Shown one piece after another: positions 1 through 64,000 of a DNA stretch of 64,000 nucleotides; within the stretch, counting starts at the first letter, position 1; each line of letters begins with the position of its first letter. Under the pieces are notes generated by a model. That model did no database searches and was not told the origin of the DNA. It saw only the letters and a list, made by a program, of their open reading frames with translations. This stretch comes from a virus (Duplodnaviria > Heunggongvirae > Uroviricota > Caudoviricetes). The stretch spans positions 1 through 64,000 of the IMG/VR virus record IMGVR_UViG_3300011614_000002; one strand, 5' to 3'. The position numbers were made by a program, and so were the translations under genes.

Positions 1-1
1 G

Positions 2-2683
2 GTGTTTGGCTGCAATCGTCGCTACGGTGAAGAGAAATTTAGTTGGACTGACAAGTCCCGCCGCAAGTCGCTGTCGCCTGAAGAAAAGCGCGAGTACGCC
101 CGCCGCATGCGCGAGCAGGAAGAGCAGCGCATTGCCGATCAGAACCGACGCCAGGCGGATGCCCAGCGGCGAGCCCAGGCCATCTGGGACGCCGCGCAGC
201 CTGAGGCCGCCGACAGCGACCACCCCTATCTGGTCGACAAGCAGGTCCAGGCACTGGGCCTTCGCCGCGGCCGCTGGGAGTACGTGAACGAAGAGACCGG
301 CGAGGTCAGTGTTGTCTCCGACAATGCGCTGCTGGTGCCCTTTCGCGATCGCACCGGCCAGCTTCACAGCCTGCAGGGGATCTTCCCCAACATTCAGAAC
401 TTCCTGAAGCGTAACAAGGACTACCTGAAGAACGGGGCCAAGCAGGGTTTCTTTCATGCCCTGGGCAAGCCGCGGGCGCATGAGGGCCAGCCGGTCTTCA
501 TCATCTGCGAAGGCTACGCCACCGGCGCCAGCATCCACATGGCCACCGGCCATTGCGTTCTGGTGACCTTCGACAGCGGCAACCTGCGGCCTGTGGCGGA
601 GGCCGTGCGGGCCGGCAAGGCTGAAGCCCACATCATCATCGCCGCGGACAACGACCAGTGGACCCTGCAGCCGGTACCCAACCCGGGCCTGGCCAAGGGC
701 ACCGCCGCGGCGCGAGCGGCCGGCGGCATGCTGGTCTACCCGCCCTTCGCGGATACCTTGGGCATCGAGTCGATTGAAGGCGGCAAGGTCAAGGTGAAAG
801 GGCCGACCGACTTCAACGATTGGCACCAGGCCTATGGCCTGCAGGACGTTGCCGACCTGGTGATGGGCGCGCTTCAATCAGCCCCGCTGATCGAGGACGC
901 TTTCGATGATGCGTTCGGTGACGCCGAGCCGGTAACTCAGGTGCAGGCACTGGCAGTTACCGAGCCCGCTCCTGCCGATCTGCCGTCGGTCCCGCCCTCG
1001 TTTCCATCTGGGGACGACGACGATGACGGCGGCGTCTACGACGATGAGACGCTGCTCAAGAACAAGCACTTCACGGTGCTGGGGTACGACCAGGGCGACT
1101 ACTACCTGTTCAACCATGCCAAGGGCCAGGTCTGCTCCCTACGCAAGGGCGACTGTAACGTTCTCGGTCTGATCGAGCATGCACCGCTGAACTGGTGGGA
1201 AGAGCACTTCGTAGCCTCCGGCAATGCCAAATTCGACCATGTGATGGCCGCTGAATGGCTGTTCCATCAAGCGCACGCCCGCGGCATCTACGATCCGACG
1301 CGCATCCGTGGGCGGGGCGCGTGGAAGGACAATGGCCGGGCGATCTACCACCACGGCCCCTACCTGACCGTCGACGGCGAGCGCTGCGAGCTCACCAAGC
1401 TGGAATCCGGCTACGTCTACACACGTGCGCGCTCGCTGCCCATGCCGCACGACAGCATGCTGACCAAGGAAGAGGGCGCGCACCTGGTCGAGATCGCCAG
1501 CCTGCCGCGCTGGACCATGCCTGGCTCGGCCGCACTGATGTCCGGCTGGGTGATGCTGGCGCCGATCTGCGGCTCCCTGGACTGGCGTTCCCACATCTGG
1601 CTGACCGGGGGCGCCGGCTCCGGCAAGACCACCCTGCAGAAGCTGTTCTGCGGCGGCCTGACCCGCGGGACCATGATCTATGCCCAGGGCAACAGTACCG
1701 AGGCGGGCATTCGCCAGGAGCTGAAGGGCGACGCGCTGCCGGTGATGATCGATGAGTTCGAGTCGAACAACGAGCGTGAGCGTCAGCGCGTCGAGAACAT
1801 CATGTCGCTGATCCGCCAGACCTCCAGCGAGACCCAGGCCAAGACCCTGAAGGGCACCGTCACCGGTGACGGCATGCGCTTCGACATCCGCTCCATGTTC
1901 TGCCTGGCGTCCATCAACACCAACCTGCCGACCAAGGCGGACGTCGACCGTCTGACCATCCTGCGCCTGCGGTCCGGCCCCAGCTCATCTGCCGTGGACC
2001 ACTGGGACCAGCTGGAAGCCGAGCTGAATAGGATCGATCAGGATCCGCTGATTGCGCAGCGCCTGCTGGCCCGGGCACTGACCCTGATGCCGGTGATTCT
2101 GGAGTCGGTCAAGGTCTTCCGCCGGGTCGCGGCGCGCTTCTTTGATCGCCAGCGCGACGGTGACCAGTTCGGTACCCTGCTGGCCGGTTGCTGGTGCCTG
2201 CAGAAGGACCATGTGCCGACCGACGCGGAAGCGATGGTCCTGATCAAGGGCTATGACTGGTCCGAGCACCGCGAAGACCACGACGAGGACGAAGCGGAGA
2301 AGGCACTGGCGGCGCTGCTGAACGCCAAGGTGCGCATGGGCGGTGGCCTGTCCGACCAGACCGTCTTCGAGCTGATCCGCGAGAGTAGCGCCCTGCACCG
2401 CAAGAACACTGTGGATCCGGTCTTGGCTGAAGACCAGCTGCGCAAGCACGGCATCATCGCGGACCACAAGCAGAAGCGCCTGACATTCGGTACCGGCGTG
2501 CCCAACCTGAAGGCCCTTGCCGAAGGAATGACAGCGATCACCGACATCCGCGGTCAGCTGATGCGAATCGCGGGTGCGGCCAAAGGCGACAAGACGGTGT
2601 CCTTTAACGGCTCCAAGTCCAAGGTGGTCAGCGTGCCGCTGGCGCCGATCCTGGGCGATGACCCCGAGGAACCGCAGTTCTGA
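2..2683 (+). CDS. DNA primase/helicase, Toprim-type primase domain fused to P4-family (D5-like) P-loop NTPase; 5' end truncated by window edge
   Basis: The ORF runs to the window edge. Toprim-like acidic motifs are present (FIICEGYATGAS, IIAADNDQ). Walker A is LTGGAGSGKTT and a Walker B-like motif is VMIDEFES. The Toprim plus C-terminal NTPase architecture is typical of phage/plasmid P4-type primases. Confidence 0.85.
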   Translation: MFGCNRRYGEEKFSWTDKSRRKSLSPEEKREYARRMREQEEQRIADQNRRQADAQRRAQAIWDAAQPEAADSDHPYLVDKQVQALGLRRGRWEYVNEETGEVSVVSDNALLVPFRDRTGQLHSLQGIFPNIQNFLKRNKDYLKNGAKQGFFHALGKPRAHEGQPVFIICEGYATGASIHMATGHCVLVTFDSGNLRPVAEAVRAGKAEAHIIIAADNDQWTLQPVPNPGLAKGTAAARAAGGMLVYPPFADTLGIESIEGGKVKVKGPTDFNDWHQAYGLQDVADLVMGALQSAPLIEDAFDDAFGDAEPVTQVQALAVTEPAPADLPSVPPSFPSGDDDDDGGVYDDETLLKNKHFTVLGYDQGDYYLFNHAKGQVCSLRKGDCNVLGLIEHAPLNWWEEHFVASGNAKFDHVMAAEWLFHQAHARGIYDPTRIRGRGAWKDNGRAIYHHGPYLTVDGERCELTKLESGYVYTRARSLPMPHDSMLTKEEGAHLVEIASLPRWTMPGSAALMSGWVMLAPICGSLDWRSHIWLTGGAGSGKTTLQKLFCGGLTRGTMIYAQGNSTEAGIRQELKGDALPVMIDEFESNNERERQRVENIMSLIRQTSSETQAKTLKGTVTGDGMRFDIRSMFCLASINTNLPTKADVDRLTILRLRSGPSSSAVDHWDQLEAELNRIDQDPLIAQRLLARALTLMPVILESVKVFRRVAARFFDRQRDGDQFGTLLAGCWCLQKDHVPTDAEAMVLIKGYDWSEHREDHDEDEAEKALAALLNAKVRMGGGLSDQTVFELIRESSALHRKNTVDPVLAEDQLRKHGIIADHKQKRLTFGTGVPNLKALAEGMTAITDIRGQLMRIAGAAKGDKTVSFNGSKSKVVSVPLAPILGDDPEEPQF

Positions 2684-2687
2684 TGAC

Positions 2688-2713
2688 AAAGCCCGCGCAA
2701 GCGGGCTTTTTTC
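2688..2713 (+). terminator. Rho-independent terminator after the primase gene
   Basis: GC stem GCCCGC-GCAA-GCGGGC followed by TTTTTT, immediately after the stop at 2683. Confidence 0.8.
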
Positions 2714-2899
2714 ATTCCAGGTCTGGGCTCGGTTGTGGCGCTGGTGGCTTCACGCCCAAGCCGAAGTCGGCCCACAGCAGCTGCCTGGTGCGGCACACGC
2801 AGCATTCGCGGAATCCGTGGCTGATGTAGCGCACCCAGGCATGGGCGTCCTGGCAGGGCGTCGCCGGCGGCGGGGAGTCCCACAGCGGATCGTGCGGCC

Positions 2900-3226
2900 T
2901 CATCGACGCGGCCTCTTCTTGCTGGCCGGGCCTGCTGCCCACATCTCCCAGCTGAAGTCCGTATAGGTCGGGTGGTCGCGCAGCAGTGCCTCCAGTTCGT
3001 CGACTACGACCGCGCAGACCTCGCTGTAGCGCCCGAACGGCATGTTCACCGTGACCATCTCCACCGGCACCACATCAGGCTGGGCCGGGTCGATGGGCAA
3101 GAAGGCGCGCAATATGCCCTGCCAGGCGCGCTTGGCGTTCGTGTAGGTGCGCGGGCCTACGATCGCAGGCGTCCCAGTGCGGTGATGGCGGCTGTGCCGG
3201 TACTCGGCAACCTTGATCAGGGCCAT
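2900..3226 (-). CDS. hypothetical protein (108 aa)
   Basis: ORF with mixed amino-acid composition. Its start overlaps the stop of the upstream minus-strand ORF (TGATG coupling). Confidence 0.45.
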   Translation of the reverse strand: MALIKVAEYRHSRHHRTGTPAIVGPRTYTNAKRAWQGILRAFLPIDPAQPDVVPVEMVTVNMPFGRYSEVCAVVVDELEALLRDHPTYTDFSWEMWAAGPASKKRPRR

Positions 3227-3393
3227 CAGGCGGCAACCCCGGTGCTGGCCGCGGCCAGGTAGCGCTGCCAGATCACCTGCAGCGAGCGGTTGCTGTAGCG
3301 CCCTGCCTGGTTGCGGTGGAACAGCAAGGCAGAGCGGACAACGTGGCCGCGCCGGCGGCTGTAGTCGAGTTCGAATCTGTCACGGGTGGTCAT
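3226..3393 (-). CDS. hypothetical small protein (about 55 aa; start chosen at internal ATG)
   Basis: The track ORF 3226..3603 has a Pro/Arg-rich N-terminal part that overlaps the 3380..3697 ORF in another frame. The C-terminal 55 aa, starting MTTRDRFELDY, look protein-like. Confidence 0.3.
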   Translation of the reverse strand: MTTRDRFELDYSRRRGHVVRSALLFHRNQAGRYSNRSLQVIWQRYLAAASTGVAA

Positions 3394-3697
3394 CAGGGGT
3401 TCTCCTGGAAAGGGGCGGCATCCCCAGCAGCGTTTCCATCTGGCGCAGGGCGTTGCGTATGCGCTGCGGGCGGGTCGCGGCCACGCTCGCCTCTGCCCGC
3501 CGGCAGGCATCGTTGAACGCGCTGGCGGGTGGGGGCGGATCACCGGCAACCGGCTCGGCCGGGGCTTCTGCTGCAGCAGCGCGGCGCTCCAGCTGGGCGG
3601 CAAAGTCGATGTCCCAGCGGCGCGCGTCGGGGCTATCGGCCATCTGCGCGCGTGAACGGCACTCGGCGGCCAGCTGGCGCATTTCTGCGGGGGTCAT
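3380..3697 (-). CDS. hypothetical protein (105 aa)
   Basis: ORF on the same strand as the neighbouring operon. A reverse-orientation GTCACGAC motif lies about 36 bp upstream (3733-3740). Confidence 0.4.
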   Translation of the reverse strand: MTPAEMRQLAAECRSRAQMADSPDARRWDIDFAAQLERRAAAAEAPAEPVAGDPPPPASAFNDACRRAEASVAATRPQRIRNALRQMETLLGMPPLSRRTPDDHP

Positions 3698-3747
3698 GGG
3701 TGGTACCTGGCTTGGGGACGCCCATGCTCACGTCACGACTTCTGCGG

Positions 3748-3776
3748 GCACAAAAAAGGCCCCATCGGGGCCTTGG
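3748..3776 (-). terminator. Rho-independent terminator (minus strand) after gene 3790..4011
   Basis: The minus-strand reading gives hairpin GGCCCCGATGGGGCC followed by TTTTTTG. Confidence 0.6.
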
Positions 3777-3789
3777 CGGCGGGCTGCTG

Positions 3790-4011
3790 CTAGCTCAGCG
3801 GCACCGGCTGCATGCGCGTGGCGAAGTCCTGCGGGGTGCGAAACAGCAGCTCGCCGGTTTCGGTGTTGCGGTAGACGGTCACCACCAGGGCGCGGATGGG
3901 ACCTTCGCCCTGGCCCTGGGCGTTGCCGATGAGCTCGAAGGTGCCTGGCTTGCTGACGCAGGTATAGAGCATGGGGAGGATGGACTGGGCGAAGCTGGTT
4001 TCGGTGGTCAT
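3790..4011 (-). CDS. hypothetical small protein (73 aa)
   Basis: Internal ATG at 4011 is preceded by an AAGGAA Shine-Dalgarno. The upstream part of the track ORF is poorly protein-like. Confidence 0.4.
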   Translation of the reverse strand: MTTETSFAQSILPMLYTCVSKPGTFELIGNAQGQGEGPIRALVVTVYRNTETGELLFRTPQDFATRMQPVPLS

Positions 4012-4060
4012 GACTGATTCCTTCTGGGAGAGATGGCCGGGCAAATGCCCGGCCGGTTGG

Positions 4061-4300
4061 TCAGTGGGTGTAGAACCAGAGGGCAATCAGTAATACCACC
4101 CCAGTGACAATCAGCTCAGCCGGCCTGACAGCGTCGAGGTTTCTCACCATGCGTTCACCAAGTTGGTGGCGATAGTGGTTGTGCATTGCAATCTGCGCCG
4201 GGGTGGCGCGGGTAGCTTGGGGAAGGGCGGTGCGGAAAAATTTCACTGAGCTTTTCTCCGGGTTGGGGGTTGGCAAGACGGAGGATGCTCTATTGATCAA
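4061..4300 (-). CDS. small membrane protein (start uncertain)
   Basis: C-terminal hydrophobic helix LIVTGVVLLIALWFY. The annotated start abuts the 18-mer operator at 4294-4310. Confidence 0.3.
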   Translation of the reverse strand: MINRASSVLPTPNPEKSSVKFFRTALPQATRATPAQIAMHNHYRHQLGERMVRNLDAVRPAELIVTGVVLLIALWFYTH

Positions 4301-4310
4301 ATATGATCAA
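4294..4310. promoter_or_regulatory. operator-like site TGATCAAATATGATCAA (copy 1)
   Basis: Direct and inverted TGATCAA repeat separated by ATA. Near-identical copies occur at 8585, 8828 and 37575. Confidence 0.6.
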
Positions 4311-4612
4311 GTGAATTTATCTAATACGGTTCGTTTACGGAATCCAATCGGAGGCGTTCCGTTAATCAGATAGCGTGCTATTGGTTGAATTGATGCGTGT
4401 CGTGACGGAACTATGGTGTCAACGAAATGACCCGAAGTCCCGGTCCCTACCGGGGTTTGACGCGGAACTGCCGGTAACTGGCGATGGTTACCAACTTATT
4501 TACGCAAATTTTCTGGTCAAACGTCGCAGGGGGCATCATCTGATACCTATTCTGTGGTAAAAAACGCTTACTCAACTCTCCTTTCCGAGCTGTGGCGGCT
4601 CATCAGTGTTGA

Positions 4613-4656
4613 GAGAACCCCGGGTGCAGGGATGCACCCGGGGTTCTGCATTTCTA
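4613..4656. terminator. Strong hairpin, candidate bidirectional terminator
   Basis: Perfect 14-bp inverted repeat GAACCCCGGGTGCA-GGGA-TGCACCCGGGGTTC with T-rich flanks. It lies just downstream of the minus-strand gene that ends at 4684. Confidence 0.6.
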
Positions 4657-4683
4657 GGAGGCGGATTTGATAGCTGGCTCCTA

Positions 4684-5763
4684 TTACGAAACGGCGACAG
4701 CCCTGTATTTTTCGGTCTCCAGCTCACCTTTCAGGTACGGCCTGAGCTCTTCGCGCGTGTACTTGCCCGCATGGTTGCGCTCACCGGTATAGCCGCTGTA
4801 GTTGGCCCGGAAGAACAGGTCCTCCTTCTTGCTGTAGATCAGATACAGCGGCTCGCTCTTGGGGAATAGCACGTCGCGCAGCTGGGCGGCGCGTTCGAAG
4901 TTCATGGCGTCGACAGCCTTGGCCATCTCCCTTTCCAGGCGCGCGCGGCGTTCGCGCTGGTTGCGCTTTACTCGCAGGTCACCCGGGCTGCTGACATAGA
5001 CCTTGCTGTGCCAGACGTTGTAGAGGGCGCTGTAGCGGCCAGTGACGATCATCCAGTTGCCGCCCAGGCAGTAGAGCGCGGTACCGGTGACGATTCGGCC
5101 GCTGTAGTCCTGGGCGTAGACCTGCATGCCATCCTCAATCACCTGGCCATCACCGGACTGCTGGGCGTCATTGGTGTACTCGGCGCGACCCAGCGCGGGG
5201 CGATAGTGCCCGGACGTGCGCTGGCGCTCCTGCACCGCTTCCAGGGCCGTGATGCCGCCGGCGTGCGGGCCGACCGTGGGCGTCTTACCCTGCAGCTGGT
5301 ACCCAGCGAAGACGTTGCACAGGTAGGTGCTGATGCGGCGCCGCGTCCGCTCCATCTCCAGGCGCAGCAGGTAGGGCATGTGCTGCTCCTTGTCGCGCTG
5401 GAAGCGGCCCCCGTGGTCAGGGCGATCGGGCGCGTTCACGTTCTGGAACATCTCCAGCTCGATGCAGCGGCCAGAAATGTTGAGCCGGGCCTGCAGGTCG
5501 CCCTTGCGGCACGCCCGATAGTCCTTGGCGATCAGGGCGTAGTTGGCCTCCATCTCCGGATCCAAGGTGACGGTCCAGCCCAGGCGGTTCAGCGTCTGGA
5601 CCACGCGGGCGAACACGTCGGTCTTGAAGCGCTTCTTCCAGATGTCGCCGGCTGCACCGGCCGGGAGCCCTTCTTCGCTGATGTACAGGCTGGCGTCGCC
5701 CCAGCGGATAGTGCCCGCACGCTGGATCAGGGTCGGTGTGTGGTCTTGGTGGGTGGTGGTCAT
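4684..5763 (-). CDS. hypothetical protein with C-terminal UVR-like motif (359 aa)
   Basis: Long ORF. The segment AVDAMNFERAAQLRD resembles a UvrB/UvrC UVR helix. The start has a GGAG Shine-Dalgarno and an ATGA overlap with the upstream ORF. Confidence 0.6.
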   Translation of the reverse strand: MTTTHQDHTPTLIQRAGTIRWGDASLYISEEGLPAGAAGDIWKKRFKTDVFARVVQTLNRLGWTVTLDPEMEANYALIAKDYRACRKGDLQARLNISGRCIELEMFQNVNAPDRPDHGGRFQRDKEQHMPYLLRLEMERTRRRISTYLCNVFAGYQLQGKTPTVGPHAGGITALEAVQERQRTSGHYRPALGRAEYTNDAQQSGDGQVIEDGMQVYAQDYSGRIVTGTALYCLGGNWMIVTGRYSALYNVWHSKVYVSSPGDLRVKRNQRERRARLEREMAKAVDAMNFERAAQLRDVLFPKSEPLYLIYSKKEDLFFRANYSGYTGERNHAGKYTREELRPYLKGELETEKYRAVAVS

Positions 5764-6161
5764 TGTGCTGCTCCGATCTCGCTCATCATCTGGCCCACGA
5801 CATAACCGGTGGCCTCCAGATCGGCCTGTGCCTGGCGGCCGATGACGTCCAGCTGCTCGCTGGGCAGGGTGAAACTGCGGGTACCGACCCCGGGGCTGTG
5901 CCGCGGGATCTCGATCAGCACGCCGGCCTTGGCCAGGCGCGCCAGCGTGCGCAGATTGCGTGGGGTGTCCTCGCCCAGGCTGAAGGAAAAGATCCGCACG
6001 AAACGCCGGCGATCAGCGTCCCAGGCCAGGAGCTTTCGGCGTCCACCCACGTAGTTTTCCAGCAGCCAGGACTTGGCCGCCCGGTACAGTGCATCGCGGA
6101 TCTGCGGCGGCACAGTGGCGGGGACCGCGGGCGGCGCGTCCTGCAGCAGCCTAGGCACCAT
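5760..6161 (-). CDS. hypothetical protein (133 aa)
   Basis: ORF translationally coupled (ATGA) to the downstream gene. Confidence 0.5.
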   Translation of the reverse strand: MVPRLLQDAPPAVPATVPPQIRDALYRAAKSWLLENYVGGRRKLLAWDADRRRFVRIFSFSLGEDTPRNLRTLARLAKAGVLIEIPRHSPGVGTRSFTLPSEQLDVIGRQAQADLEATGYVVGQMMSEIGAAQ

Positions 6162-6729
6162 GGGTCACCTCCTGGGCCGGCGCGTTTGCAATTGATTGCA
6201 CGGGCGCGGCGCGGCCTTCCCATAGCGATCGCTGGCGCGCGTCCCGCTCGGCACGGTCCTTCTCCAGGTCGGCCAGCATGTCGGGTACCGCGCGCAGGAA
6301 GTCTGCAGGCGAGTGCAGCCGGCGCAGGCTGATGAAGTCGAAATCCGGCTCCCCATCCAGCTCGATGTCGACGACCTCCAGGTAGTGGTCGCGCACCAGG
6401 CGGCGCAGGGAGTCCCACGCGGTGCATTCCTCCCACTCGGGCTCCATGTAGCCTTCCAGCGCACCAACCATGGGTGTGCCTGGCCAGGGGTAGATGTAGC
6501 GTTCGCTCAGGTGCACGACGGCATCGCCCCGGCGCGTGCGGTGCTCGATGTCACCCTTCCAGCCGGTGAATTGGGAGCTTCGCGAACGCCTCCAGTGCTT
6601 GCGATCGAAGCCGATCAGGTCTGTGTAGCTGTCACCGTCACCGGCCAGGAATTGCGAGCGATCGTCGCCCAGGGCGTGCAGCAGGGGTGCGGCGCGCTTC
6701 GACAGTTTCTTCAGGATGCGCAGGTTCAT
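6151..6729 (-). CDS. hypothetical protein (192 aa)
   Basis: ORF in the same operon with a short overlap to its neighbours. Confidence 0.5.
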   Translation of the reverse strand: MNLRILKKLSKRAAPLLHALGDDRSQFLAGDGDSYTDLIGFDRKHWRRSRSSQFTGWKGDIEHRTRRGDAVVHLSERYIYPWPGTPMVGALEGYMEPEWEECTAWDSLRRLVRDHYLEVVDIELDGEPDFDFISLRRLHSPADFLRAVPDMLADLEKDRAERDARQRSLWEGRAAPVQSIANAPAQEVTHGA

Positions 6730-6932
6730 GGCGCCTCCTGAACGAAAGGGGCTTCAGCAGCACAGCGCTGCTCGTGCCACTCGTTCATCGCGGCCAATGC
6801 GCGCAAGCGATCCGCGCGGTTCAAGGTCTGGAAGCAGTGGTAGGTGACAGCCCACGACGGACCGTCAGCCTGCATGCGGGAGCGCTCGCCCCAGATGGTG
6901 GCCTTGCCGGTGTTGGGTGCGCGCTTAGCCAC
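6726..6932 (-). CDS. hypothetical small protein (68 aa)
   Basis: ATGA-coupled ORF. Confidence 0.4.
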   Translation of the reverse strand: MAKRAPNTGKATIWGERSRMQADGPSWAVTYHCFQTLNRADRLRALAAMNEWHEQRCAAEAPFVQEAP

Positions 6933-8040
6933 GGCTCACCTCCACGCCGCCCTGGGCGCGCATAGCGGCGGCAGGCGGGGCTGTGTACCCACTGTGGGCG
7001 TCGGCGTTGTAGGCCAAGATGTCGGGCTCTTCTGCCAGCTCACCGATGATGTGGCGCACCTGGTCGGCTTCGTAGCGAACGCGGTCTGGGTATTCAGAGC
7101 GGGCAATGGTCAGGTGCGGACCATCCATCAAGCCGTCACCTTTGCGGTGAAGGATGGCGGTCCAGTTGGTCTTGCCGTTCGACTCAGGCATCGAGCCATA
7201 CCAGACGGTCAGCGCCAACGTCTCACCCGCTGCCACAGGCGGGGCGGTCCATAAGACGCGAACCGGCCACCCATGCCTCTTCTGATATTCGTAATACGCC
7301 TGCTTAGTTTCTATCCACTCGCCAGAAAGCCCCTTGTACTGATACACCAGCTCACCTGCAGCGGGCTGGGTGGCGAGGGCGGCGCGTAGACGGGCTATCT
7401 CGTCTGCCGCTTTGGTGACGGTCTCTTTATCCAGATGGTCCCAGCAATGGCTATTGCCGCGCTTGCCGTAGTTGAGCCCCATCGCACGCAGTCGCCATTC
7501 CATCGTGTCATCACCGGCATGCGCGCCCTGGGCTTCCTTCTCAGCCGTGCAGCCTGCGCACAATCCTGGTCCGCCGCACTTCATCACGACGCCATCGGCC
7601 CGCGGCGTTACATGTCCGTGTCCGGCCTCCTGCTGCTCGGCCTGGGCGTTGAACTCTTTCGCGTCGACTAGCTTCCTGGAGTAGTCCAGCAGTCGGCGCT
7701 CCCAGGGTTTCCCGACACCATCGTCATAGTTGAACAGGAAGCCGGCCACGATCCGGCGCATCTCCGCCAGCTGTGCCTGGGAGGATTGCAGCTCCGCGAG
7801 TACGGTGCGAAGCGTCGACTGAGTATGCTCTTGCCGGCTTCGGGCAGCATCCCGCTCCGCTTTCTCCCGCGCCAAGGCCGCACGCTGGGTCGTGTCGCGG
7901 GTGCGCAGGAATGCCTGAACGTTTTCGGGTGCGATATTGCTCAGCAGTGTTTCGAATTGCTCTTCGCTGATAGGTGCGGTGATCGTCATCGGTATCGTCT
8001 CGGTGTTCAACGGAACATGCCGGCGCGCAATGGCCGGCAT
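6925..8040 (-). CDS. hypothetical protein (371 aa, start uncertain)
   Basis: Long ORF with Cys cluster CGGPGLCAGC. No clean Shine-Dalgarno at either candidate start. Confidence 0.5.
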   Translation of the reverse strand: MPAIARRHVPLNTETIPMTITAPISEEQFETLLSNIAPENVQAFLRTRDTTQRAALAREKAERDAARSRQEHTQSTLRTVLAELQSSQAQLAEMRRIVAGFLFNYDDGVGKPWERRLLDYSRKLVDAKEFNAQAEQQEAGHGHVTPRADGVVMKCGGPGLCAGCTAEKEAQGAHAGDDTMEWRLRAMGLNYGKRGNSHCWDHLDKETVTKAADEIARLRAALATQPAAGELVYQYKGLSGEWIETKQAYYEYQKRHGWPVRVLWTAPPVAAGETLALTVWYGSMPESNGKTNWTAILHRKGDGLMDGPHLTIARSEYPDRVRYEADQVRHIIGELAEEPDILAYNADAHSGYTAPPAAAMRAQGGVEVSRG

Positions 8041-8057
8041 GGTGTTCTGCAGGGCGG

Positions 8058-8525
8058 TTACTCGGCGTCGGCGTTGTGCAGCTCTTCAGCTGCGCGCTTC
8101 AGGTCCAAGTGATCCCGCGGGCTTTGCAGGTCGTTGAACTGTCCCGTCACGACATACGCCGCGGCATCCACTCTCAAGGCGAAATTCTCAGCGGCGCGCT
8201 TTCGCTTGAAGCCATAGAGCTCTTCATCACCCGCGCGGCGCACGACACGCAGCTGACCGGTTTCATCGCGGCGCATGGCAACGTAGTAGGCAGGGTCGGG
8301 GGTGACGTCCTGATCGGGTAGATCCGCCGGCAAGCGCACCTCGGCCCAGCGATCGCCGCGCTCGATGACTGTGAGTAGGCCTTTGTCGGCCAGCGCGCGG
8401 ATCTCGGTGAACGTCTTGATCAGGCGATCGCCGCCGATCTGGACGGTCTTGCTCTGGCCTGGATTGGTGGACTGCTGGATTGAGCGCAGGATGCGCTGCT
8501 GCTTCTCGGTAAGCGATTTGCTCAT
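8058..8525 (-). CDS. LexA-N-terminal-like winged-helix DNA-binding protein, candidate phage repressor/regulator
   Basis: N-terminus LTEKQQRILRSIQ resembles the LexA DNA-binding domain. The gene sits directly next to the operator-rich control region. Confidence 0.5.
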   Translation of the reverse strand: MSKSLTEKQQRILRSIQQSTNPGQSKTVQIGGDRLIKTFTEIRALADKGLLTVIERGDRWAEVRLPADLPDQDVTPDPAYYVAMRRDETGQLRVVRRAGDEELYGFKRKRAAENFALRVDAAAYVVTGQFNDLQSPRDHLDLKRAAEELHNADAE

Positions 8526-8584
8526 TGGGTTGGCGCCCCTTGGAACGATTAAGCCGAATTGGCCTGATCATTCTAGGTTGCCTT

Positions 8585-8599
8585 ATCAAATATGATCAA
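8585..8599. promoter_or_regulatory. operator 18-mer TTATCAAATATGATCAAT (copy 2)
   Basis: Identical 18-mer to the copy at 37574-37591. Confidence 0.65.
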
Positions 8600-8669
8600 T
8601 ACGCTTGAGCAATTATGCCGGCTCGCTCAAATCGACCCGCGCGCCCGACTCGCCAGGGTGACCAGCCCC

Positions 8670-9170
8670 CAGTAACCGATTCGGGCAGGCACTCCCAATG
8701 CGTCGGTTGGGCTGCGGTAACCGAGGCCTAAAACAGCGCTGTAGTCAAGATGGGCGCGGGTTGTAGACGTGTCAGACCGGTGCCGGTTACCTGGCTGGTT
8801 ACTGCCCTGCAGCCGATCCCGGTAACCCTCAAATATGATCAACGCGCCTAGAGCCATCAGGGGTCGATGGGGCGAGTAACCGCATGGTAACCGGGCAGGT
8901 TTCCGACGAACGGCTAGAGCCATGCGGGGTCTTGCTCAATTCCGGTCAAAAGTAACCGGTAACCGGGAATCCCTAGACAGTAATAAGAAGGGATTGGGGC
9001 ATGTATAGAGTCAGCTCAGGTATGTGTGTGTTTATGTGGTTACTCTAGTTACTTCTTACTCATATTTGATAATAGATATAGATAGATAGAAGGGTTTAGC
9101 GGGATAGGTAGGGTAACCAAAAAGGTAACCAGGGCAGTAACTTAGGTAACCAGTAACCATGATGGCAGAC
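8670..9170. repeat. Array of about 14 direct (A/G)GTAACC repeats within an 800-bp non-coding region with an AT-rich core
   Basis: GGTAACC/AGTAACC recurs at about 8672, 8718, 8786(rc), 8798, 8823, 8876, 8886, 8958, 8965 and 9113-9160. The third and fourth 18-mer operator-like sites (8828-8842 and 9062-9073) are embedded in it. Confidence 0.7.
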
Positions 9171-9321
9171 GTACTGGCACCGGTCATCGGACAAACTATT
9201 AAGGCCCCCTTAACGATAGTTAAGAATCATCGTCACAAATGCTGAAAAGTTCCCCCCGACACTGAGGAACCCGTAAAATTCAACCTCGTTAGTAGGTAGT
9301 GATGCAGTTGGAGTCGGAGAC

Positions 9322-9858
9322 GTGGAATACTTCACATATCCAGAGCTGCCCGATCGGCTGATTTTTCAATGCAGCCGGCATAAAGCCGCTCTTCAGGTCG
9401 AAGCCTGCAAGGGTATGTGGACCGAAGCAAACGGTCGGACGCCACCCGATCGCTTGGCCCTGTGCCGCAATTGCCCCCTGGGGGCGCAGCACGCTGGGCT
9501 ACAGTCGTTCCAAGTCTCCAAACTGAAAGGAACGGGAATCTGTTCGAGATGCCACCGCGGTGGCATGCGCCTGGTACGGCAAGACATCTGTGTCAGCTGC
9601 TGGAATCGTGAACGGGAAGTGCTGGTTGGCAGGAACGCCAAAGGCAAGCCCCCGAAGCATCACCAGCCAGTTGATCGCCGGACCATCCGCATTCTCAACG
9701 GGGAAGAGATCATCCTCGTAGAACGCCCCCACTCCACCAGCACCGACGAACTGATTGTCGCGGCTCTTCGCGACAGCACTCGCCAGGTGTTCTTCGGGTT
9801 CCAATCCAAGCGTCCTCCTGCTGCCGCGCAGGCTCCCATTCAGGGAAGCCTGTTCTAA
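9322..9858 (+). CDS. Cys-rich putative zinc-binding protein (178 aa, GTG start)
   Basis: CxxC pairs (CRNCP, CSRCH, CVSCW). GGAG Shine-Dalgarno 4 nt before the GTG. Confidence 0.45.
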   Translation: MEYFTYPELPDRLIFQCSRHKAALQVEACKGMWTEANGRTPPDRLALCRNCPLGAQHAGLQSFQVSKLKGTGICSRCHRGGMRLVRQDICVSCWNREREVLVGRNAKGKPPKHHQPVDRRTIRILNGEEIILVERPHSTSTDELIVAALRDSTRQVFFGFQSKRPPAAAQAPIQGSLF

Positions 9859-9879
9859 ACAGGAAAGGAGATTGACGTA

Positions 9880-10293
9880 GTGACTGTGCACCTTATATCC
9901 GACCGTTCTGATGTAACCGATTCCACAAAAAAAGGACCCGTCGCAGCCCTGCGCCTAGTACCCGCTCAGCCGGCCCCTGTTGCGGCCCCGCTGTGGCACA
10001 TGGAATCGCATGTTTGCCGTGTTTGTTTCGCCCGGATCGTCTCCCGCCCAACTGAAGCAGGCCTGGTCGAATACCAGTGCACCAACTGCGGTGCTCAGGC
10101 TGAAGCGGCCGAAGTTTCGACCCTGTGTGCCTGCGGCGTGAAGATCCGCAAGAGCAATGCCCAGGGCCGGCACGGTGGGCAACTGGTAGACGCTGGCATT
10201 CGGTGCATGGCCAATCCCAAGCCGACGCCTGAGTTCCCGTCCCTATTCGTGGCGACGGAAGTGCCCCAGGAACAGGTCGCCCGTCGCGCCTGA
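9880..10293 (+). CDS. zinc-ribbon protein (137 aa, GTG start)
   Basis: CRVC...CTNC...CAC motifs. AAGGAG Shine-Dalgarno 9 nt upstream. Confidence 0.45.
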   Translation: MTVHLISDRSDVTDSTKKGPVAALRLVPAQPAPVAAPLWHMESHVCRVCFARIVSRPTEAGLVEYQCTNCGAQAEAAEVSTLCACGVKIRKSNAQGRHGGQLVDAGIRCMANPKPTPEFPSLFVATEVPQEQVARRA

Positions 10294-10368
10294 CCTGCAA
10301 GCGCGCGGATCGGCTGGCCGCCCCAGCTGCCCCGCGCCGTCGTGCCCGCCCAACACTGAAGGTCCATC

Positions 10369-10743
10369 ATGCCGATCAACATCGTTCAGATCAGCGGCCC
10401 CGCCGCGTCCGGAAAAACTCTGCTTGCTGATGCAGTCGCGCTGGGAATGCGCGATCTCAACTACAAACACCTGCGGGCCAGCGGCAACTCCACCGCCCGG
10501 GGCATCGCCATGGAGATCCAGGCAGGCTCCTACCACACGATCATCGTCGACGACTGTTCCGAATCGCTGCTGGCCAAGCTGGCCGCCATCGATGTTCCCC
10601 AGCGGGTGACCATCTATGCGATCACCCAGAAGACGTTTTTGATACCGGCGCCCGAGCCCAAATTAGGGAATCTGATTGTTAGTCTGATGGCGAAGCGTCT
10701 GAAAGGCCTGCTATCACTGGGATCCTGGGGTCGCGCTGCCTGA
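10369..10743 (+). CDS. small P-loop protein (124 aa)
   Basis: Walker A-like GPAASGKT near the N-terminus. Confidence 0.5.
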   Translation: MPINIVQISGPAASGKTLLADAVALGMRDLNYKHLRASGNSTARGIAMEIQAGSYHTIIVDDCSESLLAKLAAIDVPQRVTIYAITQKTFLIPAPEPKLGNLIVSLMAKRLKGLLSLGSWGRAA

Positions 10744-10951
10744 TTCGGGCGCAAATAGGGCACAGATCGAAAATTCAGGCGGGGCGAGATGACGTCATCG
10801 TGACAACAAATCGCCGACGGGAGGTGGACACTGCCTCCTGGCCTGGGTTTACATACTGAGGCCAACCCGTACAATTCAGTAAGCCGTAGACAGGACTCAC
10901 CAGTTCACTGAGCTGGGGGTTGGCGCCCCGAGTCCTGCCTACGGCTTTTTC

Positions 10952-11869
10952 ATGGATCCCATAATGGATAACGTCGTCACCATCTCGCCGCTCGCCATCG
11001 GCGGACACGTCCTTCAGACGTGCAATGCACGCGACCTGCATGCCTACCTGGAAGTCGGCAAAGACTTCTCGACCTGGATCAAAGATCGAATCGATCAATA
11101 CGAATTCGTCCAGGACGTCGATTTCACTGTTGTGAATCCCGGTCCCCAAAACGGGGGAGCGGGCAACCGCGGCCAGAAGATCGAATATTTCCTGTCCCTG
11201 GACATGGCGAAGGAGCTCTCCATGGTGGAGCGCTCGGCCAAGGGCAAGGAAGCGCGCCGCTACTTCATCGACTGCGAACGCCAGGCACGTGAAGCCCTGG
11301 CCCAGCTCAGCGCCCCGCCGGCGCCGGACGTCGATGCCATCCAGAAGGCTGAAGCCATCATCGCCCAGCGCGACCTGGCGGTGGCCTATCACCTGAACGC
11401 GGCAAGCCTGCTCACCGGCAAGAACTTCCGCGCGGTGAAGCCGCCCAAGCCACGCACGCCCAAGGCACTGCCGGCGCCCGATGAGAAAACCCGCGTGGCG
11501 CTCGATGCGCTGCTGGCCAAGTCGCTAGAATTTCAGGGCGAGCAGAAGTCGCTGCGCGACCTGCTGCAGATCCTGGCCACCCCGGCCGGCGAGCAGGACC
11601 TGATGGTCCAGGGTTCGGTGGCCAACGCGCTGCGCGTGGCCGGTATCGTGGTAGAAGGCGCCCTGGTGCTGTTCGGTACTGGCGTGCCCTACCTGCAGGA
11701 AGTCGCGAACCAGCTGTTCGGCGACAAGCAGGGCCTGCGCCCCTTCCTGACTGCGATCCCTGGCGCCGTGCGTACCGACAAAACACAGTCGTTCGCCGGT
11801 GCTAAATCCAAGGTCGTGAAGGTTCCATTGGCTGCTCTGTTCCCAGCAGCCATTGAGACCACCGCTTGA
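10952..11869 (+). CDS. AntA/AntB-domain antirepressor-like protein with C-terminal module shared with the primase
   Basis: N-terminus ARDLHAYLEVGKDFSTWIKDRIDQYEFVQDVDF matches the AntA antirepressor domain. The C-terminus FGTGVPYL...DKTQSFAGAKSKVVKVPLA is paralogous to the primase C-terminus. Confidence 0.7.
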   Translation: MDPIMDNVVTISPLAIGGHVLQTCNARDLHAYLEVGKDFSTWIKDRIDQYEFVQDVDFTVVNPGPQNGGAGNRGQKIEYFLSLDMAKELSMVERSAKGKEARRYFIDCERQAREALAQLSAPPAPDVDAIQKAEAIIAQRDLAVAYHLNAASLLTGKNFRAVKPPKPRTPKALPAPDEKTRVALDALLAKSLEFQGEQKSLRDLLQILATPAGEQDLMVQGSVANALRVAGIVVEGALVLFGTGVPYLQEVANQLFGDKQGLRPFLTAIPGAVRTDKTQSFAGAKSKVVKVPLAALFPAAIETTA

Positions 11870-12237
11870 CCACCAGCCCCTCCAGCGTTGACCCGACCGT
11901 CTGCCTTGCAGATGGCCGGGTCGTCTCCCGCAACTCAGTCGAATGGCTCGTTGAATGCGACGCGCTTTTCGTTCTGCGCAAGCACCACGCCCACCGCCCC
12001 GCCTGCATGTTGCTCCGGCATGAAAAGCGCAGCACCGACGCTGTCGCTGCCCTGGAAGCGAAGATGCACGAAATCGAGCCGGCCTATGTGCTGGACTACC
12101 TGCCCAACTACACCCAGCGCCACGCCTATGTGGCCGAGGTCCGGCAGTATCGTGGCGACAACCCCGCCGATCACCTGGCAGCGCGGATCCGCGCCCTGAT
12201 CGCTGCCCGTGCCGCCGCTCTTCCGGCCGCCGCCTAA
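11866..12237 (+). CDS. hypothetical protein (123 aa, non-ATG start)
   Basis: ORF only; start is TTG. Confidence 0.3.
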   Translation: MTTSPSSVDPTVCLADGRVVSRNSVEWLVECDALFVLRKHHAHRPACMLLRHEKRSTDAVAALEAKMHEIEPAYVLDYLPNYTQRHAYVAEVRQYRGDNPADHLAARIRALIAARAAALPAAA

Positions 12238-12330
12238 AAATCCCTTCCTTTATATAGCTGCTCAGCAGGTCGTGACGCGATTGTCGTCTGACCGCGCCGG
12301 GCGGATCCCGGTACGTCCCTGGGATCCGCT

Positions 12331-12540
12331 ATGCGTTACCTGTCCGAACTGTCCGCCTTCCTGCGCCGCCTGGTAGCAGACGACCGCGATCTGCTGCTGA
12401 TGGCGGGCGTGAACATTGGCTTCTGCATCGCCGACGCCACCACCGGCAAGTGGGAACTGTTAGCACTCCACCTCGCCGTCGCCGCGTTCGTCTTGTTCTG
12501 CTGGGACAGCGCTGGCCGCAAGGTCAAGGAGCGGGCATGA
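12331..12540 (+). CDS. small membrane protein (69 aa)
   Basis: Hydrophobic helices. First of a chain of overlapping small ORFs. Confidence 0.45.
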   Translation: MRYLSELSAFLRRLVADDRDLLLMAGVNIGFCIADATTGKWELLALHLAVAAFVLFCWDSAGRKVKERA

Positions 12541-12656
12541 CTGATCCTCAAAAGCTGCTTCTGGTGGCCGGCCTTTACGTCGTCGCCCTGGCCCTGGTGC
12601 TTGCCTTCAACCGCGGCGCCCATCGTGGCGAAGCCCAGGAAGAGGACCGGAAATGA
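12537..12656 (+). CDS. small membrane protein (39 aa)
   Basis: ATGA-coupled. Contains TM helix LLLVAGLYVVALALVLAF. Confidence 0.4.
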   Translation: MTDPQKLLLVAGLYVVALALVLAFNRGAHRGEAQEEDRK

Positions 12657-12925
12657 AGCGTCTTGCCCTGATGGTGCTGCTGGCCGCGCTGGCCGGCTGC
12701 GGCGTTCCCCAGGAGACACCACGCACTGGCGCGGTGGCCCAAGAGCAGATTGACACCCCCGGCGCCGGCCGCGTTGTGGTGTTCCACGATGACCGTCGCT
12801 CGGTGACCTGCTGGGCCGGCAATGGATATGGCATCTCTACCATCGGCGGGCTTTCCTGTCTGCCGGACTGGCTACTGGTCCAGCCTTCAGCAGCGCGCCG
12901 CCCGATCCCGGCAGGTGCCCTGTGA
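12653..12925 (+). CDS. lipoprotein (90 aa)
   Basis: Signal peptide with lipobox LAGC. ATGA-coupled. Confidence 0.55.
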   Translation: MKRLALMVLLAALAGCGVPQETPRTGAVAQEQIDTPGAGRVVVFHDDRRSVTCWAGNGYGISTIGGLSCLPDWLLVQPSAARRPIPAGAL

Positions 12926-12939
12926 ACGGCTGGGAATTC

Positions 12940-13095
12940 ATGGGCACCCACTGGTTGCTGACCCTGGTGCTGCTCATCCTGGTACTGCGGACCGTGCGCT
13001 GGATCATCCGGCGCATTCTGCGCGCGATCTGCATCCTGGTGCGTGGCTGGCCAGCTCCGCCGCCGAGCCCACCAGCGCCTGGTGCTGACCAATGA
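12940..13095 (+). CDS. small membrane protein (51 aa)
   Basis: TM helix WLLTLVLLILVL followed by a basic cluster. A possible GTG start at 12922 overlaps the upstream stop. Confidence 0.4.
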   Translation: MGTHWLLTLVLLILVLRTVRWIIRRILRAICILVRGWPAPPPSPPAPGADQ

Positions 13096-13237
13096 AACCG
13101 GGCCGGGGATACAAGGTCCTCTGCGTCGCCTGGCGCCATACGGTCTGGGCCAGGGCCAGCACGGTGATGCGCCGCCTGGCCGATCCAGCGCTGTGCACCG
13201 GCCCGGATGGCCGCTTTACCCGCATTCGGTGGTCCTG

Positions 13238-13372
13238 ATGAACAAGGCCCTGAGCGTAGGGATTCGACTGATAGGGGCGCTGGTGCTCGCAGGGGTGGTA
13301 TTGCCCTTGGGTACCTGGCGCCTCAGCTACCAACGGCCGGCCTCGGCCCACTGTTCCTGGGGGAAGACATGA
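13238..13372 (+). CDS. small membrane protein (44 aa)
   Basis: TM helix IGALVLAGVVLPLG. TGATGA coupling with the preceding 48-aa ORF (13092..13238). Confidence 0.3.
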   Translation: MNKALSVGIRLIGALVLAGVVLPLGTWRLSYQRPASAHCSWGKT

Positions 13373-13596
13373 AACGACCGTGCGCCGACTGCCGCGGCTA
13401 TGAATTGGAGCGCCGGGGGTGCATTGCCTGCGCCGGCCTGGGAATGGTCGACCTGCAGAGCAAGCAGGATCCGAGTGAGACGCGCGCCGCCGGCGCGCAC
13501 CAGATGACGCCGGCGCAGCAGAGCATCGTTGATGCCCTGGTCGACCCCGCACCACGCGACACCTTGCAGTCCCTGCGCAGGTTCTACGGCGCGTAA
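13369..13596 (+). CDS. zinc-ribbon protein (75 aa)
   Basis: CADCRGYELERRGCIAC. GGGGGAAG Shine-Dalgarno. Confidence 0.45.
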   Translation: MKRPCADCRGYELERRGCIACAGLGMVDLQSKQDPSETRAAGAHQMTPAQQSIVDALVDPAPRDTLQSLRRFYGA

Positions 13597-13643
13597 GTCG
13601 TGACGACAGCATGGGCGCCTTGCTACCTACCCAAGGACGCCCC

Positions 13644-13883
13644 ATGCCACTGCTCCAGGCCTTGCTGGCCCTGATCCCCCGCTTCCAAACCGAGCGCTAC
13701 GCCGTCCGGCGGATCGGCTTCTCTGACCTCTTCGACCTGGTGGACCTGCAGACTCAGTGCGACTTGCTGGGCCTCCAATACGACGGCGTTGCCGACTACA
13801 CCAGCCTGCACTGGTGCGGCTTGCGATTCTTCGCCCGCCAGCGCGGCCCGATCCGTCCCCGCCTGTGGAGTGCTGCCGAATGA
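13644..13883 (+). CDS. hypothetical protein
   Basis: ORF; start chosen at the first ATG of the track ORF 13611..13883. Confidence 0.35.
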   Translation: MPLLQALLALIPRFQTERYAVRRIGFSDLFDLVDLQTQCDLLGLQYDGVADYTSLHWCGLRFFARQRGPIRPRLWSAAE

Positions 13884-14179
13884 CTCCGGTCCTGAAACCC
13901 AAGATGATGTGCCTGATCAAGGGCTATCTGAACTATCCCGGGAACCTGGGCCGCGGTTGCGAGCTGGTCCAGCTGCTGGAGCCAGGCGCGATGTGCACGC
14001 ACCCGCTGGATCCGGGAATCAGCATCGAGCTCAAGGAAGACCGCGCCGCCTGGGTGGTGACAGGTAGAGCTTTGACCTACGGCCAGGAGCGCGGCTGGAC
14101 GCTGGTGCTGCCAGAGCACCTGTTGCCGATCGACCAGTTGCCCCTGCACGAACTGCGCATGTTGGAGCCGTTGGCATGA
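13880..14179 (+). CDS. hypothetical protein (99 aa)
   Basis: ATGA-coupled ORF. Confidence 0.4.
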   Translation: MTPVLKPKMMCLIKGYLNYPGNLGRGCELVQLLEPGAMCTHPLDPGISIELKEDRAAWVVTGRALTYGQERGWTLVLPEHLLPIDQLPLHELRMLEPLA

Positions 14180-14889
14180 CCCGGTACCGCAAGCATGAGA
14201 TCAACACCGCCGGCCGTGACTTCGTTGTCGGTGACATCCACGGGCACTTCAATGCCCTGGACCGCCTGCTGGAGCTGACACGATTCGACCCCGAACAGGA
14301 TCGGCTATTCAGCGTCGGCGACCTGGTGGACCGCGGCCCTCAGTCCGACCGGGCGCTGGAGTTCTTGGCCAAGCCCTGGTTTCACGCGGTACGTGGCAAC
14401 CATGAGGACCTGATCATCCAGGCCCACAAGCATGGCGGCGATACTAAGCTGTCGATCGCCAACGGCGGCGCCTGGGCAGCGGCCATGCACTGGACCGAAG
14501 CCAGGGAGTACGCCGAGGCCTTCGACCAGCTGCCCTACGCCGCTGAAGTCTGGACGCCCCTGGGCCGGTTCGGCCTGGTCCACGCCGAGTGCCCGCATGC
14601 CAGCTGGGACGACTTCCGTGACGCGCTGCTGCAGGAGCGCCCGGCGACCAACGTCCATGATCTGACGATGCTGGAAAGCTGCGCGCTGTGGTCCCGATCC
14701 CGGGCGCACAGCCAGGACCTGACGCCGGTGATGGGCATCAGCAATGTGCTGGTGGGCCACACCCCAGTGCAGGACGTGGCCCAGCTGGGGAACGTGATCT
14801 ACCTCGACACCGGTGCGTGCTATGGCGGCCGCCTGACGCTGCTGTGCCTGATGGACATGAAGCTGCACTCCATCGCGGTGCAGGCATGA
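14176..14889 (+). CDS. Ser/Thr protein phosphatase, lambda PPase-like metallophosphatase
   Basis: Metallophosphatase motifs GDIHGH, GDLVDRG and RGNHE are present. Confidence 0.85.
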   Translation: MTRYRKHEINTAGRDFVVGDIHGHFNALDRLLELTRFDPEQDRLFSVGDLVDRGPQSDRALEFLAKPWFHAVRGNHEDLIIQAHKHGGDTKLSIANGGAWAAAMHWTEAREYAEAFDQLPYAAEVWTPLGRFGLVHAECPHASWDDFRDALLQERPATNVHDLTMLESCALWSRSRAHSQDLTPVMGISNVLVGHTPVQDVAQLGNVIYLDTGACYGGRLTLLCLMDMKLHSIAVQA

Positions 14890-15257
14890 TCCTGCTCGCC
14901 TGCGGTGGCCGCGACTACAACGACCGCGCGGCCGGCTGGCCGGTGCTCGATGCCGTGCACGCCAAGCGCCCTATCCAGTTGCTGATCCATGGCGCCGCCC
15001 CGGGCGCCGATCACCTGGCCGCGGCCTGGGCGATCGAGCGTGGCATTCCCGCCCTCGCCGTTCCCGCCAGATGGCACGACCTGGGCAATCGGGCCGGCCC
15101 CGATCGCAACCGGCGAATGCTCGAAGGCATCCTGGCCATGAAGCCGGACGGGGTGATCGCCTTCCCGGGTGGTCGCGGCACCAAGGACATGGTGCGCCAG
15201 GCGACCGCCGCCGGCGTGACCATCTACCACCCCTTCCCGCCCCGGTCTGACTCTTAG
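14886..15257 (+). CDS. DUF2493/SLOG-like nucleotide-binding protein (124 aa)
   Basis: Rossmann-like pattern ILLACGGRDYND ... IHGAAPGADHLAAAWA ... IAFPGGRGT. ATGA-coupled to the phosphatase. Confidence 0.45.
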   Translation: MILLACGGRDYNDRAAGWPVLDAVHAKRPIQLLIHGAAPGADHLAAAWAIERGIPALAVPARWHDLGNRAGPDRNRRMLEGILAMKPDGVIAFPGGRGTKDMVRQATAAGVTIYHPFPPRSDS

Positions 15258-15439
15258 TCTGGTCGCAATAGGCCAGGAATCCAGCAATGGCGCCATTTCT
15301 GTGGGCGCCTTGCTGTTTCGGGCGCAAATAGGGCGCCTCGTCGACCAACTCCCCTGCTTTCCTTTCCGGCAAGTCGTGACGCCAGGATCAGGCCACGGCG
15401 CCGATGAGCGTCGATTTTTTCGCCTACAAGGAAAGCACC

Positions 15440-15811
15440 ATGACCGATACCAACGCCACTCCCGTTGTCGCAGCTCCCGTTGTCGTCGCCACCCTGAGCG
15501 CCGGCGAGACCCGACAGCTGGACCACATCCATTCGTCCCTGCAGCAGAACGCTGCCGACTATCAGGTAGCCCTCCGCTTTCATCGCGCCCGCGAGATCGA
15601 ACTGCGTGGCGAAGAGAAGACCTGGTGGCAATCGATGGCCGAGGCGCATGGCATCGACATCTCCCAGGGCAATTACAAGGCCGAGCGTTCTGATGCAGGC
15701 ATCGTCATCGTGCAGATGACTGAAGCGGAAGTAGCCGAAGCCATGGCGCAGGCCGGCCAGAACGCGGCGCCGGTGGAACAGGCTGAAGTCGCCCAGGAGG
15801 CTGCTGCCTGA
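15440..15811 (+). CDS. acidic hypothetical protein
   Basis: AAGGAAAG Shine-Dalgarno 6 nt upstream of the ATG. Confidence 0.5.
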   Translation: MTDTNATPVVAAPVVVATLSAGETRQLDHIHSSLQQNAADYQVALRFHRAREIELRGEEKTWWQSMAEAHGIDISQGNYKAERSDAGIVIVQMTEAEVAEAMAQAGQNAAPVEQAEVAQEAAA

Positions 15812-16404
15812 TGAGCATCATCCTGACTGTCTTGCTGCTGGGCCTGACCGGCCTGGTCAGTTGGTACAACGCCAAGGTGTGCGGTAGCCACTGGGCCGAG
15901 GCGAAGGCGCTCGGTGGATTCCCGCGTGTGCTGATGTGGTGCGGCGCCATCCAGAGCGCCATCGGCTTCTCCATGCTGATCCTGCTGGTAGAGCTCGGCA
16001 TCGGCTTGGCCACGGGCTACATACCGGCGAAGGCTGCGAGCGCAGCAATGTCCCTCTGGTACCTGGCTGTGATCGTTCCGTGCATCGGCACCGGCCTGAT
16101 CATCACCATCCAGTCGTGGATCACTGCCTGCCGTGAGCGTAGCTGGGCCAACGCCGGGATCGCCGCCTACAACACCTTTGCCACCGGGATGAACATCTAC
16201 GACGCCGCCAATGGTGGCGTCAGTGAGGCGATCTCGAAGGTCAGCGATCTCTTCGGCGACGACGACAACCCGCTGGGCAAGGTCGTGCTGTTGCTGGTGG
16301 TGATCGCCATCGCCGGCGGTGCGATCGTCACCAGCTGGCTGATTGGCCGCTATGACCGGCAGGCGCGGATCGCCATTGCTCAGGAGCGCCAGGCCTCGGC
16401 CTGA
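15811..16404 (+). CDS. multi-pass membrane protein (197 aa)
   Basis: Four to five hydrophobic helices. Confidence 0.6.
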   Translation: MSIILTVLLLGLTGLVSWYNAKVCGSHWAEAKALGGFPRVLMWCGAIQSAIGFSMLILLVELGIGLATGYIPAKAASAAMSLWYLAVIVPCIGTGLIITIQSWITACRERSWANAGIAAYNTFATGMNIYDAANGGVSEAISKVSDLFGDDDNPLGKVVLLLVVIAIAGGAIVTSWLIGRYDRQARIAIAQERQASA

Positions 16405-16435
16405 CGCTTCACCCCAACTCGAAGAGCCGCCACCC

Positions 16436-17014
16436 ATGAATATTCGAACCCCTCGGATCGCTCTCGCCCTGTTGCTGCTGGGCCTGGGCGTCGCTTCAAC
16501 TGTCAGTGCCGCTACCGTGGCGCGGGCCAGTTTTTCACGTCCAGCATCCATCTCCAGGCCAGCGGCTACCACGGTCTATCGGCCAGCACCGGCGCCGGCG
16601 GCAGCGCCACTGACAAGCGCTGCAACCAGCAGTAACCGACCGGCAGTTACCGCACCGGCTAAACCGTCCGTGCCAGCGGAAGCACCGGCTGCAGCTGTGT
16701 CTGCCGCTCCAGCTCCGGCAGTCGTGCATACCCGGGAAGTCCGAACCGAAAGCAGCAGTTCTTCCTGGCTGATCCCCTGGCTGCTGTTCAGCAACTCCAG
16801 CCATAGTGCACCTGCACCTGCACCTGCACCAGCTGTCGCGCCAGCGCCAGCGCAGGTATCTGGAGCAGTCGCCGTACCATCCACCGGTGGCCAATCCCAG
16901 GAGCTCGCCCCATGCCAGAAGGCTGATCAGCCGTCTTGGCTGGATCGCCTGATGAGCGAAAAGCCTGCAGGTAAGCCTTGTGAGAAGGAGGAAACCAGTG
17001 GAAACCGTTTCTGA
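16436..17014 (+). CDS. secreted Ala/Pro-rich protein
   Basis: Signal peptide MNIRTPRIALALLLLGLGVASTVSAA. PAPAPA low-complexity region encoded by a GCACCT hexamer repeat. Confidence 0.5.
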   Translation: MNIRTPRIALALLLLGLGVASTVSAATVARASFSRPASISRPAATTVYRPAPAPAAAPLTSAATSSNRPAVTAPAKPSVPAEAPAAAVSAAPAPAVVHTREVRTESSSSSWLIPWLLFSNSSHSAPAPAPAPAVAPAPAQVSGAVAVPSTGGQSQELAPCQKADQPSWLDRLMSEKPAGKPCEKEETSGNRF

Positions 17015-17408
17015 GGCACCGGCAGTTACCGGAACTGAAAAGCTCTGGCTAGACGTCCCGGCGGGCGAGCAGCACCAATTCATGCCGACTGGCCCGGTGC
17101 GCGCGTCGCACGTCACCCTGTCTATGGACCTGTGGGACCAGATGCAGGCGCGTATCGAACGCCTGGACCGGCTGGAGGCCGGACGGATTGATCCCTTGCA
17201 GTTCGCTTTCTGGCTGCAGGGCTTCGCTGAACTGAACCCGGGGATCCTGGCGCCAACGCCGGGCCAGTGGACGATGATCGTCGAGCACTTGGCCAAGGTG
17301 TTCACCAAGGTCACCCCGCCAATGGGTAACGATGGGATCCAGCTTCGGCCCTACCAGATCCCCGAGACACCAGGCGACCATGGGTACATCGGCAGCGTCA
17401 CCTGCTGA
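16998..17408 (+). CDS. hypothetical protein (GTG start)
   Basis: AAGGAGG Shine-Dalgarno 7 nt upstream of the GTG. Confidence 0.45.
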   Translation: METVSEAPAVTGTEKLWLDVPAGEQHQFMPTGPVRASHVTLSMDLWDQMQARIERLDRLEAGRIDPLQFAFWLQGFAELNPGILAPTPGQWTMIVEHLAKVFTKVTPPMGNDGIQLRPYQIPETPGDHGYIGSVTC

Positions 17409-17606
17409 CGTCCTCTGATCCCTAGTCTGAGGCCCGGCCCCGCCAAACCCTGCTGTAGAGGGGTTTTCGCGGGGCCTTCTCATTTTCGGGCGCGGGTAGG
17501 GCGCCCAGGCGTGTGCCCAGGAACCGTCGGTAACGGCAAGCAGTTACCCCGGCGGTTACTGTCGTGACAGCACACTTTCGGCATCGACAACGCGCCGAGC
17601 AAGACC

Positions 17607-18197
17607 GTGCCAACCAAGAAGACCCCCACGACCACCCGCGCCGCTGCAGCCAAGCCTGCCGCCAAGAGCGCCACCGGCAAAGCCACTGGCGGCCGGCCTG
17701 CCGCGCTGAGCGTCCGGCAGAAGGTCGCGGCGCGCACCATGTACGAAACCGACCCGGCCATGAGCAAGGAGAAGCTGGCCAAGCACTTCGGCGTCTCCAA
17801 AGGCGTGATTGACCGGCTGTCCCTGGACGAAGGCTGGAACAAGGCCGAGAACGTGGCCGTCATGTCCGAAGCCGCCCAACACCTGGCCGACCGGGCTGGT
17901 AACGCGCTGCAGGTCATCGAAGGCGAAGCCACCGAAGAGAAGGTGGCCGAGGTCCAGCGCGACCTGAGCGCCGAGCATGGCGCCCAGCTGCGCGCCGACG
18001 TCCTGTCGCGTCACCGCAAGGAATGGCAGATCCCGCGCGTCCTGTCCCAGGAAGCCGTGCGCGACCGCAATTTCGAGCGGGCCAAGCTGGCCAAGATCAC
18101 CGCGGAGACGCTGAAGATTGTGCAGGAAGGCGAGCGCAAGGCCTGGGGTCTGGACCAGGGTGAATCGGGCAACACCTTCGTGATCGAGCGCGGCTGA
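17607..18197 (+). CDS. putative DNA-binding protein (basic N-terminus, HTH-like segment)
   Basis: Lys/Ala-rich N-terminus. The segment LAKHFGVSKGVIDRL is HTH-like. Confidence 0.45.
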   Translation: MPTKKTPTTTRAAAAKPAAKSATGKATGGRPAALSVRQKVAARTMYETDPAMSKEKLAKHFGVSKGVIDRLSLDEGWNKAENVAVMSEAAQHLADRAGNALQVIEGEATEEKVAEVQRDLSAEHGAQLRADVLSRHRKEWQIPRVLSQEAVRDRNFERAKLAKITAETLKIVQEGERKAWGLDQGESGNTFVIERG

Positions 18198-18880
18198 TGG
18201 GTACGGTCACGAACGTTCCGCAGATCGAGCTGTGGCCCCTGGCGGCCCTGGTGCGCTACGCGCGCAACAGCCGCACCCACTCCCCGCACCAGATCGGCGA
18301 GATTAAGGCCTCGCTGGTGGAGTTCGGCTTCACCAACCCTATCCTGGCCGATGACATGGGCATCGTGGCCGGCCACGGCCGCAGCATGGCCGCGGAAGAG
18401 CTCTACAACGCCGGCAAGCAACTCAAATTCCCTGGCGACATCCCAATCCCCATGGGCTTGGTGCCTGTCATCAACTGCACGGGCTGGACCGCCCAGCAGC
18501 GGCGCGCGTACATCATCGCGGACAACAAGATCGCCATGAACGCCGGCTGGGACATGGAGCTGCTGCGCCTGGAAGTGGTGGAGCTCGACGAGGCCGGCTT
18601 CGACCTGGACCTGTTGGGCTTCAACGGTGACGAGCTGGACGAGCTGCTGGGGGAGGGGACCGACGCCCTGGGCGAGATGCCCGAACTGCCGGACGGCGAT
18701 CGCGAGCCTTTCCAGCAGATGACCTTCACCCTGCACGATGAGCAGGCCGACTTGGTCAAGCGCGCGCTGGCGGTGGCCAAGGGCCTGGGCGAATTCATCG
18801 ACGCCCCGAACGAGAACAGCAACGGCAACGCCCTGGCGCGGATCTGCGAGCTGTTCCTGCAGGAGCAGGGCGAGGAATGA
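18197..18880 (+). CDS. ParB-like nuclease (ParB/Srx fold) domain protein
   Basis: GxxRxxA-type motif IVAGHGRSMAA. Acidic C-terminus. Confidence 0.65.
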   Translation: MGTVTNVPQIELWPLAALVRYARNSRTHSPHQIGEIKASLVEFGFTNPILADDMGIVAGHGRSMAAEELYNAGKQLKFPGDIPIPMGLVPVINCTGWTAQQRRAYIIADNKIAMNAGWDMELLRLEVVELDEAGFDLDLLGFNGDELDELLGEGTDALGEMPELPDGDREPFQQMTFTLHDEQADLVKRALAVAKGLGEFIDAPNENSNGNALARICELFLQEQGEE

Positions 18881-19647
18881 CGTACACCGCCAAGGACATC
18901 CAGGTCGCGCCGATCAAGAAGGCCGACGCTGACGCGCTGGTCAAGCGGATCCACTACAGCGGGTCGGTGGTGATGAACTCCCAGCTGAACCTGGGCGTGT
19001 TCCTGAACGGCCGGCTGGAGGGTGCCATGCAGTTCGGCCCGCCGCTGGACAAGCGCAAGGTCGGCGCCCTGGTCACCGACACGCCCTGGAACGGCTTCCT
19101 GGAGCTCAACCGGATGGCGTTCAGCGAGCGCCTACCGCGCAACAGCGAGTCCCGCGCCATCGCCGTGGCCATGCGCCTGATCCGCAAGCATTACCCGCAC
19201 ATCCAATGGGTCGTATCTTTTGCTGACGGCTCCCAGTGTGGTGATGGCACCATTTATCGAGCGTCGGGATTTGTCCTGACCAGCATCAAGAAGAATCGCA
19301 CCGCCTGGCGCAACGCCGCCGGGCACGTCGTCAGTCGCGTGACGATGGAGAAGGGCAAGAACATGGTCGCCGGCAAATCCAGCATGGCGTCCTACCGCGA
19401 GGCGGGATACGAGCCGATCGAAGGCTTCCAGCTGCGGTACATGTACTTCCTGGACCCCAGCGCGCGCGGCCGGCTGACGGTGCCGGTGCTTCCCTTCAGC
19501 GCCATCGAAGAGCAGGGCGCGGGGATGTACCGGGGTGAAGCAGTTTCGCGTGGTAAGCAGGCGACGACCGGGTCCACCGGTTCGGCGGCGGGGCAGAACC
19601 GACCACCACGCTCCAATTCCCTCCCACCGGAGACCTCCAATGCGTGA
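18877..19647 (+). CDS. hypothetical protein, possibly a DNA-modification partner of the ParB-like protein
   Basis: ATGA-coupled to the ParB-like gene. No firm motif was recognised. Confidence 0.45.
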   Translation: MTYTAKDIQVAPIKKADADALVKRIHYSGSVVMNSQLNLGVFLNGRLEGAMQFGPPLDKRKVGALVTDTPWNGFLELNRMAFSERLPRNSESRAIAVAMRLIRKHYPHIQWVVSFADGSQCGDGTIYRASGFVLTSIKKNRTAWRNAAGHVVSRVTMEKGKNMVAGKSSMASYREAGYEPIEGFQLRYMYFLDPSARGRLTVPVLPFSAIEEQGAGMYRGEAVSRGKQATTGSTGSAAGQNRPPRSNSLPPETSNA

Positions 19648-19671
19648 CGACTACCAGGGGTTCGCCCGGGC

Positions 19672-20019
19672 ATGATCGACATCGAGCAGATCCGCGCCGA
19701 GTTCGAAGCGGCGATCATCGCTGAGTTTTCCGCCGACATGCTGCACCTCGGGACAGAGACGGCCGTGCTCATCGTCAGGCTGGCGGTGCTAAAGCGCGAC
19801 GACGACGGCGAATACAAATCGGTCGTCCCGCGCGAGCGCTTCCGTGGCTGGGTGCAGGCGCGCCAGGCCCTGGCCATCGAGCTGCCGGCGCCGGCGAACG
19901 TGTCGAAGGCGTCGCGCGGGCGCAACACCTACTTGATGGGCAAGAACGAAGGCCTGCAGATCGCCGCGGCTGCACTCACCGCCCAGGGCATTCGCACGGT
20001 GCGCGCTAGCGCCATCTGA
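19672..20019 (+). CDS. hypothetical protein (115 aa)
   Basis: ORF. Confidence 0.4.
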   Translation: MIDIEQIRAEFEAAIIAEFSADMLHLGTETAVLIVRLAVLKRDDDGEYKSVVPRERFRGWVQARQALAIELPAPANVSKASRGRNTYLMGKNEGLQIAAAALTAQGIRTVRASAI

Positions 20020-20168
20020 CCTCAAGTCTGAGGGCACCCCCGGCTCATGCCAGGGCTGGTGCGGCTTCCAGGCCAGATCGCTCGCCACCGGGCGCAGATA
20101 GGGCGAACTTTCACCCGCCAATAAGTCGTGACAGCACGCTGGGGCTTCTCCAACACAGGGAAGCCCCC

Positions 20169-21029
20169 ATGAAACTCGCTTCGCAAATCAAGCTGGCCAT
20201 CCTGGCCGTAGTGGCGCTGATCGTCGCCTTCGTCTGCCTGAGCTCCTTCTACACCGTCAACGAGAAAGAGCGCGCGGTGGTGCTGCGCAACGGCGCCGTC
20301 AAGGAAGTGGCTGGCCCTGGTCTGCACTTCAAGACCCCGATCCTCGAAACCACCCACTTCATCAGCACCGAGAACTACACCACGGGCTACAAGTCGGTCC
20401 AGGCCTACTCCCAGGACCAGCAGACCGCGATCCTGCGCGTGTCGGTGTCCTGGCACGTGGCCGCTGGTGACGTGGCCAAGGTCTACGTGGGCTATGGCGA
20501 TCTGGATAGCCTGTCCGCTCGCCTGCTGGATCGCCAGGTGCCCACCCAGGTTGAAAATGTCTTCGGCCGCTACACGGCGTCGTCTGCGGTCAAGAACCGC
20601 GCGGAGCTGGTCGCCGATCTAACCAAGGCACTGCGCACCAGCATCACCGGCCCGCTGGTGGTGGATAGCGTCCAGATCGAGAACATCGACTTCGACGATG
20701 CCTATGAGGCCAGCATCCGCAAGCGGATGGATGCAGAAGTGGCGATCGAGACCAGCAAGCAGCAGTACGAGGACGCGAAGGTCAAGGCGGACACCGTACG
20801 CGTCCAGGCCCAGGCCACCGCTGACGCCAAGTTGGCCGCTGCCAAGGCTGAAGCTGAAGGCGTGCGCGTCCTGGGCGATGCCACTGCCGCGGCAATCAAG
20901 GCACGCGCTGTTGCCCTGGGCTCTAACCCGGAACTGGTAGAGCTCACCAAGGCCGAGAAGTGGAACGGCGTGCTGCCCACCAGCGTGGTACCGAACGGCG
21001 CCCTGCCCTTCGTCGACGCCCGCAAGTAA
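20169..21029 (+). CDS. SPFH/band-7 (stomatin/prohibitin/HflC-like) membrane-anchored protein
   Basis: N-terminal TM anchor followed by an SPFH-like core (RAVVLRNGAV...GLHFKTPI) and an Ala/Glu-rich coiled coil. Confidence 0.75.
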   Translation: MKLASQIKLAILAVVALIVAFVCLSSFYTVNEKERAVVLRNGAVKEVAGPGLHFKTPILETTHFISTENYTTGYKSVQAYSQDQQTAILRVSVSWHVAAGDVAKVYVGYGDLDSLSARLLDRQVPTQVENVFGRYTASSAVKNRAELVADLTKALRTSITGPLVVDSVQIENIDFDDAYEASIRKRMDAEVAIETSKQQYEDAKVKADTVRVQAQATADAKLAAAKAEAEGVRVLGDATAAAIKARAVALGSNPELVELTKAEKWNGVLPTSVVPNGALPFVDARK

Positions 21030-21046
21030 GGCTTCCGCCTGATCCA

Positions 21047-21075
21047 GAACCCGCCCATCCGGCGGGTTCTTCTCT
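21047..21075 (+). terminator. Rho-independent terminator after the SPFH gene
   Basis: GAACCCGCC-CATCC-GGCGGGTTC followed by TTCTCT. Confidence 0.7.
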
Positions 21076-21101
21076 ATCCGTCCCTGATCGAGTCGACTGC
21101 A

Positions 21102-21503
21102 ATGAACCTGGCCAGAGCGCTTTCCCACCTCACGCACATCCAAGAAACCACCGGTAACCAGCGCCAGTTACGCCTGGTTGTTCCCTTGCACCAACCCGGG
21201 ACGATCGGGTGCCAGCCCAGCACTGAGGTGGAGTACATCCAGGCCGGCTTCGACTGGGACGCGGGCGTCGTCTTCCTGCGCACCAAGCAGCAGCTGACCA
21301 CGCTCACCCCTGAGCAGGTCGAGGACATCAGCAAGAGCGTCAGCCAGGGGTCCTCCTGGCACGCCTATCAGCGCGAGAAGCACCTACGTGCGCAGATCGC
21401 CGCGCAGCGCCAGCTGCTGGAGCGCATCAGGCCCGAGATGACCGCCGAGGACCTGGCCGCCTGGTGCCGGGATCGTGAAGCGCCGCTACAGGAGGCCTCC
21501 TGA
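21102..21503 (+). CDS. hypothetical protein (133 aa)
   Basis: ORF. Confidence 0.4.
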   Translation: MNLARALSHLTHIQETTGNQRQLRLVVPLHQPGTIGCQPSTEVEYIQAGFDWDAGVVFLRTKQQLTTLTPEQVEDISKSVSQGSSWHAYQREKHLRAQIAAQRQLLERIRPEMTAEDLAAWCRDREAPLQEAS

Positions 21504-21504
21504 C

Positions 21505-21756
21505 ATGGGGATGAAGAGCATCTGGGACGGCGTCGATCTGCCCCCCGTTGGCTGCGAAGTGCTGATCCACCTGGCGAGACCAGGGGTATGGGTTCGCCAC
21601 GTGGTCACGGGCCACAAGGTTCGGCCAGGCAACAAGGATGAGCGCTGGCTCTATGTCGTGGATGTGGTTGTCGGCCCCAGCGACGACCCGCGCTCCCACA
21701 AGAACGAGCGGTTCCTGGCGGATTGCAGGCCGCTGGACTGGCGGGAGCCCGCATGA
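21505..21756 (+). CDS. hypothetical protein (83 aa)
   Basis: AGGAGG Shine-Dalgarno 9 nt upstream. Confidence 0.45.
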   Translation: MGMKSIWDGVDLPPVGCEVLIHLARPGVWVRHVVTGHKVRPGNKDERWLYVVDVVVGPSDDPRSHKNERFLADCRPLDWREPA

Positions 21757-22133
21757 GCACCGTTCCCGTCCAGGTCGAAACGCTCAGCGGCCGTGCTCTG
21801 GACTGGGCTACCGGCGAGGCCGAGCGCCGCCAGATCATGATCAGCAGCCGCGGCGAGATCCTGCATGCCGACCGCGCCCTTGGCGACTACGACGAGTGGG
21901 CGCCCAGCCGTCGCTGGGACCAGGCCGGCCCGCTGATCGATGCTTGGCGGATCAGCTTCGCCACCCTCGGTACCGGCCCACGCGGTACCAACGGCCATGA
22001 ACCGATTGTGGCGCTGGCGACCAGCCGCGCCCTGCCAGCTGAAAACCACCTCATCGCCGCATGCCGGGCCATTGTGGCCAGCGTCTTCGGCGACACCGTC
22101 CAGATCCCCCGGAGACTCACCGATGACCAATGA
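21753..22133 (+). CDS. DUF2591/NinX-like protein, paralog 1
   Basis: Shares the motif AGPLIDAW...IAACRAIVASVFGD with the next gene. Confidence 0.5.
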   Translation: MSTVPVQVETLSGRALDWATGEAERRQIMISSRGEILHADRALGDYDEWAPSRRWDQAGPLIDAWRISFATLGTGPRGTNGHEPIVALATSRALPAENHLIAACRAIVASVFGDTVQIPRRLTDDQ

Positions 22134-22554
22134 AATGGAGCTGATCGCCCCGGGCGTTGTACTGCGGCGTCCTGCAGGTACCGGCCCAGCAGAGCCTGCG
22201 CGGTCGCGTGTCCGAACCGTCCTGCTGCACGGCCCGGCCCTGGATTACGCGGTCGCCCGTGCACTGACCATCAGCATCGATGTTCGCGGCGGGATCGTCA
22301 CTCAGCCAGGTGCAGGCCATTGGCGCCCTACAGTGGATTGGGCGCAAGCCGGTCCGCTCTTCGATAGGTTCCAAATCCGCATCGGCGATCAGCCGCGGCC
22401 CGTGCGGGGAAGCTCTGCGACCTTGGCGAGCATAGGCAAAGGCCCTGAGCGGGTTGCGACCTGCGGTCCGACCATCCTGGTTGCCGCATGCCGGGCTATC
22501 GTCATGGCCCACCTGGGCGACAGTGTGTTCATCCCGGCTGAGCTTCAGCCCTGA
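22123..22554 (+). CDS. DUF2591/NinX-like protein, paralog 2
   Basis: AGPLFDRF...VAACRAIVMAHLGD. GGAGAC Shine-Dalgarno. Confidence 0.5.
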   Translation: MTNEMELIAPGVVLRRPAGTGPAEPARSRVRTVLLHGPALDYAVARALTISIDVRGGIVTQPGAGHWRPTVDWAQAGPLFDRFQIRIGDQPRPVRGSSATLASIGKGPERVATCGPTILVAACRAIVMAHLGDSVFIPAELQP

Positions 22555-22702
22555 GCAGCAGTGGTCGCCAGCGGGAACCACCCTGCAGTTACCGCCCCAG
22601 AATCCCCGGAAACTTACCGTCGATCAGTAACCGGGGTGAATGACCCCAAGCTCTCAAGCATGCCGCCGCTGTGCACATTCGCGACGGGGTGCCTTCTGAG
22701 AG

Positions 22703-23245
22703 CTATCGGTTTTCTGGGTGCACCGCCTCGGCAGCTACTGCGAGAACCTCAGATTTGTTCATCTCTCGACCAATGAGATTTGGCCGAATGCGTTCAAACA
22801 CTGAGTACATTCGCGAGTAGCCTTCGACCATAGGGCAATGACTGTTCAGGTCTCGACCAGCGAAGGTTTGAAATAGCTCAAGGTCTGAGATGAGGTGATC
22901 AGCAATGCTCATGTGCTCGCTTTCGTTGTTGCCATCGAACCCTCGAAATTTGAGAGCGTATCCACCAGGCGCTGCAGCTACTTCTGCTTGATCAGCCGCG
23001 GGTAGTGACTCAACGGCTCTTTCAAGGAACTCAAACATATCCAGCACGTTAATGACGAAGCTCACGTCAAAAGGCGTCTCAGCGTCCGGGAACTGCATGG
23101 CGTACTTGAACGGCAGCATCCATCCAGAGCCGTGACTGATCGCCTTAGAGACCAGGCTAGGATCGAAATGCGTATCTGCTCCGACCTTTTCAGCAATGTC
23201 GGCCAGCATCAGGATGATCAGCTTTTGCTCATTTGTAGGGTTCAT
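22703..23245 (-). CDS. yfbU: YfbU (UPF0304) family protein
   Basis: N-terminus MNPTNEQKLIILMLADI and the segment YSRMYSVFERIRP resemble E. coli YfbU. Local GC is roughly 48% against about 64% elsewhere. Confidence 0.6.
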   Translation of the reverse strand: MNPTNEQKLIILMLADIAEKVGADTHFDPSLVSKAISHGSGWMLPFKYAMQFPDAETPFDVSFVINVLDMFEFLERAVESLPAADQAEVAAAPGGYALKFRGFDGNNESEHMSIADHLISDLELFQTFAGRDLNSHCPMVEGYSRMYSVFERIRPNLIGREMNKSEVLAVAAEAVHPENR

Positions 23246-23548
23246 TTCCACTCCATAGATGGGCCCTATGCCCACATTCGAGATTAGCACCGGGTAAAGA
23301 TGTTCGCTGATAGGGTCGCGTTGCCCCGTCGAGCTGAGCAGTAACCGCCCTGCCGTTACTGCCCGTTCCGACCAGTCGTGGGTGTCACCAGATAGCAAGT
23401 CTGAGGGCGGGGCGGTGCAATGCCGCGCTGCCTATCGCTTTGAGCGGTGCAAGCACCGGTTCGGGCGCAAATGGGGCGCCCGGACCGCCAGCAGCGGCTA
23501 TGCCCCCATCTGTCTGATCGGTCGGAAACGACAACAGAACAGCAATAT

Positions 23549-23592
23549 CTCAACTTGAGATTCACCATAGGGTGACGTATAGTGTGCGTCAT
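23549..23592. promoter_or_regulatory. Two palindromes upstream of higB, candidate HigA operators
   Basis: TCTCAA-C-TTGAGA and TGACG-N9-CGTCA. Confidence 0.5.
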
Positions 23593-23616
23593 GCGGTGCA
23601 GTATCGAAGGCATGGA

Positions 23617-23904
23617 ATGCGGATTATCAGCGAGGCCAGGATTCGAGAAGCGAAGGTGAAATGGCCCCAGGCCGCCACCGCGCTGGAAGCCTGGCGACAG
23701 TTGTTCAAAAACAACTCACCGAAGGACTTTGCGCAGCTCAAGCAGCTGAATCCAGCCGCCGACAAGTACAAGGACCTCTACATCCTGGACGTCGGCGGTA
23801 ACAAGATCCGGATCATCGTCACCATTCACTTCAAGGTGGACACGCTGTACATCCGGCACATCTTGGATCACAAAGAATACGACGCGGGTAAGTGGAAGAA
23901 CTGA
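23617..23904 (+). CDS. higB: HigB-like (RelE/ParE superfamily) type II toxin
   Basis: Small basic protein. Gene order is toxin first, then an HTH antitoxin. AAGG Shine-Dalgarno. Confidence 0.65.
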   Translation: MRIISEARIREAKVKWPQAATALEAWRQLFKNNSPKDFAQLKQLNPAADKYKDLYILDVGGNKIRIIVTIHFKVDTLYIRHILDHKEYDAGKWKN

Positions 23905-23906
23905 CC

Positions 23907-24332
23907 ATGAGCGCATTACTCAAGCAAGCGATTGATCACTGGGAATACGTCGCCCCGATCGCGAACAAGCCGACCAACGACGAAGAGTATCAGCGTGCTG
24001 TATCAGCGCTGGACTACCTCCTGGACCGTGTCGGCGAAGACGAGAACCACCCCTATAGTGGCCTGATCAAGCTGCTGTCTGACGGGATCGAAGCCTATGA
24101 CGCCGATACCTACCCAGACGAGCCTGTAGAGCCGCGCGACATGCTGGCTTTTCTGATGGAACAGCACGGGCTGCGCCAGGGTGACTTGCCAGAAGTAGGC
24201 TCGCAGGGCGTGGTGTCCGAAGTGTTACGTGGCAAGCGGGAACTTAATCTGCGCCAGATCAGAGCGCTGGCAGTACGGTTTCAGGTTTCGCTTTCCACGT
24301 TTATCCCTGATGTACGTATCTCAACGCACTGA
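23907..24332 (+). CDS. higA: HigA-like antitoxin with C-terminal XRE-type HTH
   Basis: C-terminal HTH segment LRQGDLPEVGSQGVVSEVLRGKRELNLRQIRALA. Starts 3 nt after the higB stop. Confidence 0.65.
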   Translation: MSALLKQAIDHWEYVAPIANKPTNDEEYQRAVSALDYLLDRVGEDENHPYSGLIKLLSDGIEAYDADTYPDEPVEPRDMLAFLMEQHGLRQGDLPEVGSQGVVSEVLRGKRELNLRQIRALAVRFQVSLSTFIPDVRISTH

Positions 24333-24561
24333 TGTCCCCCAAGCCTGTTCGACGCAAAACGGCCGCTTCGCGCATCACATCCCAAGATGTGCAGGCGGCC
24401 GCTGCAGCAGGTAATGCCTGCTATGCCTACTTTTGCGAGTATGGGCGGCTCCCCAGCCTGTCTAAAGGTCAGCCTGTAGGGTCTTCTGACCAATCCACTA
24501 CAAGATAGCCACCTACCCTGTTTGATCGTGACGCGACCATGGGCCGATATTCACGAAACAG

Positions 24562-25938
24562 GTGCGCCCCGTGGCCCATACCCAGAAACCTATCACCAGG
24601 GAAGAGATCATTGCGGACATCCGCCGTGTCCTCGCCCTGCTTGGCACCCCCACCCTCACCCGCGAAGACTACATCCGTCATGGCGAGATCGGCCGATTTA
24701 CGGTTGTCCGCGTGTTCGGCTCTTTCCGCGCAGCGCTTGATGCTGCCGGCGCAGTGGCAATTGCCGCCACCCCCACCAAATCCCTCCCTGCCAGTCCGGC
24801 ACCGGTAGCAGATGAAGACGTGCAGGCCTGCATTACCGAGGGCCTGGACGACGCCGCTGCGGGTCAGCGCCTGGGCATGAGCGCGCGCGCCTTCAAGCAG
24901 CGCCGGACCACCCTGGTGCGCCGCGGCTTCAGCCCTGACCACGACATGAAGCACCTGGTACCCGAGGGCTTCCTGGCGAAAGGGGTGTCGACCTACTACA
25001 ACAAGGACGGCAAGCCGACCGGCCAGTGGGTGAAAAGCGGCATCGACACCGCTCGCTGGCTCGAATTGATGCGCAAGGCCTGCGAGGCGATGACTACCGA
25101 TCTGCCCCAGTTGGCGGCCAGGCCGGCCCCGGGTAACTACCTAGCGCACCTGATGGCGGCCTATCCCATCGGTGACGCGCACATCGGCATGCGCAGCTGG
25201 GGCGAAGAAACAGGCCAGGACTGGGACCTGGCGATCGCCGAGCGCGTGCAGTGCGGCGCCATGGCGGCCCTGGTAGAACGGGCGCCGGCGACAGAGAAGG
25301 CGGTCATCATCAACCTGGGCGACTGGTTCCATGCTGACAACATGGAGGGCACCACCAGCCGATCCGGCCACATCCTGGACGTCGACGGCCGCTACGCCAA
25401 GATGATCCAGGTAGGCATCAAGGTGATGCGTCAGTGCATCGAGTCGGCCCTGACCAAGCACCGCACGGTCCGCGTCATCAACGTGATCGGCAACCACGAT
25501 GACACCGGCGCCATCTGGCTGGGCATCGCGCTGAGCCATATCTACGCCAACGAACCACGGGTAGAGATCGATACCAGCCCGGGTGCCTTCATGTACGTCG
25601 AGCATGGCAAGACGCTGCTGGGCTTCCACCACGGCCACAGCTGCAAGCCTGACCGCCTGCCTGGCGTCATGGCATCCGACAAGGCCGAGGCCTGGGGCCG
25701 TACCAAGCACCGCTACTGGTACATCGGGCACGTCCACCACCAGAGCGTGAAGGAATACAGCGGCTGCTCGGTGGAGTCGTTCAACACCCTGACGGCCAAG
25801 GATGCCTACGCCAGCTGGGGTGGTTACCGCGCGGCCCAGCGCATGCACTGCATCCTGCTGCACGACCGCTACGGCGAGGTGGGCCGCTATACGGTCCATC
25901 CGGAGATGCTGGCAGACGAACTTCAGGCAGCCGCCTAA
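24562..25938 (+). CDS. HTH-containing calcineurin-like metallophosphoesterase (458 aa, GTG start)
   Basis: Sigma-70 region 4/LuxR-like HTH segment AGQRLGMSARAFKQRRTTLVRRG. Phosphoesterase motifs GDAHIG, NLGDWFHADN and GNHDD. Confidence 0.6.
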   Translation: MRPVAHTQKPITREEIIADIRRVLALLGTPTLTREDYIRHGEIGRFTVVRVFGSFRAALDAAGAVAIAATPTKSLPASPAPVADEDVQACITEGLDDAAAGQRLGMSARAFKQRRTTLVRRGFSPDHDMKHLVPEGFLAKGVSTYYNKDGKPTGQWVKSGIDTARWLELMRKACEAMTTDLPQLAARPAPGNYLAHLMAAYPIGDAHIGMRSWGEETGQDWDLAIAERVQCGAMAALVERAPATEKAVIINLGDWFHADNMEGTTSRSGHILDVDGRYAKMIQVGIKVMRQCIESALTKHRTVRVINVIGNHDDTGAIWLGIALSHIYANEPRVEIDTSPGAFMYVEHGKTLLGFHHGHSCKPDRLPGVMASDKAEAWGRTKHRYWYIGHVHHQSVKEYSGCSVESFNTLTAKDAYASWGGYRAAQRMHCILLHDRYGEVGRYTVHPEMLADELQAAA

Positions 25939-25986
25939 GAAGTCGTGACGGAAGCATAGCGGGGTCACTCACCAGGAACCCATTCC

Positions 25987-26355
25987 ATGACCCTGCCCCG
26001 CATGCCCGCCGTTTACGTCGCCGGCCCCTACCGCGCCAGCACCTCGCTTGGCGTTGAGCTCAACATCAAGGCCGCTCAGGCGGTAGGCCTGCAGGCCTGC
26101 TACAAGGGCTGGACCCCGCTGATCCCCCACGCCAATACCGCCTTCTTCGACGTTATCGAACCCAAGCTGGGCGACGACTTCTGGTTGGCGGCAACCATGG
26201 AGCTGCTGCGTCGCTGCGATGCGGTGGTGCTGTGCCCGGGTTACAGCCGATCGGCTGGCACCCTGGGCGAGATCGAGGAGGCCAAGCGGCTGGGCCTGCC
26301 GATCTACAGCACCGTCGACGCTCTCCCCCGGGCCGAGCCTGCCGCTGCCACCTGA
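25987..26355 (+). CDS. nucleoside 2-deoxyribosyltransferase-like (DUF4406-type) protein
   Basis: VYVAGPY...LIPHAN...VVLCPGYSRSAGTLGEIEEAKRLGLPIY. Confidence 0.45.
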   Translation: MTLPRMPAVYVAGPYRASTSLGVELNIKAAQAVGLQACYKGWTPLIPHANTAFFDVIEPKLGDDFWLAATMELLRRCDAVVLCPGYSRSAGTLGEIEEAKRLGLPIYSTVDALPRAEPAAAT

Positions 26356-26484
26356 CACCAAGTCTGAGGGCAATCCCATCCCAACCCAGTCAAAGCGGGC
26401 CTTTCACCAGGCTCGCTTTTTCTTCGGGCGCGAATCGGGCTCAAACCGTCCATCCCCTGGCTAGAGGCGCCTATCTGATGATCT

Positions 26485-26520
26485 ATATTTGATAAGCTCA
26501 ATGCTAGATATTTGATAATT
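26485..26520. promoter_or_regulatory. Two direct ATATTTGATAA half-operators upstream of the C5-methyltransferase
   Basis: TATATTTGATAAG at 26485-26497 and GATATTTGATAAT at 26507-26520. Same core as the 18-mer operator. Confidence 0.55.
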
Positions 26521-26564
26521 CACCGAGTACGATAGCGGCCGCCACAGCCTGAAAGGATCACCCA

Positions 26565-28523
26565 ATGACTTCGTTCCACAAGCCTGCACCGTTCAATTTC
26601 AAGACCCAGTACGGCCTTGGGTTCAATCCCCAGGATGATGAGATTGTCGTCGACTTCTTCTGCGGCGGCGGTGGCGCCGGTACCGGTCTAGAAATGGGCC
26701 TGGGCCGTACCGTCACTGTGGCCAAGAACCACAGCCCCGCGGCGATCAGCATGCACACCGCCAACCACCCCACTGCACGGCACTTCACCACCGATGTGTT
26801 CGAAGGGGATCCCGACACCGAATGCGGCGGGCGCCCCGTAGGCTGGTTCCACATGAGTCCGGATTGCACGCACCACAGTCAAGCCGCTGGCGGTCAGCCG
26901 CGGAAACGCGAGATCCGCAACCTATCGTGGATTGGGTTGAAATGGGCGGGGATGAAGCGCCCGCGCGTTATCAGCCTGGAGAACGTCAAGCAGATCCTGG
27001 CCTGGGGTCCCCTGATTGCGAAGCGCGATAAGGCTACCGGTCGTGTGGTGAAGGTCGACGGTACCGTAGCCGACGCCGGCGAGCGCGTGCCGGTCCACCA
27101 GCAGTTCTTGGTGCCGGATCCGAAGCGCAAGGGCCAGACCTGGCGCCGCTTCGTGCAGCTGCTGCAGGGCCTGGGCTATCAGGTGGAGTGGCAGGTAGGC
27201 CGCGCTTGCGACTACGGCGCGCCCACCAGCCGCGAGCGCCTGTTCATGATCGCCCGTTGCGACGGCCAGCCGATCATCTGGCCGGAACCGACGCACGCCA
27301 AGGTGCCGGCCAAGGGCCAGAAGCCATGGCGATCGGCCTCCGAGTGCATCGACTGGAGCCTGCCCTGCCCCAGCATCTTCGACCGGAAGAAGCCGTTGGC
27401 AGCAGCTACCCTGCGCCGTATCGCAAAAGGCATGCACAGGTTCGTCCTGGACGCTGCTGATCCTTTCATCGTGCCAATCGCCAACTGGTCGCAGGATGCG
27501 ACCCAATCTGCAGCAGACCCGCTGCGTACCGTCACCGCCTGGCCGCGTGGCGGTAGCTTTGCGGTTGCCAGCCCGATCATTGCCCCGGCGACGCATCAGG
27601 GTAGCGACCGGGTGAACGACCCATTGCAGCCCCTGCCCACTGTCACCTGCGCTAACCGAGGGGAGCAGATGCTGGTGAGCCCCACGCTGGTATCGGTCGG
27701 TTATGGCGAGCGGAACGGCCAAGAGCCACGCGTGCCAGGACTGGATAAGCCGCTGGGAACGGTAGTGGCCGGCGGAATCAAACATGCTGTGGCCGCCGCG
27801 CACCTGGTCAAATTCCGCTATGACTCGGCCGGCGCCGCTGCCGATGAGCCGATGCCGACCATCACCAGTGGTGGCAACTGCCAGCGCCCCGCTGGCGCGG
27901 CCCATGCCATGGGCATCGCCACCGCATTCATTGAGCAGGCCAACGGCGGCTTCAATGCAACGCCTGCACAGAGCGCAGAGCGCCCGATGACGACGGTGAC
28001 CAACTCAGGAAGCCAGCAGCGACTGGCAGTGGCCTCGCTGGCGACGCTGCGCCGCAACTGCACCGGGCAACCCATCACCGGCCAGGTGCCCGCGATCACC
28101 GCCGGCGCCGAACACCATGCGCTGGTGGAGTACCAGCTGGCGCCAGAGGTTGAAGCCGGCGCTCTGCAGGTGGCGGCCTTCCTGATGAGCTACTACGGCA
28201 CCGACAACACCAGCCGGCCGGACGACCCCTCGCCTACGGTCACCACCAAGGATCGCCTGGCGCTGGTCACCGTTACGATCCGGGGTACGCCCTACGTCGT
28301 AGTGGACATCGGCCTGCGCATGCTGCAACCCCGCGAGCTGTACCGCGCGCAAGGCTTCCCAGACGACTATCGCATTGACCATGGGCATGACGGCCGCAAG
28401 TTCACGAAGTCAGAGCAGGTGCATATGTGCGGTAATAGCGTCTCCCCGCCCCATATGGCGGCGATCGCCCGCGCGAACGACCCATGGCAGGTTCGGTCTT
28501 TAGACATGGTGACAGCGGCGTAG
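26565..28523 (+). CDS. DNA (cytosine-5)-methyltransferase, large target-recognition region
   Basis: Motif I DFFCGGGGAGTG, motif VI ISLENV, motif VIII RERLF, motif IX/X RELYRAQGFPDDY, plus GNSVSPP. The catalytic region reads SPDC rather than the canonical PCQ. Confidence 0.8.
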   Translation: MTSFHKPAPFNFKTQYGLGFNPQDDEIVVDFFCGGGGAGTGLEMGLGRTVTVAKNHSPAAISMHTANHPTARHFTTDVFEGDPDTECGGRPVGWFHMSPDCTHHSQAAGGQPRKREIRNLSWIGLKWAGMKRPRVISLENVKQILAWGPLIAKRDKATGRVVKVDGTVADAGERVPVHQQFLVPDPKRKGQTWRRFVQLLQGLGYQVEWQVGRACDYGAPTSRERLFMIARCDGQPIIWPEPTHAKVPAKGQKPWRSASECIDWSLPCPSIFDRKKPLAAATLRRIAKGMHRFVLDAADPFIVPIANWSQDATQSAADPLRTVTAWPRGGSFAVASPIIAPATHQGSDRVNDPLQPLPTVTCANRGEQMLVSPTLVSVGYGERNGQEPRVPGLDKPLGTVVAGGIKHAVAAAHLVKFRYDSAGAAADEPMPTITSGGNCQRPAGAAHAMGIATAFIEQANGGFNATPAQSAERPMTTVTNSGSQQRLAVASLATLRRNCTGQPITGQVPAITAGAEHHALVEYQLAPEVEAGALQVAAFLMSYYGTDNTSRPDDPSPTVTTKDRLALVTVTIRGTPYVVVDIGLRMLQPRELYRAQGFPDDYRIDHGHDGRKFTKSEQVHMCGNSVSPPHMAAIARANDPWQVRSLDMVTAA

Positions 28524-28591
28524 GTGAGCCAACTAGCGCGGCTACGGAGCTGGTCCCCGAATTTGGGGACCGGACTATTTAGGATTGTTCG

Positions 28592-28795
28592 ATGAGTGAC
28601 ATAAATCCCATCAAGGCAGGCCATCGAACCCAGGCGGGTCGCCATCAAGCGGTCGTCTGGGAGGATGGCTATGTTGCCGCGATGGCTGGCCTGGGCTATG
28701 AATGCCCGCACCCGCTAGCCACCGTTGAAGCGATCCATTGGACCGATGGCCATGGCGAGGCCATGAAGACGCTGCGGTTCCTGCTGGATGCGTAG
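28592..28795 (+). CDS. hypothetical small protein (67 aa)
   Basis: AGGATTG Shine-Dalgarno. Confidence 0.35.
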   Translation: MSDINPIKAGHRTQAGRHQAVVWEDGYVAAMAGLGYECPHPLATVEAIHWTDGHGEAMKTLRFLLDA

Positions 28796-28801
28796 CTGAA
28801 G

Positions 28802-29809
28802 CTATAGCTCAGTTCGACTGAGCAGCTCGGCAGTTCCATCAGGAAACAGCTCTAGGTCGCAAACTTCAGCCTTGAAACCATGAGACTTGAAGTATTGGCC
28901 GATTTCTTCGAAATACTCCCTGTTCTCCGTAAAATTACACAAGTTGATAAGCGGGATTGCCGGCTTTGTCAGAGAAAATCCAGGCATTTCAGCCAGAACA
29001 CCTTCCTGAGAATGACTGAGCAGTACACCTACATTTCCCACGTTCAGCATGGTTTGGTAGGAGTCCACTCCGTTCACATTTGGCCACCTTCTCTTAAGGC
29101 CAGTCGCAATTGCGCTCAGAATTCCAATCTCTTCGAGATACAGCAGCTGACCGAATGGGAAGCCTGCATTCTCTAAGGCTCGGTTTTGGGTATCGTCTTG
29201 GAGCCTGAAGATAAACCCTTGCAGGACAAAGGGCGCAAGCTTGGCTATGAGTTCTGCATCTTCGGTGCTTAGATTCCGGATAAGGTCCAGGGTCCGCAAG
29301 CTATGGCTTCCAGGTGCTTTTACCTCGCCTGCGAGCAGCCGACCCCATATCTGCTGTAGGTCTTCAGCCGAAACCTCTCCTGCGTAATCTCGCCAACGCC
29401 GGATCCAGTCGCCGTCCACCGTGCGCTCTGGAGCCGGCGATGGATCCTGATGTAACTCTTCCTCAGCGCGCAGCAAGGCCTTAGCAACGTTTACTTCCCT
29501 GCGCAGGAGTTCATTGGTGTGCTGGTCTTGAACGATCGCAGGCAGCTCATCCAAATCGAATTCGGGCTCCAGTCGTTCCTCCACGCGAGCAATCCTGCGA
29601 TGGCGCGCTAGCTGGAAATCGGCCAGGGTCTTCTCACCACTCAGGATCTGTGCCGCATCACGCTCCCCCTGAGCCTCGATCCGCTTCGCGTCTGCCCGGC
29701 CATAGGCGTCGCGTCGCATCTGACCTGGTCTAAGCAAGGCGCCAACGCCGTTATCCGCGCAGGTCCTCCAAAGCGTCTGAACAAGCTCAGAAAAATTCCA
29801 ATCACCCAT
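28802..29809 (-). CDS. hypothetical protein (335 aa) in a low-GC island; candidate defence/moron gene A
   Basis: GC roughly 52%. No TM segment. No recognisable catalytic motif. Confidence 0.55.
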   Translation of the reverse strand: MGDWNFSELVQTLWRTCADNGVGALLRPGQMRRDAYGRADAKRIEAQGERDAAQILSGEKTLADFQLARHRRIARVEERLEPEFDLDELPAIVQDQHTNELLRREVNVAKALLRAEEELHQDPSPAPERTVDGDWIRRWRDYAGEVSAEDLQQIWGRLLAGEVKAPGSHSLRTLDLIRNLSTEDAELIAKLAPFVLQGFIFRLQDDTQNRALENAGFPFGQLLYLEEIGILSAIATGLKRRWPNVNGVDSYQTMLNVGNVGVLLSHSQEGVLAEMPGFSLTKPAIPLINLCNFTENREYFEEIGQYFKSHGFKAEVCDLELFPDGTAELLSRTEL

Positions 29810-29879
29810 CGGCTCTCTCCCAGGTGTCGACTTGTTCTATGACCACAGGAAACTCGCTTTTCTCGCTGTACGTGGATGG

Positions 29880-30344
29880 CAAAAATCCTAATCGGAACGT
29901 GCACAGCAGTGAAGTGGCCTAATTTCAGTGCAAGTGCTTGATAGCATTATAATATTTTTTTGAATTACTCTTGATTTAGTGTTTTTAAATGTTAAAACAT
30001 AAATACCCGAGGCTAATTATTATGATTTGTCGTTGTAGGGGGAATAACATAAAGAGAAAATAAACATGAGAAAATTACTTAAATATATAAGCATTGCAAT
30101 CACATTAGCAGTAACCGCATCTATCCCATCGTCTACAGTTCAACAATCTACGTCAGCGAAAGCACAGCAGGTGCTAGCTGCACCCGCTGCTTTAGGCGGA
30201 GGATGATAGCTCTTGGCGGCAGTTATGCCGCTCGGTCCGTCTCTCAGACGAATGTTACGGCGCCAGAGTCAGCGGTAAGCGTCCAAGCCATCGTATGGGA
30301 CTATGGCCAACGTGAGACGATGACTACCTTTTGATTACATAAAG
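29880..30344. other. AT-rich (about 30% GC) non-coding segment inside the low-GC island
   Basis: Extreme local GC drop. A 47-codon signal-peptide ORF (30066..30206, plus strand) lies inside. Confidence 0.6.
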
Positions 30345-31196
30345 CTACCAAAGCGGCTTTCTGACCTTAGTCTCTATTGGCTCCATGCGTATTTCATAAA
30401 GAGCAGCCAACACAGGAGCACGAACCCTCATGTCCGTGCCGAACCAGGAATTGTTCGCCATCTTTGCAGTGCTTTTTCTATCAAAATAATACGATTTAAA
30501 AAGATATACAGTGCTCGAATGTGTTAACAACGTGGTATGTGTCATACCCTTTAGAAAGAAACTTTGCTCTTTTAGTACAATTGAGGCGACCTCGTAATCC
30601 CACAGTAGGTCTCGGGTCCCTGGCATAGCCTGCGGCATATCTATTATTATTTTATTTGCAACTTCGAAGCGCTGTCTGTCTTCAATAATGTCGGCAACTT
30701 TAATTTCTGACAATTTTGCTGATAAATCGTCCAAAAACATATTCTGCCAGTGACTACCGACGATTCTTCTCTCTATACCTTGCGGAAGATGCCCATAGAA
30801 ATCGGCAAAATCCGTGCCTAAATTCGCTAAACGCCCCAACACCTTGAACAGATCTTCGAGAAACGTCTTGGATGTTGGATCAAGCGAGCGTATAGACTCT
30901 GACATCTTAGGTATCAGGGAGTCGGCCTCTTTCGCAATGTATGTGATTCTGGCCGTTTCTCTCGCTTTTCTGTACTGATACACGGCGAACACAAACGTTA
31001 TCACCGTAACAGCTTGACCTAGAAATTGAGCAAATTCATTCAGTCCGCTTTTTGTTACTGGCACGTAGACGACTACGGCGACAAATACAATGAACGCGAG
31101 TGAGGCAAGGCAAACAGGTAGAAGTCTAGGGTTTAGGAATTGGACGTCTAGGTAATTACCTAATCTCACTAGGTATAAGCGAATTGAATTCCACAT
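30345..31196 (-). CDS. 2TM membrane protein with cytoplasmic C-terminal domain (283 aa); candidate defence/moron gene B
   Basis: GC roughly 45%. TM helices LLPVCLASLAFIVFVAVVVYV and VTVITFVFAVYQY, followed by a soluble domain of about 200 aa. Confidence 0.6.
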   Translation of the reverse strand: MWNSIRLYLVRLGNYLDVQFLNPRLLPVCLASLAFIVFVAVVVYVPVTKSGLNEFAQFLGQAVTVITFVFAVYQYRKARETARITYIAKEADSLIPKMSESIRSLDPTSKTFLEDLFKVLGRLANLGTDFADFYGHLPQGIERRIVGSHWQNMFLDDLSAKLSEIKVADIIEDRQRFEVANKIIIDMPQAMPGTRDLLWDYEVASIVLKEQSFFLKGMTHTTLLTHSSTVYLFKSYYFDRKSTAKMANNSWFGTDMRVRAPVLAALYEIRMEPIETKVRKPLW

Positions 31197-31372
31197 AATT
31201 CACGCTGAATCCTTCCGGGCAATCCTTATAGCGATTCTAGCCTGAAGTCCCAAGACTTTGAGATAGATAGTGGGCGTAGCTGCAGCCTTGGCTTTCGTGC
31301 AGCATCAGGTGCGCACACGGAGATGAGCGTCGGGTGCCCTACCCAGCTCGCCTTCGCATAGTATTGTCCATG

Positions 31373-31717
31373 TCACCGGCCGCAATACCCATCGTACCGA
31401 TCGCCAGGCTCCTGCAGCTCCATCGGCATGTCTTCCCGCGCCATGTAGAACGGCACCCAGCCCGTCCAGCCGCCATTGGGCAAGAACTTCGACCGGATCC
31501 ACGTCTGCGCCTTGGCCTCGAAGGCGACGTCGCCACAGACAAAGCCAGAGGCCTTTCCTTCCCGCACATTGCGGACCTTCACTGAGTCGGGATTGCCCAG
31601 TTCGGACATCTCGCCCGCAGCGTCTTTAGCTTTGGATTCGAGCACGGGATCCGAGAACCCCATCAGGGCGAACGCTGCACCGCAGATGACAACTACGGCG
31701 CCCAGGGACTTCTTCAT
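31373..31717 (-). CDS. secreted/periplasmic small protein (114 aa)
   Basis: Signal peptide MKKSLGAVVVICGAAFALMGFS. GAGG Shine-Dalgarno 6 nt upstream. Divergent from the giant gene. Confidence 0.5.
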   Translation of the reverse strand: MKKSLGAVVVICGAAFALMGFSDPVLESKAKDAAGEMSELGNPDSVKVRNVREGKASGFVCGDVAFEAKAQTWIRSKFLPNGGWTGWVPFYMAREDMPMELQEPGDRYDGYCGR

Positions 31718-31804
31718 GCGCATCCTCTGCGTGGTTTGAAAACGGCGCGGATGGTACCAGAGCGCCTCGGCGCCGGTGCCCCGTCGTGACGCCAACATGG
31801 CGCC

Positions 31805-34800
31805 ATGAACAGACCTCACGCACCCCTGGCAGGGACTCTCCGGGTCCTACTGCTCAAAGCATCTAAGATCGCGCACCAGGCGGGTTTCTACCTGCAGGGT
31901 GGCCGCTGGCACAAGGTATCTCCGGAAAAGCCGGCCCCCGCCGGGCATCCGGTGCTTGCGCAGAAGCCCGAATCGGGCCATACGCGCATCACCGGCGAGA
32001 TGTGGCAGCAGCTGCACGATCAGCATCCAGCCAACTCGAACAAGGCGACGTACAGCAAGAAGCTGGACAAGCTCAAGGAGGCTTACCACGCGGGCGATAC
32101 GCACGCGATCCTGGGCGCCAGCTACCCCAACGACACCACCCACAAGAAGGTCGCTCATGTAGCGAACTTCGTTCTGGCCAACCTGGGCAGTGAGCACCAA
32201 GTGCATGCAGGGCTGAAACAAGGAACCCACCCTGCCCTCTCCCAGGCCCCCGCCGCTCCGGCACCGGCGCCGACGAACACCGAGTCCAGCCCCGCAACCC
32301 CCGCCCCAGCACCTGCAGCTGCCGCGCCCAAGGCCGGTAATTCCAGCATCGCCCTGACCCACACCCACTGGCAGTCCATCAAGGACGCTCACCCGGACAA
32401 CTCCAACAAGAAGGCCTTCGTCAGCAAGGTCGAGAAGATCCAGCAGGCCCACAGCGCCGGCGATGCCGATGCCATCCTGGGCATGAGCTACCCCAACGAC
32501 ACCACCGGCAAGAAGGTCGTGCACGTGGCCAACGCGGCCCTGGCGGACCTGGGTAGTGACCACAAGGTCCACGCCGGCCTCAAGCAGGACAGCCACGACG
32601 CCCTGGCGCAGAAACCAACGGAAACCCCAGCAGTTACCCCGTCTGAACCTGGCCCCAAGGACGGAGACACCAAGCAGGGCGCCGAAGGCGAACTGGTCTT
32701 CAAGGATGGCCACTGGCACAAGCAGGAAGACGCCAGCACCCGTACGGCCAGCACTGATGGCGCGACGGCCACAGACGTGACACCCAAGGGCCACGGTATC
32801 GATAGCCCGGAATCGTCTGACGTCGACATGGACAGCTACGCCGACCAGTACGGCGAGATGGTCAAGCTGGAGCAGGCCGGTGACGTCCAGGGCTTGAAGG
32901 ACTTCGCCGCCAAGCACCACAACGACCCCCAGCTCAAGAACCTGGCGCAACTGGCGAACCAGAAGCTCACCAAGCTGGCATCTGCGGCGGCGGAGAAACC
33001 AGCGGAAACGCCTTCGGTTACCGGCGGCACCGAAATCGAAAAACCCAAGCAGATCGTCGCCCCGACCGCTGCCGAGGTCGACGCGCTCAAGGCCGATCTG
33101 AAGGCCCTGGGCATTGGCGTGCGCGTGCTCAAGAGCAGCGGCGGCCTGATCGACGTCCGGCCCAAGCTGCCCGCAGGCGATGCCCTACCGCTGTTCACCC
33201 AGGACCAGTTGGCTCAGGTGGCCCAGGTCCTGGACAAGCACGGCATGACCTATGAGCTGTGCGCCTGGGCGGGCAAGACCATGGCCAGCTACTTTGCCGG
33301 TCAGGAAAAGAACGCCCTGAACCTGGTAGGCATGGCGCTGAACCACGACGGATCCCGCGGCACCAAGCCGCTGCCGGCGGCCACTGCCCCCGAGAAACCC
33401 ACGGTAACCACCGCTGAAGGCAGCGCAGTTACTGGCTTGGCCATGCCCAAATTCCTCGAAGGTGCCAAGACCACCGGCGTAGTGGCGCATTACCAGAAGG
33501 TGGCGCAGAAGGTGCTGGACCTGGCCTCGGCGGGAGATGCGGCCGGCCTGGCGCAGTTGAAGGCTGACGGCATGGCGCCCAAGACCGACGGCAAGGTCGG
33601 CAATACCTGGAAGGGCAAGACCGCCAACAGCAAGATCCTGCTGGCGCTGCATGATGCGGCCGCTACGCAGGTTGCCGGTGGCGCAGCCGCTCCTGCAGCA
33701 GCTGAAACCACCCCTGCTGCTTCCGCTCCGGACGCACCGACTGTTCCCGATGCGGCCCCGGCTGGCGGACTGCCAACCCCGCCCAAGTTCAAGAGCAACG
33801 ATGCACAACACCTGGCTAACGTCTGGCATCAGGTAGCCGAGCAGGGCAAGTACGCCGCGATAGCCCTGAGCGTAGAACAGGCCTCGACCACTACAGCCCT
33901 TGGAAACATTCCCGAAGCACCAGAGCTGGTGAGCTATGGGAAGGAGTTGCTAGCTAGCATGGCCGCGGCTGGCGCTGGCCCCAAAGAGGGCGACACCAAG
34001 ATGGGTGTCGAAGGCATGCTGGTGCTCAAGGATGGCCACTGGGTCAAGATGGACCAAGACGCTCACCCCATTGACGCCATTCCCATGCCGCCCCTGGAAG
34101 GCTTCTACAACCCGCAGAAGGTAGGCATTGCCCTCCAGGAGCTGAAGGCCAAGGTTAAGGCAGAAGGTCCGTCCGCCCTGAAGGGTGTGACGAAGAAGAT
34201 GTCCGCCACCGGCAAACTGATCACCAAGGTCGGGGGCTACAAGATCACGGGACACGTGAGCTCGGACAGTTCCCATTCGGCGGTCTACCACTACGTCGAA
34301 GCCCTGAAGACCGTGGCGGGCTCCCCGAAAAAGACCAAAGCCGCGGCAGCATCTGCAGCAGCAGCTGGCCCCGCGCCCTACGCGCCGCCGGAACCTGCGT
34401 CGGAATCCATAGACGGCTGGAAGCAGATCGGCCCCCAGGGTGGCTCCAACCCCGGCGGCAAGTTCGTAGACGACCAGGGCGTCGAATGGTACTGCAAGTT
34501 TCCCGGCGATCCGGACGTGGCCAAGAGCGAAGTGCTGGCGGCGAAGCTGTACGAAGCCGCGGGGATCACCGGCCAGGACTGCAAGCTGATCACCAAGGAC
34601 GGGAAGCTCGGCATCGCCAGCAAGTGGGTGGACGTCCAGAAGGCCGGCCCGGATGCCCTGGCCAAGGCCGAAGGGGTCGCCGAGGGCTTTGCCGTCGACG
34701 CCTGGCTGGCGAACTGGGACGTGGTCGGCCTGGCGTTCGATAACCTGCAGCTGGATGCCCATGGCCAGGCTGTGCGGGTCGATGCTGGCGGCTCCCTGGA

Positions 34801-36241
34801 GTACCGCGCCCAGGGCGGCAAGAAGGCCTTCGGCGAATCGGTCTCGGAGATCGACACGCTGCGCGATCCGAAGATCAACCCCCAGTCGGCCCAGGTCTTC
34901 GGCCACCTGACCGCCGCGGACATCACCGCCTCGGTGGCCAAGGTTGCCGAGGTCCCCGACGACGCCATCTATGACCTGGTCATGGAGTTCGGCCCGGGCA
35001 GCATGGCCGACAAAGCCCACCTGATCGACACGCTGATCGCCCGCAAGCAGGACCTGCTGGCCAAGTACCCCAAGGCGGCGAAGAAAAGCCAGAAAGCCAA
35101 GGTGAAGCCTGAAAAGCAGGATCCCACCGCCTTGAAGGTCGACCCCAGCCAGCTGCCGCAGCCGCACGACTTCCACAACTGGAACGGCCCAGGCAACGGC
35201 CTATCGTCCAAGACCCACGTCAACGACATGAACCTGAAGGCCGAGCAGGATCTGCTGGACTTCGCGGCCAAGGGCAACCTGATCGCGCTGAAGGACTATC
35301 ACTACGAGGCGGTCGACAAGGACACCGGCGCGCCGACAGGCCAGCAGCACATCGAGCAGCACCCGTCGCAGCACGTGAAGACCTACTGGTCCGACCTGGT
35401 CTCCACGCTGGGCTACATCGCCAACCCGCCGGAACAGCTCAAGCGCTTCAAGTCGGTCGTTGCCGCCGGCCTGAAGAAGGTCTCCGACGCCTTCGCATCG
35501 GCAGGCTATGGCACGACTACCTCCAAGGTGGCGGCGAACCAGCGCCTGGCGTTCTGGATCGCCCTGGGCCACACCAAACCGGTCGAAGCCCTGGTGCCCA
35601 ACCACGCCAGCCTGGAATTCCAGTCGACCCCTGTGGGCGTGCCCAAGATGACCGAGCAAATGAAGGCCGCGGCCAAGCAGGCCTATGCTAGCCTCGCTTC
35701 AGATCGCCTGGTCAAACGCTTCATCAACGGCATCCAGGCGTCGGGCACCTACAACGACAACTTCCGTGACGGCAAAATGGTCACTCACGATGGGAAAGAC
35801 GCTGTCGGCATGGTGCTCGATGCCTACTCCTACGCTACTGAGAAGCCCGAAGGCTTCGAGGTGTACAAGTGGGTGAGCTTCCCTGGCGACATGGGCAAGC
35901 AGATGCTGAACGCCAAGCCAGGCACCGTCTTCCAGAACCCGGGATCCATGTGCTGTTCGTACAACCCCACGGCCACCAGCGGCTTCGGTCCGGATCGGAT
36001 GCGGATCCGCTTCGCCAAGGGCTCGAAGGCCGTCGATAGCTTCGGCTCCGGTAGCTTCAGCAGTGAGCAGGAGATCACCACCCTGCCCGGCCAGCGGTTC
36101 GTCATCCTGTCGAGCAAGAAGGTGCACTGCCCGGTCAAACACAAGGAGCGCATCGAGCTTGACGTGCTGATGCTGCCCCCAGATGACACCTATGTGGCCG
36201 AACTGGAAGCCAATAAGGGGAAACATGGACAATCGTCTTGA
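31805..36241 (+). CDS. giant multidomain (polyvalent-type) protein: tandem N-terminal repeats, kinase-like core, C-terminal ADP-ribosyltransferase-like domain
   Basis: - N-terminal tandem repeat units: two copies of about 120 aa (YPNDTT(H/G)KKV(A/V)HVAN...VHAGLKQ).
- Second repeat family: KDGDTKQGAEGELVFKDGHWHKQ and KEGDTKMGVEGMLVLKDGHWVKM.
- Kinase-like core: KFVDDQGVEWYCKF, DAWLANWDVVGLAFDN and RVDAGGSLEY, resembling a HipA/PI3-4K-type catalytic loop and DxG.
- C-terminal ART-like motif: GSFSSEQEITTLPGQRFVI, matching the toxin (Q/E)xE-hhLPG signature, with a preceding S/T-rich stretch. Confidence 0.8.
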   Translation: MNRPHAPLAGTLRVLLLKASKIAHQAGFYLQGGRWHKVSPEKPAPAGHPVLAQKPESGHTRITGEMWQQLHDQHPANSNKATYSKKLDKLKEAYHAGDTHAILGASYPNDTTHKKVAHVANFVLANLGSEHQVHAGLKQGTHPALSQAPAAPAPAPTNTESSPATPAPAPAAAAPKAGNSSIALTHTHWQSIKDAHPDNSNKKAFVSKVEKIQQAHSAGDADAILGMSYPNDTTGKKVVHVANAALADLGSDHKVHAGLKQDSHDALAQKPTETPAVTPSEPGPKDGDTKQGAEGELVFKDGHWHKQEDASTRTASTDGATATDVTPKGHGIDSPESSDVDMDSYADQYGEMVKLEQAGDVQGLKDFAAKHHNDPQLKNLAQLANQKLTKLASAAAEKPAETPSVTGGTEIEKPKQIVAPTAAEVDALKADLKALGIGVRVLKSSGGLIDVRPKLPAGDALPLFTQDQLAQVAQVLDKHGMTYELCAWAGKTMASYFAGQEKNALNLVGMALNHDGSRGTKPLPAATAPEKPTVTTAEGSAVTGLAMPKFLEGAKTTGVVAHYQKVAQKVLDLASAGDAAGLAQLKADGMAPKTDGKVGNTWKGKTANSKILLALHDAAATQVAGGAAAPAAAETTPAASAPDAPTVPDAAPAGGLPTPPKFKSNDAQHLANVWHQVAEQGKYAAIALSVEQASTTTALGNIPEAPELVSYGKELLASMAAAGAGPKEGDTKMGVEGMLVLKDGHWVKMDQDAHPIDAIPMPPLEGFYNPQKVGIALQELKAKVKAEGPSALKGVTKKMSATGKLITKVGGYKITGHVSSDSSHSAVYHYVEALKTVAGSPKKTKAAAASAAAAGPAPYAPPEPASESIDGWKQIGPQGGSNPGGKFVDDQGVEWYCKFPGDPDVAKSEVLAAKLYEAAGITGQDCKLITKDGKLGIASKWVDVQKAGPDALAKAEGVAEGFAVDAWLANWDVVGLAFDNLQLDAHGQAVRVDAGGSLEYRAQGGKKAFGESVSEIDTLRDPKINPQSAQVFGHLTAADITASVAKVAEVPDDAIYDLVMEFGPGSMADKAHLIDTLIARKQDLLAKYPKAAKKSQKAKVKPEKQDPTALKVDPSQLPQPHDFHNWNGPGNGLSSKTHVNDMNLKAEQDLLDFAAKGNLIALKDYHYEAVDKDTGAPTGQQHIEQHPSQHVKTYWSDLVSTLGYIANPPEQLKRFKSVVAAGLKKVSDAFASAGYGTTTSKVAANQRLAFWIALGHTKPVEALVPNHASLEFQSTPVGVPKMTEQMKAAAKQAYASLASDRLVKRFINGIQASGTYNDNFRDGKMVTHDGKDAVGMVLDAYSYATEKPEGFEVYKWVSFPGDMGKQMLNAKPGTVFQNPGSMCCSYNPTATSGFGPDRMRIRFAKGSKAVDSFGSGSFSSEQEITTLPGQRFVILSSKKVHCPVKHKERIELDVLMLPPDDTYVAELEANKGKHGQSS

Positions 36242-36713
36242 TGTGAACATGCAGGACGGCCTGGCGGCCGCTGCAGCTGGCACCGAACGGCACAACTACC
36301 TGGGCGATGCCCAGGTGGTGAACCAGCTGGTCCGCAATTTCTTCGCTGGCGTCTTCTCCGAGCGCGCCAAGTTCCACCAGGGCGGCAACGATGAAGGCGC
36401 CACGGCGGCCATCGAGCAGCTGTGCCGCCACTACGCATCGATCTTCATGGGCGAGAGCGGTGGCTACGTCGCGCAGCCCTGGAACAGCCCCCATCGTCTG
36501 GGCATCTTCCTGCGCGTGGTGACGCCAGACGTGAACGACTACCCCACGCCGGCCGAGGCCTATTTCAACTTCCTGGCCCTGCAGGCGCTGGAAGCCGCCA
36601 TCGCCCTGGAAGAGGGCCATATGACGGATGCCGAAGTGCAGGCCGGCATGACCGAAGTCGTGGAAGACGCTGTGGCCGTGCTGCTGGGCCAGAAAGCCGG
36701 TGCCCAGGCATGA
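36225..36713 (+). CDS. hypothetical protein overlapping the 3' end of the giant gene; candidate immunity/partner
   Basis: AAGGGG Shine-Dalgarno 6 nt upstream of the ATG at 36225. The stop is ATGA-coupled to the Nudix gene. Confidence 0.5.
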   Translation: MDNRLDVNMQDGLAAAAAGTERHNYLGDAQVVNQLVRNFFAGVFSERAKFHQGGNDEGATAAIEQLCRHYASIFMGESGGYVAQPWNSPHRLGIFLRVVTPDVNDYPTPAEAYFNFLALQALEAAIALEEGHMTDAEVQAGMTEVVEDAVAVLLGQKAGAQA

Positions 36714-37546
36714 GCCGCCGGGTCCTGCTGTGCAAGGCGCACGTGAAAGGCCACGCCCGCAAGGATGGCACCTACGTGAAGCCCTACGACACCAAGGCGC
36801 CCACCGCGGCGCCCCAGGCTGTGCACCACCATCCGCGGGCGAATGACCAGGGCGAGCCGGTCGAGGTCAAGCAGCCCAGCCATGCCAGCGCGCCGAGCAC
36901 CTGGCACAGCGCCGGGGCCGTAGCGACCTTTCTGCCTGACGGCGACGTGCCGCATACCCTGAACGGCATCCCGCTGACCACCTGGCGCGACCACCCCAAG
37001 ACCAACGATGGCTGGGAGTTCACGGACGGCATCAACGACGACCTGGACGAACCGCACATGACGCTGCCCAAGGGCAAGTACGCGGCCAGCGGCGTGGCGA
37101 TCGTCGAGCCCGACGGCCGGGTCTGGCTGATCTGCCCGACGAACCAGTTCGGCGGCTACAAGGCGAGCTTCCCCAAGGGCACGGCCGAGCCTGGCCTGTC
37201 CCTGCAGGCCAACGCCCTGAAGGAGGCCTTTGAAGAGTCCGGCCTGAAGGTCGAGATCACCGGCCTGCTGGGTGACTACGAGCGCACCACGTCCAAGGCC
37301 CGCATCTACCTGGCGCGTCGCACCGGCGGCACGCCAACGGCCATGGGCTGGGAGAGCCAGGCGGTCCAGCTGGTGCCCAAGACGCAGCTCTACGACCACC
37401 TGAACATGTGGTCGGACCATGGCATCGCCGAAGCGCTGGGCGCGGGACCTGCCCCCAAGAAGCCTGCCCCTGCGCTGGCAGTACCGGGCAAGATCGCGCA
37501 GAAACCTACCGGAACCACCGGCGGTTACCAAGGAAATCTATTCTAA
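36710..37546 (+). CDS. Nudix hydrolase
   Basis: Nudix-box-like segment GGYKASFPKGTAEPGLSLQANALKEAFEESGL (KEAFEESGL corresponds to REUxEExGU). Confidence 0.6.
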   Translation: MSRRVLLCKAHVKGHARKDGTYVKPYDTKAPTAAPQAVHHHPRANDQGEPVEVKQPSHASAPSTWHSAGAVATFLPDGDVPHTLNGIPLTTWRDHPKTNDGWEFTDGINDDLDEPHMTLPKGKYAASGVAIVEPDGRVWLICPTNQFGGYKASFPKGTAEPGLSLQANALKEAFEESGLKVEITGLLGDYERTTSKARIYLARRTGGTPTAMGWESQAVQLVPKTQLYDHLNMWSDHGIAEALGAGPAPKKPAPALAVPGKIAQKPTGTTGGYQGNLF

Positions 37547-37574
37547 TTTTTCCTTAGACCTGTCTTGCCTCTTT

Positions 37575-37589
37575 ATCAAATATGATCAA
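37575..37589. promoter_or_regulatory. operator 18-mer TTATCAAATATGATCAAT (copy at the adenine-methyltransferase operon)
   Basis: Identical to the copy at 8584-8601. Confidence 0.65.
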
Positions 37590-37622
37590 TCATAAGGCCA
37601 TCACCAACAAGGAGATGGCCCC

Positions 37623-37973
37623 ATGTGGATCTGCCTGAATAACGCGTTTCTTTCCATCGTTTCCAAGGACTGCCAGCCGGATGAGCTGCTGGTGCGCGCC
37701 CGGGTCCCCGGCCACATCGAAGCCGTGTTCCCCACGGCGAAGGTCAAGGAAACCATCGGTAACGACTACCAGTTCCGCGCCGCGATCAAGCGCAGCGACG
37801 TGGCGGATGCCCTGGTGCAGCAAGCCGAATCGATCAGCTACGGCAATTTCAAGGACTCGGTCCGGATCAAGTCATTGGCCAGCGCCTACAGCTCGGTCTG
37901 GGGCGTGATGGCACGGTTGCAGCCCGTGGCGCCCTACTCCAGCCGCGCCCGCCGCCAAAACGACCTGTTCTAA
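37623..37973 (+). CDS. hypothetical protein (116 aa)
   Basis: ORF immediately downstream of the operator. Confidence 0.45.
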   Translation: MWICLNNAFLSIVSKDCQPDELLVRARVPGHIEAVFPTAKVKETIGNDYQFRAAIKRSDVADALVQQAESISYGNFKDSVRIKSLASAYSSVWGVMARLQPVAPYSSRARRQNDLF

Positions 37974-37984
37974 GGAGTCCGACC

Positions 37985-39667
37985 GTGAACGCAGTAGTTG
38001 AGAATTTCGAAGGTACGCTGGTCGAAGATGTCTCGGAATTCTTCGCCCCGATGGCCACCGACCTGGTGCAGTCTCTGGTTGGCCAATACGACGCCACCCG
38101 CAAGCGCATCGACGTCATGGCGGCCGCTGTCTCCAGCGACGCCTGTCGGGGCGTGCTGCACTACTTCGTCGAGGGCAACACTCACGATCAGCGCCACAGC
38201 ATGCCCACGACGGTCGACACGCTGTTCGGCATCGAGGGCGCCATGGGCCAGCTCAATGCCGATTTCTGGAGCCGCGCCCTGCGCATGACCGACGTGCTCG
38301 ACTACATGCCGCAGAAGCGCCGGGATGAATGGTTCGAGCAGATCAAAAACCCGCTCGGCATCAAGAAGGACAAGTACGCCACCGAATACGTCCAGCCGCC
38401 GCTACCGATGTTCGAGGAAGCAACTGTTCGTTCCACCCTGGCGGGCCTGCTCCATGCGCGCGCCCAGTTCCTGGCCGAGCGCGTGGACGGCATCTTCCGC
38501 GCCCTGAGCCGCGAGCACGTGACCAACTGCCCCCAGGGCTTCAACAAGCGCATGATCCTGCTGCGGGCGATCACCAGCTATGGCACGGTGGATCACACCA
38601 CCGCCGGCGTGATCAACGACCTGCGCTGTGTCATCGCCAAATTCATGGGCCGCGATGAGCCGAAGTGGAATGACACCAGCGGCGTCATCAGCTTCGCCCG
38701 CCAAGACAACGGTGCGTGGGTCGGGATCGACGGCAACGCCCTGCGCATCCGGATCTACAACGGGGTAGGCACGGCGCATCTGGAGGTCCATCCGCAGATG
38801 GCCTGGCGGCTTAACGCAATCCTGGCCAGCCTGTACCCGACTGCCATCCCGTCTGAGTTTCGCGAGAAGCCCAAGCGCGCCCGCAAGATCAAGGACTTCG
38901 AGCTGTTCGAACGCCCCCTGCCCTTCAAGGTGCTTGAGCTGCTGTCCGGCATGAAGTCCGCCTGGCGCCGCCGGGAAAACCCAGGCTTTCGCCAGCACCC
39001 CTTCGTGGACATCCCCCGGACGCGTGTGCTCTCGGCCCACGACCGCGACAAAGCGACCCTGGCCGAAGCCGAAAAGGTGCTGGAAGCCATCGGCGGCGTG
39101 CCGGACAAGGAGGGCAACTGCTCCTTCTGGCGCTTCGACTATGAGCCGGGCCAGGTGCTAGGCCAGATCCTGTGCTCCGGCTGCATCCCCGACCACAAGA
39201 GCCACCAGTTCTACCCTACTCCGGACAGTCTGGCGGCTGACGTTATCGCCGCGGCAAACATTGGCCCAGCCGACAGCTGCCTGGAACCCGAGGCCGGCCA
39301 GGGTGGACTTGCAGACCTGATGCCGATTGACCGAACCTTGTGCGTAGAGATCAGCGCGCTGCACTGCCAGATCCTGAAGGCCAAGGGGCACAACGTCGTC
39401 GAGGCCGACTTTCTGAAGTGGCAGGCGCCGGGTACGTTCGACCGCATCGTCATGAACCCGCCCTTCTCCGAAGGCCGCTGGCAGGCCCACCTGCAGCACG
39501 CCGCGGCGATGGTCGCAGCCGATGGGCGTCTGGTGGCAGTGCTGCCGGCCAGCGCCAAGGGCAAGCCGCTGCTTGATGGGTTCGACCTGAAGTGGTCGCG
39601 GATCTACAACGACCAGTTCGCCGGCGCCAGCGTGTCGGTCGTCATACTGACGGCCACGCGCACCTGA
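37985..39667 (+). CDS. N6-adenine DNA methyltransferase (gamma-class) with an N-terminal domain of about 400 aa of unknown function
   Basis: Motif X QFYPTP, motif I LEPEAGQGGL and motif IV IVMNPPF. Confidence 0.75.
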   Translation: MNAVVENFEGTLVEDVSEFFAPMATDLVQSLVGQYDATRKRIDVMAAAVSSDACRGVLHYFVEGNTHDQRHSMPTTVDTLFGIEGAMGQLNADFWSRALRMTDVLDYMPQKRRDEWFEQIKNPLGIKKDKYATEYVQPPLPMFEEATVRSTLAGLLHARAQFLAERVDGIFRALSREHVTNCPQGFNKRMILLRAITSYGTVDHTTAGVINDLRCVIAKFMGRDEPKWNDTSGVISFARQDNGAWVGIDGNALRIRIYNGVGTAHLEVHPQMAWRLNAILASLYPTAIPSEFREKPKRARKIKDFELFERPLPFKVLELLSGMKSAWRRRENPGFRQHPFVDIPRTRVLSAHDRDKATLAEAEKVLEAIGGVPDKEGNCSFWRFDYEPGQVLGQILCSGCIPDHKSHQFYPTPDSLAADVIAAANIGPADSCLEPEAGQGGLADLMPIDRTLCVEISALHCQILKAKGHNVVEADFLKWQAPGTFDRIVMNPPFSEGRWQAHLQHAAAMVAADGRLVAVLPASAKGKPLLDGFDLKWSRIYNDQFAGASVSVVILTATRT

Positions 39668-39722
39668 TACCTATCCGGGGCCAATAGGCCCCCTTTTCCA
39701 TCTTCAACAGCGAGAAACTACC

Positions 39723-40307
39723 TTGCAGACACCCACAGTTACCCTTCGCGATCAGCTGGCAATGTCAGCTCCTACTGAGATTCCTATCGGCTTCAAACAT
39801 GTCAGTAAGCCTAAGCCGCCAGCTGTAGAGCCGCTGCCGCAGGACGGTATAGGCTTTGACCCGGCCGACGTGTTCGGCGAGAAGCCGATCAGCGATGAGC
39901 AGGCGGCACACAACAAGCGTGTCACCGAAGCCTATGAAGCCGAGCGCCAGTGGAAGCTACAGGACGACCGCGATCGCGAAGCCCAATGGCGCTATACATG
40001 GGCCGACTCCATGTTGGCCGCACGTGGTCATAGGAGCTGGGTAGATGATGTCACCCAGATTGCCCAGGGCATTCTCCCGGCCCTGCTACAGGCCCATGCC
40101 ACGCGGGCTGGATCGGACGACGATGATGCGGGTGATGACTTGTGGGCGCATGCCCAGATCAACGGCTGGGGGGCTCCTGGTCCTGAAGTGAGCTTCAACG
40201 ACGATGGACCTGCCCTAAACGCATCGTATGCCGAGAGCGTCGCATTCGATGCCTTATTACTGGCCGAAGCACTGCTGGACGTCCGCAAGCACCGATACGG
40301 GTGCTGA
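39723..40307 (+). CDS. acidic hypothetical protein (194 aa)
   Basis: ORF. Confidence 0.4.
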   Translation: MQTPTVTLRDQLAMSAPTEIPIGFKHVSKPKPPAVEPLPQDGIGFDPADVFGEKPISDEQAAHNKRVTEAYEAERQWKLQDDRDREAQWRYTWADSMLAARGHRSWVDDVTQIAQGILPALLQAHATRAGSDDDDAGDDLWAHAQINGWGAPGPEVSFNDDGPALNASYAESVAFDALLLAEALLDVRKHRYGC

Positions 40308-40559
40308 AATCAAAAGAGGTGACGTCATCGTCACCTCTTTGTTGCAATCCTCCGACTCCGCTTGGTACTTGAGGCGCCATGAAGTTTTCAGCGCATCTGC
40401 TGTGACGGAACGGAGACCCGAAGATGCAAACCGAATTCCTATGGCTGGCAGCGTCCGGCGTTGTGACCGTGGCGCTCTATGGCGCCACCTATCTGCTGAT
40501 CGGCCGAGCCTGGGGCTTTGGCCCTTGGGATCTGCAGCTGAAGACGAGCACCCAGAACG

Positions 40560-40844
40560 ATGAAAGTCTATGCAGTGGAACTGACGGTAACCGTGCTGGT
40601 TGCCGCTGAAGATGCAGTGGCCGCAGAGCGAGTGGCACGGGCGCAGCGAGACGAGATAATCAACGAAGCGGATCTGGAGGTGTCGGTGAATCGTCAGATC
40701 CATACCATTGCGCAGGCCCAGGAGCTGCACTGGGAAGCCAGCATGCTGCCCTACGGCACCGGTACCGCACGGCTGAGCGAACTGCTCATACCCGCTGAGC
40801 CACCGCCCGGTCGCGACGACAAGACGTTGGACATGTTCAACTAG
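40560..40844 (+). CDS. hypothetical protein (94 aa)
   Basis: ORF. Confidence 0.35.
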   Translation: MKVYAVELTVTVLVAAEDAVAAERVARAQRDEIINEADLEVSVNRQIHTIAQAQELHWEASMLPYGTGTARLSELLIPAEPPPGRDDKTLDMFN

Positions 40845-40898
40845 CCCCCCTCCCCCGCTTCCCACGGTTCGCGCATGTCGTGACTGCACCATGCAGTC

Positions 40899-43508
40899 AT
40901 GACGCAGCACAAGATCCGCCTCCCCGCACCCTTCCCTATCCAGCAGACCATTCTCCAGGGCGCTCGGCGTTTCAATGCCGTGTGCATGGGGGAAAAGGGC
41001 GGCAAGACCACCCTGGGCATTGAGGCCTTGGTCGCCAGCAGGCGTGGGGTGCTCAACGGCCGCGCGCCGGTCGCCTGGTTCTCCGCCAGCAAGGACGAAC
41101 TGGCCAAGGTGCGCCGGCGGGTGACACGCGCCCTGGATCCCTTCATTCGCCGGCGAGTGAATGCCCGCCAGCTGGAGCTGCACAACGGGAACACGCTCAG
41201 CTTCTTTCACCTGGAAGAGCCCCTGGATGTGTTCGAGCAGTTCGGCCTGATCGTGGTCGACGATGTGCGCTCGATCGCTAACTTCCTGGACCTGTGGGAG
41301 GACTCCCTGAGCGAGTCGCTACGGGTGCACCGCGGCCAGGCCTGGTTCCTGTCCTCGGCCTACGGCAAGCGCAATGACTTCTACCGGCTATTCGAGCTGG
41401 GCCGGGGCGATCCGGACTGGGCGCTGTGGCAGTTCAACAGCTATGCGAACCCCCATCTGCCTGCGGTAACTGCCAGTGAAGCCGAGTCAGTTACCGAGCT
41501 GGAATGGCGGCAGCGCTTCGGCGCCGAGTTCTTGGACGTGGCGATCGAGCTGGATGCTACCCAGCGCATCATTGGCCATGATGAGACCTTCCTGCAGTGG
41601 TGCGAGCGCCTGGAGCAGACCGGCCTGAAGGTGGACGGCATCCCCTTCACGCTGTCGGACCGGCCCGCCATGCGCTTCGTCTACGACCTTATCCCGGCGA
41701 CCCGCCAGGACGCGTTCCTGCGCACGGACGTCATCATGAAGTGTACCCAGGTGGGCTTCACGGTCATGGAAATGCTGGCCATGATCTACCTGGCCATCAA
41801 GTTCGCGCCGGCCAAGATCGGCATGTTCATGCCCTCGCAGATGCTGGCCAGCGGCAAGAGCTCCGAGCGCTTCATGCCCATCGTGAAGACGGTGCCCGAA
41901 GTGCACCGCCTGATGATCGACAAGCACGCCAGCGGCTCTAAGGGCGGCGAAGGTAACGTGCTGATCCGGAACTTGGGACCGAGCCGTTTCCACTTCCTGT
42001 GGACCAGCGGCAAGACGGCGACCGAATCCTTCCCGATGGACGTGGTGTCCTTCGACGAGGTGCAGGAGATGGCGGTGGCCGACATGGAGAAGACCAAGGA
42101 GCGACTGTCGGCGTCGCAGCTGCGCTACACCCTGATGGGCTCGACGGCCAACTGGCCGGACAGCGACATCCACTGGTGGTACAAACGCGGCACCCAGCAC
42201 CAGTTCCACACCCGCTGTCCGCATTGCGGCACCGGCCAGGTGCTCGATGAGCATTTCCCCCAGTGCATCGGCTACGACCCTGAGCAGGCGCGCCTGGTGC
42301 AGCGCGAGGGCATGCCCACGGTCTTCGGCGAATACCGGTACCGCTGCCATTCCTGTTCCGGCTGGATCGATGATCCCCAGGCCGGCGAGTGGATCCCGCG
42401 CAACCCAGAGGCGGAAATCCGCTCGGTGCACTTCCCCCAGTTCCTGTCGCCCACCATCTCGGCGCGGGAGATGATCGAGTCCTACCGCAACGCGGACGAC
42501 ATGAAGAACTTCTTCAACCGGAAGCTGGGCAAGCCCTACACCGACCCGTCCCAGGTCCCGGTCAACCTGGAGATGCTGAACGAATGCGCCCGGATCGGTA
42601 TGGAAGCCGGCCTGGTCTGGGAGCGCAGCGGCCGCGGCACCTTCATGGGTATCGACCAGATGGGCCAGTTCAACGTGGTGGTCATTAAGAAGCGCCTACC
42701 GGACAACCGCCAGGCCTATGTCCACATCGAGCTGATCTTCAACAACAGCCCCTTCGATCGCTGCTCCGAGCTGATGGGCCAGTACGGCGTCCAGTGCTGC
42801 GTGGTCGAGGCCTTGCCCAACTACAACGACGCGCACAACTTCGCCCAGGCGCACCCCGGCAAGGTCTTCCTGGCCGGCTACGGCAACATGGATGGGCAGA
42901 TGATGATCTGGGGTGACGCGCCCAAGCAGAACGCATCCACTCGGCGGACGGCGGAAGAGGCCCAGGAGCTCTACACGGTGCGGCTGGACCAGTACAAGTG
43001 CATGCAGGTCAGCATGAAGCGCTTCCAGAATGCCGTGTGCCTGTTTCCGGATCCGGACGGCCTGGTGCAGGAAGTGCTGGAGAAAGGCCAGATGGTGACC
43101 CGGGCCGTGTGCAAGGAGGTGGCATTCTTCCACTTCACGCGCACCGCGCTAATCGCCGAGCAGGACGAGGAAGAGAAGAAATTCCGCCGGCGCGTCGTCA
43201 AGGTCGGTATCGACCCCCACACCAGCTACGCCAACATGCTATGTGACGTTGCCTGGGCGCGCGCGCATGGAACTGACACATTCATCCTGCCGGATGCCGG
43301 AGACGCTACCAGCAGCGTGGCTGAGCCCGTTGCGGCGAGGATGTCGACTCCTACTGCCAAACTGATCGAGCATCTGAGCCAGCTTGTTGAAGAAACCTGC
43401 GGTAACTGCGTAAATCGGGACCCGCTGACCAATGCCTGCCGTGAGCTTCAGGCGACCGTGCGGCCAGCGGATCCGGGGTGCTGGGCCTACATTGCCAGAT
43501 CGAGCTGA
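40899..43508 (+). CDS. terminase large subunit, GpA (lambda-type) family with extra N-terminal P-loop domain
   Basis: - GpA-type Walker A KCTQVGFT (compare lambda KSAQVGYS).
- Walker B VVSFDEVQE.
- Zn-ribbon CPHCG...CHSC.
- The N-terminal 220 aa carry a second terminase-like motif set: MGEKGGKTT, LIVVDD and SSAYG. Confidence 0.75.
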   Translation: MTQHKIRLPAPFPIQQTILQGARRFNAVCMGEKGGKTTLGIEALVASRRGVLNGRAPVAWFSASKDELAKVRRRVTRALDPFIRRRVNARQLELHNGNTLSFFHLEEPLDVFEQFGLIVVDDVRSIANFLDLWEDSLSESLRVHRGQAWFLSSAYGKRNDFYRLFELGRGDPDWALWQFNSYANPHLPAVTASEAESVTELEWRQRFGAEFLDVAIELDATQRIIGHDETFLQWCERLEQTGLKVDGIPFTLSDRPAMRFVYDLIPATRQDAFLRTDVIMKCTQVGFTVMEMLAMIYLAIKFAPAKIGMFMPSQMLASGKSSERFMPIVKTVPEVHRLMIDKHASGSKGGEGNVLIRNLGPSRFHFLWTSGKTATESFPMDVVSFDEVQEMAVADMEKTKERLSASQLRYTLMGSTANWPDSDIHWWYKRGTQHQFHTRCPHCGTGQVLDEHFPQCIGYDPEQARLVQREGMPTVFGEYRYRCHSCSGWIDDPQAGEWIPRNPEAEIRSVHFPQFLSPTISAREMIESYRNADDMKNFFNRKLGKPYTDPSQVPVNLEMLNECARIGMEAGLVWERSGRGTFMGIDQMGQFNVVVIKKRLPDNRQAYVHIELIFNNSPFDRCSELMGQYGVQCCVVEALPNYNDAHNFAQAHPGKVFLAGYGNMDGQMMIWGDAPKQNASTRRTAEEAQELYTVRLDQYKCMQVSMKRFQNAVCLFPDPDGLVQEVLEKGQMVTRAVCKEVAFFHFTRTALIAEQDEEEKKFRRRVVKVGIDPHTSYANMLCDVAWARAHGTDTFILPDAGDATSSVAEPVAARMSTPTAKLIEHLSQLVEETCGNCVNRDPLTNACRELQATVRPADPGCWAYIARSS

Positions 43509-43813
43509 TCCCGCTCCTGATCTCTCTGCTGCGCCATGTATTCATCATGCGGCAGCACATCGAGCAGAGCCCAGGGGGTGAGCTTCATCGCGCGGATGGC
43601 GTCCTTTGCCTCCATCTCAGCGGACAGCCGGAATAGGCTCTTGCTGAAGTGCACGTGGCGCCGTGTAGGGCCATTGTCGCGCCGTACCGTCATGATGACG
43701 ACAAGGCCGCGGGTGATACCGGGTTTGTCCTTGGCCAGCACCTGCTTGGCGCGATGCGCAAGCACAGGCAGACCGAAATGGCGACGCATACTTTCTTCGG
43801 TGATGGTTCCCAT
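43487..43813 (-). CDS. hypothetical protein (108 aa), possibly a RelE/ParE-like phage protein
   Basis: Small basic ORF overlapping the terminase 3' end by 22 nt. Confidence 0.4.
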   Translation of the reverse strand: MGTITEESMRRHFGLPVLAHRAKQVLAKDKPGITRGLVVIMTVRRDNGPTRRHVHFSKSLFRLSAEMEAKDAIRAMKLTPWALLDVLPHDEYMAQQRDQERDQLDLAM

Positions 43814-43941
43814 CAGTTCCCTCTCCTTTCCGTTGGTATAGCTGTGGCGGCTATCAGTGCGGCAGCTCCAGCTGCCGTAATTACTCCGTCCCAGGCGGTG
43901 GCGTCACCAGGGCCGTAGGGCTATATCAGCAAAAACACTGG

Positions 43942-44934
43942 CTAAATGTCCAGTGCTATTTGATCCTTTGCGACAACCTGGTTCAACGAGGCGAGTTTGC
44001 TCAGCCGGGCTTCGGCTTGCTCCCAGGTTTCTCCGGGGTTGGCGTTCTTCGAAATGTAATCGCGTGACAAGGGTCCCAAATTTCTCAAGGGGGCCTTTTC
44101 GACGGATGGCGCATCCTGAGGTGTGGTCTGCTTGGTTTGACTTGAACCAGTTGGTCCGACTGGTGTTACGGCGCTGGTTGCCATCGCGACAGAGCGGAAC
44201 GTGAACTTCAACCGGTCGGCCACGCGCCCCTTCTTGAGCACCTCGTATTCGACGAACATCCCGGCGCCTTCAGGCAGCTCGGCAATCGCAGGATCCAGCA
44301 CACGCGCCTGGAGGTTGTTGATCCGTTCATAAGCCTTGCCCAAGCAGAGCATTTCGCGGAAGTCGGTCAGCGACACCACGTAGTACCCGGCCCCGTCGAT
44401 TTCGTACCGCACCAGCAGCTGGAACAGGCGTATGGCATGGATGGACTTGAGCTGCACCACTCGGCGCAGACGGTACCGCGTGAAGTCACCCGTCAGGGCT
44501 GACAGGTAGGGCTCTATGCTGGGCGTGAAGAAGAGTTCGATCCAGGGCTCATAGCGTGGCGTGCCCTTCTCGAAGATCCAGCGGAAGTCGCTGTCCTTCG
44601 TGTTCTTGCCTGTCCCGCTGATGATGCGTACCGTCCGCTCATACAGGGTCGACGCCGCCGTCTTGATTGCGTCATAGGCCTGCTTCTCATCCATGCTGTA
44701 CGTGGCAGCGAACTCTCCGGCGTAGATCCGGATCGGGTTGATCAGCGGTTTGCGGGAATCGATCTTGGACAGAGCCAGCAGCAGCAGGCGCTGTTCCTGG
44801 AGTGTCAGCTTGTAAGCTGCTTCGATCAGGTGGTTGGACTTAGCGATCCAATCACCTTCCTTGGGGATTAGGACATCGTCGGTCATGACGACTCTCGTTG
44901 TTGGGTTGGCGGGGCCAGCATAGACCTCAATCAA
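43942..44934 (-). CDS. repA: Rep_3-family (RepA/pi-like) iteron-binding replication initiator
   Basis: N-terminal segment IAKSNHLIEAAYKLTLQEQRLLLLALSKID is typical of Rep_3 initiators. An iteron array lies immediately upstream. Confidence 0.75.
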   Translation of the reverse strand: MIEVYAGPANPTTRVVMTDDVLIPKEGDWIAKSNHLIEAAYKLTLQEQRLLLLALSKIDSRKPLINPIRIYAGEFAATYSMDEKQAYDAIKTAASTLYERTVRIISGTGKNTKDSDFRWIFEKGTPRYEPWIELFFTPSIEPYLSALTGDFTRYRLRRVVQLKSIHAIRLFQLLVRYEIDGAGYYVVSLTDFREMLCLGKAYERINNLQARVLDPAIAELPEGAGMFVEYEVLKKGRVADRLKFTFRSVAMATSAVTPVGPTGSSQTKQTTPQDAPSVEKAPLRNLGPLSRDYISKNANPGETWEQAEARLSKLASLNQVVAKDQIALDI

Positions 44935-44954
44935 CCCACTTGCTACAGGTTTAT

Positions 44955-45400
44955 TTTATGTAGCACGAAGAGGATAACCGGCTCAGGAAAGTCCGAAATT
45001 TGTAGCACCGAGTCGGAAATTTGTAGCTGAAAGTCCGAGATTTGTAGCTGAGAGTCGGAAATTTGTAGCACCGACCCCGCTGGAACCCGCGTCCTGTAAG
45101 GCTTCGCGGGGGTCCTATAAACAAGAGATAAACAAGAATAAAGGTTTTTATAAAGGGACAGCCTGTGGAAAGGCTTGTCCTGGGATCGGGAGAGCGGCAG
45201 TCAGACCGGAAAAGTCCGAAATTTGTAGCACGAACCAGCTAGCCGCACACAGCGACACGCCACCTGCTGCATAGGTCATAGCAAAAGTCCGAAATTTGTA
45301 GCACGAAACCCTGAGTAACCGTCGGAGACGATAGTCGGTTCCTGGTATGCAGATCCGCCCGAAACGCTCGGTGAAAAGTCCGAAATTTGTAGCACGAAGG
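44955..45400. repeat. Iteron array: 7 full and 1 partial copies of AAGTCCGAAATTTGTAGCACGAA with a central AT-rich segment (candidate oriV)
   Basis: Copies at about 44955 (partial), 44989, 45011, 45030, 45052, 45211, 45284 and 45374. AT-rich segment at 45120-45170. Confidence 0.8.
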
Positions 45401-45719
45401 GGGAGAGGGGAGGCGCCGTCTGTTCCGGCGTGTCAGCGACCCTATGTCTGATCCCGTTGCCCAATCGCGACAGGTCTATCAGCTTCTGGGATGGCCCCTG
45501 GCGAGGAACGTTCGAGAACAGCCATGGCCATGCTGCGGAGGTTTTTCAATGTCCAGGCACTCACCGCTTATCCTGGTCCGGTCCACTCGCTGATGCGAAC
45601 CCACCGGCTAGGCTCACCGCTCTACGACATCCCGGTTACCCCATCCGGAGCGCTTTTGGTGACCTGAGTCATGTGCGGCAATGAGCAAATCTTGCTGTCA
45701 CGACCTGTCGGTCGGGCAA

Positions 45720-45929
45720 TCACGCCCGCATCGCAACAGCTACGGCATAGTGATCGGGCTTGCTGCGCAGCAACCGATTGGTGGCCAGGCGAGTTCTGCG
45801 CTTACGCGCCAGATCGGCAGAGAAGTTCGTGCAGCAGGTAGAACACACGTAGCGTCCACCGGCCCGGCGATCTGTCCGCAAAGCCACGGGCTTCCAGCGC
45901 ATGCAGGCGTTGCAGAGAAATTCGCTCAT
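45720..45929 (-). CDS. zinc-ribbon small protein (69 aa)
   Basis: CNAC...CSTCC. ATGA-coupled to the dut stop. Confidence 0.4.
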   Translation of the reverse strand: MSEFLCNACMRWKPVALRTDRRAGGRYVCSTCCTNFSADLARKRRTRLATNRLLRSKPDHYAVAVAMRA

Positions 45930-46387
45930 GCGCCTGTGCTCCCGAAGCCACCGGAACCGCGGGTCGTTTCTCCCAGTTCCTGCACCGCCACGGGCTGGAC
46001 CTTGACCGCGGGAACCAACATGCCCTGGGCGATCCTGTCGCCGGTGCGCACAACCAAGTGATTCCGGTTCAAGCCGGCGGCCTGTTCGTCGTAATCGGCG
46101 CACAGACGGACCATCAGTTCGCCTCGGTAATCGGCATCGATAACACCGGTGGTATTGGCGAGCCTGATTGCGTGCTTGAAACCGTGGCCACTGCGGGAGA
46201 AGACCAGCAGGCACCAGCCTTGGGGGATTTCAAAGGCAAGGCCGGTACGAAGGGTAACTGGCCTGTCAGGACCGACAGTTACCGCTTCGCCATCGACGAT
46301 CGCGTAGAGGTCAAAGCAGGCCGCGCCGTCGGTTCCGTAGGTTGGTAGCTGGGCGGCAGGGTGGAGTAGCTGGACGTTAAGCTGCAT
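45926..46387 (-). CDS. dut: dUTP pyrophosphatase (dUTPase)
   Basis: dUTPase motifs RSG, GVIDADYRGE, GDRIAQ and RGSGGFGSTG are present. Confidence 0.85.
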   Translation of the reverse strand: MQLNVQLLHPAAQLPTYGTDGAACFDLYAIVDGEAVTVGPDRPVTLRTGLAFEIPQGWCLLVFSRSGHGFKHAIRLANTTGVIDADYRGELMVRLCADYDEQAAGLNRNHLVVRTGDRIAQGMLVPAVKVQPVAVQELGETTRGSGGFGSTGA

Positions 46388-46802
46388 CGGGTACCTTCTG
46401 GGCAAGTTCGAGCTGTCGGGCGGTTGCAAGTCGGTCCCTGCGGTCCGCGGCTTCGCAGCCACGGCACCGGGAGAAGTAATGGCCGCGGGAGGGGATCCAA
46501 CGGTAGAACTCCGCATCCTGGGGGTGGAACAGGCCGCAACGACGGCACAGTTTCTCCCTCCCCAATTCCGTGGTGCGGTACATCTCCAGGTCCTTCAGAC
46601 GGACCAATTTCGGCCGTTCTTTGATCTCCAGGGTCTGAGCCGCAAGGCTGTACCCCTGCCACATCGTCTCGACGGTCGGGTCCAGGTAGTGGCCAGTAGG
46701 AGTGCACGCCAGCTGGGTCGCGAAACCACGGTTCTCCATGGCGATTTCGAAGGCATTGCGGAACGGGTCCAAGCTGAAGGCTCCAGGGTGACAAGAGCCC
46801 AA
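46377..46802 (-). CDS. hypothetical Cys-containing protein (141 aa)
   Basis: ORF. A reverse-orientation GTCACGAC motif lies 10 bp upstream of the start. Confidence 0.5.
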   Translation of the reverse strand: MGSCHPGAFSLDPFRNAFEIAMENRGFATQLACTPTGHYLDPTVETMWQGYSLAAQTLEIKERPKLVRLKDLEMYRTTELGREKLCRRCGLFHPQDAEFYRWIPSRGHYFSRCRGCEAADRRDRLATARQLELAQKVPDAA

Positions 46803-46875
46803 ATGGTGCTGTCACGACTTCAGAAGGCAGATAGGGCAGGGTAGGGCGGTCCCGTCGTGACGCTAGCCTGCAGCC

Positions 46876-48558
46876 ATGACAGACATCGCCCTTCACACCG
46901 CCCACAACCCAGCAGCGCCCCAAGATGAGCGACACGACGCTATGCGCGTGGCTCAGGTAGCGGCGATGCCCAATTCCGTTCCGGACATGCTGCCGCTGGT
47001 GCAGTACGTCCAGCAGCTCTACCAGGAGGAACAGTTCGCCAAGGCGCTGACCAACAACGCTGCGCCCCATCCCAGCAGGGCCGCCCGCGCTGGCACGCCC
47101 GGCATGCAGTCAGTCTGGCTGGACGACCAACGCATCCAGACCATGGGCGACTGGTACGAAAGGCCCAGCGCTTTCAGCTTCGACACCATGCGCCAGATGG
47201 TCGACAACACCCCTGTGCTCGGCGCTGTAGTCCTGACGCGACAGCGCCAGATCAAGCGCTTCTGCCGCGTGCAGCAGGGCGGGCGCGGCCCGGGTTTCAC
47301 GATCGAGCTGAAGGACCCTAGCGCGACCCAGGGCCGCCAGGAAAAGCAGGTGATCCAGCGCCTGGAGTCCTTTTTCACCAACTGCGGCTGGGAATCCAAC
47401 CCAAGGCAGCGCCAGCGGCTGAAGCGCGACAATTTCTCCGGCTTCATGGCCAAGCTGGTGCGGGACAGCCTGATCATGGATAGCGCCCCCATCGAAACCG
47501 AGTACAAGCGCGACCGGAAACGCGGCATGGACGGCTTCTATGCCGTCGATGGCGGGACGATCCGCCTGTGCTCGGAGGTGGGCTACAGCGGCGACGACGA
47601 AATCTTCGCCCTGCAGGTGGTCGGCGGCCAGATCCGCACGGCCTATACCTATGACGACCTGATCTACGTCCCGCGCAATCCGCGCACCGAGGTCACCTAT
47701 GGTGGCTATGGGATGTCGGAAACTGAGCTGCTAGTCAGGGTAGTTACCGGTTACCTGAACGCTTTCACCTACAACACCAAGTATTTCGACAGCAACGCCA
47801 TCCCCAAGGGCATGCTTCATCTGTCGGGCAACTACGACGAAAGCGACATCAACAGCTTCAAACGCTACTGGAACGCGATGGTGAAGGGCATCAACAATGC
47901 CTGGACCTTGCCGGTGATGGTGTCCAAGAACCAGGAGTCGCGCGCAGCGTTCGAGAAATTCGGCGTTGATGTCGACGACGTCATGTTCGCGAAGTGGATG
48001 ACGTTCCTGACCAGCATCATCTGCGCCATCCATGGCATGGCGCCCGATGAAATCAACTTCGAGAGCTTCACCGCCGGCACCAGCTCGCTGTCTGGCAGCG
48101 ATACCGAAGAGAAGCTGATCAACTCCAAGGACAAAGGCCTGCGCCCACTGCTGGCCCACTTCGAAGACACCTTCAGCGATTACATCGTCTCCGACTTCTC
48201 CGACCAGTACGTCTTCCGCTGGACCGGCCTGGACGATCAGAAGCCGGAAATCGTCTGGGGCCAGCAGCAGGCGTTGCTAACCGTCAACGAGGCGCGCAAG
48301 GCCAACGGCTACGACGAAACCGCAGAGGCCTGGGGCGAAGCCCCGCTGAATCCAGCTCTGCTGGGGGTGTATCAAGGTGCCCAGCAGCAGGACAGTCAGG
48401 ATTTCGGCCAGCCGGGCAGCTATGACTTGTCGGATAGCCGCGACAGCCAGAATGACTTCGGCGATCCGGCGGATGGCGAGCAGGCCCAGGCAGAAGGCGA
48501 CGATCCCGACGAGATGGCCAAGAGCTTTGGCCTTCCGATACTGCGGATCGACGTATGA
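46876..48558 (+). CDS. portal protein (putative)
   Basis: 560 aa with an acidic C-terminal tail. First gene of the head module, followed by MuF-like, scaffold and capsid genes. Confidence 0.6.
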   Translation: MTDIALHTAHNPAAPQDERHDAMRVAQVAAMPNSVPDMLPLVQYVQQLYQEEQFAKALTNNAAPHPSRAARAGTPGMQSVWLDDQRIQTMGDWYERPSAFSFDTMRQMVDNTPVLGAVVLTRQRQIKRFCRVQQGGRGPGFTIELKDPSATQGRQEKQVIQRLESFFTNCGWESNPRQRQRLKRDNFSGFMAKLVRDSLIMDSAPIETEYKRDRKRGMDGFYAVDGGTIRLCSEVGYSGDDEIFALQVVGGQIRTAYTYDDLIYVPRNPRTEVTYGGYGMSETELLVRVVTGYLNAFTYNTKYFDSNAIPKGMLHLSGNYDESDINSFKRYWNAMVKGINNAWTLPVMVSKNQESRAAFEKFGVDVDDVMFAKWMTFLTSIICAIHGMAPDEINFESFTAGTSSLSGSDTEEKLINSKDKGLRPLLAHFEDTFSDYIVSDFSDQYVFRWTGLDDQKPEIVWGQQQALLTVNEARKANGYDETAEAWGEAPLNPALLGVYQGAQQQDSQDFGQPGSYDLSDSRDSQNDFGDPADGEQAQAEGDDPDEMAKSFGLPILRIDV

Positions 48559-48992
48559 GCGCTTACCCGGGCGACGAGGTGTTCTTCCATCACCAGGGCG
48601 AGCCCCGCGCCGGCACGGTCAAAGCGGCCGGCCGGCACGGGTGCACGATCGAGCACGACGGTCAGTGCTTGCAGGTGCCCTGGCGCCAGGTCGCCGGCCA
48701 CAAGCGCCGCACCAAGCAGCCTTTCAAGATCATCGACGCCGGCGACGACGGCGTCATCGTGGCCGACAAGACCGGCCGCAAACGCTACATCGCGGCGCCA
48801 CGCCAGGCGCCGGACGAACCTCTGACGAAAGCCCTTGTTCCGCCATCCCCCCGCTCTGATCGCGTCTTCCTGAAGTCCGGCATTGCCGGCGTCATCGTCG
48901 GCCGTCCAGGCCGCGACGGCGCCCACGTCCTGGACGACAGCGGCACGCTTCACCGCGCGCGCTGGGAAGACATCTCGAACCATGCCCCATAA
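48555..48992 (+). CDS. hypothetical protein (145 aa)
   Basis: ATGA-coupled to the portal gene. Confidence 0.45.
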   Translation: MSAYPGDEVFFHHQGEPRAGTVKAAGRHGCTIEHDGQCLQVPWRQVAGHKRRTKQPFKIIDAGDDGVIVADKTGRKRYIAAPRQAPDEPLTKALVPPSPRSDRVFLKSGIAGVIVGRPGRDGAHVLDDSGTLHRARWEDISNHAP

Positions 48993-49347
48993 CGCCCTGT
49001 TGGGCAGAGGCACCATGAGCTACGAAGAGATCCAATCGGCCTGGCGATCCCAGGCGCAAGGAGTGGCGACGCTTTTCGTGTCGGCCACTCACAACCGCGT
49101 CCAGATCGATGTCGAGACCAGCGCCGCTGCTACCAGCGGGACTCTGGCGGTGTCCTTCCTGACGCCCCTGATGACGCAGCCCAAGCCGCTACGCGATGAA
49201 AGCGGGAACAAAGTCAGCATCGACCTGGCGGATCCGTATCCGGTCCAGATCAGAGACATGATGATCAGCCAGCTGCTGTTCACGCCGGCGGGCTTCGACG
49301 CTGACAAGACCTACCACGTCGCTGTCGTTTCAGCCGAGGTGCAGTGA
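48982..49347 (+). CDS. hypothetical protein (about 122 aa)
   Basis: ORF. Confidence 0.4.
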   Translation: MPHNALLGRGTMSYEEIQSAWRSQAQGVATLFVSATHNRVQIDVETSAAATSGTLAVSFLTPLMTQPKPLRDESGNKVSIDLADPYPVQIRDMMISQLLFTPAGFDADKTYHVAVVSAEVQ

Positions 49348-50666
49348 TGGGGGTCGTGCAGATGCGCGCCATCGGCCGCGTGCAAGCCGACTCCAATGCG
49401 GGAAGCCTGATGTTCGCCCGCTCGCGCTTGGTCGGTTTCTTCGGCGACAGCCGCGCCTTCCTGTCCTTCTCTGGCAGCAACGGCCACGACTATCTGAAGG
49501 GCTATGGCATAGCCTTTTGGGCGCAGAAATGGGCCAACGGATGCGTCACCTTCCCTTCCAGCCTGAACGGCGGCAAGGCAGGGGAAACGACCCAGGACAT
49601 GCTGGGTCGCCAAGCGGCCTACATTGCGACCCTCAAGGCCGCAGGCGCCACGATGGTCGTCGTCATTGCGGGTACCAACGACCGCACCGGCAACAAGCTC
49701 ACCCTGGGGCAGAGCAAGACCAACATCCAGTGCATCGTGAGCAACTTCCAGGAGGCCGGCATCGCAGTGGTGCTGGTTTCAGAGACTCCGCGCGGTACCG
49801 GGTCCAGCTCCTACGAGCTCACCGCTGCCCAGGCCTCGGACCTGTACCAGCTGCACCTGTGGATCGAGCGGGTCATGTCCCGGGTCTGCCTGGTGGCCAA
49901 CGTCTGGGACAGCTGGATCGATGCTGCTTCCGGGGCGCTGTTCCGCCCGCTAGCCCAGATGGTCATGGATGGTATTCATCCATCCAAGATCGGCGGGATG
50001 TGGGCTGGTAAGGCCGTGGCGGCCAAGCTGATGCTGCTTTCTCGAAGGTTGCCCACCCTGGCGCATTCATCCGATGTCTGGTCCAGCAGCAACCCGCAGG
50101 GCAATCTGACGGCCAATGCTCTGGTCACCGGTACGAGCGGCGCAATCGCGGCCAGCTGCAACCCAACTGCGGGCAGCGTGCTGGCCACCGGCTGGAATGC
50201 CGAGGCGAGCAACATGGCGGGAGTGACCACCACCTGGTCGAAGGAGATGTCTGCAGGGGAGGAATGGCAGCGGGTCGATCTGGCCGGTACCGCGACGGCT
50301 GCGGCGGCACCGGAGCTGATCACCTACGTGGACTTGAACCTGGCGGCCCTGGCCGACGGCGACAAGATCAGGGCTACCGGTCTACTGGGCTCCCGCGGTA
50401 CCGGCCTTGCCGCGGTTGGCCTGGCGCTGATGGTTGTGCCCGGCTACAGCCTGAAGCTCGACGGCGAGGACAGTGACAACACCCAGCCCTGGCCCAGCCA
50501 AAGGCTTGGCCCGTTCCCCTATGAGTCAACGGCTCTGGCCTTCAGCGCATCAGCAGGGCTGACCCTGGTGCGCGTCCGGGTGCAGATCAACCTGCAGGCC
50601 AAGGCCGCCGTCAACGCGCGCGTCTGGTTCAGCAAGACCGGCGCTCTCAAGGTGACCTACGGCTAG
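49344..50666 (+). CDS. SGNH/GDSL-family hydrolase with C-terminal beta-rich domain
   Basis: Block I FFGDSRAF, block III IAGTNDR, block V DGIHPS. Confidence 0.6.
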   Translation: MMGVVQMRAIGRVQADSNAGSLMFARSRLVGFFGDSRAFLSFSGSNGHDYLKGYGIAFWAQKWANGCVTFPSSLNGGKAGETTQDMLGRQAAYIATLKAAGATMVVVIAGTNDRTGNKLTLGQSKTNIQCIVSNFQEAGIAVVLVSETPRGTGSSSYELTAAQASDLYQLHLWIERVMSRVCLVANVWDSWIDAASGALFRPLAQMVMDGIHPSKIGGMWAGKAVAAKLMLLSRRLPTLAHSSDVWSSSNPQGNLTANALVTGTSGAIAASCNPTAGSVLATGWNAEASNMAGVTTTWSKEMSAGEEWQRVDLAGTATAAAAPELITYVDLNLAALADGDKIRATGLLGSRGTGLAAVGLALMVVPGYSLKLDGEDSDNTQPWPSQRLGPFPYESTALAFSASAGLTLVRVRVQINLQAKAAVNARVWFSKTGALKVTYG

Positions 50667-50910
50667 ATGACGGGCCGGTCGTGACGGCCCAATACCCTCA
50701 CCAAGCCTGAGTACCTCGGAAGCCTTACCGGGCCGGTGTGGGCTAAACACCGGAACTTACCCCCCTGCATCGCTCAGGGGCGCCGCGGCGGTGACGTCGT
50801 AGGCTAGGCCAGCGGAGGCCGCAGCACTGAGCCCCAGGACACTGGGGTAGACGGATCGGTGCACCACAGCCCCAGCAGGTCTCACGGCCTGCTGGGGCTT
50901 TTCTTTTGTC

Positions 50911-52092
50911 GTGAGGCCAGAGTGCCGAAAAGCCCGGAATTCACACATGTTCGTCGATCTGACACTGCTCAGCGCCCAGGCCACTGAAGACGCGCTGGAG
51001 TACATTTTCAAATCCACCAGCAGCGACGACAAAGGCGCTGGCATCTGGAACCCCCACGAATCGCTGTTGATCCGCCGGCTGATCGAGCTGTTCACCCAGC
51101 GAGGCCTGCTCAGGCTGCAGGCGGTGCAGGAACAGCTGTTGGCCTGGGAAGCTGGTCACAACCACGTGGCGAACCCGGCTCCCCCCGCGCCGCCGGGCAT
51201 GATGACGCGCTGGACCGCCCAGGAGCTGGACCTGGTGAAGCTCTACCTGGAAGCCTTGCCGCCGGCGAAATGGACACTGGACGACCACATGATGGCCGTC
51301 GACTACGTGGTACAGCGGTTTCTCCCGGCGGATGAGCTCAGGACCGAGGCGCAGTGGCTGGCGACCAGGGCTGGCCTGATGGGCAAGGTGCAGGCGAATC
51401 TGAAGGCCGCCGCCATTACACCCAAGCAGGCCGATGCGCTGCTGGCCGTGCTGCCGCTGACGCCGGCCGCAGCCGCTGAGAGGTTCGAACTCAACCCCCA
51501 GCAGAAAGCCTGCCTTGAATTCGGCGCTCAACGTGCAGCAGAGAACGTCCGGTCACTGACGGACAAGGTGCGCCACCAACTCAGGCAGGCGATCTTGCAG
51601 CACTTGGAAGACCAGATCACCAAGCCAGCGGGCCAGCCCGGGCAGGATCTGCAGACCAAGCTACAGGACCAGTTCGGGGATCTGAATCGCGACTGGCGAC
51701 GAATCGCCGTCACAGAGGCTGGGGAGTGCCAGACCCAAGGATTCATCGCCTCGCTCAAGCCTGGCACGAAGGTGAAGCGCATCGAGCAGTACGCGACCGC
51801 CTGCGCCTTCTGCAAGAAGATCCATGGGGTCGTTGCGACGGTGGTGGCGGCCGATCACCCCGACAAGGATAGCGACACCATGGTCTGGCCGGGCAAGAAC
51901 AACATCGGCCGCAGCGCGGCGCCCCGTAAGCGGGTAGGGGACCAGCTGATCCCACGCACCAAGGAAGAGATGTGGCATTTGCCGGCCGGCCTGGCGCACC
52001 CCCATTGCCGTGGCCGCTGGGTAATCGCCCAGGCCGTCAGCGAAGACGATGATCCAGATTTCGCCGCCTACCTGGACAAGGTGCTGGCCTGA
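50911..52092 (+). CDS. MuF/SPP1-gp7-like head morphogenesis (minor capsid) protein
   Basis: Position after portal. C-terminal motif HPHCRGRW resembles the gp7-family HPNCRC. Confidence 0.6.
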   Translation: MRPECRKARNSHMFVDLTLLSAQATEDALEYIFKSTSSDDKGAGIWNPHESLLIRRLIELFTQRGLLRLQAVQEQLLAWEAGHNHVANPAPPAPPGMMTRWTAQELDLVKLYLEALPPAKWTLDDHMMAVDYVVQRFLPADELRTEAQWLATRAGLMGKVQANLKAAAITPKQADALLAVLPLTPAAAAERFELNPQQKACLEFGAQRAAENVRSLTDKVRHQLRQAILQHLEDQITKPAGQPGQDLQTKLQDQFGDLNRDWRRIAVTEAGECQTQGFIASLKPGTKVKRIEQYATACAFCKKIHGVVATVVAADHPDKDSDTMVWPGKNNIGRSAAPRKRVGDQLIPRTKEEMWHLPAGLAHPHCRGRWVIAQAVSEDDDPDFAAYLDKVLA

Positions 52093-52191
52093 AGCGCGGT
52101 GGCGGTAACCGGGCGGAACAACGTGTCAGTTACCGCTTCCTCTGTGCGCGCCGTTCGGCTAGCTTGAGGCCTTCCACAGGGAGGATGCGCG

Positions 52192-52392
52192 ATGTTTCGG
52201 ATACAGCTGATGGTGGTGATGTTGCTGGCGCTCGCCAGCCAGGTGCAGGCCGCGGATTCATCAGCCTGCTATTCCATCGGCAACGCAGATGCCCGGGCGT
52301 ACTGCCTGGCCAAGGCACATCGAAATTCGAGCGGTTGCTACAGCATCCAGTCCAGCGACCTGCGTGCCCAGTGCCTGGCAGAAGTCCGGTAA
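52192..52392 (+). CDS. small secreted Cys-repeat protein (66 aa)
   Basis: Signal peptide followed by three CYSI-x5-RA-x-CLA repeats. Confidence 0.4.
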   Translation: MFRIQLMVVMLLALASQVQAADSSACYSIGNADARAYCLAKAHRNSSGCYSIQSSDLRAQCLAEVR

Positions 52393-52420
52393 TAGAAAAC
52401 CGCCCCCAGGGGCGGTTTCT

Positions 52421-53059
52421 TTATGCCTGCTCGGCCCTGGTCTGGCGCCGATTCCGTTTGTCCTCGATGCGCTCCCGCGCGGCTTTGATCATCTCGTCAG
52501 TGATGTCCTGCCCCGCATAGTCCCGCGCCTTCTTGATCACCCGGCGGATGTAGGCATCGGTGAGCTCGCTTTCTGCGCCTGATCTTGCGGGCCGCTGGTC
52601 ACGTTTGGCCTTGGCGGCGGCTTTGTCCAAGCGGCGCTGCCGGATCTGCTGGCGGGTCTGCTCAATTCGCTCGGCCGTGATCTCTTCACCGCGGTAACCC
52701 TTGTGCCCCGTGATCACCTTGCGCACGTAGCTGTCGGTCAGCTGCTCCCTTGCTGCGCGCTGCGCGGATAGCACCTTTTTCTTGTTGGCCTGGTAATGGT
52801 TCCGGTCGCGCTCCCGATCGCGGTCGCTGTTGTTGGCGCGCCACTTGCGGCCGTATTCAGCGCATTTGTTCGGGTTCTCGGCGACGTATCGCGCACGCCA
52901 CTCCAATTCTTGCGTGCGATTGGCGTTGTAGCGGTCCTTGCGTTGCTGGTTGCGGCAGGCCTTGCAGCGCGGCTGGTAGCCGTCGCGAAGCCGACCGAAC
53001 TCAGTCAGCGGCAGGCTGCGCTGGCATAGCGGACAGGTTTTGTGGGTCGTCGGGTCCAT
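52421..53059 (-). CDS. basic zinc-ribbon protein with two internal 37-aa repeats, opposite strand inside the head module
   Basis: CPLC...CKAC. Repeat units LTDSYVRKVITGHKGYRGEEITAERIEQTRQQIRQRR and LTDAYIRRVIKKARDYAGQDITDEMIKAARERIEDKR. Confidence 0.5.
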   Translation of the reverse strand: MDPTTHKTCPLCQRSLPLTEFGRLRDGYQPRCKACRNQQRKDRYNANRTQELEWRARYVAENPNKCAEYGRKWRANNSDRDRERDRNHYQANKKKVLSAQRAAREQLTDSYVRKVITGHKGYRGEEITAERIEQTRQQIRQRRLDKAAAKAKRDQRPARSGAESELTDAYIRRVIKKARDYAGQDITDEMIKAARERIEDKRNRRQTRAEQA

Positions 53060-53158
53060 GGGCGTCGATCAGCAATGTAATTGCCGCGACTTTGACGTCA
53101 CGACCCCTTCCCGCCGCCCGCTGGCCCCTGGTGGCGGTCGTGACACCACCATGGCGGC

Positions 53159-54040
53159 ATGAACGATGAACAGCTGCTAGCCGCAATCCCCGACTTCCTG
53201 AGCATGTCCACCCTGCTCAAGGCCACCCCGTCCCAGGAGGACGGCGCTCGCTTCATCTACTTCGAGGCGAGCAACGAAGGCGTCGATCAGCAGGGTGAGC
53301 GGGTGCTGGCCAAGGCGCTTGAAGAAAGCATGGCCACCTACCTGAAGTTCGGCAACGTCGATCTGGACCACTACACGATCACCGGCGCCCGCATGGGCCT
53401 GGCCAATCCGATGGCCTATGAGATCGGCCGCCCCGTCGACGTCACCATCCGCGACGGACGTACCTTCGTGAAGGCGCAGCTGTACCAGGGCGACGGTCCT
53501 CTGGCCGCCAACGCCAACATGGTGTGGGAGTCGATGACCGCCCTGAACCCACCGGCGCGCTGGTACCCGTCCGTGGGCGGTTCGGTGTTAGCCAAATCGG
53601 TGCAGATGGACCCGGTAACTGGCGAGAAGGTAGGGCTGGTTACCCGCGTGCGCTGGACCAACGTGGCCCTGAGCCGTACCCCGGTAAACCAGCACCTGCC
53701 TGCCGCGGGCGTAGCGCCGATCGCCGAGTTCGCCAAGAGCTTGGGCGGCTTCGTCGTGAAAAGCCTGGAGGCCGGCTACGGCACCGACTCCGCCACCTTG
53801 ACCGGCGGCAGCGCCCTGCGGATCCAGTCCGTCGACGCCAATCCCAACAGCTATTTCGAATTTCGCGATCGGCTTTCTGCCGCCGTGAGAAGTCGTGAGG
53901 CCACGATTCTTTCCGTAGACGGACTGATCGCCTACTCGACGCAACAGCTCGGTCTGCCGGCCTCGGCCGCGACGGACTGGGTGAATCGCTTCCTGGGCGA
54001 TTTGAACACTGGACTTACGAAGACAAGAGGCTCTCGATGA
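53159..54040 (+). CDS. putative prohead protease/scaffold-associated protein
   Basis: Position before scaffold and capsid. The C-terminal peptide GGSALRIQSVD is shared with the capsid N-terminus. Confidence 0.4.
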   Translation: MNDEQLLAAIPDFLSMSTLLKATPSQEDGARFIYFEASNEGVDQQGERVLAKALEESMATYLKFGNVDLDHYTITGARMGLANPMAYEIGRPVDVTIRDGRTFVKAQLYQGDGPLAANANMVWESMTALNPPARWYPSVGGSVLAKSVQMDPVTGEKVGLVTRVRWTNVALSRTPVNQHLPAAGVAPIAEFAKSLGGFVVKSLEAGYGTDSATLTGGSALRIQSVDANPNSYFEFRDRLSAAVRSREATILSVDGLIAYSTQQLGLPASAATDWVNRFLGDLNTGLTKTRGSR

Positions 54041-54681
54041 GCGATTTCGCACAACTACTGGCGGCCATTCAATCGGTTGCCGACGATCAAGACACCCTGG
54101 CCAAGTCCCTGGCCGCTGGTGGCGAAAACCTGGGCGACGGCAATCCCGAAGACGAGGAAGAAGCTGCCGCCGCTGCTGCTGCAGAGGCCGAAGCTGCCGC
54201 CGCTGCCGCTTCTGCCGGCACTCCCGGCGAAAACGCCGCCGAAGGCACCGCACTGACCAAGTCGCTGACCGTGGATGGCGAGCAGGTCGACCTGGTGGAT
54301 GCCGAACAGCTCTTCAAGAGCCTGAACGACCTGGAGACCCGCCTGACCGAGCACGAAGGCATGTTGACCAAGTCCCTGTCGCCCGTGCTGGACGTCATCA
54401 AGAACCAGAACGCCCTGATCAAGAGCCTGGGCGAGCGCCTGGACGTTCTGGCCGGCCAAGGCCGCGGTCGCAAGACCGTACTCACCATCAGCGAGCGTCC
54501 GGCCCCCGGCCAGCAGCCGCTGACCAAATCCGAACCCGTACAGCTGTCCGCCCAGGACCTGCTGACGAAATCCCTGCAAGCGCAGCGCGAAGGAAAGATC
54601 ACCGGTGCCGACGTGGCCCGCGTGGAAGTCGCTCTGCAATCCGGACTGTCGGCCCCTGCTGACGTTTTGGCCCGTATCTAA
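54037..54681 (+). CDS. scaffolding protein (putative)
   Basis: Acidic and Ala-rich. Repeated LTKSL heptads. ATGA-coupled. Confidence 0.55.
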   Translation: MSDFAQLLAAIQSVADDQDTLAKSLAAGGENLGDGNPEDEEEAAAAAAAEAEAAAAAASAGTPGENAAEGTALTKSLTVDGEQVDLVDAEQLFKSLNDLETRLTEHEGMLTKSLSPVLDVIKNQNALIKSLGERLDVLAGQGRGRKTVLTISERPAPGQQPLTKSEPVQLSAQDLLTKSLQAQREGKITGADVARVEVALQSGLSAPADVLARI

Positions 54682-54695
54682 CTGCCTGGAGGCAC

Positions 54696-56162
54696 TTGAT
54701 GGACTTTTTGACTAACGACGCCAACCTCTCCGGCGCTGCCGAAGCTGGCGAGATGGGCCAGCAGCAACTGGCTGATCTGCAGAAATCCCTGCAGGCCGGC
54801 TACGAAAGCGACGTCAACGGCATGTCCGGCGGCTCCGCTCTGCGTATCCAGTCGCTGGACAACACCCTGCAAGCCACCGTGCAGGACAACAAGCACTTCG
54901 CCCTCTTCAATGCGCTGCCCAAGCCGAAGGCGACCGCTGTGCTGGATGAATGGACCGAGCAGTCCGACATCGGCGGCTTCCTGGGCGATAGCTTCAACGA
55001 CCAGGACGGCGCGGCCGAAGAAACCCAAGGCGAGTACGAGCGTCGGGTCGGCAAGGTCAAGTACATGACCACCTACCGCAAGGTGCCGATCGTTCTGCAG
55101 AGCCAGAACAACATGGCTGACGCCGTCGCCCTGGAGTCGGTCAACGGCACCAAGCAGCTGCTGTCCAGCATCGAGTTCAGCCTGTTCGAAGGCAACGACC
55201 TGGTGGTCCCGAAGACCTTCGCCGGTATCCGTCAGCAGATCGAAGAGCTCGGCAGCTCGGATCACGTCATCGACATGCGCGGTGCCCCCCTGTCCAGCTT
55301 CGACCCCATCGGCCAGGCCGCGGGCGTTGTGTTCGGCTTCGGCAACTTCGGCACCCTGACCGATCTGTACATGCCGCCGTCCGTGCAGACCGACCTGAAC
55401 AACAAGCTGGACCCGGCTTTCCGTGTCGCGCTGGACAACAGCCCGAACTCCATCGCCTACGGCACCAACGTGCGTGCGATCCAGACCAGCTTCGGCGCGA
55501 TCGCCACTCGCAACGACGTCTTCATCCGTGACGAGAAGATGAAGGTGCCCTTCGAGCTGCGCAACGACAACCACCGCAAGCAGGCCGTGAAGAACGCCGA
55601 GTTCAAGCCCGCTGGCCTCACCGCCGTGGCTGCTACCGATGGCGGCGCCGATTCCTACTGGGAAGCCAGCCACGCGGGTGCCTACGTCTACTACGTGACC
55701 GGCATCAACCACAAAGGCGAGACCCAGGCCGTGGCCGCGTCCGCTGGTGCCGTCACCGTTGCAGCCGGCGGCAAGGTCACCCTGACCATCACCGCTTCCG
55801 CCTCGGGCAGCGAAACCGGTTACGTGATCTACCGCGGCCGCAAGAACGGCACTGCCGCTCTGTCCGATGTCCGCGAGATGGTCCGTATCCCGAAAACCGG
55901 CGCGACCACCGTCTACAGCGACATCAACCGCGAGATCCCGGGTACCACCGCCAGCTACGCGCTGAACCTGAACCCGACCGATCACGCCATCAGCTGGAAG
56001 CAGTTCCTGCCGATGATGAAGATCCCGATGGCGGCCGTGAACAGCCCGATCATCCCCTGGCTCCAGATGATCTGCGGCTACCTGCGCATCACCAAGCGCA
56101 ACCAGCACGTGGTCTTCAAGAACATCGTGCCCACCGGCGCGAAGTGGAAGCCCTTCGGCTGA
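54696..56162 (+). CDS. major capsid protein (putative)
   Basis: Position after scaffold. 488 aa. Confidence 0.6.
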   Translation: MMDFLTNDANLSGAAEAGEMGQQQLADLQKSLQAGYESDVNGMSGGSALRIQSLDNTLQATVQDNKHFALFNALPKPKATAVLDEWTEQSDIGGFLGDSFNDQDGAAEETQGEYERRVGKVKYMTTYRKVPIVLQSQNNMADAVALESVNGTKQLLSSIEFSLFEGNDLVVPKTFAGIRQQIEELGSSDHVIDMRGAPLSSFDPIGQAAGVVFGFGNFGTLTDLYMPPSVQTDLNNKLDPAFRVALDNSPNSIAYGTNVRAIQTSFGAIATRNDVFIRDEKMKVPFELRNDNHRKQAVKNAEFKPAGLTAVAATDGGADSYWEASHAGAYVYYVTGINHKGETQAVAASAGAVTVAAGGKVTLTITASASGSETGYVIYRGRKNGTAALSDVREMVRIPKTGATTVYSDINREIPGTTASYALNLNPTDHAISWKQFLPMMKIPMAAVNSPIIPWLQMICGYLRITKRNQHVVFKNIVPTGAKWKPFG

Positions 56163-56220
56163 TCGACAGGGGCGGCTTAGGCCGCCCCTTTCCCTTTCAC
56201 CGCGTCTGACGGATCCACCA

Positions 56221-64000: not shown

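Follow-up and report, generated by a model that had tools for sequence, protein, structure and literature searches.

The window analyzed here, a 64-kb stretch of DNA (64,000 nucleotides), comes from a temperate Pseudomonas myophage of ~88 kb that is related to Touem01 and Jeremy/Dolphis and, more distantly, to Bordetella phage PHB04. It codes for a C5-methylase, a DUF4942/MTS enzyme, and a Mom-family protein. Its left part holds two leftward operons, one running from the GTG (4246) of a 61-aa open reading frame to 2712 and the other from the gene of a 155-aa protein (8525) to 4684, as well as a rightward operon headed by the gene of a Cys-rich 178-aa protein (9322 to 9858). Farther right, the C5-methyltransferase gene begins at 26565 (ATG), and a 116-aa gene (ATG at 37623), separated from a NUDIX gene by a 76-bp gap, is followed by the DUF4942/MTS methyltransferase gene (37985 to 39667). 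One short motif recurs upstream of these units (Table 1), and all of its copies in the window lie in noncoding gaps: the 4293 copy stands 46 bp upstream of the GTG, the 9056 copy upstream of the 178-aa gene, the 26485/26508 half-sites upstream of the C5-methyltransferase gene, and the 37572 site within the 76-bp gap. Two more copies occur elsewhere in the same phage, one next to the integrase gene and one 29 bp ahead of an 89-aa gene that heads the replication operon outside the window, and the phage carries at least nine motif loci. The view of the initial annotation that a single cis-element heads several transcription units was thereby borne out for the leftward operons at 4.3 and 8.5 kb, for the rightward 9322 operon, and for both methyltransferase units.

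Table 1. Motif copies and associated features in the 64-kb window
Feature	Position	Strand	Remarks
Best copy, TTGATCAAATATGATCAA	4293..4310	-	34.1 bits; kept in relative L072 with the center flipped
155-aa protein, earlier proposed as the binder	8058..8525	-	Possible winged-helix N-terminal domain; not LexA
Start codon of the 155-aa gene	8525	-	Downstream of the -10 box at 8570..8575
-10 box TAGAAT	8570..8575	-	18 bp downstream of TTGATC; invariant in the near-relative alignment
Full site, minus-strand reading TTGATCATATTTGATAAG	8582..8599	-	26.1 bits; exact 18-mer at 8583-8600; conserved in near relatives
-35 box TTGATC	8599-8594	-	First hexamer of the 8582 site; promoter of the leftward operon 8525 to 4684
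Additional palindromic half-site, TTGAGCAA	8605..8612		12 bp from the full site; partly conserved in near relatives
Half-conserved copy, ACCCTCAAATATGATCAA	8825..8842		16.8 bits; within a GGTAACC repeat field
Weak copy, TTGCTCAATTCCGGTCAA	8932..8949		11.9 bits, within the shuffle range; block conserved in the near-relative alignment
Copy, TTACTCATATTTGATAAT	9056..9073	+	26.6 bits; ends in -10-like GATAAT; 60-bp invariant block in the near-relative alignment
Two half-sites, ATATTTGATAA	26479..26519	+	At 26485 and 26508, 23 bp apart
Full site, TTTATCAAATATGATCAA	37572..37589	+	33.7 bits; exact 18-mer at 37573-37590
5'-UTR hairpin GGCCATC...GATGGCC	37596..37620	+	-16.6 kcal/mol, z -3.7; just downstream of the 37572 site

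The exact 18-mer TTATCAAATATGATCAAT was found at two distant places, with 0.00 matches expected from shuffled sequences, so that its sharing between distant loci is real, although the initial annotation had set both copies one base too high (8584-8601 and 37574-37591). A search allowing three mismatches added 4294-4311/4292-4309 and 9055-9072 (again 0.00 expected). The half-site ATATTTGATAA, with up to one mismatch, matched six times (at 4294, 8583, 9062, 26485, 26508, and 37573) against 0.09 expected, and all seven occurrences of the octamer TCAAATAT in the 64 kb are motif copies. The variants earlier placed at 4294-4310 and 8828-8842 are genuine and extend to 4293-4310 and 8825-8842, with 9056-9073 being a full-length variant; upstream of the C5-methyltransferase gene, the half-site at 26485 stands as described, while its partner lies at 26508 rather than 26507, one of the two carrying one extra base compared with the full site. 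The consensus is a near-palindrome, TTGATCA-WATW-TGATCAA (7-4-7). A position weight matrix (PWM) trained on 28 sites, all from relatives and with the window excluded, gave five window sites (4293, 37572, 9056, 8582, and 8825) scores above 15.3 bits, the highest in 20 shuffles. In these 28 sites, T5 and C6 and likewise G13 and A14 are invariant, positions 8 and 11 are W, and the WATW center is degenerate, the motif thus having dyad symmetry. Moreover, at both leftward promoters the window and L072 have the same arms but a swapped center (AAATAT for ATATTT), as expected for an uncontacted spacer.

Conservation was positional as well. In relatives, the motif occupies syntenic places at the integrase, the divergent exonuclease/replication region, the main control region, the leftward accessory operons, the gene before the DUF4942 methyltransferase, and the portal. 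In the two annotated Pseudomonas genomes, all sites (10 in Touem01 and 9 in Jeremy) are intergenic and sit at equivalent places, which in PHB04 are occupied by weaker copies; at ≥16 bits, Jeremy has 9 sites, Touem01 10, and PHB04 ~9. Specifically, the integrase-gene copy is present in this phage, Jeremy, Touem01, and PHB04; the site upstream of the 89-aa gene lies 29 to 35 bp away in this phage, Touem01, and Jeremy and 89 bp away in PHB04; and the 37572 site has syntenic counterparts in Jeremy, Touem01, and five further relatives (L029, L078, L079, L080, and L081). In an alignment of near relatives (n = 4), the sites stand out as conserved islands in a diverging intergenic region, and the TTGATCATATTT half of the 8825 copy is kept in L072/L074/L075 and L067. 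Alignment of homologous phages, which the initial annotation had proposed as a check, therefore shows the motif retained at syntenic places. A megablast search of the 4- to 12-kb region against phages gave no match.

The initial annotation overlooked that the motif is part of the promoter itself, here TTGATC-N18-TAGAAT (8599..8570), which was the only sigma-70-like match returned by a promoter tool between 4000 and 9400. When 23 promoters from the window and relatives were aligned, a TAnnnT -10 box followed TTGATC at a distance of exactly 18 bp, and the spacer lengths of 62 sites peaked sharply at 18 bp (n = 22), with no other spacer exceeding 7 cases. In other copies, the motif covers the spacer or the -10 box, or abuts or contains the latter. 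A core-promoter location (-40 to +10) was thus supported by the promoter tool for the 8582 site and by the 18-bp spacing for 22 of the 62 sites, whereas the hexamers at 4293, 9056, 26485/26508, and 37572 were assigned by eye only. At 26485/26508, the hexamers so assigned are TTGATA (26489-26494) and GATAAT (26514-26519), 19 bp apart and supplied by the half-sites, and the 8825 copy has no -10 box at the usual distance. Since the sites were PWM selected, the information content within the 18-mer in the promoter alignment is inflated. A promoter followed by a stem-loop between small variable genes is clear in L061, L062, L067, and Touem01, while in the window an evident hairpin occurs only at the 37572 copy, where it pairs the Shine-Dalgarno region. 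Relatives have hairpins at the same place with different arm sequences; since their loops could not be aligned with MAFFT, a covariation test had little power.

Judged from sequence and placement, the motif appears to be an ordinary shared control site that was previously undescribed; neither the motif string nor Dolphis yielded anything in literature searches, and promoters and operators go unmentioned in the Mecenats66 paper. The reading toward which we lean is that the 18-mer is a putative operator embedded in sigma-70-type early and accessory promoters and serving their coordinated control, with the 155-aa product an unlikely binder. In the commonest arrangement, with TTGATC serving as the -35 box exactly 18 bp ahead of a TAnAAT -10 box, the site would cover about -36 to -19, and in other copies it would lie over the spacer and the -10 box. 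A dimeric protein bound there would exclude RNA polymerase, so that at least nine units could be switched off together: the integrase, exonuclease/recombination, replication, the two leftward accessory operons, the 178-aa operon, the C5-methyltransferase, and the 116-aa/DUF4942 methyltransferase pair among them. The dyad symmetry fits an operator; that the register to the -10 box varies is more in line with occlusion than with an activator of fixed geometry. What the sequences show is the motif, its symmetry, its confinement to intergenic promoter positions, and its conservation in place from genome to genome; that a protein binds the 18-mer and thereby represses is inferred.

A less probable, though still serious, alternative is that the 18-mer is an extended early-promoter consensus for the sigma-70 RNA polymerase of the host, made up of a -35 box and an AT-rich spacer without a dedicated regulator, the copies being homologous cassettes dispersed through duplication and mosaic recombination in the manner of T4 early promoters and promoter-early stem-loop (PeSL) cassettes. 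Both TTGATC and TATGAT look like promoter hexamers, and hence recognition by RNA polymerase alone could explain part of the conservation. The 18-bp spacer to the -10 box is fixed in 22 to 23 copies, and conservation runs past that box into the transcribed start (CCATCAA...) and the anti-Shine-Dalgarno hairpin, suggesting that whole cassettes descended from one another; these cassettes lie between variable gene blocks of the mosaic leftward region. In addition, no cognate repressor was found among the proteins scanned, and the examined enterobacterial relatives have no motif yet keep the 89-aa and 178-aa proteins, with an HU-like protein in ST4 and the Yersinia phage. What this explanation leaves aside is the dyad symmetry: positions -26 to -19 are not read by sigma-70, yet G13, A14, A17, and A18 mirror the -35 arm. 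Furthermore, the 8825 and 37572 copies and the syntenic copies before the 116-aa gene are conserved without the 18-bp geometry, and the register relative to the -10 box varies.

Considerably less credible is an activator site, in which a direct repeat TTGA-N6-TTGA straddling the -35 box would let a phage activator switch the promoters on, that of the integrase included. Lambda CII binds TTGC-N6-TTGC at PRE, PI, and PaQ, straddling -35, and, by comparison with lambda as generally known, the TTGA-N6-TTGA present here is similar. The ideal site TTGATCAAATTTGATCAA consists of two 8-bp palindromes one helical turn apart, a copy accompanies the integrase gene in all four phages named above, and an 18-bp spacer is suboptimal, all of which would suit an activator. 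On the other hand, a CII site straddles a poor -35 box, but the -35 and -10 boxes are fair here, TTGATC with TAGAAT or TACAAT being already a fair promoter; the register to the -10 box is not fixed among copies; and Phage_CII had no match among the proteins scanned with Pfam.

Rated slightly lower still is a host factor, such as a nucleoid protein or global regulator of Pseudomonas and Bordetella that would bind the site and tune early promoters. The motif is far better conserved than the adjoining small phage proteins and persists across two host orders, and none of the phage proteins examined tracks its presence, as such a factor would lead one to expect. The consensus sequences are WATCAANNNNTTR for IHF, a 15-bp core for Fis, and TTGAT-N4-ATCAA for FNR/Anr; by eye, the motif fitted none of the sites for IHF, Fis, FNR/Anr, Fur, LexA, and DnaA.

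One candidate binder named in the initial annotation was the 155-aa product, as a LexA-like single repressor whose binding could be sensitive to Dam methylation at GATC. A full site immediately precedes its gene, an arrangement classic for autoregulation. An AlphaFold (AF2) model, of low confidence overall (pLDDT 61), has an N-terminal domain (residues 1 to 65, pLDDT 67 to 85) arranged as helix-strand-helix-hairpin and a low-confidence C-terminal half of strands and helices. Foldseek returned weak matches (E = 0.03 to 0.2), mostly winged-helix proteins including Fur and PerR, and no fold match at an E of ≤0.001. The N-terminal domain is also the conserved part of the one homolog, 37% identical, in L059. 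Against this, the protein matched no Pfam family at an E of ≤0.01, and so neither LexA_DNA_bind (PF01726) nor the S24 peptidase (PF00717), whose Ser-Lys dyad serves RecA-stimulated self-cleavage in LexA-type repressors, no PHROG family, and no PDB sequence at an E of ≤10. Its distribution is narrow, with four near-identical clusters among 5.8 billion proteins and no match in a scan of viral contigs. A homolog is absent from three complete genomes, Jeremy, Touem01, and PHB04, and was not found in the examined parts of the L061, L063, and L067 contigs (20.5, 17.0, and 10.4 kb), although in all six the motif stands at the same promoter. As for methylation sensitivity of the kind seen at Mu mom or pap, the exact 18-mer holds one GATC and not two as had been stated, only the 4293 copy having two; G occupies position 3 in 30 of 56 cases (54%) of the PWM training set, and among 64 sites, 12 have two GATC, 26 have one, and 26 have none. 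GATC is conserved neither among the copies nor among relatives, and its absence from 26 sites indicates that Dam dependence is not a feature of the family. The 155-aa protein was rejected as binder on its distribution and the absent LexA features, and a LexA-like, methylation-sensitive repressor encoded at 8058-8525 is very improbable.

Among known systems, the putative operator recalls that of P1, a temperate myophage of ~90 kb in which C1 operators are scattered and overlap the promoters of unlinked replication, modification, and accessory operons, letting a single protein govern them jointly. In this comparison, which rests on established knowledge of P1, both phages are large and temperate with one short operator at many unlinked operons (at least nine loci here), but the P1 operators are asymmetric 17-mers, while the site here is a symmetric 7-4-7 dyad. 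With the OR/OL operators (CI/Cro) of lambdoid phages, it shares a 17- to 18-bp dyad with a degenerate AT-rich center inside sigma-70 promoters and weaker auxiliary copies nearby (8605, 8825, and 8932). However, the lambdoid operators are gathered in a single immunity region and vary from one heteroimmune phage to another, whereas here the same sequence stands at no fewer than nine loci and is common to phages with 50 to 60% protein identity, and no CI or Cro gene is recognizable. KorA/KorB of IncP (RK2) likewise act in coordinated repression through palindromic operators placed in differing registers in many promoters of one replicon, but that is a plasmid system with identified repressors, with no sequence similarity to the site and no Kor homolog here. 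T4-type early promoters and PeSL cassettes combine a high-information consensus extending beyond the hexamers with a following stem-loop at the borders of small variable cassettes, a layout shared by the four relatives with clear promoter-hairpin units (L061, L062, L067, and Touem01). The T4 cassettes have neither dyad nor repressor, and what the sites here have in addition, a second arm in symmetry with the first and a register that varies, points to a binding function beyond such a cassette. Finally, the gp71 stoperators of mycobacteriophage L5 are many copies of a short site in short intergenic gaps of a temperate phage; they are asymmetric, orientation dependent, and mostly outside promoters, in contrast to the symmetric sites here, which are mostly within promoters.

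The motif may serve as a map of the early regulon of poorly studied temperate myophages of ~90 kb (Touem01, Jeremy/Dolphis, PHB04, and many metagenomic relatives), and the 18-mer would be a precise bait with which to search for this group's regulator. Should a single protein bind it, a lysogen of one member could shut down superinfecting relatives from other species, and the C5-methylase and the DUF4942 methylase would share a switch with integration and replication. A bolder version, which we regard as unlikely, posits a clade-conserved regulator outside the CI/Cro/LexA/C1 families with a regulon of nine or more promoters and a broad homoimmune supergroup, the promoter-operator-hairpin unit acting as a recombination joint for cassette exchange. 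The same operator in Pseudomonas and Bordetella phages with ~50% protein identity would make that supergroup unusually broad. The regulon of such a regulator would span the integrase, recombination, replication, and several DNA modification genes. Even as a promoter element only, the 18-mer would still define a clade promoter consensus for a high-GC host, which is useful for annotation and Pseudomonas synthetic biology.

Other candidate binders were sought among the phage proteins. No recognizable CI, Cro, or LexA-type repressor was found in the window or the 14 kb to its left, and none of the proteins scanned against Pfam and PHROGs matched any named repressor family. Besides the 155-aa protein, the 89-aa, 178-aa, 137-aa, HU-like, TraR-like, AraC-like, and AlpA-like proteins were examined, and none tracks the motif. 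The 89-aa protein has a helix-turn-helix (HTH)-like segment, LTDVCREANISRATPNRW, conserved in Jeremy, Touem01, and PHB04; its single-sequence AF2 model has two long helices only, and a viral-contig scan gave no match. Its candidacy is weakened by Escherichia coli phage ECML-606-1, whose counterpart keeps the recognition helix (SRSTPDRW) while the motif is absent from the 35 kb examined, including the region upstream of that counterpart. The AraC-like and AlpA/excisionase-like regulators of Jeremy, Touem01, and PHB04 are missing from this phage, and no link to the motif could be drawn for the HU-like protein, which Aeromonas phage ST4 and Yersinia phage fHe-Yen8-01 (both outside the motif scans) also have. 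The Cys-rich pair of 178 and 137 aa, also rejected, is present in every relative, motif-less ones included, and more likely goes with phage-specific heptamer repeats (GGTAACC, GGTATCC, and GGAACGG).

The exact 18-mer TTATCAAATATGATCAAT described in the initial annotation was present at both loci in the window, with coordinates that had been given one base too high (see the table). Relaxed matches were found at two further places, ATATTTGATAA with at most one mismatch had six matches (0.09 expected), and all seven window occurrences of the octamer TCAAATAT fell in motif copies, which without exception occupied non-coding gaps. The consensus across relatives was an 18-bp near-palindrome, TTGATCA-WATW-TGATCAA. 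In a weight matrix built from 28 sites of relatives only, T5 C6 and G13 A14 were invariant, T1, T2, A7, A9/T10, A17, and A18 were near-invariant, positions 8 and 11 were A or T, and position 3 was G in just 54%. Scored with this matrix, the window sites ranked first (34.1, 33.7, 26.6, 26.1, and 16.8 bits; shuffle maximum, 15.3). At both leftward promoters, the motif center was ATATTT in the window versus AAATAT in the near relative L072, with the same arms, which is the behavior of an uncontacted spacer separating two half-sites. This flip (window 4293-4310 and 8582-8599; L072 14189 and 9926) changes two bases in concert at each of two loci, and quasi-palindrome template switching or gene conversion between copies could be its origin.

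Complete genomes, not all of them used in training, were scanned with the matrix. The Pseudomonas phages Touem01 and Jeremy carried 10 sites (at least 18 bits) and 9 sites (at least 14 bits), respectively, all intergenic in the deposited annotation, and Bordetella phage PHB04 had 13 matches scoring 12 bits or more, of which 9 reached 16 bits. Equivalent places across genomes were beside the gene for integrase, between that for exonuclease and the small first gene of the replication operon, in the main divergent control region, between leftward accessory cassettes, upstream of the 116-aa/DUF4942 methylase pair, and upstream of the portal gene; just beyond the window, the same phage has two extra copies, one at the gene for integrase and the other 29 bp before that for the 89-aa protein. 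When near relatives were aligned four ways over the 800-bp control region, sites 8582, 8825 (one half), 8932, and 9056 stood out as conserved islands, with GGTAACC repeats between them. On the enterobacterial branch, no such motif was found in E. coli phage ECML-606-1 (35 kb examined) or in the related sequences L065, L066, and L068.

A consensus scan of 4000-9400 returned a single sigma-70-like promoter, TTGATC (8599-8594) and TAGAAT (8575-8570) separated by 18 bp, upstream of the 155-aa gene (8058-8525, minus strand). As this TTGATC falls in the motif, the motif provides the -35 box of the predicted promoter. Among 62 sites of the window and relatives, the distance to the following TAnnnT hexamer showed one sharp peak at 18 bp (22 cases; all other spacers, ≤7), and 23 promoters were aligned. 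Other copies differed in register relative to the -10 box, and their hexamers were assigned by inspection, the promoter scan not having called them; thus assigned, the half-sites 23 bp apart at 26485/26508 give TTGATA and GATAAT, 19 bp apart. Before the 116-aa gene (ATG 37623), the site ends 3 to 8 nt 5' of a 5'-UTR hairpin in the window, Jeremy, and the relatives L029, L078, L079, and L081; therefore, the -10 box of the 116-aa gene copies must overlap the second arm. The gene's Shine-Dalgarno sequence and start region are base-paired in the stable hairpin of the window. Same-place hairpins with other arm sequences occur in L029, L054, and L078-L085, and similar anti-Shine-Dalgarno hairpins (GCTCCAT...ATGGAGC) lie 3' of promoters in L061, L063, L067, and Touem01. 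The block TTAGATAAATTCA, upstream of the site at 4293, is shared with the exonuclease/89-aa divergent region, where it recurs beside a diverged site (L069 17338-17350), and TTAGATAA also precedes the 89-aa homolog in ECML-606-1.

Systems in which dispersed operators place many promoters under a single regulator are familiar, among them P1 C1, RK2 Kor, and the lambdoid operators. On balance, the motif is probably an operator, predicted inside the early-promoter core for coordinated repression, because it has dyad symmetry with a free center, because its second arm is conserved at positions that sigma-70 does not read, and because register to the -10 box varies, with copies outside the standard geometry still conserved. 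As such, it would be a further case of the dispersed operator, in a phage clade not yet characterised; the searchable literature yielded no mention of it. The main rival, that the motif is merely the extended promoter consensus of the clade on cassettes of common descent, agrees with the fixed 18-bp spacer, with conservation that reaches the transcribed start and the hairpin, and with a search for the regulator that came up empty, but the second arm and the variable register make it rather doubtful. The initially proposed LexA-like protein with Dam-sensitive binding is very improbable, given that the 155-aa product has neither a LexA DNA-binding nor an S24 domain and that the exact 18-mer contains one GATC, not two. 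Across ten genomes, 64 sites scored 16 bits or more; GATC occurred twice in 12 of them, once in 26, and not at all in 26, so it does not belong to the conserved signal.

As for what might bind the predicted operator, the 155-aa product had no Pfam, PHROG, or PDB sequence match. Its AlphaFold model (pLDDT 61, low confidence) has a possible winged-helix N-terminal domain, with weak Foldseek matches, chiefly to Fur/PerR-type winged-helix proteins. Homologs comprised only four near-identical clusters and one 37% homolog in L059, and none was found in Jeremy, Touem01, or PHB04, which retain the motif at the same promoter. Lacking LexA/S24 domains and a family match, narrow in range, and missing from three motif-bearing genomes, this product was rejected as the conserved binder. 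The 89-aa protein is common to all motif-bearing genomes, its HTH-like segment is invariant, and a motif site lies immediately before its gene; its candidacy is weakened by ECML-606-1, which retains the helix without the motif. AraC-like and AlpA-like proteins are absent from the window's phage, and neither the HU-like protein nor the 178-aa/137-aa pair tracks the motif, so these were rejected too. A host protein is a possible binder.

Features located in the window
Feature	Position	Remarks
Toprim primase	2-2683	
Second motif copies	3732(-), 12267, 13595, 15371, 20123, 25940, 40875, 45697(-), 46811(-)/46855(+)	
Relaxed 18-mer matches	4292-4311; 9055-9072	0.00 expected by chance
Non-coding stretch	4311-4684	370 bp, downstream of UVR-motif gene
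TTAGATAAATTCA	4313-4325	
Control region	8526-9321	800 bp, dense in heptamer repeats (GGTAACC/AGTAACC) that near relatives conserve
Exact 18-mer	8583-8600; 37573-37590	
Cys-rich proteins, 178 and 137 aa	9322-9858 and 9880-10293	Head of rightward operon
Mom-family DNA-modification protein and HigB/HigA-like toxin-antitoxin pair	18877-19647 and 23572-24332	Mom-family, E 1.6e-54
ATATTTGATAA matches (two of six)	26485; 26508	
Low-GC island	28000-31800	51-57% versus 64%
5'-UTR hairpin	37596-37620	-16.6 kcal/mol, z -3.7
GpA-type terminase	40899-43508	
Rfam Proteo-phage-1 sRNA	45531-45613 (-)	59.9 bits versus gathering score 42

The window (G+C, 64%) also encodes an AntA antirepressor, a Mom-family protein, a C5-methylase, a DUF4942/MTS methylase, and homologs of the relatives' portal, capsid, and tail sheath, and an 87-kb Logan contig with 99.98% identity to it adds a flank encoding integrase, exonuclease, helicase, and SSB. 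Given this gene content, the window's phage is a temperate myophage. Its cultured relatives are the Pseudomonas phages Touem01, Jeremy, and Dolphis and, more distantly, PHB04, which share 47-61% identity in the 178-aa marker protein. The Mom-family protein, the HigB/HigA-like pair, and both methylases together make the phage's set of DNA-modification genes unusually rich. The low-GC island, with minus-strand genes including one for a DUF2806 protein, sits where Jeremy, Touem01, and PHB04 have an AraC-family regulator and was probably acquired as an accessory or defence cassette; the sRNA lies in a low-GC stretch of the terminase-portal interval.

The 178-aa and 137-aa proteins had no Pfam, PHROG, or named homolog (56 clusters); every relative conserves them, in a range that runs from Pseudomonas to Morganella phages. 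The heptamer repeat of the adjacent control region varies by phage (GGTATCC in PHB04, GGAACGG in ECML-606-1, and TTTCGTCACC in Jeremy); these iteron-like repeats are predicted to serve a phage-specific protein, for which the 178-aa/137-aa pair is a candidate, or to mark an origin. A second conserved upstream motif, AAGTCGTGAC(N3)AGCAT/ACCAT, had 11 copies in the window at no more than one mismatch (2.5 expected) and was also found in L058, L029, Jeremy, and L069. It stands 25 to 45 nt upstream of the start codons of rightward middle/late genes, terminase and portal included, and looks like a separate promoter class that is not sigma-70-like.

Follow-up and report, generated by a model that had tools for sequence, protein, structure and literature searches.

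The window, which here means the whole 64,000-nucleotide stretch of viral DNA analyzed, contains an island at 28802-31372 with a GC content of 0.483, versus 0.627 for the window overall, and this island carries two minus-strand genes, gene A and gene B, that lie 535 bp apart (Table 1). The lowest-GC 1-kb stretch of the 64 kb begins at 29901 (0.425; window mean, 0.627; standard deviation, 0.041), and the lowest 300-bp value is 0.34. These values (48% against 63%) confirm the low-GC island of the original prediction, and the two genes placed in it correspond exactly to open reading frames of 335 and 283 amino acids (aa). The GC content of about 30% claimed for 29880-30340 was measured as 0.419; values that low occur only in an AT-rich core of ~180 bp at 29930-30110 (0.265). 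The source's gene calls shorten both proteins, to 305 aa for gene A and 219 aa for gene B, but homologs conserve the N termini, and the long forms are therefore favored. The island had been described as lying between a C5 methyltransferase gene and a giant gene. The methylase does lie to the left, where its gene shares 94% nucleotide identity with that of the sister phage L030, and a 1,478-aa gene, for which family searches gave no match, lies to the right, but neither abuts the island, whose immediate neighbors are a 67-aa gene and a 148-aa gene.

Table 1. Coordinates of the features in and around the low-GC island of the window
Feature	Position	Strand	Evidence or remark
C5 DNA methyltransferase gene, backbone left of the hotspot	26565..28523	+	PF00145, 92 bits; PHROG DNA methyltransferase, 346 bits
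67-aa anchor gene, convergent with gene A, left edge of the slot	28592..28795	+	Homologs beside cargo
Gene A, 335-aa DUF2806 protein, Belisama-like	28802..29809	-	PF10987, 78.4 bits
Upstream region of gene A, with most of the AT-rich core	29810..30065		Near-invariant in three phages (alignment)
Possible 46-aa ORF, divergent from gene A, signal-peptide-like N terminus	30066..30206	+	Putative
Block missing in sister phages L002 and L026	30244..31377		blastn and alignment; edges ±30 nt
Remnant, 3' part of a second anchor copy, convergent with gene B	30260..30334	+	Protein match to the L003 anchor
Gene B, 283 aa, two transmembrane helices and a ~205-aa cytoplasmic helical domain	30345..31196	-	Undescribed family
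148-aa backbone gene, right edge of the variable slot	31373..31819	-	95-96% aa identity in L002 and L026

The element that carries the island is probably a temperate phage-plasmid of ~88 kb from Pseudomonas. Its terminase is of the GpA type and shows 58-69% identity to those of cultured myoviruses, and the window also encodes a Rep_3 initiator (118 + 55 bits), accompanied by a 21-bp iteron that occurs at least seven times, and a HigB module. By gene content, structural and packaging genes occur together with plasmid replication on one replicon, the combination that defines a phage-plasmid. The close cultured relative Touem01 is temperate by prediction. Together with the Rep_3 gene, its iterons, and HigB, this agrees with the proposal that a phage of the temperate type gained the island by horizontal transfer as accessory cargo. 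The cultured relatives Jeremy and Touem01 carry no such cargo at the corresponding position.

Gene A is a member of the DUF2806 family. PF10987 matches it far above the gathering cutoff of 24.5 bits, with residues 103-302 aligned to positions 13-219 of the 221-position profile, and all 39 listed homologs of gene A are precomputed as PF10987. The DUF2806 core motif, DxDW..RW....VS...LQ.LWG.LLAGE.K.PG..S.RTL..L.N, is present, and W135, W155, G161, E162, P166, and R172 are invariant in a 33-sequence alignment. The original prediction treated both genes as unknown. This stands for gene B, which no curated family matches, but not for gene A, which is neither unknown nor novel because it carries the domain of the experimentally validated anti-phage protein Belisama. 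Gene A has a GC content of 0.542, and its AF2 model has a pLDDT of 79.5. The protein consists of a conserved N-terminal and core part followed by a hypervariable C-terminal α/β domain: identity to the counterpart in sister phage L002 is 82% over residues 1-200 and falls to 28% over residues 201-335. Such a drop, between genomes that otherwise share 95-97% identity, is what an arms-race specificity domain would be expected to show. The homologs of gene A are solitary, lie on the strand opposite to their neighbors in most contexts, and are found in prophages, where they lie next to int/xis, in ICEs, and in phages. DUF2806 is a broad family, and a remote member is present on 308 plasmids, which are mostly conjugative, ~28-36 kb in size, and from Enterobacteriaceae.

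The anti-phage system Belisama consists of a single DUF2806 gene, a cassette of the Vibrio cholerae superintegron. At high MOI it leads to unrecoverable lysis, its overexpression is toxic, and it is present in 70 genera, with homologs defined by BLASTP-level similarity to the N16961 protein (Darracq et al., bioRxiv 10.1101/2024.07.02.601686). Its gene is among 16 cassette loci within VCA0308-VCA0458. Gene A resembles it in the shared DUF2806 domain, on which the likeness is based, in being an autonomous single gene with no conserved partner, and in being mobile cargo of Pseudomonadota; its only recurrent neighbor is the 67-aa anchor gene, which is missing in three contexts, as fits a solitary gene of the Belisama kind. 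Unlike Belisama, gene A resides in a phage-plasmid hotspot, with homologs in ICEs, rather than in an integron cassette, and it has a long N-terminal helical extension in addition to the hypervariable C-terminal domain. No V. cholerae protein is among the 120 profile matches listed for the family. A second comparison is Abi-alpha (EF2833, PF14337) of Enterococcus faecalis prophage 6, a single-gene abortive infection protein whose action brings about premature lysis and for which similarity to PF10987 has been reported (PMC6356687). Abi-alpha is likewise prophage borne, but its host phylum is Firmicutes, and the PF14337 score of gene A is 12.3 bits (E value of 0.16), below the cutoff of 29, so gene A is not an Abi-alpha member and is at most a remote relative. 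A partial match to TIGR03899 (64.3 bits) also lies under the NCBIfam cutoff of 155.65, and neither gene A, for which PADLOC 2.0 was used, nor gene B shows similarity to any PADLOC model. Scans of IMG/VR with both proteins yielded pattern matches and zero confirmed relatives, a BFVD search found one viral relative, and a PDB profile search matched only a designed protein. By analogy with Belisama, gene A may have an anti-phage function here.

The description of the spacer between the two genes as extremely AT rich is true of its core only, and the spacer is not empty, since it holds a regulatory core, a possible ORF, and an anchor remnant. The near-invariant region upstream of gene A has a perfect TATAAT box in the orientation of this gene and is probably its promoter or regulatory region. 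No Rfam family and no tRNA were detected in the spacer. In L002 and L026 the possible 46-aa ORF keeps both its length and its frame, but it shows no signal of purifying selection (5 synonymous versus 9 nonsynonymous codon differences; substitutions even over the three codon positions, 5/5/6). Closer to gene B, the ORF at 30203..30334 aligns over its residues 20-43 with residues 39-62 of the anchor from L003 at 50% identity (E value of 4e-5 in a small targeted search). The identification of the remnant stands on this single 24-residue match. Its orientation relative to gene B is that of the intact anchor in L001.

Homologs of the anchor gene with 49-77% aa identity adjoin cargo in L001, L002, L003/L004, L023 to L025, L026, and L029, and a 67-aa gene occupies the anchor's position in L030. 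A CrpP/Rmf identity of the anchor was considered and rejected: matches to the RMF Pfam family were below threshold (E values of 0.03-0.08), NCBIfam gave none, and the single plasmid match is unannotated.

The hydrophobic segments of gene B comprise residues 25-43 and 55-73, with none past residue 90, and its charge distribution indicates an N-in/C-in topology with the ~205-aa domain in the cytoplasm. The predicted architecture of two N-terminal transmembrane helices and a cytoplasmic domain of about 200 aa is thus supported by hydrophobicity and charge, and the protein would be anchored in the inner membrane by the two helices. Nothing above threshold was found for gene B (GC content, 0.434) in Pfam, PHROGs, PADLOC, or NCBIfam; a holin match (E value of 0.036; 14.5 bits versus a cutoff of 28.8) and a PspM-like match were both below threshold. 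Its closest homolog, P0002, shares 67% identity and is the sole close one, and an exhaustive search found ~55 remote full-length relatives, which share the motifs "KAIVRMHWQDMYFN" and "DIRxxAPxLAA." W150, Q151, and P261 of gene B are invariant residues. Among 53 family members, no two share a Pfam family, and PADLOC gave no match for the member P0054. The genome scan for the family was run with a subset of its alignment. The AF2 model of gene B, which was built from a two-sequence alignment, was unusable (pLDDT of 41.6). The family genes have GC contents of 0.32-0.42, compared with 0.56-0.58 for the hosts overall and mostly 0.55-0.70 for the flanking genes. Their neighbors include PDC-S46 (691 bits), an OLD nuclease with DUF6414, PDC-M38A/B, and DUF4062-SIR2 with an IS110 element, and one member sits in an attC-type cassette array of Vibrio aestivus. 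Three of the 12 assessable contexts (L010, L015, and L016) have nothing defense-like nearby. These associations point to gene B as a candidate for a new, sparsely distributed defense family, whose product may act as an autonomous membrane-anchored defense or superinfection-exclusion protein.

The island coincides with a variable slot. In this lineage, four genomes share 92-97% identity as far as ~28795 and again from ~31371, and between these points they are wholly different or carry diverged alleles. In blastn comparisons of the window with L002, L026, and L030, backbone nucleotide identity returns at ~31371-31378, and L030 has zero detectable similarity across 28796-31370. The block that is missing in L002 and L026 consists of the anchor remnant, gene B, and the upstream region of gene B. 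In the ICE locus L001, a homolog of gene B fills the slot that is occupied by a DUF2806 gene in L003, and in both loci the slot is bounded by the same backbone genes, which are 87%, 58%, and 68% identical. On balance we favor the reading that the region is a cargo hotspot holding two stacked, independently acquired single-gene cassettes beside the anchor gene, rather than one system. Genes A and B are probably transcribed separately.

According to the original prediction, the two genes form one module, a membrane effector with two transmembrane helices and a soluble partner, and absence of the pair from other genomes had been named beforehand as evidence against it. Genes A and B are not found together in any other context checked: gene B relatives are absent from ~9 distinct DUF2806 contexts by tblastn and from L030 by called genes, and DUF2806 is absent from 13 loci of the gene B family by tblastn. 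A two-gene abortive infection system in which a soluble sensor A activates a membrane effector B would be consistent with the adjacency of the genes on the same strand of a low-GC island, and systems of a cytoplasmic sensor and a membrane ion-channel effector do exist in RexAB and Sucellos, which resemble the pair superficially in that a prophage encodes a soluble protein together with a small membrane protein. This reading, which the distribution of the genes largely refutes, is very improbable: gene B is lacking in three sister phages that retain gene A (L002, L026, and L030), one ICE slot holds either gene as alternative cargo, co-occurrence is zero, and the two genes differ in GC content (0.54 and 0.43) and in evolutionary history. 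The arrangement is also not that of an operon, given the 535-bp gap, gene A's own conserved upstream region, and the anchor remnant on the opposite strand, and the DUF2806 protein Belisama acts as a single gene. A different pairing, in which gene A and the convergent anchor are the true module, for example an effector with a small regulator or antitoxin that gene B has also come to use, has somewhat more in its favor and is still improbable. In most contexts of gene A's DUF2806 subclade, 3-40 nt separate the anchor from the cargo stop codon; in L001 the anchor is beside the gene B homolog, and an anchor remnant has travelled with gene B. Against this, DUF2806 homologs with 52-57% identity occur without the anchor in L005, L007/L008, and L027/L028, the anchor occurs without adjacent cargo of this kind on plasmid CP018759, and in phages it is co-oriented with and downstream of the backbone methylase. 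Because the copy beside gene B is reduced to a truncated remnant, this gene can do without an intact anchor.

Whether the cargo acts against phages at all is a separate matter. It could serve another accessory or competition role of mobile elements, with gene B as an entry-exclusion, lysogenic-conversion, or envelope protein and gene A as a maintenance or addiction factor. The carriage of the remote DUF2806 member on mostly conjugative plasmids, the presence of close DUF2806 genes near TA modules in ICE and phage-plasmid backbones, and the toxicity of overexpressed Belisama are in keeping with such a role; gene B has no tested relative, and its weak holin- and PspM-like matches hint only at membrane biology. 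We nevertheless regard it as unlikely, because DUF2806 has direct anti-phage evidence, because the neighbors of the gene B family are defense genes such as PDC-S46, OLD, PDC-M38, and SIR2 rather than transfer or envelope genes, and because a position beside int/xis in prophages is a typical spot for cargo defense genes. A defense or exclusion role, as originally proposed, is the best available reading for each gene, and it is suggested by homology or association.

In temperate phages and satellites such as P2 and P4, variable hotspots cluster known and new defense genes at fixed positions. The slot described here resembles these hotspots in its fixed position, its conserved backbone borders, and its varied low-GC anti-phage cargo in nearly identical genomes. 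It differs from them in that a phage-plasmid lineage shares it with an ICE family by way of a small anchor gene, and in holding two tandem cassettes with an anchor remnant in between. In the reading of two independent cassettes, each cassette would be convergent with one anchor copy, intact beside gene A and reduced to a remnant beside gene B, and the anchor gene would probably serve as a homology arm for swapping cargo between phages and ICEs. Gene A may protect the population by lysing or killing infected cells, as Belisama does and, more distantly, Abi-alpha; the conserved N-terminal helices and DUF2806 core would be the effector or scaffold, and the hypervariable C-terminal domain may set what is sensed. 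More tentatively, gene B may found an undescribed single-gene family of membrane-anchored anti-phage or exclusion proteins, carried as low-GC cargo in phage-plasmids, ICEs, integron cassettes, and defense islands of Gammaproteobacteria, with the 67-aa anchor defining a hotspot of cargo exchange between phages and ICEs.

These results correct the call of a two-gene system, and cloning the pair as one cassette would have confounded two separate functions. They show that a phage-plasmid lineage carries a Belisama-type DUF2806 gene with allele-level turnover, and the gene A alleles are natural chimeras for mapping DUF2806 sensing. They also offer a compact, previously unannotated membrane-protein family as a defense candidate, with a list of homologs and contexts, and point to a small anchor gene by means of which ICEs and phages appear to exchange the same cargo.

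The low-GC island is real and carries cargo, but as a hotspot where two single-gene cassettes (genes A and B) sit independently of each other, not as the novel two-gene defense or exclusion module of the original prediction. The two minus-strand ORFs were confirmed at identical coordinates. The source gene calls are shorter (305 aa for gene A and 219 aa for gene B), and the long ORFs are taken as right because their N termini are conserved in homologs. The GC content is 0.483 in positions 28802 to 31372 versus 0.627 for the window, and no kilobase in the 64 kb has a lower GC content than the one starting at 29901 (0.425; window mean, 0.627; standard deviation, 0.041). The predicted value of about 30% for positions 29880 to 30340 does not hold for the whole span, which has a GC content of 0.419; the core alone (29930 to 30110) goes down to 0.265. 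Another stretch with a GC content of <0.55 lies at 8301 to 9900 (1-kb windows starting at 8301 to 9001).

Features of the window discussed in the text
Feature	Coordinates	Strand	Description
Second low-GC patch	22703-24332		Milder, GC 0.53-0.56; YfbU-domain protein (-) and HigB-type toxin
Anchor gene	28592..28795	+	67 aa; convergent to gene A, 6 nt from the gene A stop codon
Gene A	28802..29809	-	335 aa
46-aa ORF	30066-30206	+	Divergent from gene A
Anchor-like ORF	30203..30334		Directly convergent to gene B
Gene B	30345..31196	-	283 aa
Giant gene	31805-36241	+	1478 aa
Rep_3 plasmid replication initiator	43942..44934		PF01051, 118 bits; Rep3_C, 55 bits

Both genes had been described as unknown, which stands for gene B, without a match in Pfam, PHROGs, PADLOC, or NCBIfam; gene A clearly matches Pfam DUF2806 (PF10987) at 78.4 bits (cutoff, 24.5). 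The Abi_alpha profile gives a faint match to gene A (12.3 bits; E value, 0.16), TIGR03899 gives a partial match below threshold, and no match was found in PADLOC 2.0 or PHROGs. Belisama, a DUF2806 anti-phage cassette, consists of a single gene, with strong, unrecoverable culture lysis at a high MOI; it is toxic if overinduced, and 70 genera of Pseudomonadota contain homologs (bioRxiv 10.1101/2024.07.02.601686). For Abi-alpha (EF2833), a prophage Abi system that consists of one gene and brings lysis forward, the authors pointed out a similarity to PF10987 (PMC6356687). Gene A adds a member to the DUF2806 family, for which anti-phage evidence has been published. In its AF2 model (pLDDT, 79.5), the predicted fold has three parts: the N terminus forms long helices, the helical core bears the invariant residues W135, W155, G161, E162, P166, and R172, and the C terminus is an alpha/beta domain. 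Compared with the allele of the sister phage L002, residues 1 to 200 are 82% identical and residues 201 to 335 only 28%, while the DNA flanks are 95 to 97% identical; this split between a conserved N-terminal part and a divergent C-terminal part was seen in every pair compared. The pattern resembles that of a conserved functional core joined to a specificity domain that has been swapped or evolves rapidly, and because of the identity split, the C-terminal domain is assigned a putative sensing role.

The sister phages L002 (88,452-bp contig), L026, and L030 (88,229-bp contig) show 92 to 97% nucleotide identity to the window on both sides of the slot, up to about position 28795 and beyond about 31371. 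In the slot, each has a DUF2806 allele and lacks gene B, and the counterpart of window positions 30244 to 31377 is missing from them. Co-occurrence of the pair was searched for by tblastn in all the loci collected, with nine queries from the gene B family and six from the gene A family; the roughly nine distinct DUF2806 contexts (sister phages, two ICE types, lambdoid prophages beside int/xis, and TA-rich contigs) contained no gene B relative, and the 13 gene B-family loci contained no DUF2806 gene. The ICE locus L001, with the sole close gene B homolog, and the DUF2806 locus L003 have a common ICE backbone (flanking proteins 87%, 58%, and 68% identical), and the L001 homolog fills the slot held in L003 by DUF2806 and an 88-aa gene; therefore, genes A and B are alternative cargo. 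Within the island they are neighbors, as the module reading has it, but they lie 535 bp apart and differ in GC content (0.54 for gene A versus 0.43 for gene B). Genes A and B do not form a system. Gene A has an upstream region to itself; the AT-rich core there is almost invariant among three phages and surpasses the flanking coding DNA in conservation, and a perfect TATAAT box lies within this region. The 46-aa ORF has a signal-peptide-like N terminus (MRKLLKYISIAITLAVTA...), and its length and frame are kept in L002 and L026; its substitutions lack a coding signature (5 synonymous versus 9 nonsynonymous). It may encode a small peptide, either membrane bound or secreted, or be just part of the regulatory region.

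The anchor gene marks the left edge of the variable slot. Its homologs occupy the same position beside DUF2806 in L002, L003/4, L023-25, L026, and L029, a 67-aa gene is called at this position in L030, and a homolog adjoins the gene B homolog in L001. The anchor belongs to the backbone and is no obligate partner, because it is missing from three DUF2806 contexts (L005, L007/8, and L027/28) and is present without such cargo on a Pseudomonas psychrotolerans plasmid. In a targeted search, 24 residues of the ORF facing gene B matched the anchor's C-terminal part (50% identity; E value, 4e-5), and this match lies within the block missing from the sister phages. The simplest reading is that two anchor-plus-cargo units accreted in tandem, and the anchor may provide the homology arm by which ICEs and phages exchange cargo. 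An extra gene of 201 to 202 aa, absent from the window, lies between the anchor and the methylase in L002 (11285-11890) and L030 (10289-10897), so the left side of the hotspot is variable too.

The window belongs to a contig of 88,407 bp, whose large terminase shares 69% identity with the protein of Aeromonas phage ST4, 67% with that of Pseudomonas phage Touem01, and 58% with those of Pseudomonas phages Jeremy and Dolphis, all myoviruses of about 86 to 95 kb. Touem01 is predicted to be temperate and has an integrase and a ParA-like protein (PMC11256456). The Rep_3 gene is adjoined by at least seven copies of the 21-bp iteron AAGTCCGAAATTTGTAGCAC (region 43942-45414), four of them in tandem with 21-bp spacing. 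Judged from sequence, a putative plasmid origin of the iteron type within a myovirus genome of this size (about 88 kb) would imply a phage-plasmid lifestyle. A 146-aa ORF that follows the HigB-type toxin is likely its antitoxin, and this module varies among the sister phages (79 to 85% identity versus 92 to 97% in the backbone). No tRNA genes were found in the window. Since the element is read as a phage-plasmid, the framing of the island as prophage cargo is a fair one. The giant gene has no Pfam or PADLOC match, and its homolog in Jeremy is annotated as an ADP-ribosyltransferase; it ranges from 1418 to 1478 aa among the sister phages, has an internal repeat of about 215 nt (32024-32238 versus 32390-32604, cross-matching at about 72%), and is the only place where the region matched cultured phages by megablast (34406-35077).

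The predicted topology of gene B was borne out by hydrophobicity and charge: hydrophobic helices span residues 25 to 43 and 55 to 73, nothing hydrophobic lies beyond residue 90, and positive charges before TM1 and after TM2 place the C-terminal domain (about 205 aa) on the cytoplasmic side. No match was found in phage or plasmid collections, and among 5.8 billion clusters, the only close homolog is P0002 (67% identity). A structure model from these two sequences was unusable (pLDDT, 41.6). An exhaustive HMMER search recovered 55 more full-length relatives (245 to 307 aa; E values, 2e-19 to 7e-4), and 53 members had no consistent Pfam match. Their alignment has three conserved features, TM2 with the juxtamembrane motif AQxATAxAF...QYxKN...RQ..L..EAK, "KAIVRMHWQDMYFN," and "DIRxxAPxLAA," and W150 and P261 never vary. 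When one genome per species was scanned by motif, 12 loci emerged, all of them gammaproteobacterial (Pseudomonas, Vibrio, Aeromonas, Billgrantia, Cellvibrionaceae, and Alteromonadaceae). The family genes have GC contents of 0.32 to 0.42, even where the locus as a whole averages 0.55 to 0.58 and its backbone genes are mostly at 0.55 to 0.70 (Pseudomonas, Billgrantia, and Aeromonas).

The neighbors of the family members include PDC-S46 (L013; 691 bits), an OLD-family nuclease and DUF6414 (L014), PDC-M38A/B (L019), a DUF4062-SIR2 protein and an IS110 transposase (L011), an IS3-type transposase (L012), and at most a weak ZorA-like match (L018); nothing recognizable was found beside the members in L010, L015, and L016, and L009 and L017 were too short to judge. 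In Aeromonas sp. 164P (L015, 8001-8833), the member is split into two ORFs of 94 and 180 aa (GC, 0.32 to 0.34) among core genes (GC, 0.52 to 0.65), with a transketolase to one side, and is probably a decaying solitary insertion. In Vibrio aestivus (L020, JYJN01000042.1, 390-5215), attC/VCR-like repeats about 0.6 to 1.9 kb apart flank small same-strand ORFs; these are superintegron cassettes, one with a family member that is possibly disrupted (ORF of 169 aa only). Known or candidate defense genes adjoin the family in 6 of the 12 assessable contexts, the window and L001 included, a link that is guilt by association and not proof. Gene B, the more interesting part of the island, is a candidate autonomous defense or exclusion gene from a family of unannotated membrane proteins that bears a defense-island signature.

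What the first reader, a model, noticed from the sequence alone, without database searches (positions are those of the whole stretch)
31805..37546. Giant kinase-like plus ART-like protein with an overlapping small ORF and a Nudix hydrolase
The 1478-aa protein combines three elements:
- two families of internal repeats;
- a central region with kinase-type motifs (ATP-binding Lys context WYCKF, catalytic-loop-like DAWLANWDVVGLAFDN, DxG-like VDAGG);
- a C-terminal region ending in the ART toxin-like signature S-rich...EQEITTLPGQRFVI.

It is followed by a translationally coupled 163-aa ORF that overlaps its last 17 nt, and then an ATGA-coupled Nudix hydrolase.

Multidomain kinase/ART proteins of this size in phages are usually virion-delivered polyvalent effectors. 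An ART coupled to a Nudix enzyme has not, to my knowledge, been characterised. Nudix enzymes can cleave ADP-ribose conjugates. The module could therefore be an injected host-modifying toxin with a reversal or self-protection enzyme, or a new counter-defence system.

The gene sits between two methyltransferases and next to a low-GC island, which is a typical accessory hotspot.
Basis: partly seen in the sequence, partly recalled or inferred. Interest (0 to 1): 0.85.

Follow-up and report, generated by a model that had tools for sequence, protein, structure and literature searches.

The report
Phage kinase–ADP-ribosyltransferase effector with Nudix partner
A roughly 88-kb phage encodes a 1478-residue protein that joins a HipA/CtkA-like kinase to an Alt/VIP2-type ADP-ribosyltransferase, and it is always followed by a small helper protein and a Nudix hydrolase; this is most likely a head-packaged, injected host-modifying module, so it is an uncharacterised variant of a known kind rather than a new kind.

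Summary
- The 1478-aa ORF (31805-36241) is real.
- A 162-aa ORF overlaps its last 17 nt.
- A Nudix gene follows in an ATGA overlap.
- Both internal repeat families are present.

Structure prediction and fold search support both domain calls.
- Residues about 1284-1459 form a VIP2/C3/iota-type ART. ExE is invariant, but Lys replaces the catalytic Arg and C-C-S replaces S-T-S.

The three genes form a tightly linked module.
- In 55 evaluable IMG/VR loci, all 49 with the ART domain have the Nudix, and 46 have the small ORF.
- The 6 loci without the ART domain have neither; at least five of those six are MuF-kinase fusions.
- Fusions link the parts: Nudix to the big protein, Nudix to the kinase, and the small protein to Nudix.
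- Portal and MuF fusions, and a location inside head-gene modules, point to packaging into the head.

The Nudix is closest to Ap4A hydrolases and RNA-decapping enzymes, not to ADP-ribose pyrophosphatases. The idea that it reverses the ART or protects the producer is not supported.

Phage polyvalent effectors with ARTs are already described. This family, its kinase and the three-gene module are not.

The parts
31805..36241 (+). Gene for the 1478-aa multidomain effector. Order of parts: leader, helical modules, kinase, conserved alpha/beta domain, ART.
   Evidence: ORF list. 95 homologous clusters. GenBank relatives are annotated ADP-ribosyltransferase.
31838..31918 (+). Conserved N-terminal leader, aa 12-38: 'LRVLLLKASKIAHQAGFYLQGGRWHKV'.
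   Evidence: Conserved at the N-termini of most homologues. A leader HMM hits the N-termini at E 1e-10 to 1e-16. Its function is unknown; a packaging or targeting signal is my inference.
31988..32632 (+). Two strong copies of a helical module of about 90 aa (aa 62-159 and 185-276).
   Evidence: 59% identity, E 1e-37. jackhmmer E 1e-40 and 7e-34.
32651..32722 (+). Motif copy 'GPKDGDTKQGAEGELVFKDGHWHK' (aa 283-306).
32822..33016 (+). Weak third copy of the helical module (aa 340-404).
   Evidence: jackhmmer E 3e-4.
33485..33730 (+). Weak fourth copy of the helical module (aa 561-642).
   Evidence: jackhmmer E 3e-4. The A2 HMM also cross-hits aa 564-601.
33977..34048 (+). Motif copy 'GPKEGDTKMGVEGMLVLKDGHWVK' (aa 725-748).
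34406..35089 (+). HipA/CtkA/PI3-4K-like atypical kinase domain (aa about 868-1095). Invariant residues: G880/N882 (GSNPGG), K898, E909, D972, N980, D993.
35102..35653 (+). Conserved alpha/beta domain before the ART (aa about 1100-1283). It contains a fifth copy of the helical module ('SSKxHVNxxN...GNL...HPSxHV').
   Evidence: Alignment A2 invariants S35, N41, N44, P88, P109 in segment numbering. Model secondary structure. Function unknown.
35654..36181 (+). Alt/VIP2/C3-type (R-S-E clade) ADP-ribosyltransferase domain (aa about 1284-1459). It carries K1355 in place of Arg, C1383-C1384-S1385 in place of S-T-S, and E1421-x-E1423.
   Evidence: Foldseek hits to VIP2 1qs2, Plx2A, C3bot, CDTa and iota Ia at E 3e-8 to 1e-6. 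Profile A2 against VIP2: E 2.6e-11. 21 of 41 homologous segments pass Pfam PF03496. Motif census.
36225..36713 (+). Gene for a 162-aa partner protein. It overlaps the big ORF by 17 nt and the Nudix gene by 4 nt (ATGA).
   Evidence: Sequence. Homologues sit in the same position in phages Jeremy (28% identity) and ST4 (32%) and in L004 (37%). Present in 46 of 49 ART-bearing loci and 0 of 6 ART-less loci. 290 clusters, of which 3 are fused to NUDIX.
36710..37546 (+). Gene for a 278-aa Nudix hydrolase. It has a conserved N-terminal extension of about 120 aa that includes the 'KAHVKGHARKDGTYVKPY' motif. The Nudix box is at aa 157-179: G-x5-L-x7-K-E-A-F-E-E-S-G-L.
   Evidence: Pfam NUDIX E 3.4e-11. 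58% identity to ST4_107. The profile matches Aquifex Ap4A hydrolase at E 1.5e-11. 544 homologous clusters at 60-73% identity.
37623..37973 (+). 116-aa ORF of unknown function. It lies between the Nudix and the MTase genes and is syntenic in relatives.
   Evidence: A gene of about 120 aa occupies the same place in Jeremy and ST4. No family hits.
37985..39667 (+). DUF4942 + SAM-dependent DNA methyltransferase; last gene of the apparent operon.
   Evidence: PHROG 6263 DNA methyltransferase E 8.5e-217; Pfam DUF4942 E 7.5e-18.
39677..39702 (+). Terminator-like GC hairpin followed by a T-rich tail, directly after the MTase gene.
   Evidence: Consensus scan. No terminator-like site lies between the end of the big gene (36241) and 39677 on the + strand; the one + strand site upstream, 32151-32165, is a weak hairpin inside the big ORF. 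This is a pattern match only.

Best explanation
The 1478-aa protein is a phage polyvalent effector. It is made late, packed into the head and injected with the DNA.

**The two enzyme domains**
- One is a HipA/CtkA-like Ser/Thr-type kinase.
- The other is an Alt/VIP2-type, probably arginine-directed (ExE) ADP-ribosyltransferase.
- Together they would modify host proteins at the start of infection.

**The two partner genes**
- The translationally coupled 162-aa protein and the Nudix hydrolase belong to the same functional unit.
- They work with the ART-bearing effector, probably as a complex. The small protein acts as an accessory or adaptor subunit of the Nudix.
- The Nudix probably hydrolyses a nucleotide-diphosphate-linked compound in the infected cell. 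Candidates are a dinucleoside polyphosphate, an NAD-type or Np4N-type RNA cap, or an ADP-ribose derivative. It is not an antidote for the producer cell.

**What is shown and what is inferred**
- Shown: the folds, the conserved catalytic residues, the gene linkage and the fusions.
- Inferred: packaging, enzyme activities, targets and the Nudix substrate.
For: **Folds and motifs**
- Kinase.
- ART.

**Linkage of the three genes**
- Of 55 evaluable IMG/VR loci, 46 have ART + small ORF + Nudix and 3 have ART + Nudix. The other 6 have none of the three.
- The same triad occurs in phages Jeremy and ST4 and in a Kaistia prophage.

**Fusions**
- Nudix inside the big protein: P0086, P0088, P0093, P0095.
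- Nudix-kinase fusion downstream of an ART protein and the small ORF: L042, L044.
- Small protein fused to Nudix in both orders: P0146, P0237, P0208.

**Packaging**
- The kinase domain is fused to a portal domain in P0094.
- It is fused to MuF in 5 of 6 ART-less loci.
- The fused P0086 protein sits between MuF and the prohead protease and capsid genes.
- In the window the operon ends 1.2 kb upstream of the large terminase gene.
- T4 Alt, of the same ART clade, is head-packaged and injected (PMC5512222).

**Nudix relatives**
- Ap4A hydrolase 3i7u E 1.5e-11, then Ndx1, RppH and DCP2.
Against: - The window protein itself has no MuF or portal domain, and no virion proteomics exist for any relative.
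- The gene lies among DNA-methyltransferase genes, which could mean early, non-packaged expression.
- Lys replaces the catalytic Arg and C-C-S replaces S-T-S in the query clade. ART activity may therefore be weak or altered.
- The Nudix box lacks its first Glu and has Lys for Arg.
- The loci sampled are related phages, so the 49/49 against 0/6 count is not a set of independent events.
- Two of the three small-protein-Nudix fusions have the native gene order. They could arise from a one-base assembly error at the ATGA overlap. Only P0208 (reverse order, seen in two assemblies) is robust.
Confidence: 0.6

Rival explanations
1. It is an intracellular effector that is not packaged. The operon is expressed inside the infected cell, as T4 ModA and ModB are, or by a phage-plasmid or prophage. 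It would act beside the neighbouring methyltransferases as an anti-restriction or takeover module.
For: - The gene is flanked by a C5 MTase and a DUF4942-MTase.
- The query protein has no MuF, portal or protease domain.
- A terminator-like site separates the operon from the terminase region.
- The window carries a Rep3 initiator, and a relative (Touem01) is predicted to be temperate and carries a ParA-like partition protein (PMC11256456).
Against: - The kinase domain is fused to portal and MuF in relatives.
- The fused Nudix-kinase-ART orthologue sits inside a head-morphogenesis module.
- The ART clade is the one that contains head-packaged Alt (PMC5512222).
Confidence: 0.2
2. It is a toxin-immunity module. 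The ART (or the kinase) is a toxin, the overlapping small ORF is its immunity protein, and the Nudix detoxifies by-products. The module would serve prophage or phage-plasmid addiction, superinfection exclusion or abortive infection.
For: - The small ORF lies immediately downstream and is translationally coupled, as in many ART toxin-immunity pairs.
- Its presence tracks the ART domain, not the kinase.
- The module occurs in integrated prophages such as the one in Kaistia.
- One ART fold-search hit is a Listeria ART-ARH toxin-immunity pair.
Against: - The small protein matches no known immunity family, Pfam or PADLOC model, or PDB sequence.
- It is found fused to Nudix, not to ART.
- The Nudix is fused into the effector itself in relatives.
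- The size, the repeat modules and the MuF and portal links fit a delivered effector.
Confidence: 0.12
3. In this clade the ART domain is a pseudo-enzyme kept as a binding or scaffold domain. The protein would act only as a kinase, with the Nudix.
For: K1355 replaces the NAD-binding Arg and C-C-S replaces S-T-S in all 11 sequences of the query clade. 74 of 85 homologues keep Arg. The query segment alone does not reach Pfam PF03496.
Against: ExE is invariant in 84 of 85 sequences. The third Ser of the motif and the 'VFQNPG' context are kept. The region is the best-conserved part of the big protein within the clade, at 72-76% identity against about 38% at the N-terminus. Lys keeps the positive charge.
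Confidence: 0.15

Closest known systems
Phage polyvalent proteins (Iyer, Burroughs, Anand, de Souza, Aravind 2017, PMC5512222; extended in PMC9503650)
   Same: - A large multidomain phage protein that combines several host-modifying enzyme domains with uncharacterised helical modules.
- Homologues add ART-PolyVal (PF18760), InPase (PF18823), WGR, GNAT and Nudix domains.
- It is associated with portal-terminase packaging genes.
   Different: [quoted passage not shown] Here an Alt/VIP2-type ART is the C-terminal domain.
- The kinase family described there is a truncated Ser/Thr/Tyr kinase from phages of Verrucomicrobia and Bacteroidetes. The kinase here is HipA/CtkA-like.
- The fixed ART-small protein-Nudix gene triad is not described there.
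Phage T4 Alt (head-packaged R-S-E ADP-ribosyltransferase) and the VIP2/C3/iota toxin family (Pfam PF03496)
   Same: - The ART fold and the ExE motif match.
- The family profile hits VIP2 at E 2.6e-11.
- Half of the homologues pass PF03496.
- The predicted route is the same: head packaging and injection.
   Different: - The query has Lys for the catalytic Arg and C-C-S for S-T-S.
- It is fused to a kinase and to about 850 aa of repeat modules.
- It is accompanied by the small protein and the Nudix.
- Packaging is not demonstrated.
Helicobacter pylori CtkA, and HipA-family kinases (with CotH, MavQ and PI4K type II as structural neighbours)
   Same: - A conserved beta3 Lys, alphaC Glu, catalytic-loop Asp and Asn, and a DxG Asp are present.
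- CtkA is also encoded on a mobile element and translocated (PMC7366825 as listed; the details are from my own knowledge).
   Different: - Only 13-18% sequence identity.
- No Pfam HipA_C membership; hits are weak and below threshold.
- The catalytic loop reads 'WLxNWDxxGxxxDN', with a longer Asp-Asn spacing.
- There is no HipB-type antitoxin.
- The domain is embedded in phage effectors or fused to MuF or portal domains.
MuF-fused phage effector and toxin proteins (MuF polymorphic toxins; SPP1 gp7 / Mu F carriers)
   Same: Relatives of the kinase domain are C-terminal cargo of MuF in 5 of 6 ART-less loci, once together with a Zeta-toxin kinase domain.
   Different: The window protein has no MuF domain. 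It has its own conserved N-terminal leader instead.
Aquifex aeolicus Ap4A hydrolase (PDB 3i7u), Thermus Ndx1 and RppH-type Nudix enzymes
   Same: These are the best sequence-profile matches of the Nudix family across the whole Nudix fold (E 1.5e-11 for 3i7u). The EE pair of the Nudix box is conserved.
   Different: - There is an extra conserved N-terminal domain of about 120 aa.
- The first Glu of the box is Leu or Ile and the Arg is Lys in most members.
- The enzyme is obligately linked to an ART effector.
- The substrate is unknown.

Membership tests
R-S-E ADP-ribosyltransferases (Alt/VIP2/C3; Pfam PF03496) | ART fold: N-terminal helices plus a split beta-sandwich | tested here: met
   AF2 model pLDDT 90.7. 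Foldseek hits to VIP2, Plx2A, C3bot, CDTa and iota Ia at E 3e-8 to 1e-6.
R-S-E ADP-ribosyltransferases (Alt/VIP2/C3; Pfam PF03496) | Sequence membership: Pfam gathering score, or a significant profile match | tested here: inconclusive
   The query alone gives no Pfam hit. The family profile hits VIP2 at E 2.6e-11, and 21 of 41 aligned homologues pass PF03496.
R-S-E ADP-ribosyltransferases (Alt/VIP2/C3; Pfam PF03496) | Catalytic Arg (the NAD+ phosphate-binding R of R-S-E) | tested here: not met
   K1355 in the query and its 10 closest relatives. R in 74 of 85 homologues.
R-S-E ADP-ribosyltransferases (Alt/VIP2/C3; Pfam PF03496) | S-T-S motif | tested here: not met
   C1383-C1384-S1385. Only the third Ser is conserved, in 83 of 85 sequences.
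R-S-E ADP-ribosyltransferases (Alt/VIP2/C3; Pfam PF03496) | Catalytic E-x-E (ARTT loop) | tested here: met
   E1421-Q-E1423, invariant in 84 of 85 sequences.
R-S-E ADP-ribosyltransferases (Alt/VIP2/C3; Pfam PF03496) | NAD+-dependent ADP-ribosyl transfer | not testable with these tools
   Needs an enzyme assay.
HipA/CtkA/PI3-4K-like atypical kinases | Bilobal kinase fold | tested here: met
   [not shown]
HipA/CtkA/PI3-4K-like atypical kinases | ATP-binding Lys on beta3 paired with an alphaC Glu; catalytic-loop Asp and Asn; metal-binding Asp (DxG) | tested here: met
   K898, E909, D972, N980 and D993 are invariant in 35 sequences. They fall on strand 40-44, on helix 49-64, and on the loop and strands after helix 104-113 of the model. 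The residue-to-role mapping is my inference; no structural superposition was printed.
HipA/CtkA/PI3-4K-like atypical kinases | Pfam HipA_C / HipA_2 membership | tested here: not met
   Only 10 of 35 members give sub-threshold HipA_C hits (best E 0.0014). The query gives none.
HipA/CtkA/PI3-4K-like atypical kinases | Phosphotransfer activity and substrate | not testable with these tools
   Needs an enzyme assay or a phosphoproteome.
Phage polyvalent proteins (PMC5512222) | Two or more effector domains in one polypeptide of a phage with portal-terminase packaging | tested here: met
   Kinase plus ART. Terminase and portal genes are in the window.
Phage polyvalent proteins (PMC5512222) | Physical packaging in the virion and injection | not testable with these tools
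   Only indirect evidence: portal and MuF fusions, and a head-module location in relatives.
Nudix hydrolases | Nudix fold / Pfam PF00293 above cut-off | tested here: met
   43.7 bits against a cut-off of 21.1.
Nudix hydrolases | Nudix box G-x5-E-x7-R-E-U-x-E-E-x-G-U | tested here: inconclusive
   The box reads G157-x5-L163-x7-K171-E172-A-F-E175-E176-S-G178-L. The EE pair and E172 are kept, the first E is Leu and R is Lys. ST4's copy is canonical.
ADP-ribose pyrophosphatase subfamily of Nudix | Specific similarity to characterised ADPRases / ADP-sugar pyrophosphatases | tested here: not met
   The profile gives ADP-sugar pyrophosphatases only at E about 0.05. Ap4A hydrolase scores 1.5e-11. 'YjhB ADP-ribose pyrophosphatase' names in databases are generic COG labels.
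ART toxin-immunity pairs | The downstream protein belongs to a known immunity family (ARH, Tri1-like and others) or binds the ART | tested here: not met
   No Pfam, PHROG, NCBIfam, PADLOC or PDB match. Binding is not testable here.

The most novel reading that the evidence does not exclude
The ART, the small protein and the Nudix may form one injected enzyme system in which the Nudix acts on the ART's substrate or product, giving chemistry not yet described in phages.
- One version: the Nudix trims protein-ADP-ribose to a phosphoribosyl mark that host ADP-ribosylhydrolases cannot remove. This would be a two-step logic like that of Legionella SidE.
- Another version: the Nudix processes NAD-capped or Np4N-capped RNA in concert with a ModB-like 'RNAylating' ART.
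- In both, the small protein would be the specificity subunit.
- The unusual K / C-C-S / ExE active site would then reflect a changed donor or acceptor.
Probability: 0.1. Interest if true: 0.85.

Novelty: new variant of a known kind. Interest (0 to 1): 0.55.

Why it matters
**Why it matters**
- The module is widespread. At least 571 IMG/VR stretches encode the kinase domain. There are 544 clusters of the Nudix and 290 of the small protein.
- It characterises a whole clade of myoviruses of about 85-97 kb, some phage-plasmid-like, that infect Pseudomonas, Aeromonas and other Proteobacteria.
- No member has been studied.

**What it adds**
- It places an Alt/VIP2-clade ART inside a true polyvalent protein.
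- It adds a HipA/CtkA-like kinase to the list of head-delivered phage cargo, carried by MuF, by portal fusions or by polyvalent proteins.
- It defines a fixed ART-small protein-Nudix triad whose chemistry is unknown.

**Why it is testable**
- Cultured relatives exist (Jeremy, Dolphis, ST4, Touem01), so packaging, targets and the role of the Nudix can be tested directly.
- If the kinase and the ART act together on the host, this would be a new example of phage takeover through two protein modifications.

Tried and rejected
**Searches that found nothing**
- Pfam, PHROGs, NCBIfam and PADLOC on the whole big protein and on the small ORF gave no hits.
- phmmer of the big protein against PDB sequences gave nothing.
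- The kinase profile against PDB sequences gave only a chance-level CBS-domain hit (E 0.027). The fold had to be found from the predicted structure.
- The small-ORF profile against PDB gave nothing.
- Literature searches found no paper on this module or on the kinase in phages.

**Tests that did not work**
- I asked whether the big protein's leader and the Nudix N-terminus are one homologous signal. An HMM of the big-protein leader does not hit Nudix N-termini. However, the Nudix-type 'GYxRKDGTxVxPH' motif does recur in several big-protein homologues. I record this as an observation, not as a shared signal.
- A self-BLAST script printed nothing, so I used pairwise comparisons instead.
- The afdb50 fold library was not available.

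**Readings rejected**
- Tail fibre or purely structural protein: the folds are enzymatic and the catalytic residues are invariant.
- Housekeeping MutT unrelated to the upstream gene: 49/49 synteny plus fusions.
- ADP-ribose-specific Nudix: not supported by profile similarity.

Full report
**1. The observation**

The window is high-GC phage DNA (about 0.64). A low-GC stretch lies at 29-31 kb, with GC 0.53 and 0.44.

ORF 31805..36241 (+) encodes 1478 aa. Three points fix the gene boundaries.
- The stop TGA at 36239-36241 lies inside a second ORF. That ORF starts at ATG 36225, preceded by AAGGGG, so the overlap is 17 nt. It encodes 162 aa.
- The second ORF ends in an ATGA overlap with a third ORF, ATG 36710..37546, 278 aa. 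The third ORF passes Pfam NUDIX at 43.7 bits against a cut-off of 21.1.
- The upstream ATG 31805 is the real start. The leader 'RVLLLKASKIAHQAGFYLQGGRWHK' is conserved at the very N-terminus of most homologues. The public 1429-aa call (P0001) starts 49 codons too late.

Both repeat families are real.
- A helical module of about 90 aa occurs at aa 62-159 and 185-276 (59% identity, E 1e-37).
- Weaker copies of it lie at 340-404 and 561-642. A fifth copy lies inside aa about 1135-1215, shown by cross-hits of the C-terminal HMM.
- The motif 'GPKxGDTKxGxEGxLVxKDGHWxK' occurs at aa 283-306 and 725-748.

The two flanking methyltransferases are confirmed.

**2. What the big protein is**

No family library or PDB sequence search recognises the whole protein. 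Homologues are plentiful: 95 clusters, mostly on contigs of 85-97 kb.

Cultured relatives are Pseudomonas phages Jeremy, Dolphis and Touem01 and Aeromonas phage ST4. In three of these (Jeremy, Dolphis, ST4) the protein is annotated 'ADP-ribosyltransferase'.

Precomputed Pfam hits on homologues show a shuffling architecture:
- PF03496 ADPrib_exo_Tox at the C-terminus;
- WGR, ART-PolyVal, InPase and GNAT domains;
- in four clusters, a NUDIX domain;
- in one cluster, a portal domain.

*Kinase domain.* I aligned aa 855-1100 with 34 homologous segments (A1).
- Invariant residues are G880/N882 (GSNPGG), K898 (WYCK), E909, W967, N970, D972, N980, D993 and G995.
- The AlphaFold model is confident: pLDDT 93, pTM 0.90.
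- Foldseek against the PDB returns H. pylori CtkA first (E 2.7e-7, TM 0.62). All 50 hits listed are kinases.
- Ten of 35 members give weak, sub-threshold hits to Pfam HipA_C.
- K898 lies on a strand and E909 on the following long helix. The D972...N980 loop and D993 follow the helix at model residues 104-113. This is the canonical kinase order; the mapping of residues to roles is my inference.

The domain is an atypical kinase of the HipA/CtkA/PI3-4K group, and no Pfam model covers it.

*ART domain.* I aligned aa 1100-1478 with 40 homologous segments (A2).
- The model is confident: pLDDT 90.7.
- Foldseek returns VIP2, Plx2A, C3bot, CDTa and iota Ia at E 3e-8 to 1e-6.
- The family profile hits VIP2 sequences at E 2.6e-11. 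The R, STS and ExE columns are in register.
- 21 of 41 segments pass PF03496 on their own. The query does not.
- ExE (E1421, E1423) is invariant.
- The query and its ten closest relatives have K1355 where 74 of 85 sequences have the catalytic Arg. They also have C-C-S where canonical members have S-T-S.

Fold and ancestry are therefore clear. Whether this particular copy keeps normal activity is open.

**3. The three genes are one module**

The order big protein, protein of about 165 aa, Nudix recurs in Jeremy, ST4 and a prophage of Kaistia sp. 32K.
- The small proteins are 28-37% identical to the window's copy.
- The Nudix is 58% identical to ST4's copy.

A scan of IMG/VR with the kinase alignment found at least 571 relatives. 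I searched the 79 loci fetched with HMMs of the kinase, the C-terminal region and the small protein, and with the Nudix sequence. Fifty-five loci were evaluable.

| Content of locus | Loci |
|---|---|
| ART + small ORF + Nudix | 46 |
| ART + Nudix, small ORF not detected | 3 |
| None of the three | 6 |

- The small ORF starts within about -90 to +40 nt of the big ORF's stop. The Nudix gene follows directly.
- Five of the six ART-less proteins are MuF-kinase fusions, and one of these also carries a Zeta-toxin domain. The sixth has no Pfam hit.
- The small protein and the Nudix therefore travel with the ART domain. The kinase is a separable cargo domain.
- These loci are related phages, so the counts are not independent events.

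Fusions tie the parts together.
- Nudix lies inside the big protein in P0086, P0088, P0093 and P0095.
- In L042 and L044 the order is ART protein, small ORF, then a Nudix-kinase fusion.
- A profile search of 1.84 billion representatives found 290 clusters of the small protein. Nearly all are stand-alone proteins of 150-180 aa, but three are fused to NUDIX.
- Of those three, P0208 has the reverse order (Nudix then small protein) and occurs in two assemblies. It cannot be a read-through artefact.

**4. How it most likely works**

*Packaging (inferred).*
- The kinase domain is fused to a portal domain in P0094.
- It is fused to MuF, the classical carrier of head-delivered cargo, in the ART-less loci.
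- The fused Nudix-kinase-ART protein P0086 sits between MuF and the prohead protease and capsid genes. Its small-ORF partner is directly downstream.
- In the window the operon runs from the big gene through the small ORF, the Nudix and a 116-aa ORF to the DUF4942-MTase. No terminator-like site lies between these genes. A GC hairpin with a T-rich tail follows at 39677.
- The operon lies just upstream of the large terminase (40899-43508) and the portal gene.
- The ART clade is that of T4 Alt, which is packed in the head and injected (PMC5512222; PMC9503650).

*Activities (inferred).*
- The kinase would phosphorylate host proteins on Ser or Thr.
- The ART would ADP-ribosylate host proteins. ExE motifs are typical of arginine-specific members; this is established knowledge of the family, not a test made here.

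*Nudix.*
- Its family profile is closest to Aquifex Ap4A hydrolase (E 1.5e-11), then Ndx1, RppH and DCP2.
- ADP-sugar pyrophosphatases score only about 0.05.
- It is the most conserved part of the module, at 60-73% identity over 544 clusters.
- It is sometimes part of the delivered polypeptide.
- This argues for a role in the infected cell, not for a producer-cell antidote. That role would be to remove a dinucleoside polyphosphate, an RNA cap or an ADP-ribose-derived molecule, or to process the ART's product.

*Small protein.* Its fusion to Nudix suggests an accessory subunit. An immunity-like role toward the ART remains a rival explanation.

**5. Comparison with what is known**

The kind is known. 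Iyer et al. described phage polyvalent proteins carrying ARTs, kinases, GNATs and InPase (PMC5512222). They later argued that ARTs and Nudix enzymes are often head-packaged (PMC9503650).

This family differs in three ways.
[quoted passage not shown] Here one is.
- The kinase family described there is a truncated Ser/Thr/Tyr kinase from phages of other phyla. The kinase here is HipA/CtkA-like.
- The fixed ART-small protein-Nudix triad is not mentioned in either paper, nor in any paper retrieved.

The papers on relatives Mecenats66/Dolphis and Touem01 do not discuss the gene and report no virion proteomics.

**6. Verdict**

- The 'reversal or self-protection' reading of the Nudix is not supported.
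- The ART active site is non-canonical.
- This is a new variant of a known kind: widespread, uncharacterised and experimentally tractable. It is not categorically new. Interest 0.55.

Noticed in passing
window 28802-31819 (minus strand): A low-GC island (GC 0.44-0.53) holds three minus-strand genes: a DUF2806 protein (28802-29809), a 283-aa protein with predicted membrane segments (30345-31196), and a small signal-peptide or lipoprotein-like ORF (about 31373-31725, 'MRMKKSLGAVVVICGAAF...'). It lies between the C5 methyltransferase and the effector gene. Those two genes are directly adjacent in the Kaistia prophage (L006). It looks like an inserted accessory (moron) cassette.
   Followed up: partly
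window 43942-44934 (minus strand): A Rep3-type plasmid replication initiator (Pfam Rep3_N E 5.6e-34, Rep3_C E 1.2e-14) lies between the large terminase and the portal gene. The relative Touem01 is reported to carry a ParA-like partition protein. Together these hint at a phage-plasmid lifestyle.
   Followed up: no
window 36722-36787, and homologues P0010, P0060/61, P0073, P0081, P0092: The short motif 'KAHVKG[HY]xRKDGTYVxP[HY]' at the N-terminus of the Nudix recurs at N-termini or between domains of several big-protein homologues (E 4e-6 to 4e-3). It occurs twice in the L042 Nudix-kinase fusion. It resembles the 'LLLKA...GRWHK' leader and the 'LVxKDGHWHK' motifs of the big protein, but an HMM test did not show homology. 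It could be a common linker or targeting hairpin.
   Followed up: partly
window 37985-39667; L001 11501-13186; L002 8968-10608: GenBank relatives annotate this gene as 'RE endonuclease'. It matches PHROG 6263 DNA methyltransferase over its full length (E 8.5e-217) and has DUF4942 plus a SAM-MTase domain. The endonuclease label is probably wrong or incomplete.
   Followed up: partly
window 26565-28523: The C5 cytosine methyltransferase is unusually long (652 aa). The Pfam DNA_methylase match is split into three stretches, which suggests a large insertion in the variable or target-recognition region.
   Followed up: no
window 31805-31951: The public gene call for this protein (P0001, 1429 aa) starts at an internal GTG and omits the conserved 49-residue leader. 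No obvious Shine-Dalgarno sequence precedes ATG 31805.
   Followed up: yes
L003 15997-18585; L073 5228-12406: Zeta-toxin/AAA_33-type kinase domains occur next to, or fused with, the HipA/CtkA-like kinase cargo: an 862-aa protein downstream of the portal-kinase fusion, and a MuF-Zeta-kinase fusion. Some phages may deliver two different kinases.
   Followed up: no
window 49344-50666: A GDSL-like lipase/acylhydrolase domain protein (440 aa) lies within the head-gene region, just after the portal gene.
   Followed up: no

Follow-up and report, generated by a model that had tools for sequence, protein, structure and literature searches.

The model Rep_3 replicons are those of pPS10 (RepA/oriV, from Pseudomonas) and mini-F (RepE/ori2), in which about four tandem iterons of ~21 to 22 bp lie beside rep, accompanied by an AT-rich region and a DnaA box, and in which the operator inverted repeat shares a half-site with the iterons. 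Among phages, P1 likewise relies on an iteron-binding initiator (RepA, with the incC/incA iterons, parABS, and Cre-lox) and is kept as a low-copy plasmid prophage, and a group of P2-like Pseudomonas phage-plasmids is represented by plasmid unnamed2 of P. luteola FDAARGOS_637 (NZ_CP044087.1) and by IMG/VR and JGI contigs of 37 to 39 kb. The cluster A mycobacteriophages Miko, Rachaly, and Jeeves are temperate and extrachromosomal by a RepA-type system, their small repA and its flanking intergenic DNA being necessary and sufficient for plasmid replication; repA is transcribed opposite to the structural genes, and only a few phages within this large lineage have the replicon (PMC7157519).

The DNA analyzed here (the window, 64 kb from primase to tail tube) belongs to a ~88-kb temperate tailed myovirus with a genome GC content of 64%, of which ~25 kb lies outside the window. 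The phage is kin to Aeromonas phage ST4 and to Pseudomonas phage Touem01 (Toucanavirus), the latter predicted to be temperate (PMC11256456). On balance, we think it probable from the sequence that the segment at ~43,830 to 45,404 is a complete Rep_3 iteron replicon of the pPS10 RepA/mini-F RepE type, kept by selection and giving lysogeny a plasmid mode.

The terminase-portal slot and the limits of the cassette

A first-pass annotation had reported a Rep_3 initiator, iterons, an AT-rich segment, and dut between the terminase and portal genes, and all were found at or near the places it gave (Table 1). It had also regarded the interruption as unusual on the grounds that these two genes are normally adjacent, which does not hold for this lineage. 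When gene order was compared across ~31 relatives, the terL-portal gap ranged from 37 bp to 7.7 kb (median, ~2 kb) and carried tRNAs, RtcB, DUF932, a superinfection-exclusion protein, dut, and other cargo, and the gap is therefore an accessory-gene hot spot, not an anomaly. The large terminase shares 49 to 76% identity with its counterparts in IMG/VR relatives and in ST4 and Touem01, which are myoviruses of ~90 kb, and gene callers place the portal start at 46942.

Table 1. Features of the terminase-portal slot, in window coordinates; "between strains" refers to the window compared with ENA contig k141_18739
Feature	Position	Strand	Details
Large terminase, 869 aa	40899..43508	+	Pfam GpA_ATPase, E 1.4e-17; left slot border
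orf108	43487..43813	-	Conserved backbone gene without functional assignment; overlaps terminase 3' end
rep, Rep_3-family initiator (WH1 + WH2), 314 aa	43942..44886	-	Likely start, ATG 44886
Inverted repeat, TGCTACA-11 nt-TGTAGCA	44941..44965	-	7-nt arms 100% complementary; iteron half-site
Degenerate DnaA box, TTATCCTCT	44969..44977	-	2 mismatches to TTATCCACA
Four tandem iterons, 21-bp period	44987..45071	-	83/85 bases identical between strains
AT-rich segment	45113..45160		40-mer 45115-45154, 80% AT; between both iteron groups
Three dispersed iterons	45208-45232, 45281-45305, 45372-45396	-	Perfect shared 25-mer, TTCGTGCTACAAATTTCGGACTTTT
Proteo-phage-1 RNA motif (RF03044)	45531..45613	-	59.9 bits vs gathering score 42
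dut operon	45720..46772	-	orf131, dUTPase, orf69; genes called on a 100%-identical contig
orf69	45720-45929	-	dut operon member
dUTPase	45926-46387	-	Pfam dUTPase, E 1.9e-20; PHROG 135, E 1.3e-56
orf131, Cys-rich	46377-46772	-	PHROG 3273
Portal protein	46876..48558 (longest frame)	+	Pfam Phage_portal, E 2.8e-16; right slot border

The minus-strand block within the slot is composite, and the replicon cassette accounts for only ~1.57 kb of it (~43,830 to 45,404). The dut operon, which had been assigned to the replicon, is a slot resident outside the cassette, as are orf108 and the Proteo-phage-1 RNA, since all three are found in the gaps of relatives that lack Rep. Homologs of orf108, for which Pfam and PHROG searches gave no match, occupy the same place in Rep-less L020 (40% identity) and in L042 (47%), and analogous minus-strand ORFs overlap the end of terL in ST4 and Touem01. 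The RNA, identical at 83/83 positions between strains, also lies within the gap of L020, and six relatives, five of them without Rep, carry a minus-strand dut in the gap. The cassette itself is missing from ~40 relatives, and DNA homology to L020 restarts at 45405, exactly at the outermost iteron, which agrees with the mosaic insertion suggested earlier. In the sister phage L042 (TerL 76% and portal 80% identical to those of the window), the same slot holds a different Rep_3 initiator (39% identical) with its own 22-bp iterons and, beside them, a perfect DnaA box, TGTGGATAA; plasmid Reps are closer to the window and L042 Reps (55% and 50%, respectively) than these are to each other.

The initiator, the origin, and signs of selection

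The longest rep frame (43942 to 44934, minus strand) reaches a TTG at 44934, but the ATG at 44886 is the likely start, as it aligns with the starts of homologous rep genes, including those of the P2-like elements. Both initiator profiles are covered over their full length (Rep3_N, E 5.6e-34; Rep3_C, E 1.2e-14), and the closest solved structures are pPS10 RepA (1HKQ, E 3e-19) and RepE (2Z9O/1REP). Relatives of this Rep occur in only 15 of 50,697 phage records, among them Burkholderia KS14 and Escherichia phage D6, which we take to be a plasmid prophage and a P1-like phage-plasmid, respectively. The nearest Reps (55 to 57% identity) sit in P2-like elements with ParA adjoining rep, one of which comes from a P. 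luteola isolate, in a plasmid record; compared with them, the window Rep carries an additional C-terminal tail of ~70 aa.

Read on the rep-sense (minus) strand, the origin consists of three dispersed iterons, the AT-rich segment, four tandem iterons, the DnaA box, the operator, and rep, in that order. The earlier count of 7.5 iterons of 23 bp is correct as to seven full copies, all in a single orientation; the unit is 21 to 25 bp, and the supposed half copy is an arm of the inverted repeat. A 21-mer search allowing up to 3 mismatches matched six of the seven copies and no other site in the 64 kb, and with 0 matches expected in 100 shuffles, the pattern is non-random. Together with the full-length Rep_3 domains and the half-site operator, this bears out the original call of a plasmid-type iteron replicon. 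The inverted repeat is 25/25 identical between strains and has a counterpart at this position in the origin of the P2-like phage-plasmids; by analogy with pPS10 and mini-F, it is a putative operator where Rep dimers would bind the rep promoter. No sigma-70-like promoter was called. The degenerate DnaA box lies opposite a perfect GTTATCCACA in the alignment with the P2-like origin, and the AT-rich segment, near-invariant between strains and alignable with CTTGTTTATAG of that origin, is a putative DNA-unwinding element. The dispersed iterons may be copy-number-control sites.

Selection on the cassette is indicated by the few nonsynonymous changes in rep (21 synonymous versus 3 nonsynonymous codon differences between strains) and by the conservation of the iterons (181/185 identical, 97.8%) above that of the remaining origin (286/350, 81.7%). 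The dispersed iterons are 96 to 100% conserved between strains, and the spacers between them have strongly diverged. Were the cassette a non-functional relic, left to decay after a plasmid cointegration, its degenerate DnaA box, the missing promoter call, and the lack of par genes would be expected, but the substitution pattern of rep, the full length of both Rep domains, and iterons that stand as islands of identity among diverged spacers leave this disfavored reading with very little credence. The plasmid replicon is real and functional-looking.

Another reading denies the cassette a part in phage replication and makes it a passenger or a weapon. As a passenger, it would be a minimal selfish replicon that inserted into the cargo slot and hitchhikes there; as a weapon, it would be an incompatibility determinant, its iterons and Rep titrating or handcuffing the replication machinery of a P2-like phage-plasmid already resident in the cell and displacing this competitor. 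Iterons near-identical to the P2-like ones (24/25) although the Reps are only ~55% identical would fit such a role, as would the competition- or defense-type cargo that the slot otherwise holds (superinfection-exclusion protein, RtcB), a cassette without par, and two Rep/iteron specificities in the same slot of sister phages, expected if specificity tracks competitors. However, the idea is speculative, and an intact AT-rich element, a DnaA-box remnant, an operator, and a strongly purified rep exceed what an iteron decoy needs; we consider it improbable.

Physical form, integrase, and lysogeny

Logan contig SRR1749415_217 (87,133 bp) is 100% identical to the window. One of its ends, read directly, maps to window position 27,149, and the other, computed on the assumption of collinearity, falls within the same methyltransferase gene at a distance of ~1.2 kb, so that the window closes the circle. 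Further contigs from other datasets measure 88,452, 88,995, and 89,106 bp, at least two of them broken at different positions, and a closed circle of ~88 kb was assembled in several datasets. No contig with Rep, tail tube, or integrase exceeded 200 kb, and the Rep-bearing species was never found in a chromosome-sized contig. Circular stand-alone contigs are expected equally from virion DNA or induced phage in metagenomes, and as Rep-less relatives are likewise recovered as ~90-kb stand-alone contigs, the pattern is not Rep-specific. More distant relatives occur in large contigs, namely, a 5.35-Mb Kaistia chromosome and a 2.46-Mb MAG contig.

In none of the plausible reading frames of the 64-kb window could an integrase or recombinase domain be found, as the first-pass annotation had noted, but its step from there to a plasmid fails, as the absence is an artefact of the window edge. 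The ~25 kb omitted by the window encodes, in two strains of the same species (~96 to 97% nucleotide identity), a tyrosine integrase of 406 aa that has Arm-DNA-bind_3 and Phage_integrase domains; the enzyme is 75% and 72% identical in the sister phages and is conserved also in the sister phage that bears Rep and among relatives without Rep. The window's phage is thus not the integrase-less phage-plasmid first proposed. An obligate phage-plasmid with no integrase and with dut inside the replicon module accorded with the content of the window and with a genome that assembles as a circle, but this integrase contradicts it, as does the presence of dut, orf108, and the RNA in Rep-less relatives, and it is now hardly credible. 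Since the genome encodes a tyrosine integrase that has an arm-binding domain, integration could be the real mode of lysogeny.

Searches of the window, and the precomputed Pfam hits that cover the remainder of the genome, yielded no ParA/ParB partition system. A low-copy plasmid as large as 88 kb would be expected to be unstable if it lacked partition, and the P2-like donors hold ParA beside the same replicon. Rep-less relatives hold the full replication module (primase-helicase, DEAD helicase, SSB, and RecT/exonuclease), so Rep replaces nothing. It is possible, though we think it unlikely, that the Rep/iteron unit serves productive growth as an auxiliary origin and that the prophage is kept by integration through the tyrosine integrase; Rep would then fire theta replication early after infection or induction, like lambda O protein and ori, multiplying templates before primase-helicase-driven replication and headful packaging. 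The conservation of the integrase across the lineage, the failure to find partition genes, and the distant relatives in large contigs are in keeping with such a role. Against it, the replication module is already complete in Rep-less relatives, dispersed control iterons with an autoregulatory operator form the layout of a plasmid under stringent control and not that of a run-away lytic origin, P2-like elements in plasmid records use this same replicon together with ParA, and chromosome-sized contigs never contained the Rep-bearing species.

What is known of the Rep_3 family suggests that Rep monomers would bind the tandem iterons and, with host DnaA and DnaB, open the AT-rich segment for theta replication, that Rep dimers would bind the operator and repress rep, and that the dispersed iterons, by titrating or handcuffing Rep, would limit copy number. 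In the reading that we favor, the cassette would confer low-copy plasmid replication of the phage genome during lysogeny, a facultative phage-plasmid state on top of the phage's own primase-helicase module and tyrosine integrase. This phage-plasmid lifestyle is plausible but unproven; it stays plausible given the circular stand-alone contigs and a replicon held in common with genuine P2-like phage-plasmids.

Comparison with known phages and replicons

The phages closest in backbone, Touem01 (Toucanavirus emiw), ST4, Bordetella PHB04, and Pseudomonas Dolphis and Jeremy (TerL 47 to 69% identical), share gene order, tyrosine integrase, primase-helicase, and a variable terL-portal gap with the window's phage, but Rep_3 and the iterons are absent from all five; Touem01 has a ParA-like gene upstream of terL, and ST4 has tRNAs in the slot. 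In the cluster A RepA phages, parABS replaces the integration cassette, whereas the window's phage keeps its integrase and no parABS was found, and their Rep family and host phylum are unrelated to those of the window. P1 resembles the window's phage in having a second iteron cluster (copy-number control in P1) and a tyrosine recombinase alongside the replicon, and the Rep of phage D6 is a distant match (26%). However, P1 carries parABS and lacks a chromosomal integrase, Cre serving to resolve and circularize, whereas no par was found in the window's phage and its recombinase has the P4-type arm-binding domain typical of true integrases. The pPS10 and mini-F initiators have the same WH1 and WH2 arrangement; the window Rep differs in its low identity to them, its phage setting, and the additional cluster of three dispersed iterons.

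The P2-like Pseudomonas phage-plasmids carry the iteron TTCGTGCTACAAATTCCGGACTTTT, 24/25 identical to that of the window, with Reps 55 to 57% identical, and their origin is collinear with the window's, from three dispersed iterons through AT-rich segment, tandem iterons, DnaA box, and half-iteron operator to rep. Their DnaA box is perfect, whereas that of the window is degenerate. Next to their replicon lie a ParA operon and repeats of 11-bp periodicity that form a putative centromere, and they have a serine recombinase in place of the tyrosine integrase. Although the carriers differ, one a ~38-kb P2-like element and the other an 88-kb Touem01/ST4-like myovirus, these alignments show that the cassette and the P2-like Pseudomonas phage-plasmid replicon are one replicon family.

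The terminase–portal block and its replicon cassette

The minus-strand block at 43487-46802, between the large terminase (terL) and portal genes, includes a Rep_3 iteron replicon, complete and kept by selection, that is inserted in a hot spot of an integrase-encoding myovirus of ~88 kb. The first-pass annotation had placed a Rep_3 gene, iterons, an AT-rich segment and a dUTPase gene (dut) between terminase and portal, and all were found there as noted (see the table). The surrounding window, ~64% GC, is phage-like along its full length. Virion and packaging genes identified in the genome are those for terminase and portal, sheath and tube, tape measure, baseplate and fibre. TerL places the backbone among ~90-kb myoviruses, with 69% identity to Aeromonas phage ST4, 67% to Pseudomonas phage Touem01 and 58% to Pseudomonas phages Jeremy and Dolphis; further relatives include Enterobacter, Escherichia and Yersinia relatives, Bordetella phage PHB04, and ~40 IMG/VR and genome contigs. 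No lysis genes were recognised by domain in this genome, and the ORFs at the collinear position, where Touem01 has its endolysin, are without a Pfam hit. The left-end primase, called P4-type in the first-pass annotation, matches Toprim_3 (E 1.5e-9), gives weak P-loop hits and is assigned to PHROG 35358 'DNA primase' (E 3e-253), with no hit to a D5_N or P4 helicase domain; the window has it without its N-terminus, and the full-length protein is 956 aa.

Coordinates of the replicon, its neighbours and the genes at the ends of the window
Feature	Position	Strand	Remarks
Primase-helicase	2-2683		truncated by left window edge
Large terminase, GpA-type	40899-43508	+	
orf108	43487-43813	-	108 aa; overlaps terminase end
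Rep_3 initiator, longest frame	43942-44934	-	Rep3_N E 5.6e-34; Rep3_C E 1.2e-14
Inverted repeat TGCTACA-11 nt-TGTAGCA	44941-44965		perfect; made of iteron half-site
DnaA box TTATCCTCT	44969-44977		2 mismatches; between tandem iterons and rep
Four tandem iterons, 21-bp period	44987-45071		first ~100 bp upstream of rep ATG
AT-rich 40-mer, 80% AT	45115-45154		between the two iteron groups; kept between strains
Three dispersed iterons	45208-45396		perfect common 25-mer TTCGTGCTACAAATTTCGGACTTTT
dUTPase	45926-46387	-	between 131-aa Cys-rich ORF and 69-aa ORF
Portal	46876-48558	+	
Tail sheath	60632-62353		tail tube too, at right end of window

Across 31 relatives having both terL and portal on the retrieved locus, the gap between the two genes ranges from 37 bp to 7.7 kb (median ~2 kb) and holds three tRNAs in ST4, small ORFs in Touem01, and DUF932, RtcB, superinfection-exclusion gp17, RNase_T, HD and HTH proteins in others. 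The slot is an accessory-gene hot spot; miscellaneous cargo in 17 relatives ruled out a slot dedicated to maintenance genes. Within this slot, the flagged block is composite, as the parts outside the cassette occur in relatives that lack it. A minus-strand dut is present in the gap of six relatives (five without Rep), a homologue of orf108 occurs in the Rep-less relative L020 and in the sister phage L042, and a Proteo-phage-1 RNA (RF03044; 45531-45613, minus strand, 59.9 bits in Rfam), which lies 3' of the dut-orf69 genes, is also found in the L020 gap at 13433-13514 (minus strand). The dUTPase gene, previously counted as part of the replicon, is therefore not one of its components. Because DNA homology between the window and L020 picks up again at 45405, just beyond the outermost iteron, the cassette comprises only ~43,830-45,404 (1.57 kb). 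By megablast, the 3.5-kb block matched nothing in the phage and plasmid collections. The Proteo-phage-1 RNA is identical at 83/83 positions in two strains and its flanks differ by 2-6%; the literature searched makes no mention of it. L042 has another RNA, an abiF motif (RF03085, 61.3 bits; 2139-2175, minus strand), ~8 kb upstream of its terL.

Several features lie outside the block. The terminase is 869 aa long, and its N-terminal ~215 residues (40899-41550), upstream of the GpA ATPase domain, may be an extra fused domain; the matches to the PHB04 and Rhodovastum terminases leave residues 1-~215 uncovered. A 1478-aa protein (31805-36241, plus strand) has no Pfam or PADLOC hit; at the equivalent position in ST4, ahead of NUDIX, stands a large gene with the annotation ADP-ribosyltransferase. 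An island at 28800-31400 with 44-53% GC, against 64% overall, looks like recently acquired cargo and contains a DUF2806 protein (28802-29809, minus strand) and a 283-aa ORF without a family hit (30345-31196, minus strand).

The Rep initiator, its origin and their relatives

Both winged-helix domains of a Rep_3 initiator, WH1 and WH2 in tandem, are present, as the alignments cover positions 1-140 of 141 in Rep3_N and 1-59 of 59 in Rep3_C, and the best solved-structure matches are pPS10 RepA, mini-F RepE and R6K pi. The start is likely the ATG at 44886, giving 314 aa, and a 314-aa rep is also called on a 100%-identical contig. Look-ups by exact sequence, with either candidate Rep start and with the portal, returned no identical protein; for the portal, gene callers choose another start. 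Past WH2, the protein continues in a C-terminal tail of ~70 aa (43942-44150), unlike the Reps of L042 (253 aa) and of the P2-like elements described below (242 aa). Relatives of Rep occur in 15 of the 50,697 records in the phage collection, among them Burkholderia KS14 and Escherichia phage D6, which we take to be a plasmid prophage and a P1-like phage-plasmid, respectively.

Upstream of rep are seven iterons, all in the same orientation, with a unit of 21-25 bp rather than the 23 bp first proposed. Searching the window with a 21-mer at up to 3 mismatches recovered six copies here and none elsewhere, with 0 expected from shuffles. The DnaA box is degenerate, whereas the P2-like origin has a perfect box at the aligned position and that of L042 is also perfect. 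The inverted repeat, kept at 25/25 positions between strains and found in the P2-like origin too, is a putative operator for rep autoregulation that shares the iteron half-site. When the block was scanned for promoters and terminators, the only feature returned was a hairpin at the stop codon of rep; there was no promoter. Judged by its sequence features, the origin together with Rep is a conventional Rep_3 iteron theta replicon of the pPS10 / mini-F / R6K type. If it behaves as its replicon family does, theta replication would begin when Rep monomers bound to the tandem iterons, together with DnaA and DnaB of the host, open the AT-rich segment; rep would be repressed by Rep dimers at the operator, and copy number would be limited by the dispersed iterons.

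The nearest Reps, 55-57% identical to that of the window, belong to ~38-kb P2-like elements with gpU, gpD, Ogr/Delta, a serine recombinase and a ParA operon adjoining rep; one such element sits in a plasmid record from a P. luteola isolate. The window and P2-like origins can be aligned end to end, with all elements in identical order (three dispersed iterons, AT-rich segment, tandem iterons, DnaA box, operator, rep start). In Rep and origin alike, the cassette is a homologue of the replicon found in P2-like phage-plasmids of Pseudomonas. Their iteron differs from that of the window at 1 of 25 positions. It is conceivable, though we consider it improbable, that the cassette is a passenger replicon or an incompatibility determinant directed against the phage-plasmids that share its iteron. 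Between their ParA operon and iterons, the P2-like elements also have an AT-rich array of ATACGTAT-type units with 11-bp periodicity (11457-11568 in L066, 9422-9523 in L049), which is probably a partition centromere and is absent from the window's cassette.

A Rep HMM search over all retrieved loci confined Rep_3 to the window's species, the P2-like elements and one sister phage, L042 (contig of 89,443 bp; TerL 76% and portal 80% identical to those of the window). The L042 Rep occupies the same slot, is 39% identical to the window Rep, and has its own 22-bp iterons (AGCAGGAATCCTTAGTCGATAC); it is 49-50% identical to the Reps of large and 35-kb Pseudomonas plasmids. Plasmid Reps are thus nearer to each of the two than these are to one another, which points to two separate acquisitions or to replacement of the cassette. 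A broader reading, which we offer as a long shot, is that the slot is an exchangeable replicon socket, in which sister phages independently took Rep_3/iteron cassettes of differing specificity from among the plasmids and phage-plasmids of their Pseudomonas hosts, gaining a lysogeny switchable between episomal and integrated states. On this reading, identity at 24/25 iteron positions would also make the window's phage incompatible with the unrelated P2-like phage-plasmids and let it displace them. If true, replicon specificity would be a weapon among competing mobile elements.

Comparison of the window with k141_18739 (ENA), a strain of the same species with ~96% nucleotide identity, bears on whether the cassette is maintained. 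The rep codons differ by 21 synonymous and 3 nonsynonymous changes, the iterons and operator are identical at 181/185 positions against 286/350 for the remaining origin, and the three dispersed iterons stand as conserved islands amid diverged spacers. The cassette is therefore under selection and is not decaying; given these substitution and conservation patterns, there is very little to recommend the idea of a dead remnant of a plasmid replicon. We judge it likely that the replicon is functional.

Integrase, partition and the physical state of the genome

The first-pass annotation had noted no integrase in the window and had taken this, with the left-end primase, as a sign of plasmid maintenance; no recombinase domain is indeed present in the window. 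The window spans only ~64 of ~88 kb, and as the integrase lies in the rest, this absence is an artefact of the window edges. Extension from the window along near-identical contigs located, in the omitted arc of two strains of the species (k141_18739 and SRR5240561_332), a 406-aa tyrosine integrase (Arm-DNA-bind_3 and Phage_integrase domains) that follows HU and a 120-aa ORF. In Touem01 the integrase occupies the same arc, flanked on one side by lysis genes and on the other by those for recombination and replication, and Touem01 was predicted to be temperate by its authors (PMC11256456). Homologues are present in ST4 and Touem01 and in the contigs of L042 (75% identity) and the Rep-less L020 (72%). 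The Touem01 integrase as sole query retrieved no IMG/VR relative, and the species' own integrase did match. No tRNA or tmRNA fragment adjoins int as a sign of attP. An obligate phage-plasmid without any integrase is hence a very remote prospect, as two strains of the species encode the enzyme.

No CbiA/ParA/AAA_31 or ParBc domain was detected in the window ORFs or in precomputed hits for the remaining ~25 kb. No ParA or ParB was seen anywhere in the genome of the window's species. In phage-plasmids (P1, N15, SSU5, KS14 and others) a partition system is usual, though not every one has it. The Rep-less Touem01 carries a ParA-like gene ahead of its terL. A PHROG 'ParB-like' protein at 18197-18880 was rejected as a partition protein, being a nuclease-domain protein beside TerS and Mom without a ParA partner. 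It belongs to a row at 17607-19647 (plus strand), far from terL, of a TerS-like protein, this ParB-like nuclease (no Pfam ParBc) and a Mom-like modification protein, probably a packaging or DNA-modification cluster rather than a partition locus. A HigB-type toxin-antitoxin pair at 23572-24332 (plus strand; Pfam HigB_toxin, partner downstream) may serve in addiction or in defence; it corresponds to PADLOC PD-Lambda-2 A and B and was the sole match in a PADLOC search that also took in the low-GC island and the large proteins without an assigned function. At its position, the sister strains L082 and L084 have an extra YafO-toxin pair.

The Logan contig SRR1749415_217 (87,133 bp) is 100% identical to the window over every fetched stretch. 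Its position 1, read directly, corresponds to window 27,149, and its last base, calculated with collinearity assumed, to ~28,319. As both ends fall within one intact C5-methyltransferase gene (26565-28523), the window closes a circle at ~88.3 kb, with no host DNA at the contig ends. Contigs from other datasets measure 88,452, 88,995, 89,106 and 75,784 bp, with breaks at different internal sites in two or more of them. All contigs that carry the window Rep, tail tube or integrase stay within 200 kb, and among the best 120 integrase homologues (54-97% identity) none is in a contig >122 kb and ~20 are in contigs of 84-97 kb. Distant relatives occur both as extrachromosomal records (Rhodovastum plasmid RHOApe; Paraburkholderia contig P0076, 93,795 bp) and inside Mb-scale contigs (a Kaistia chromosome; a MAG contig of 2.46 Mb). 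Circular stand-alone contigs fit an episomal prophage, and virion or induced-phage DNA fits equally well. An auxiliary origin that serves productive growth, with lysogeny by integration, is a rival that we rate as unlikely, though somewhat less so than the passenger or incompatibility reading.

Across the ~90-kb lineage, with or without Rep, the integrase hardly ever turns up in a contig of chromosome size, and some relatives have been deposited as plasmids. Possibly the whole lineage is mostly episomal, or its integrase does something other than integrate the phage. Three independent Logan assemblies (SRR1749415, SRR14611552 and ERR12551527) terminate no more than ~100 bp from window 27,150-27,250, and no repeats or composition anomaly that would explain the breaks in the methyltransferase gene were found; the region may be a polymorphic target-recognition region or a sequence common with another element in the samples.

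A proposed facultative plasmid lysogeny, and known phage-plasmids

On balance, we lean slightly towards a facultative plasmid mode of lysogeny, in which the cassette would maintain the prophage as an episome, in addition to integration or in its place. A working cassette would be a concrete case of a replicon passed between phage and phage-plasmid families that are unrelated, and a candidate for a stage between lysogeny by integration and lysogeny as an episome; the 1.6-kb cassette could double as a compact vector origin for Pseudomonas. Phage-plasmids as usually described carry rep and par and no integrase; here a lineage of integrase-encoding myoviruses of ~90 kb has taken up only a minimal cassette of rep and origin, from the replicon family of P2-like phage-plasmids. 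Phages with plasmid replicases, and phage-plasmids that possibly alternate between integrated and plasmid states, have already been described (PMC7969092, PMC10879196, PMC7157519). What is new here is the carrier lineage, the combination of rep and int without par, an iteron common to an unrelated phage-plasmid family, and the occurrence of two different Rep/iteron pairs in one slot of sister phages.
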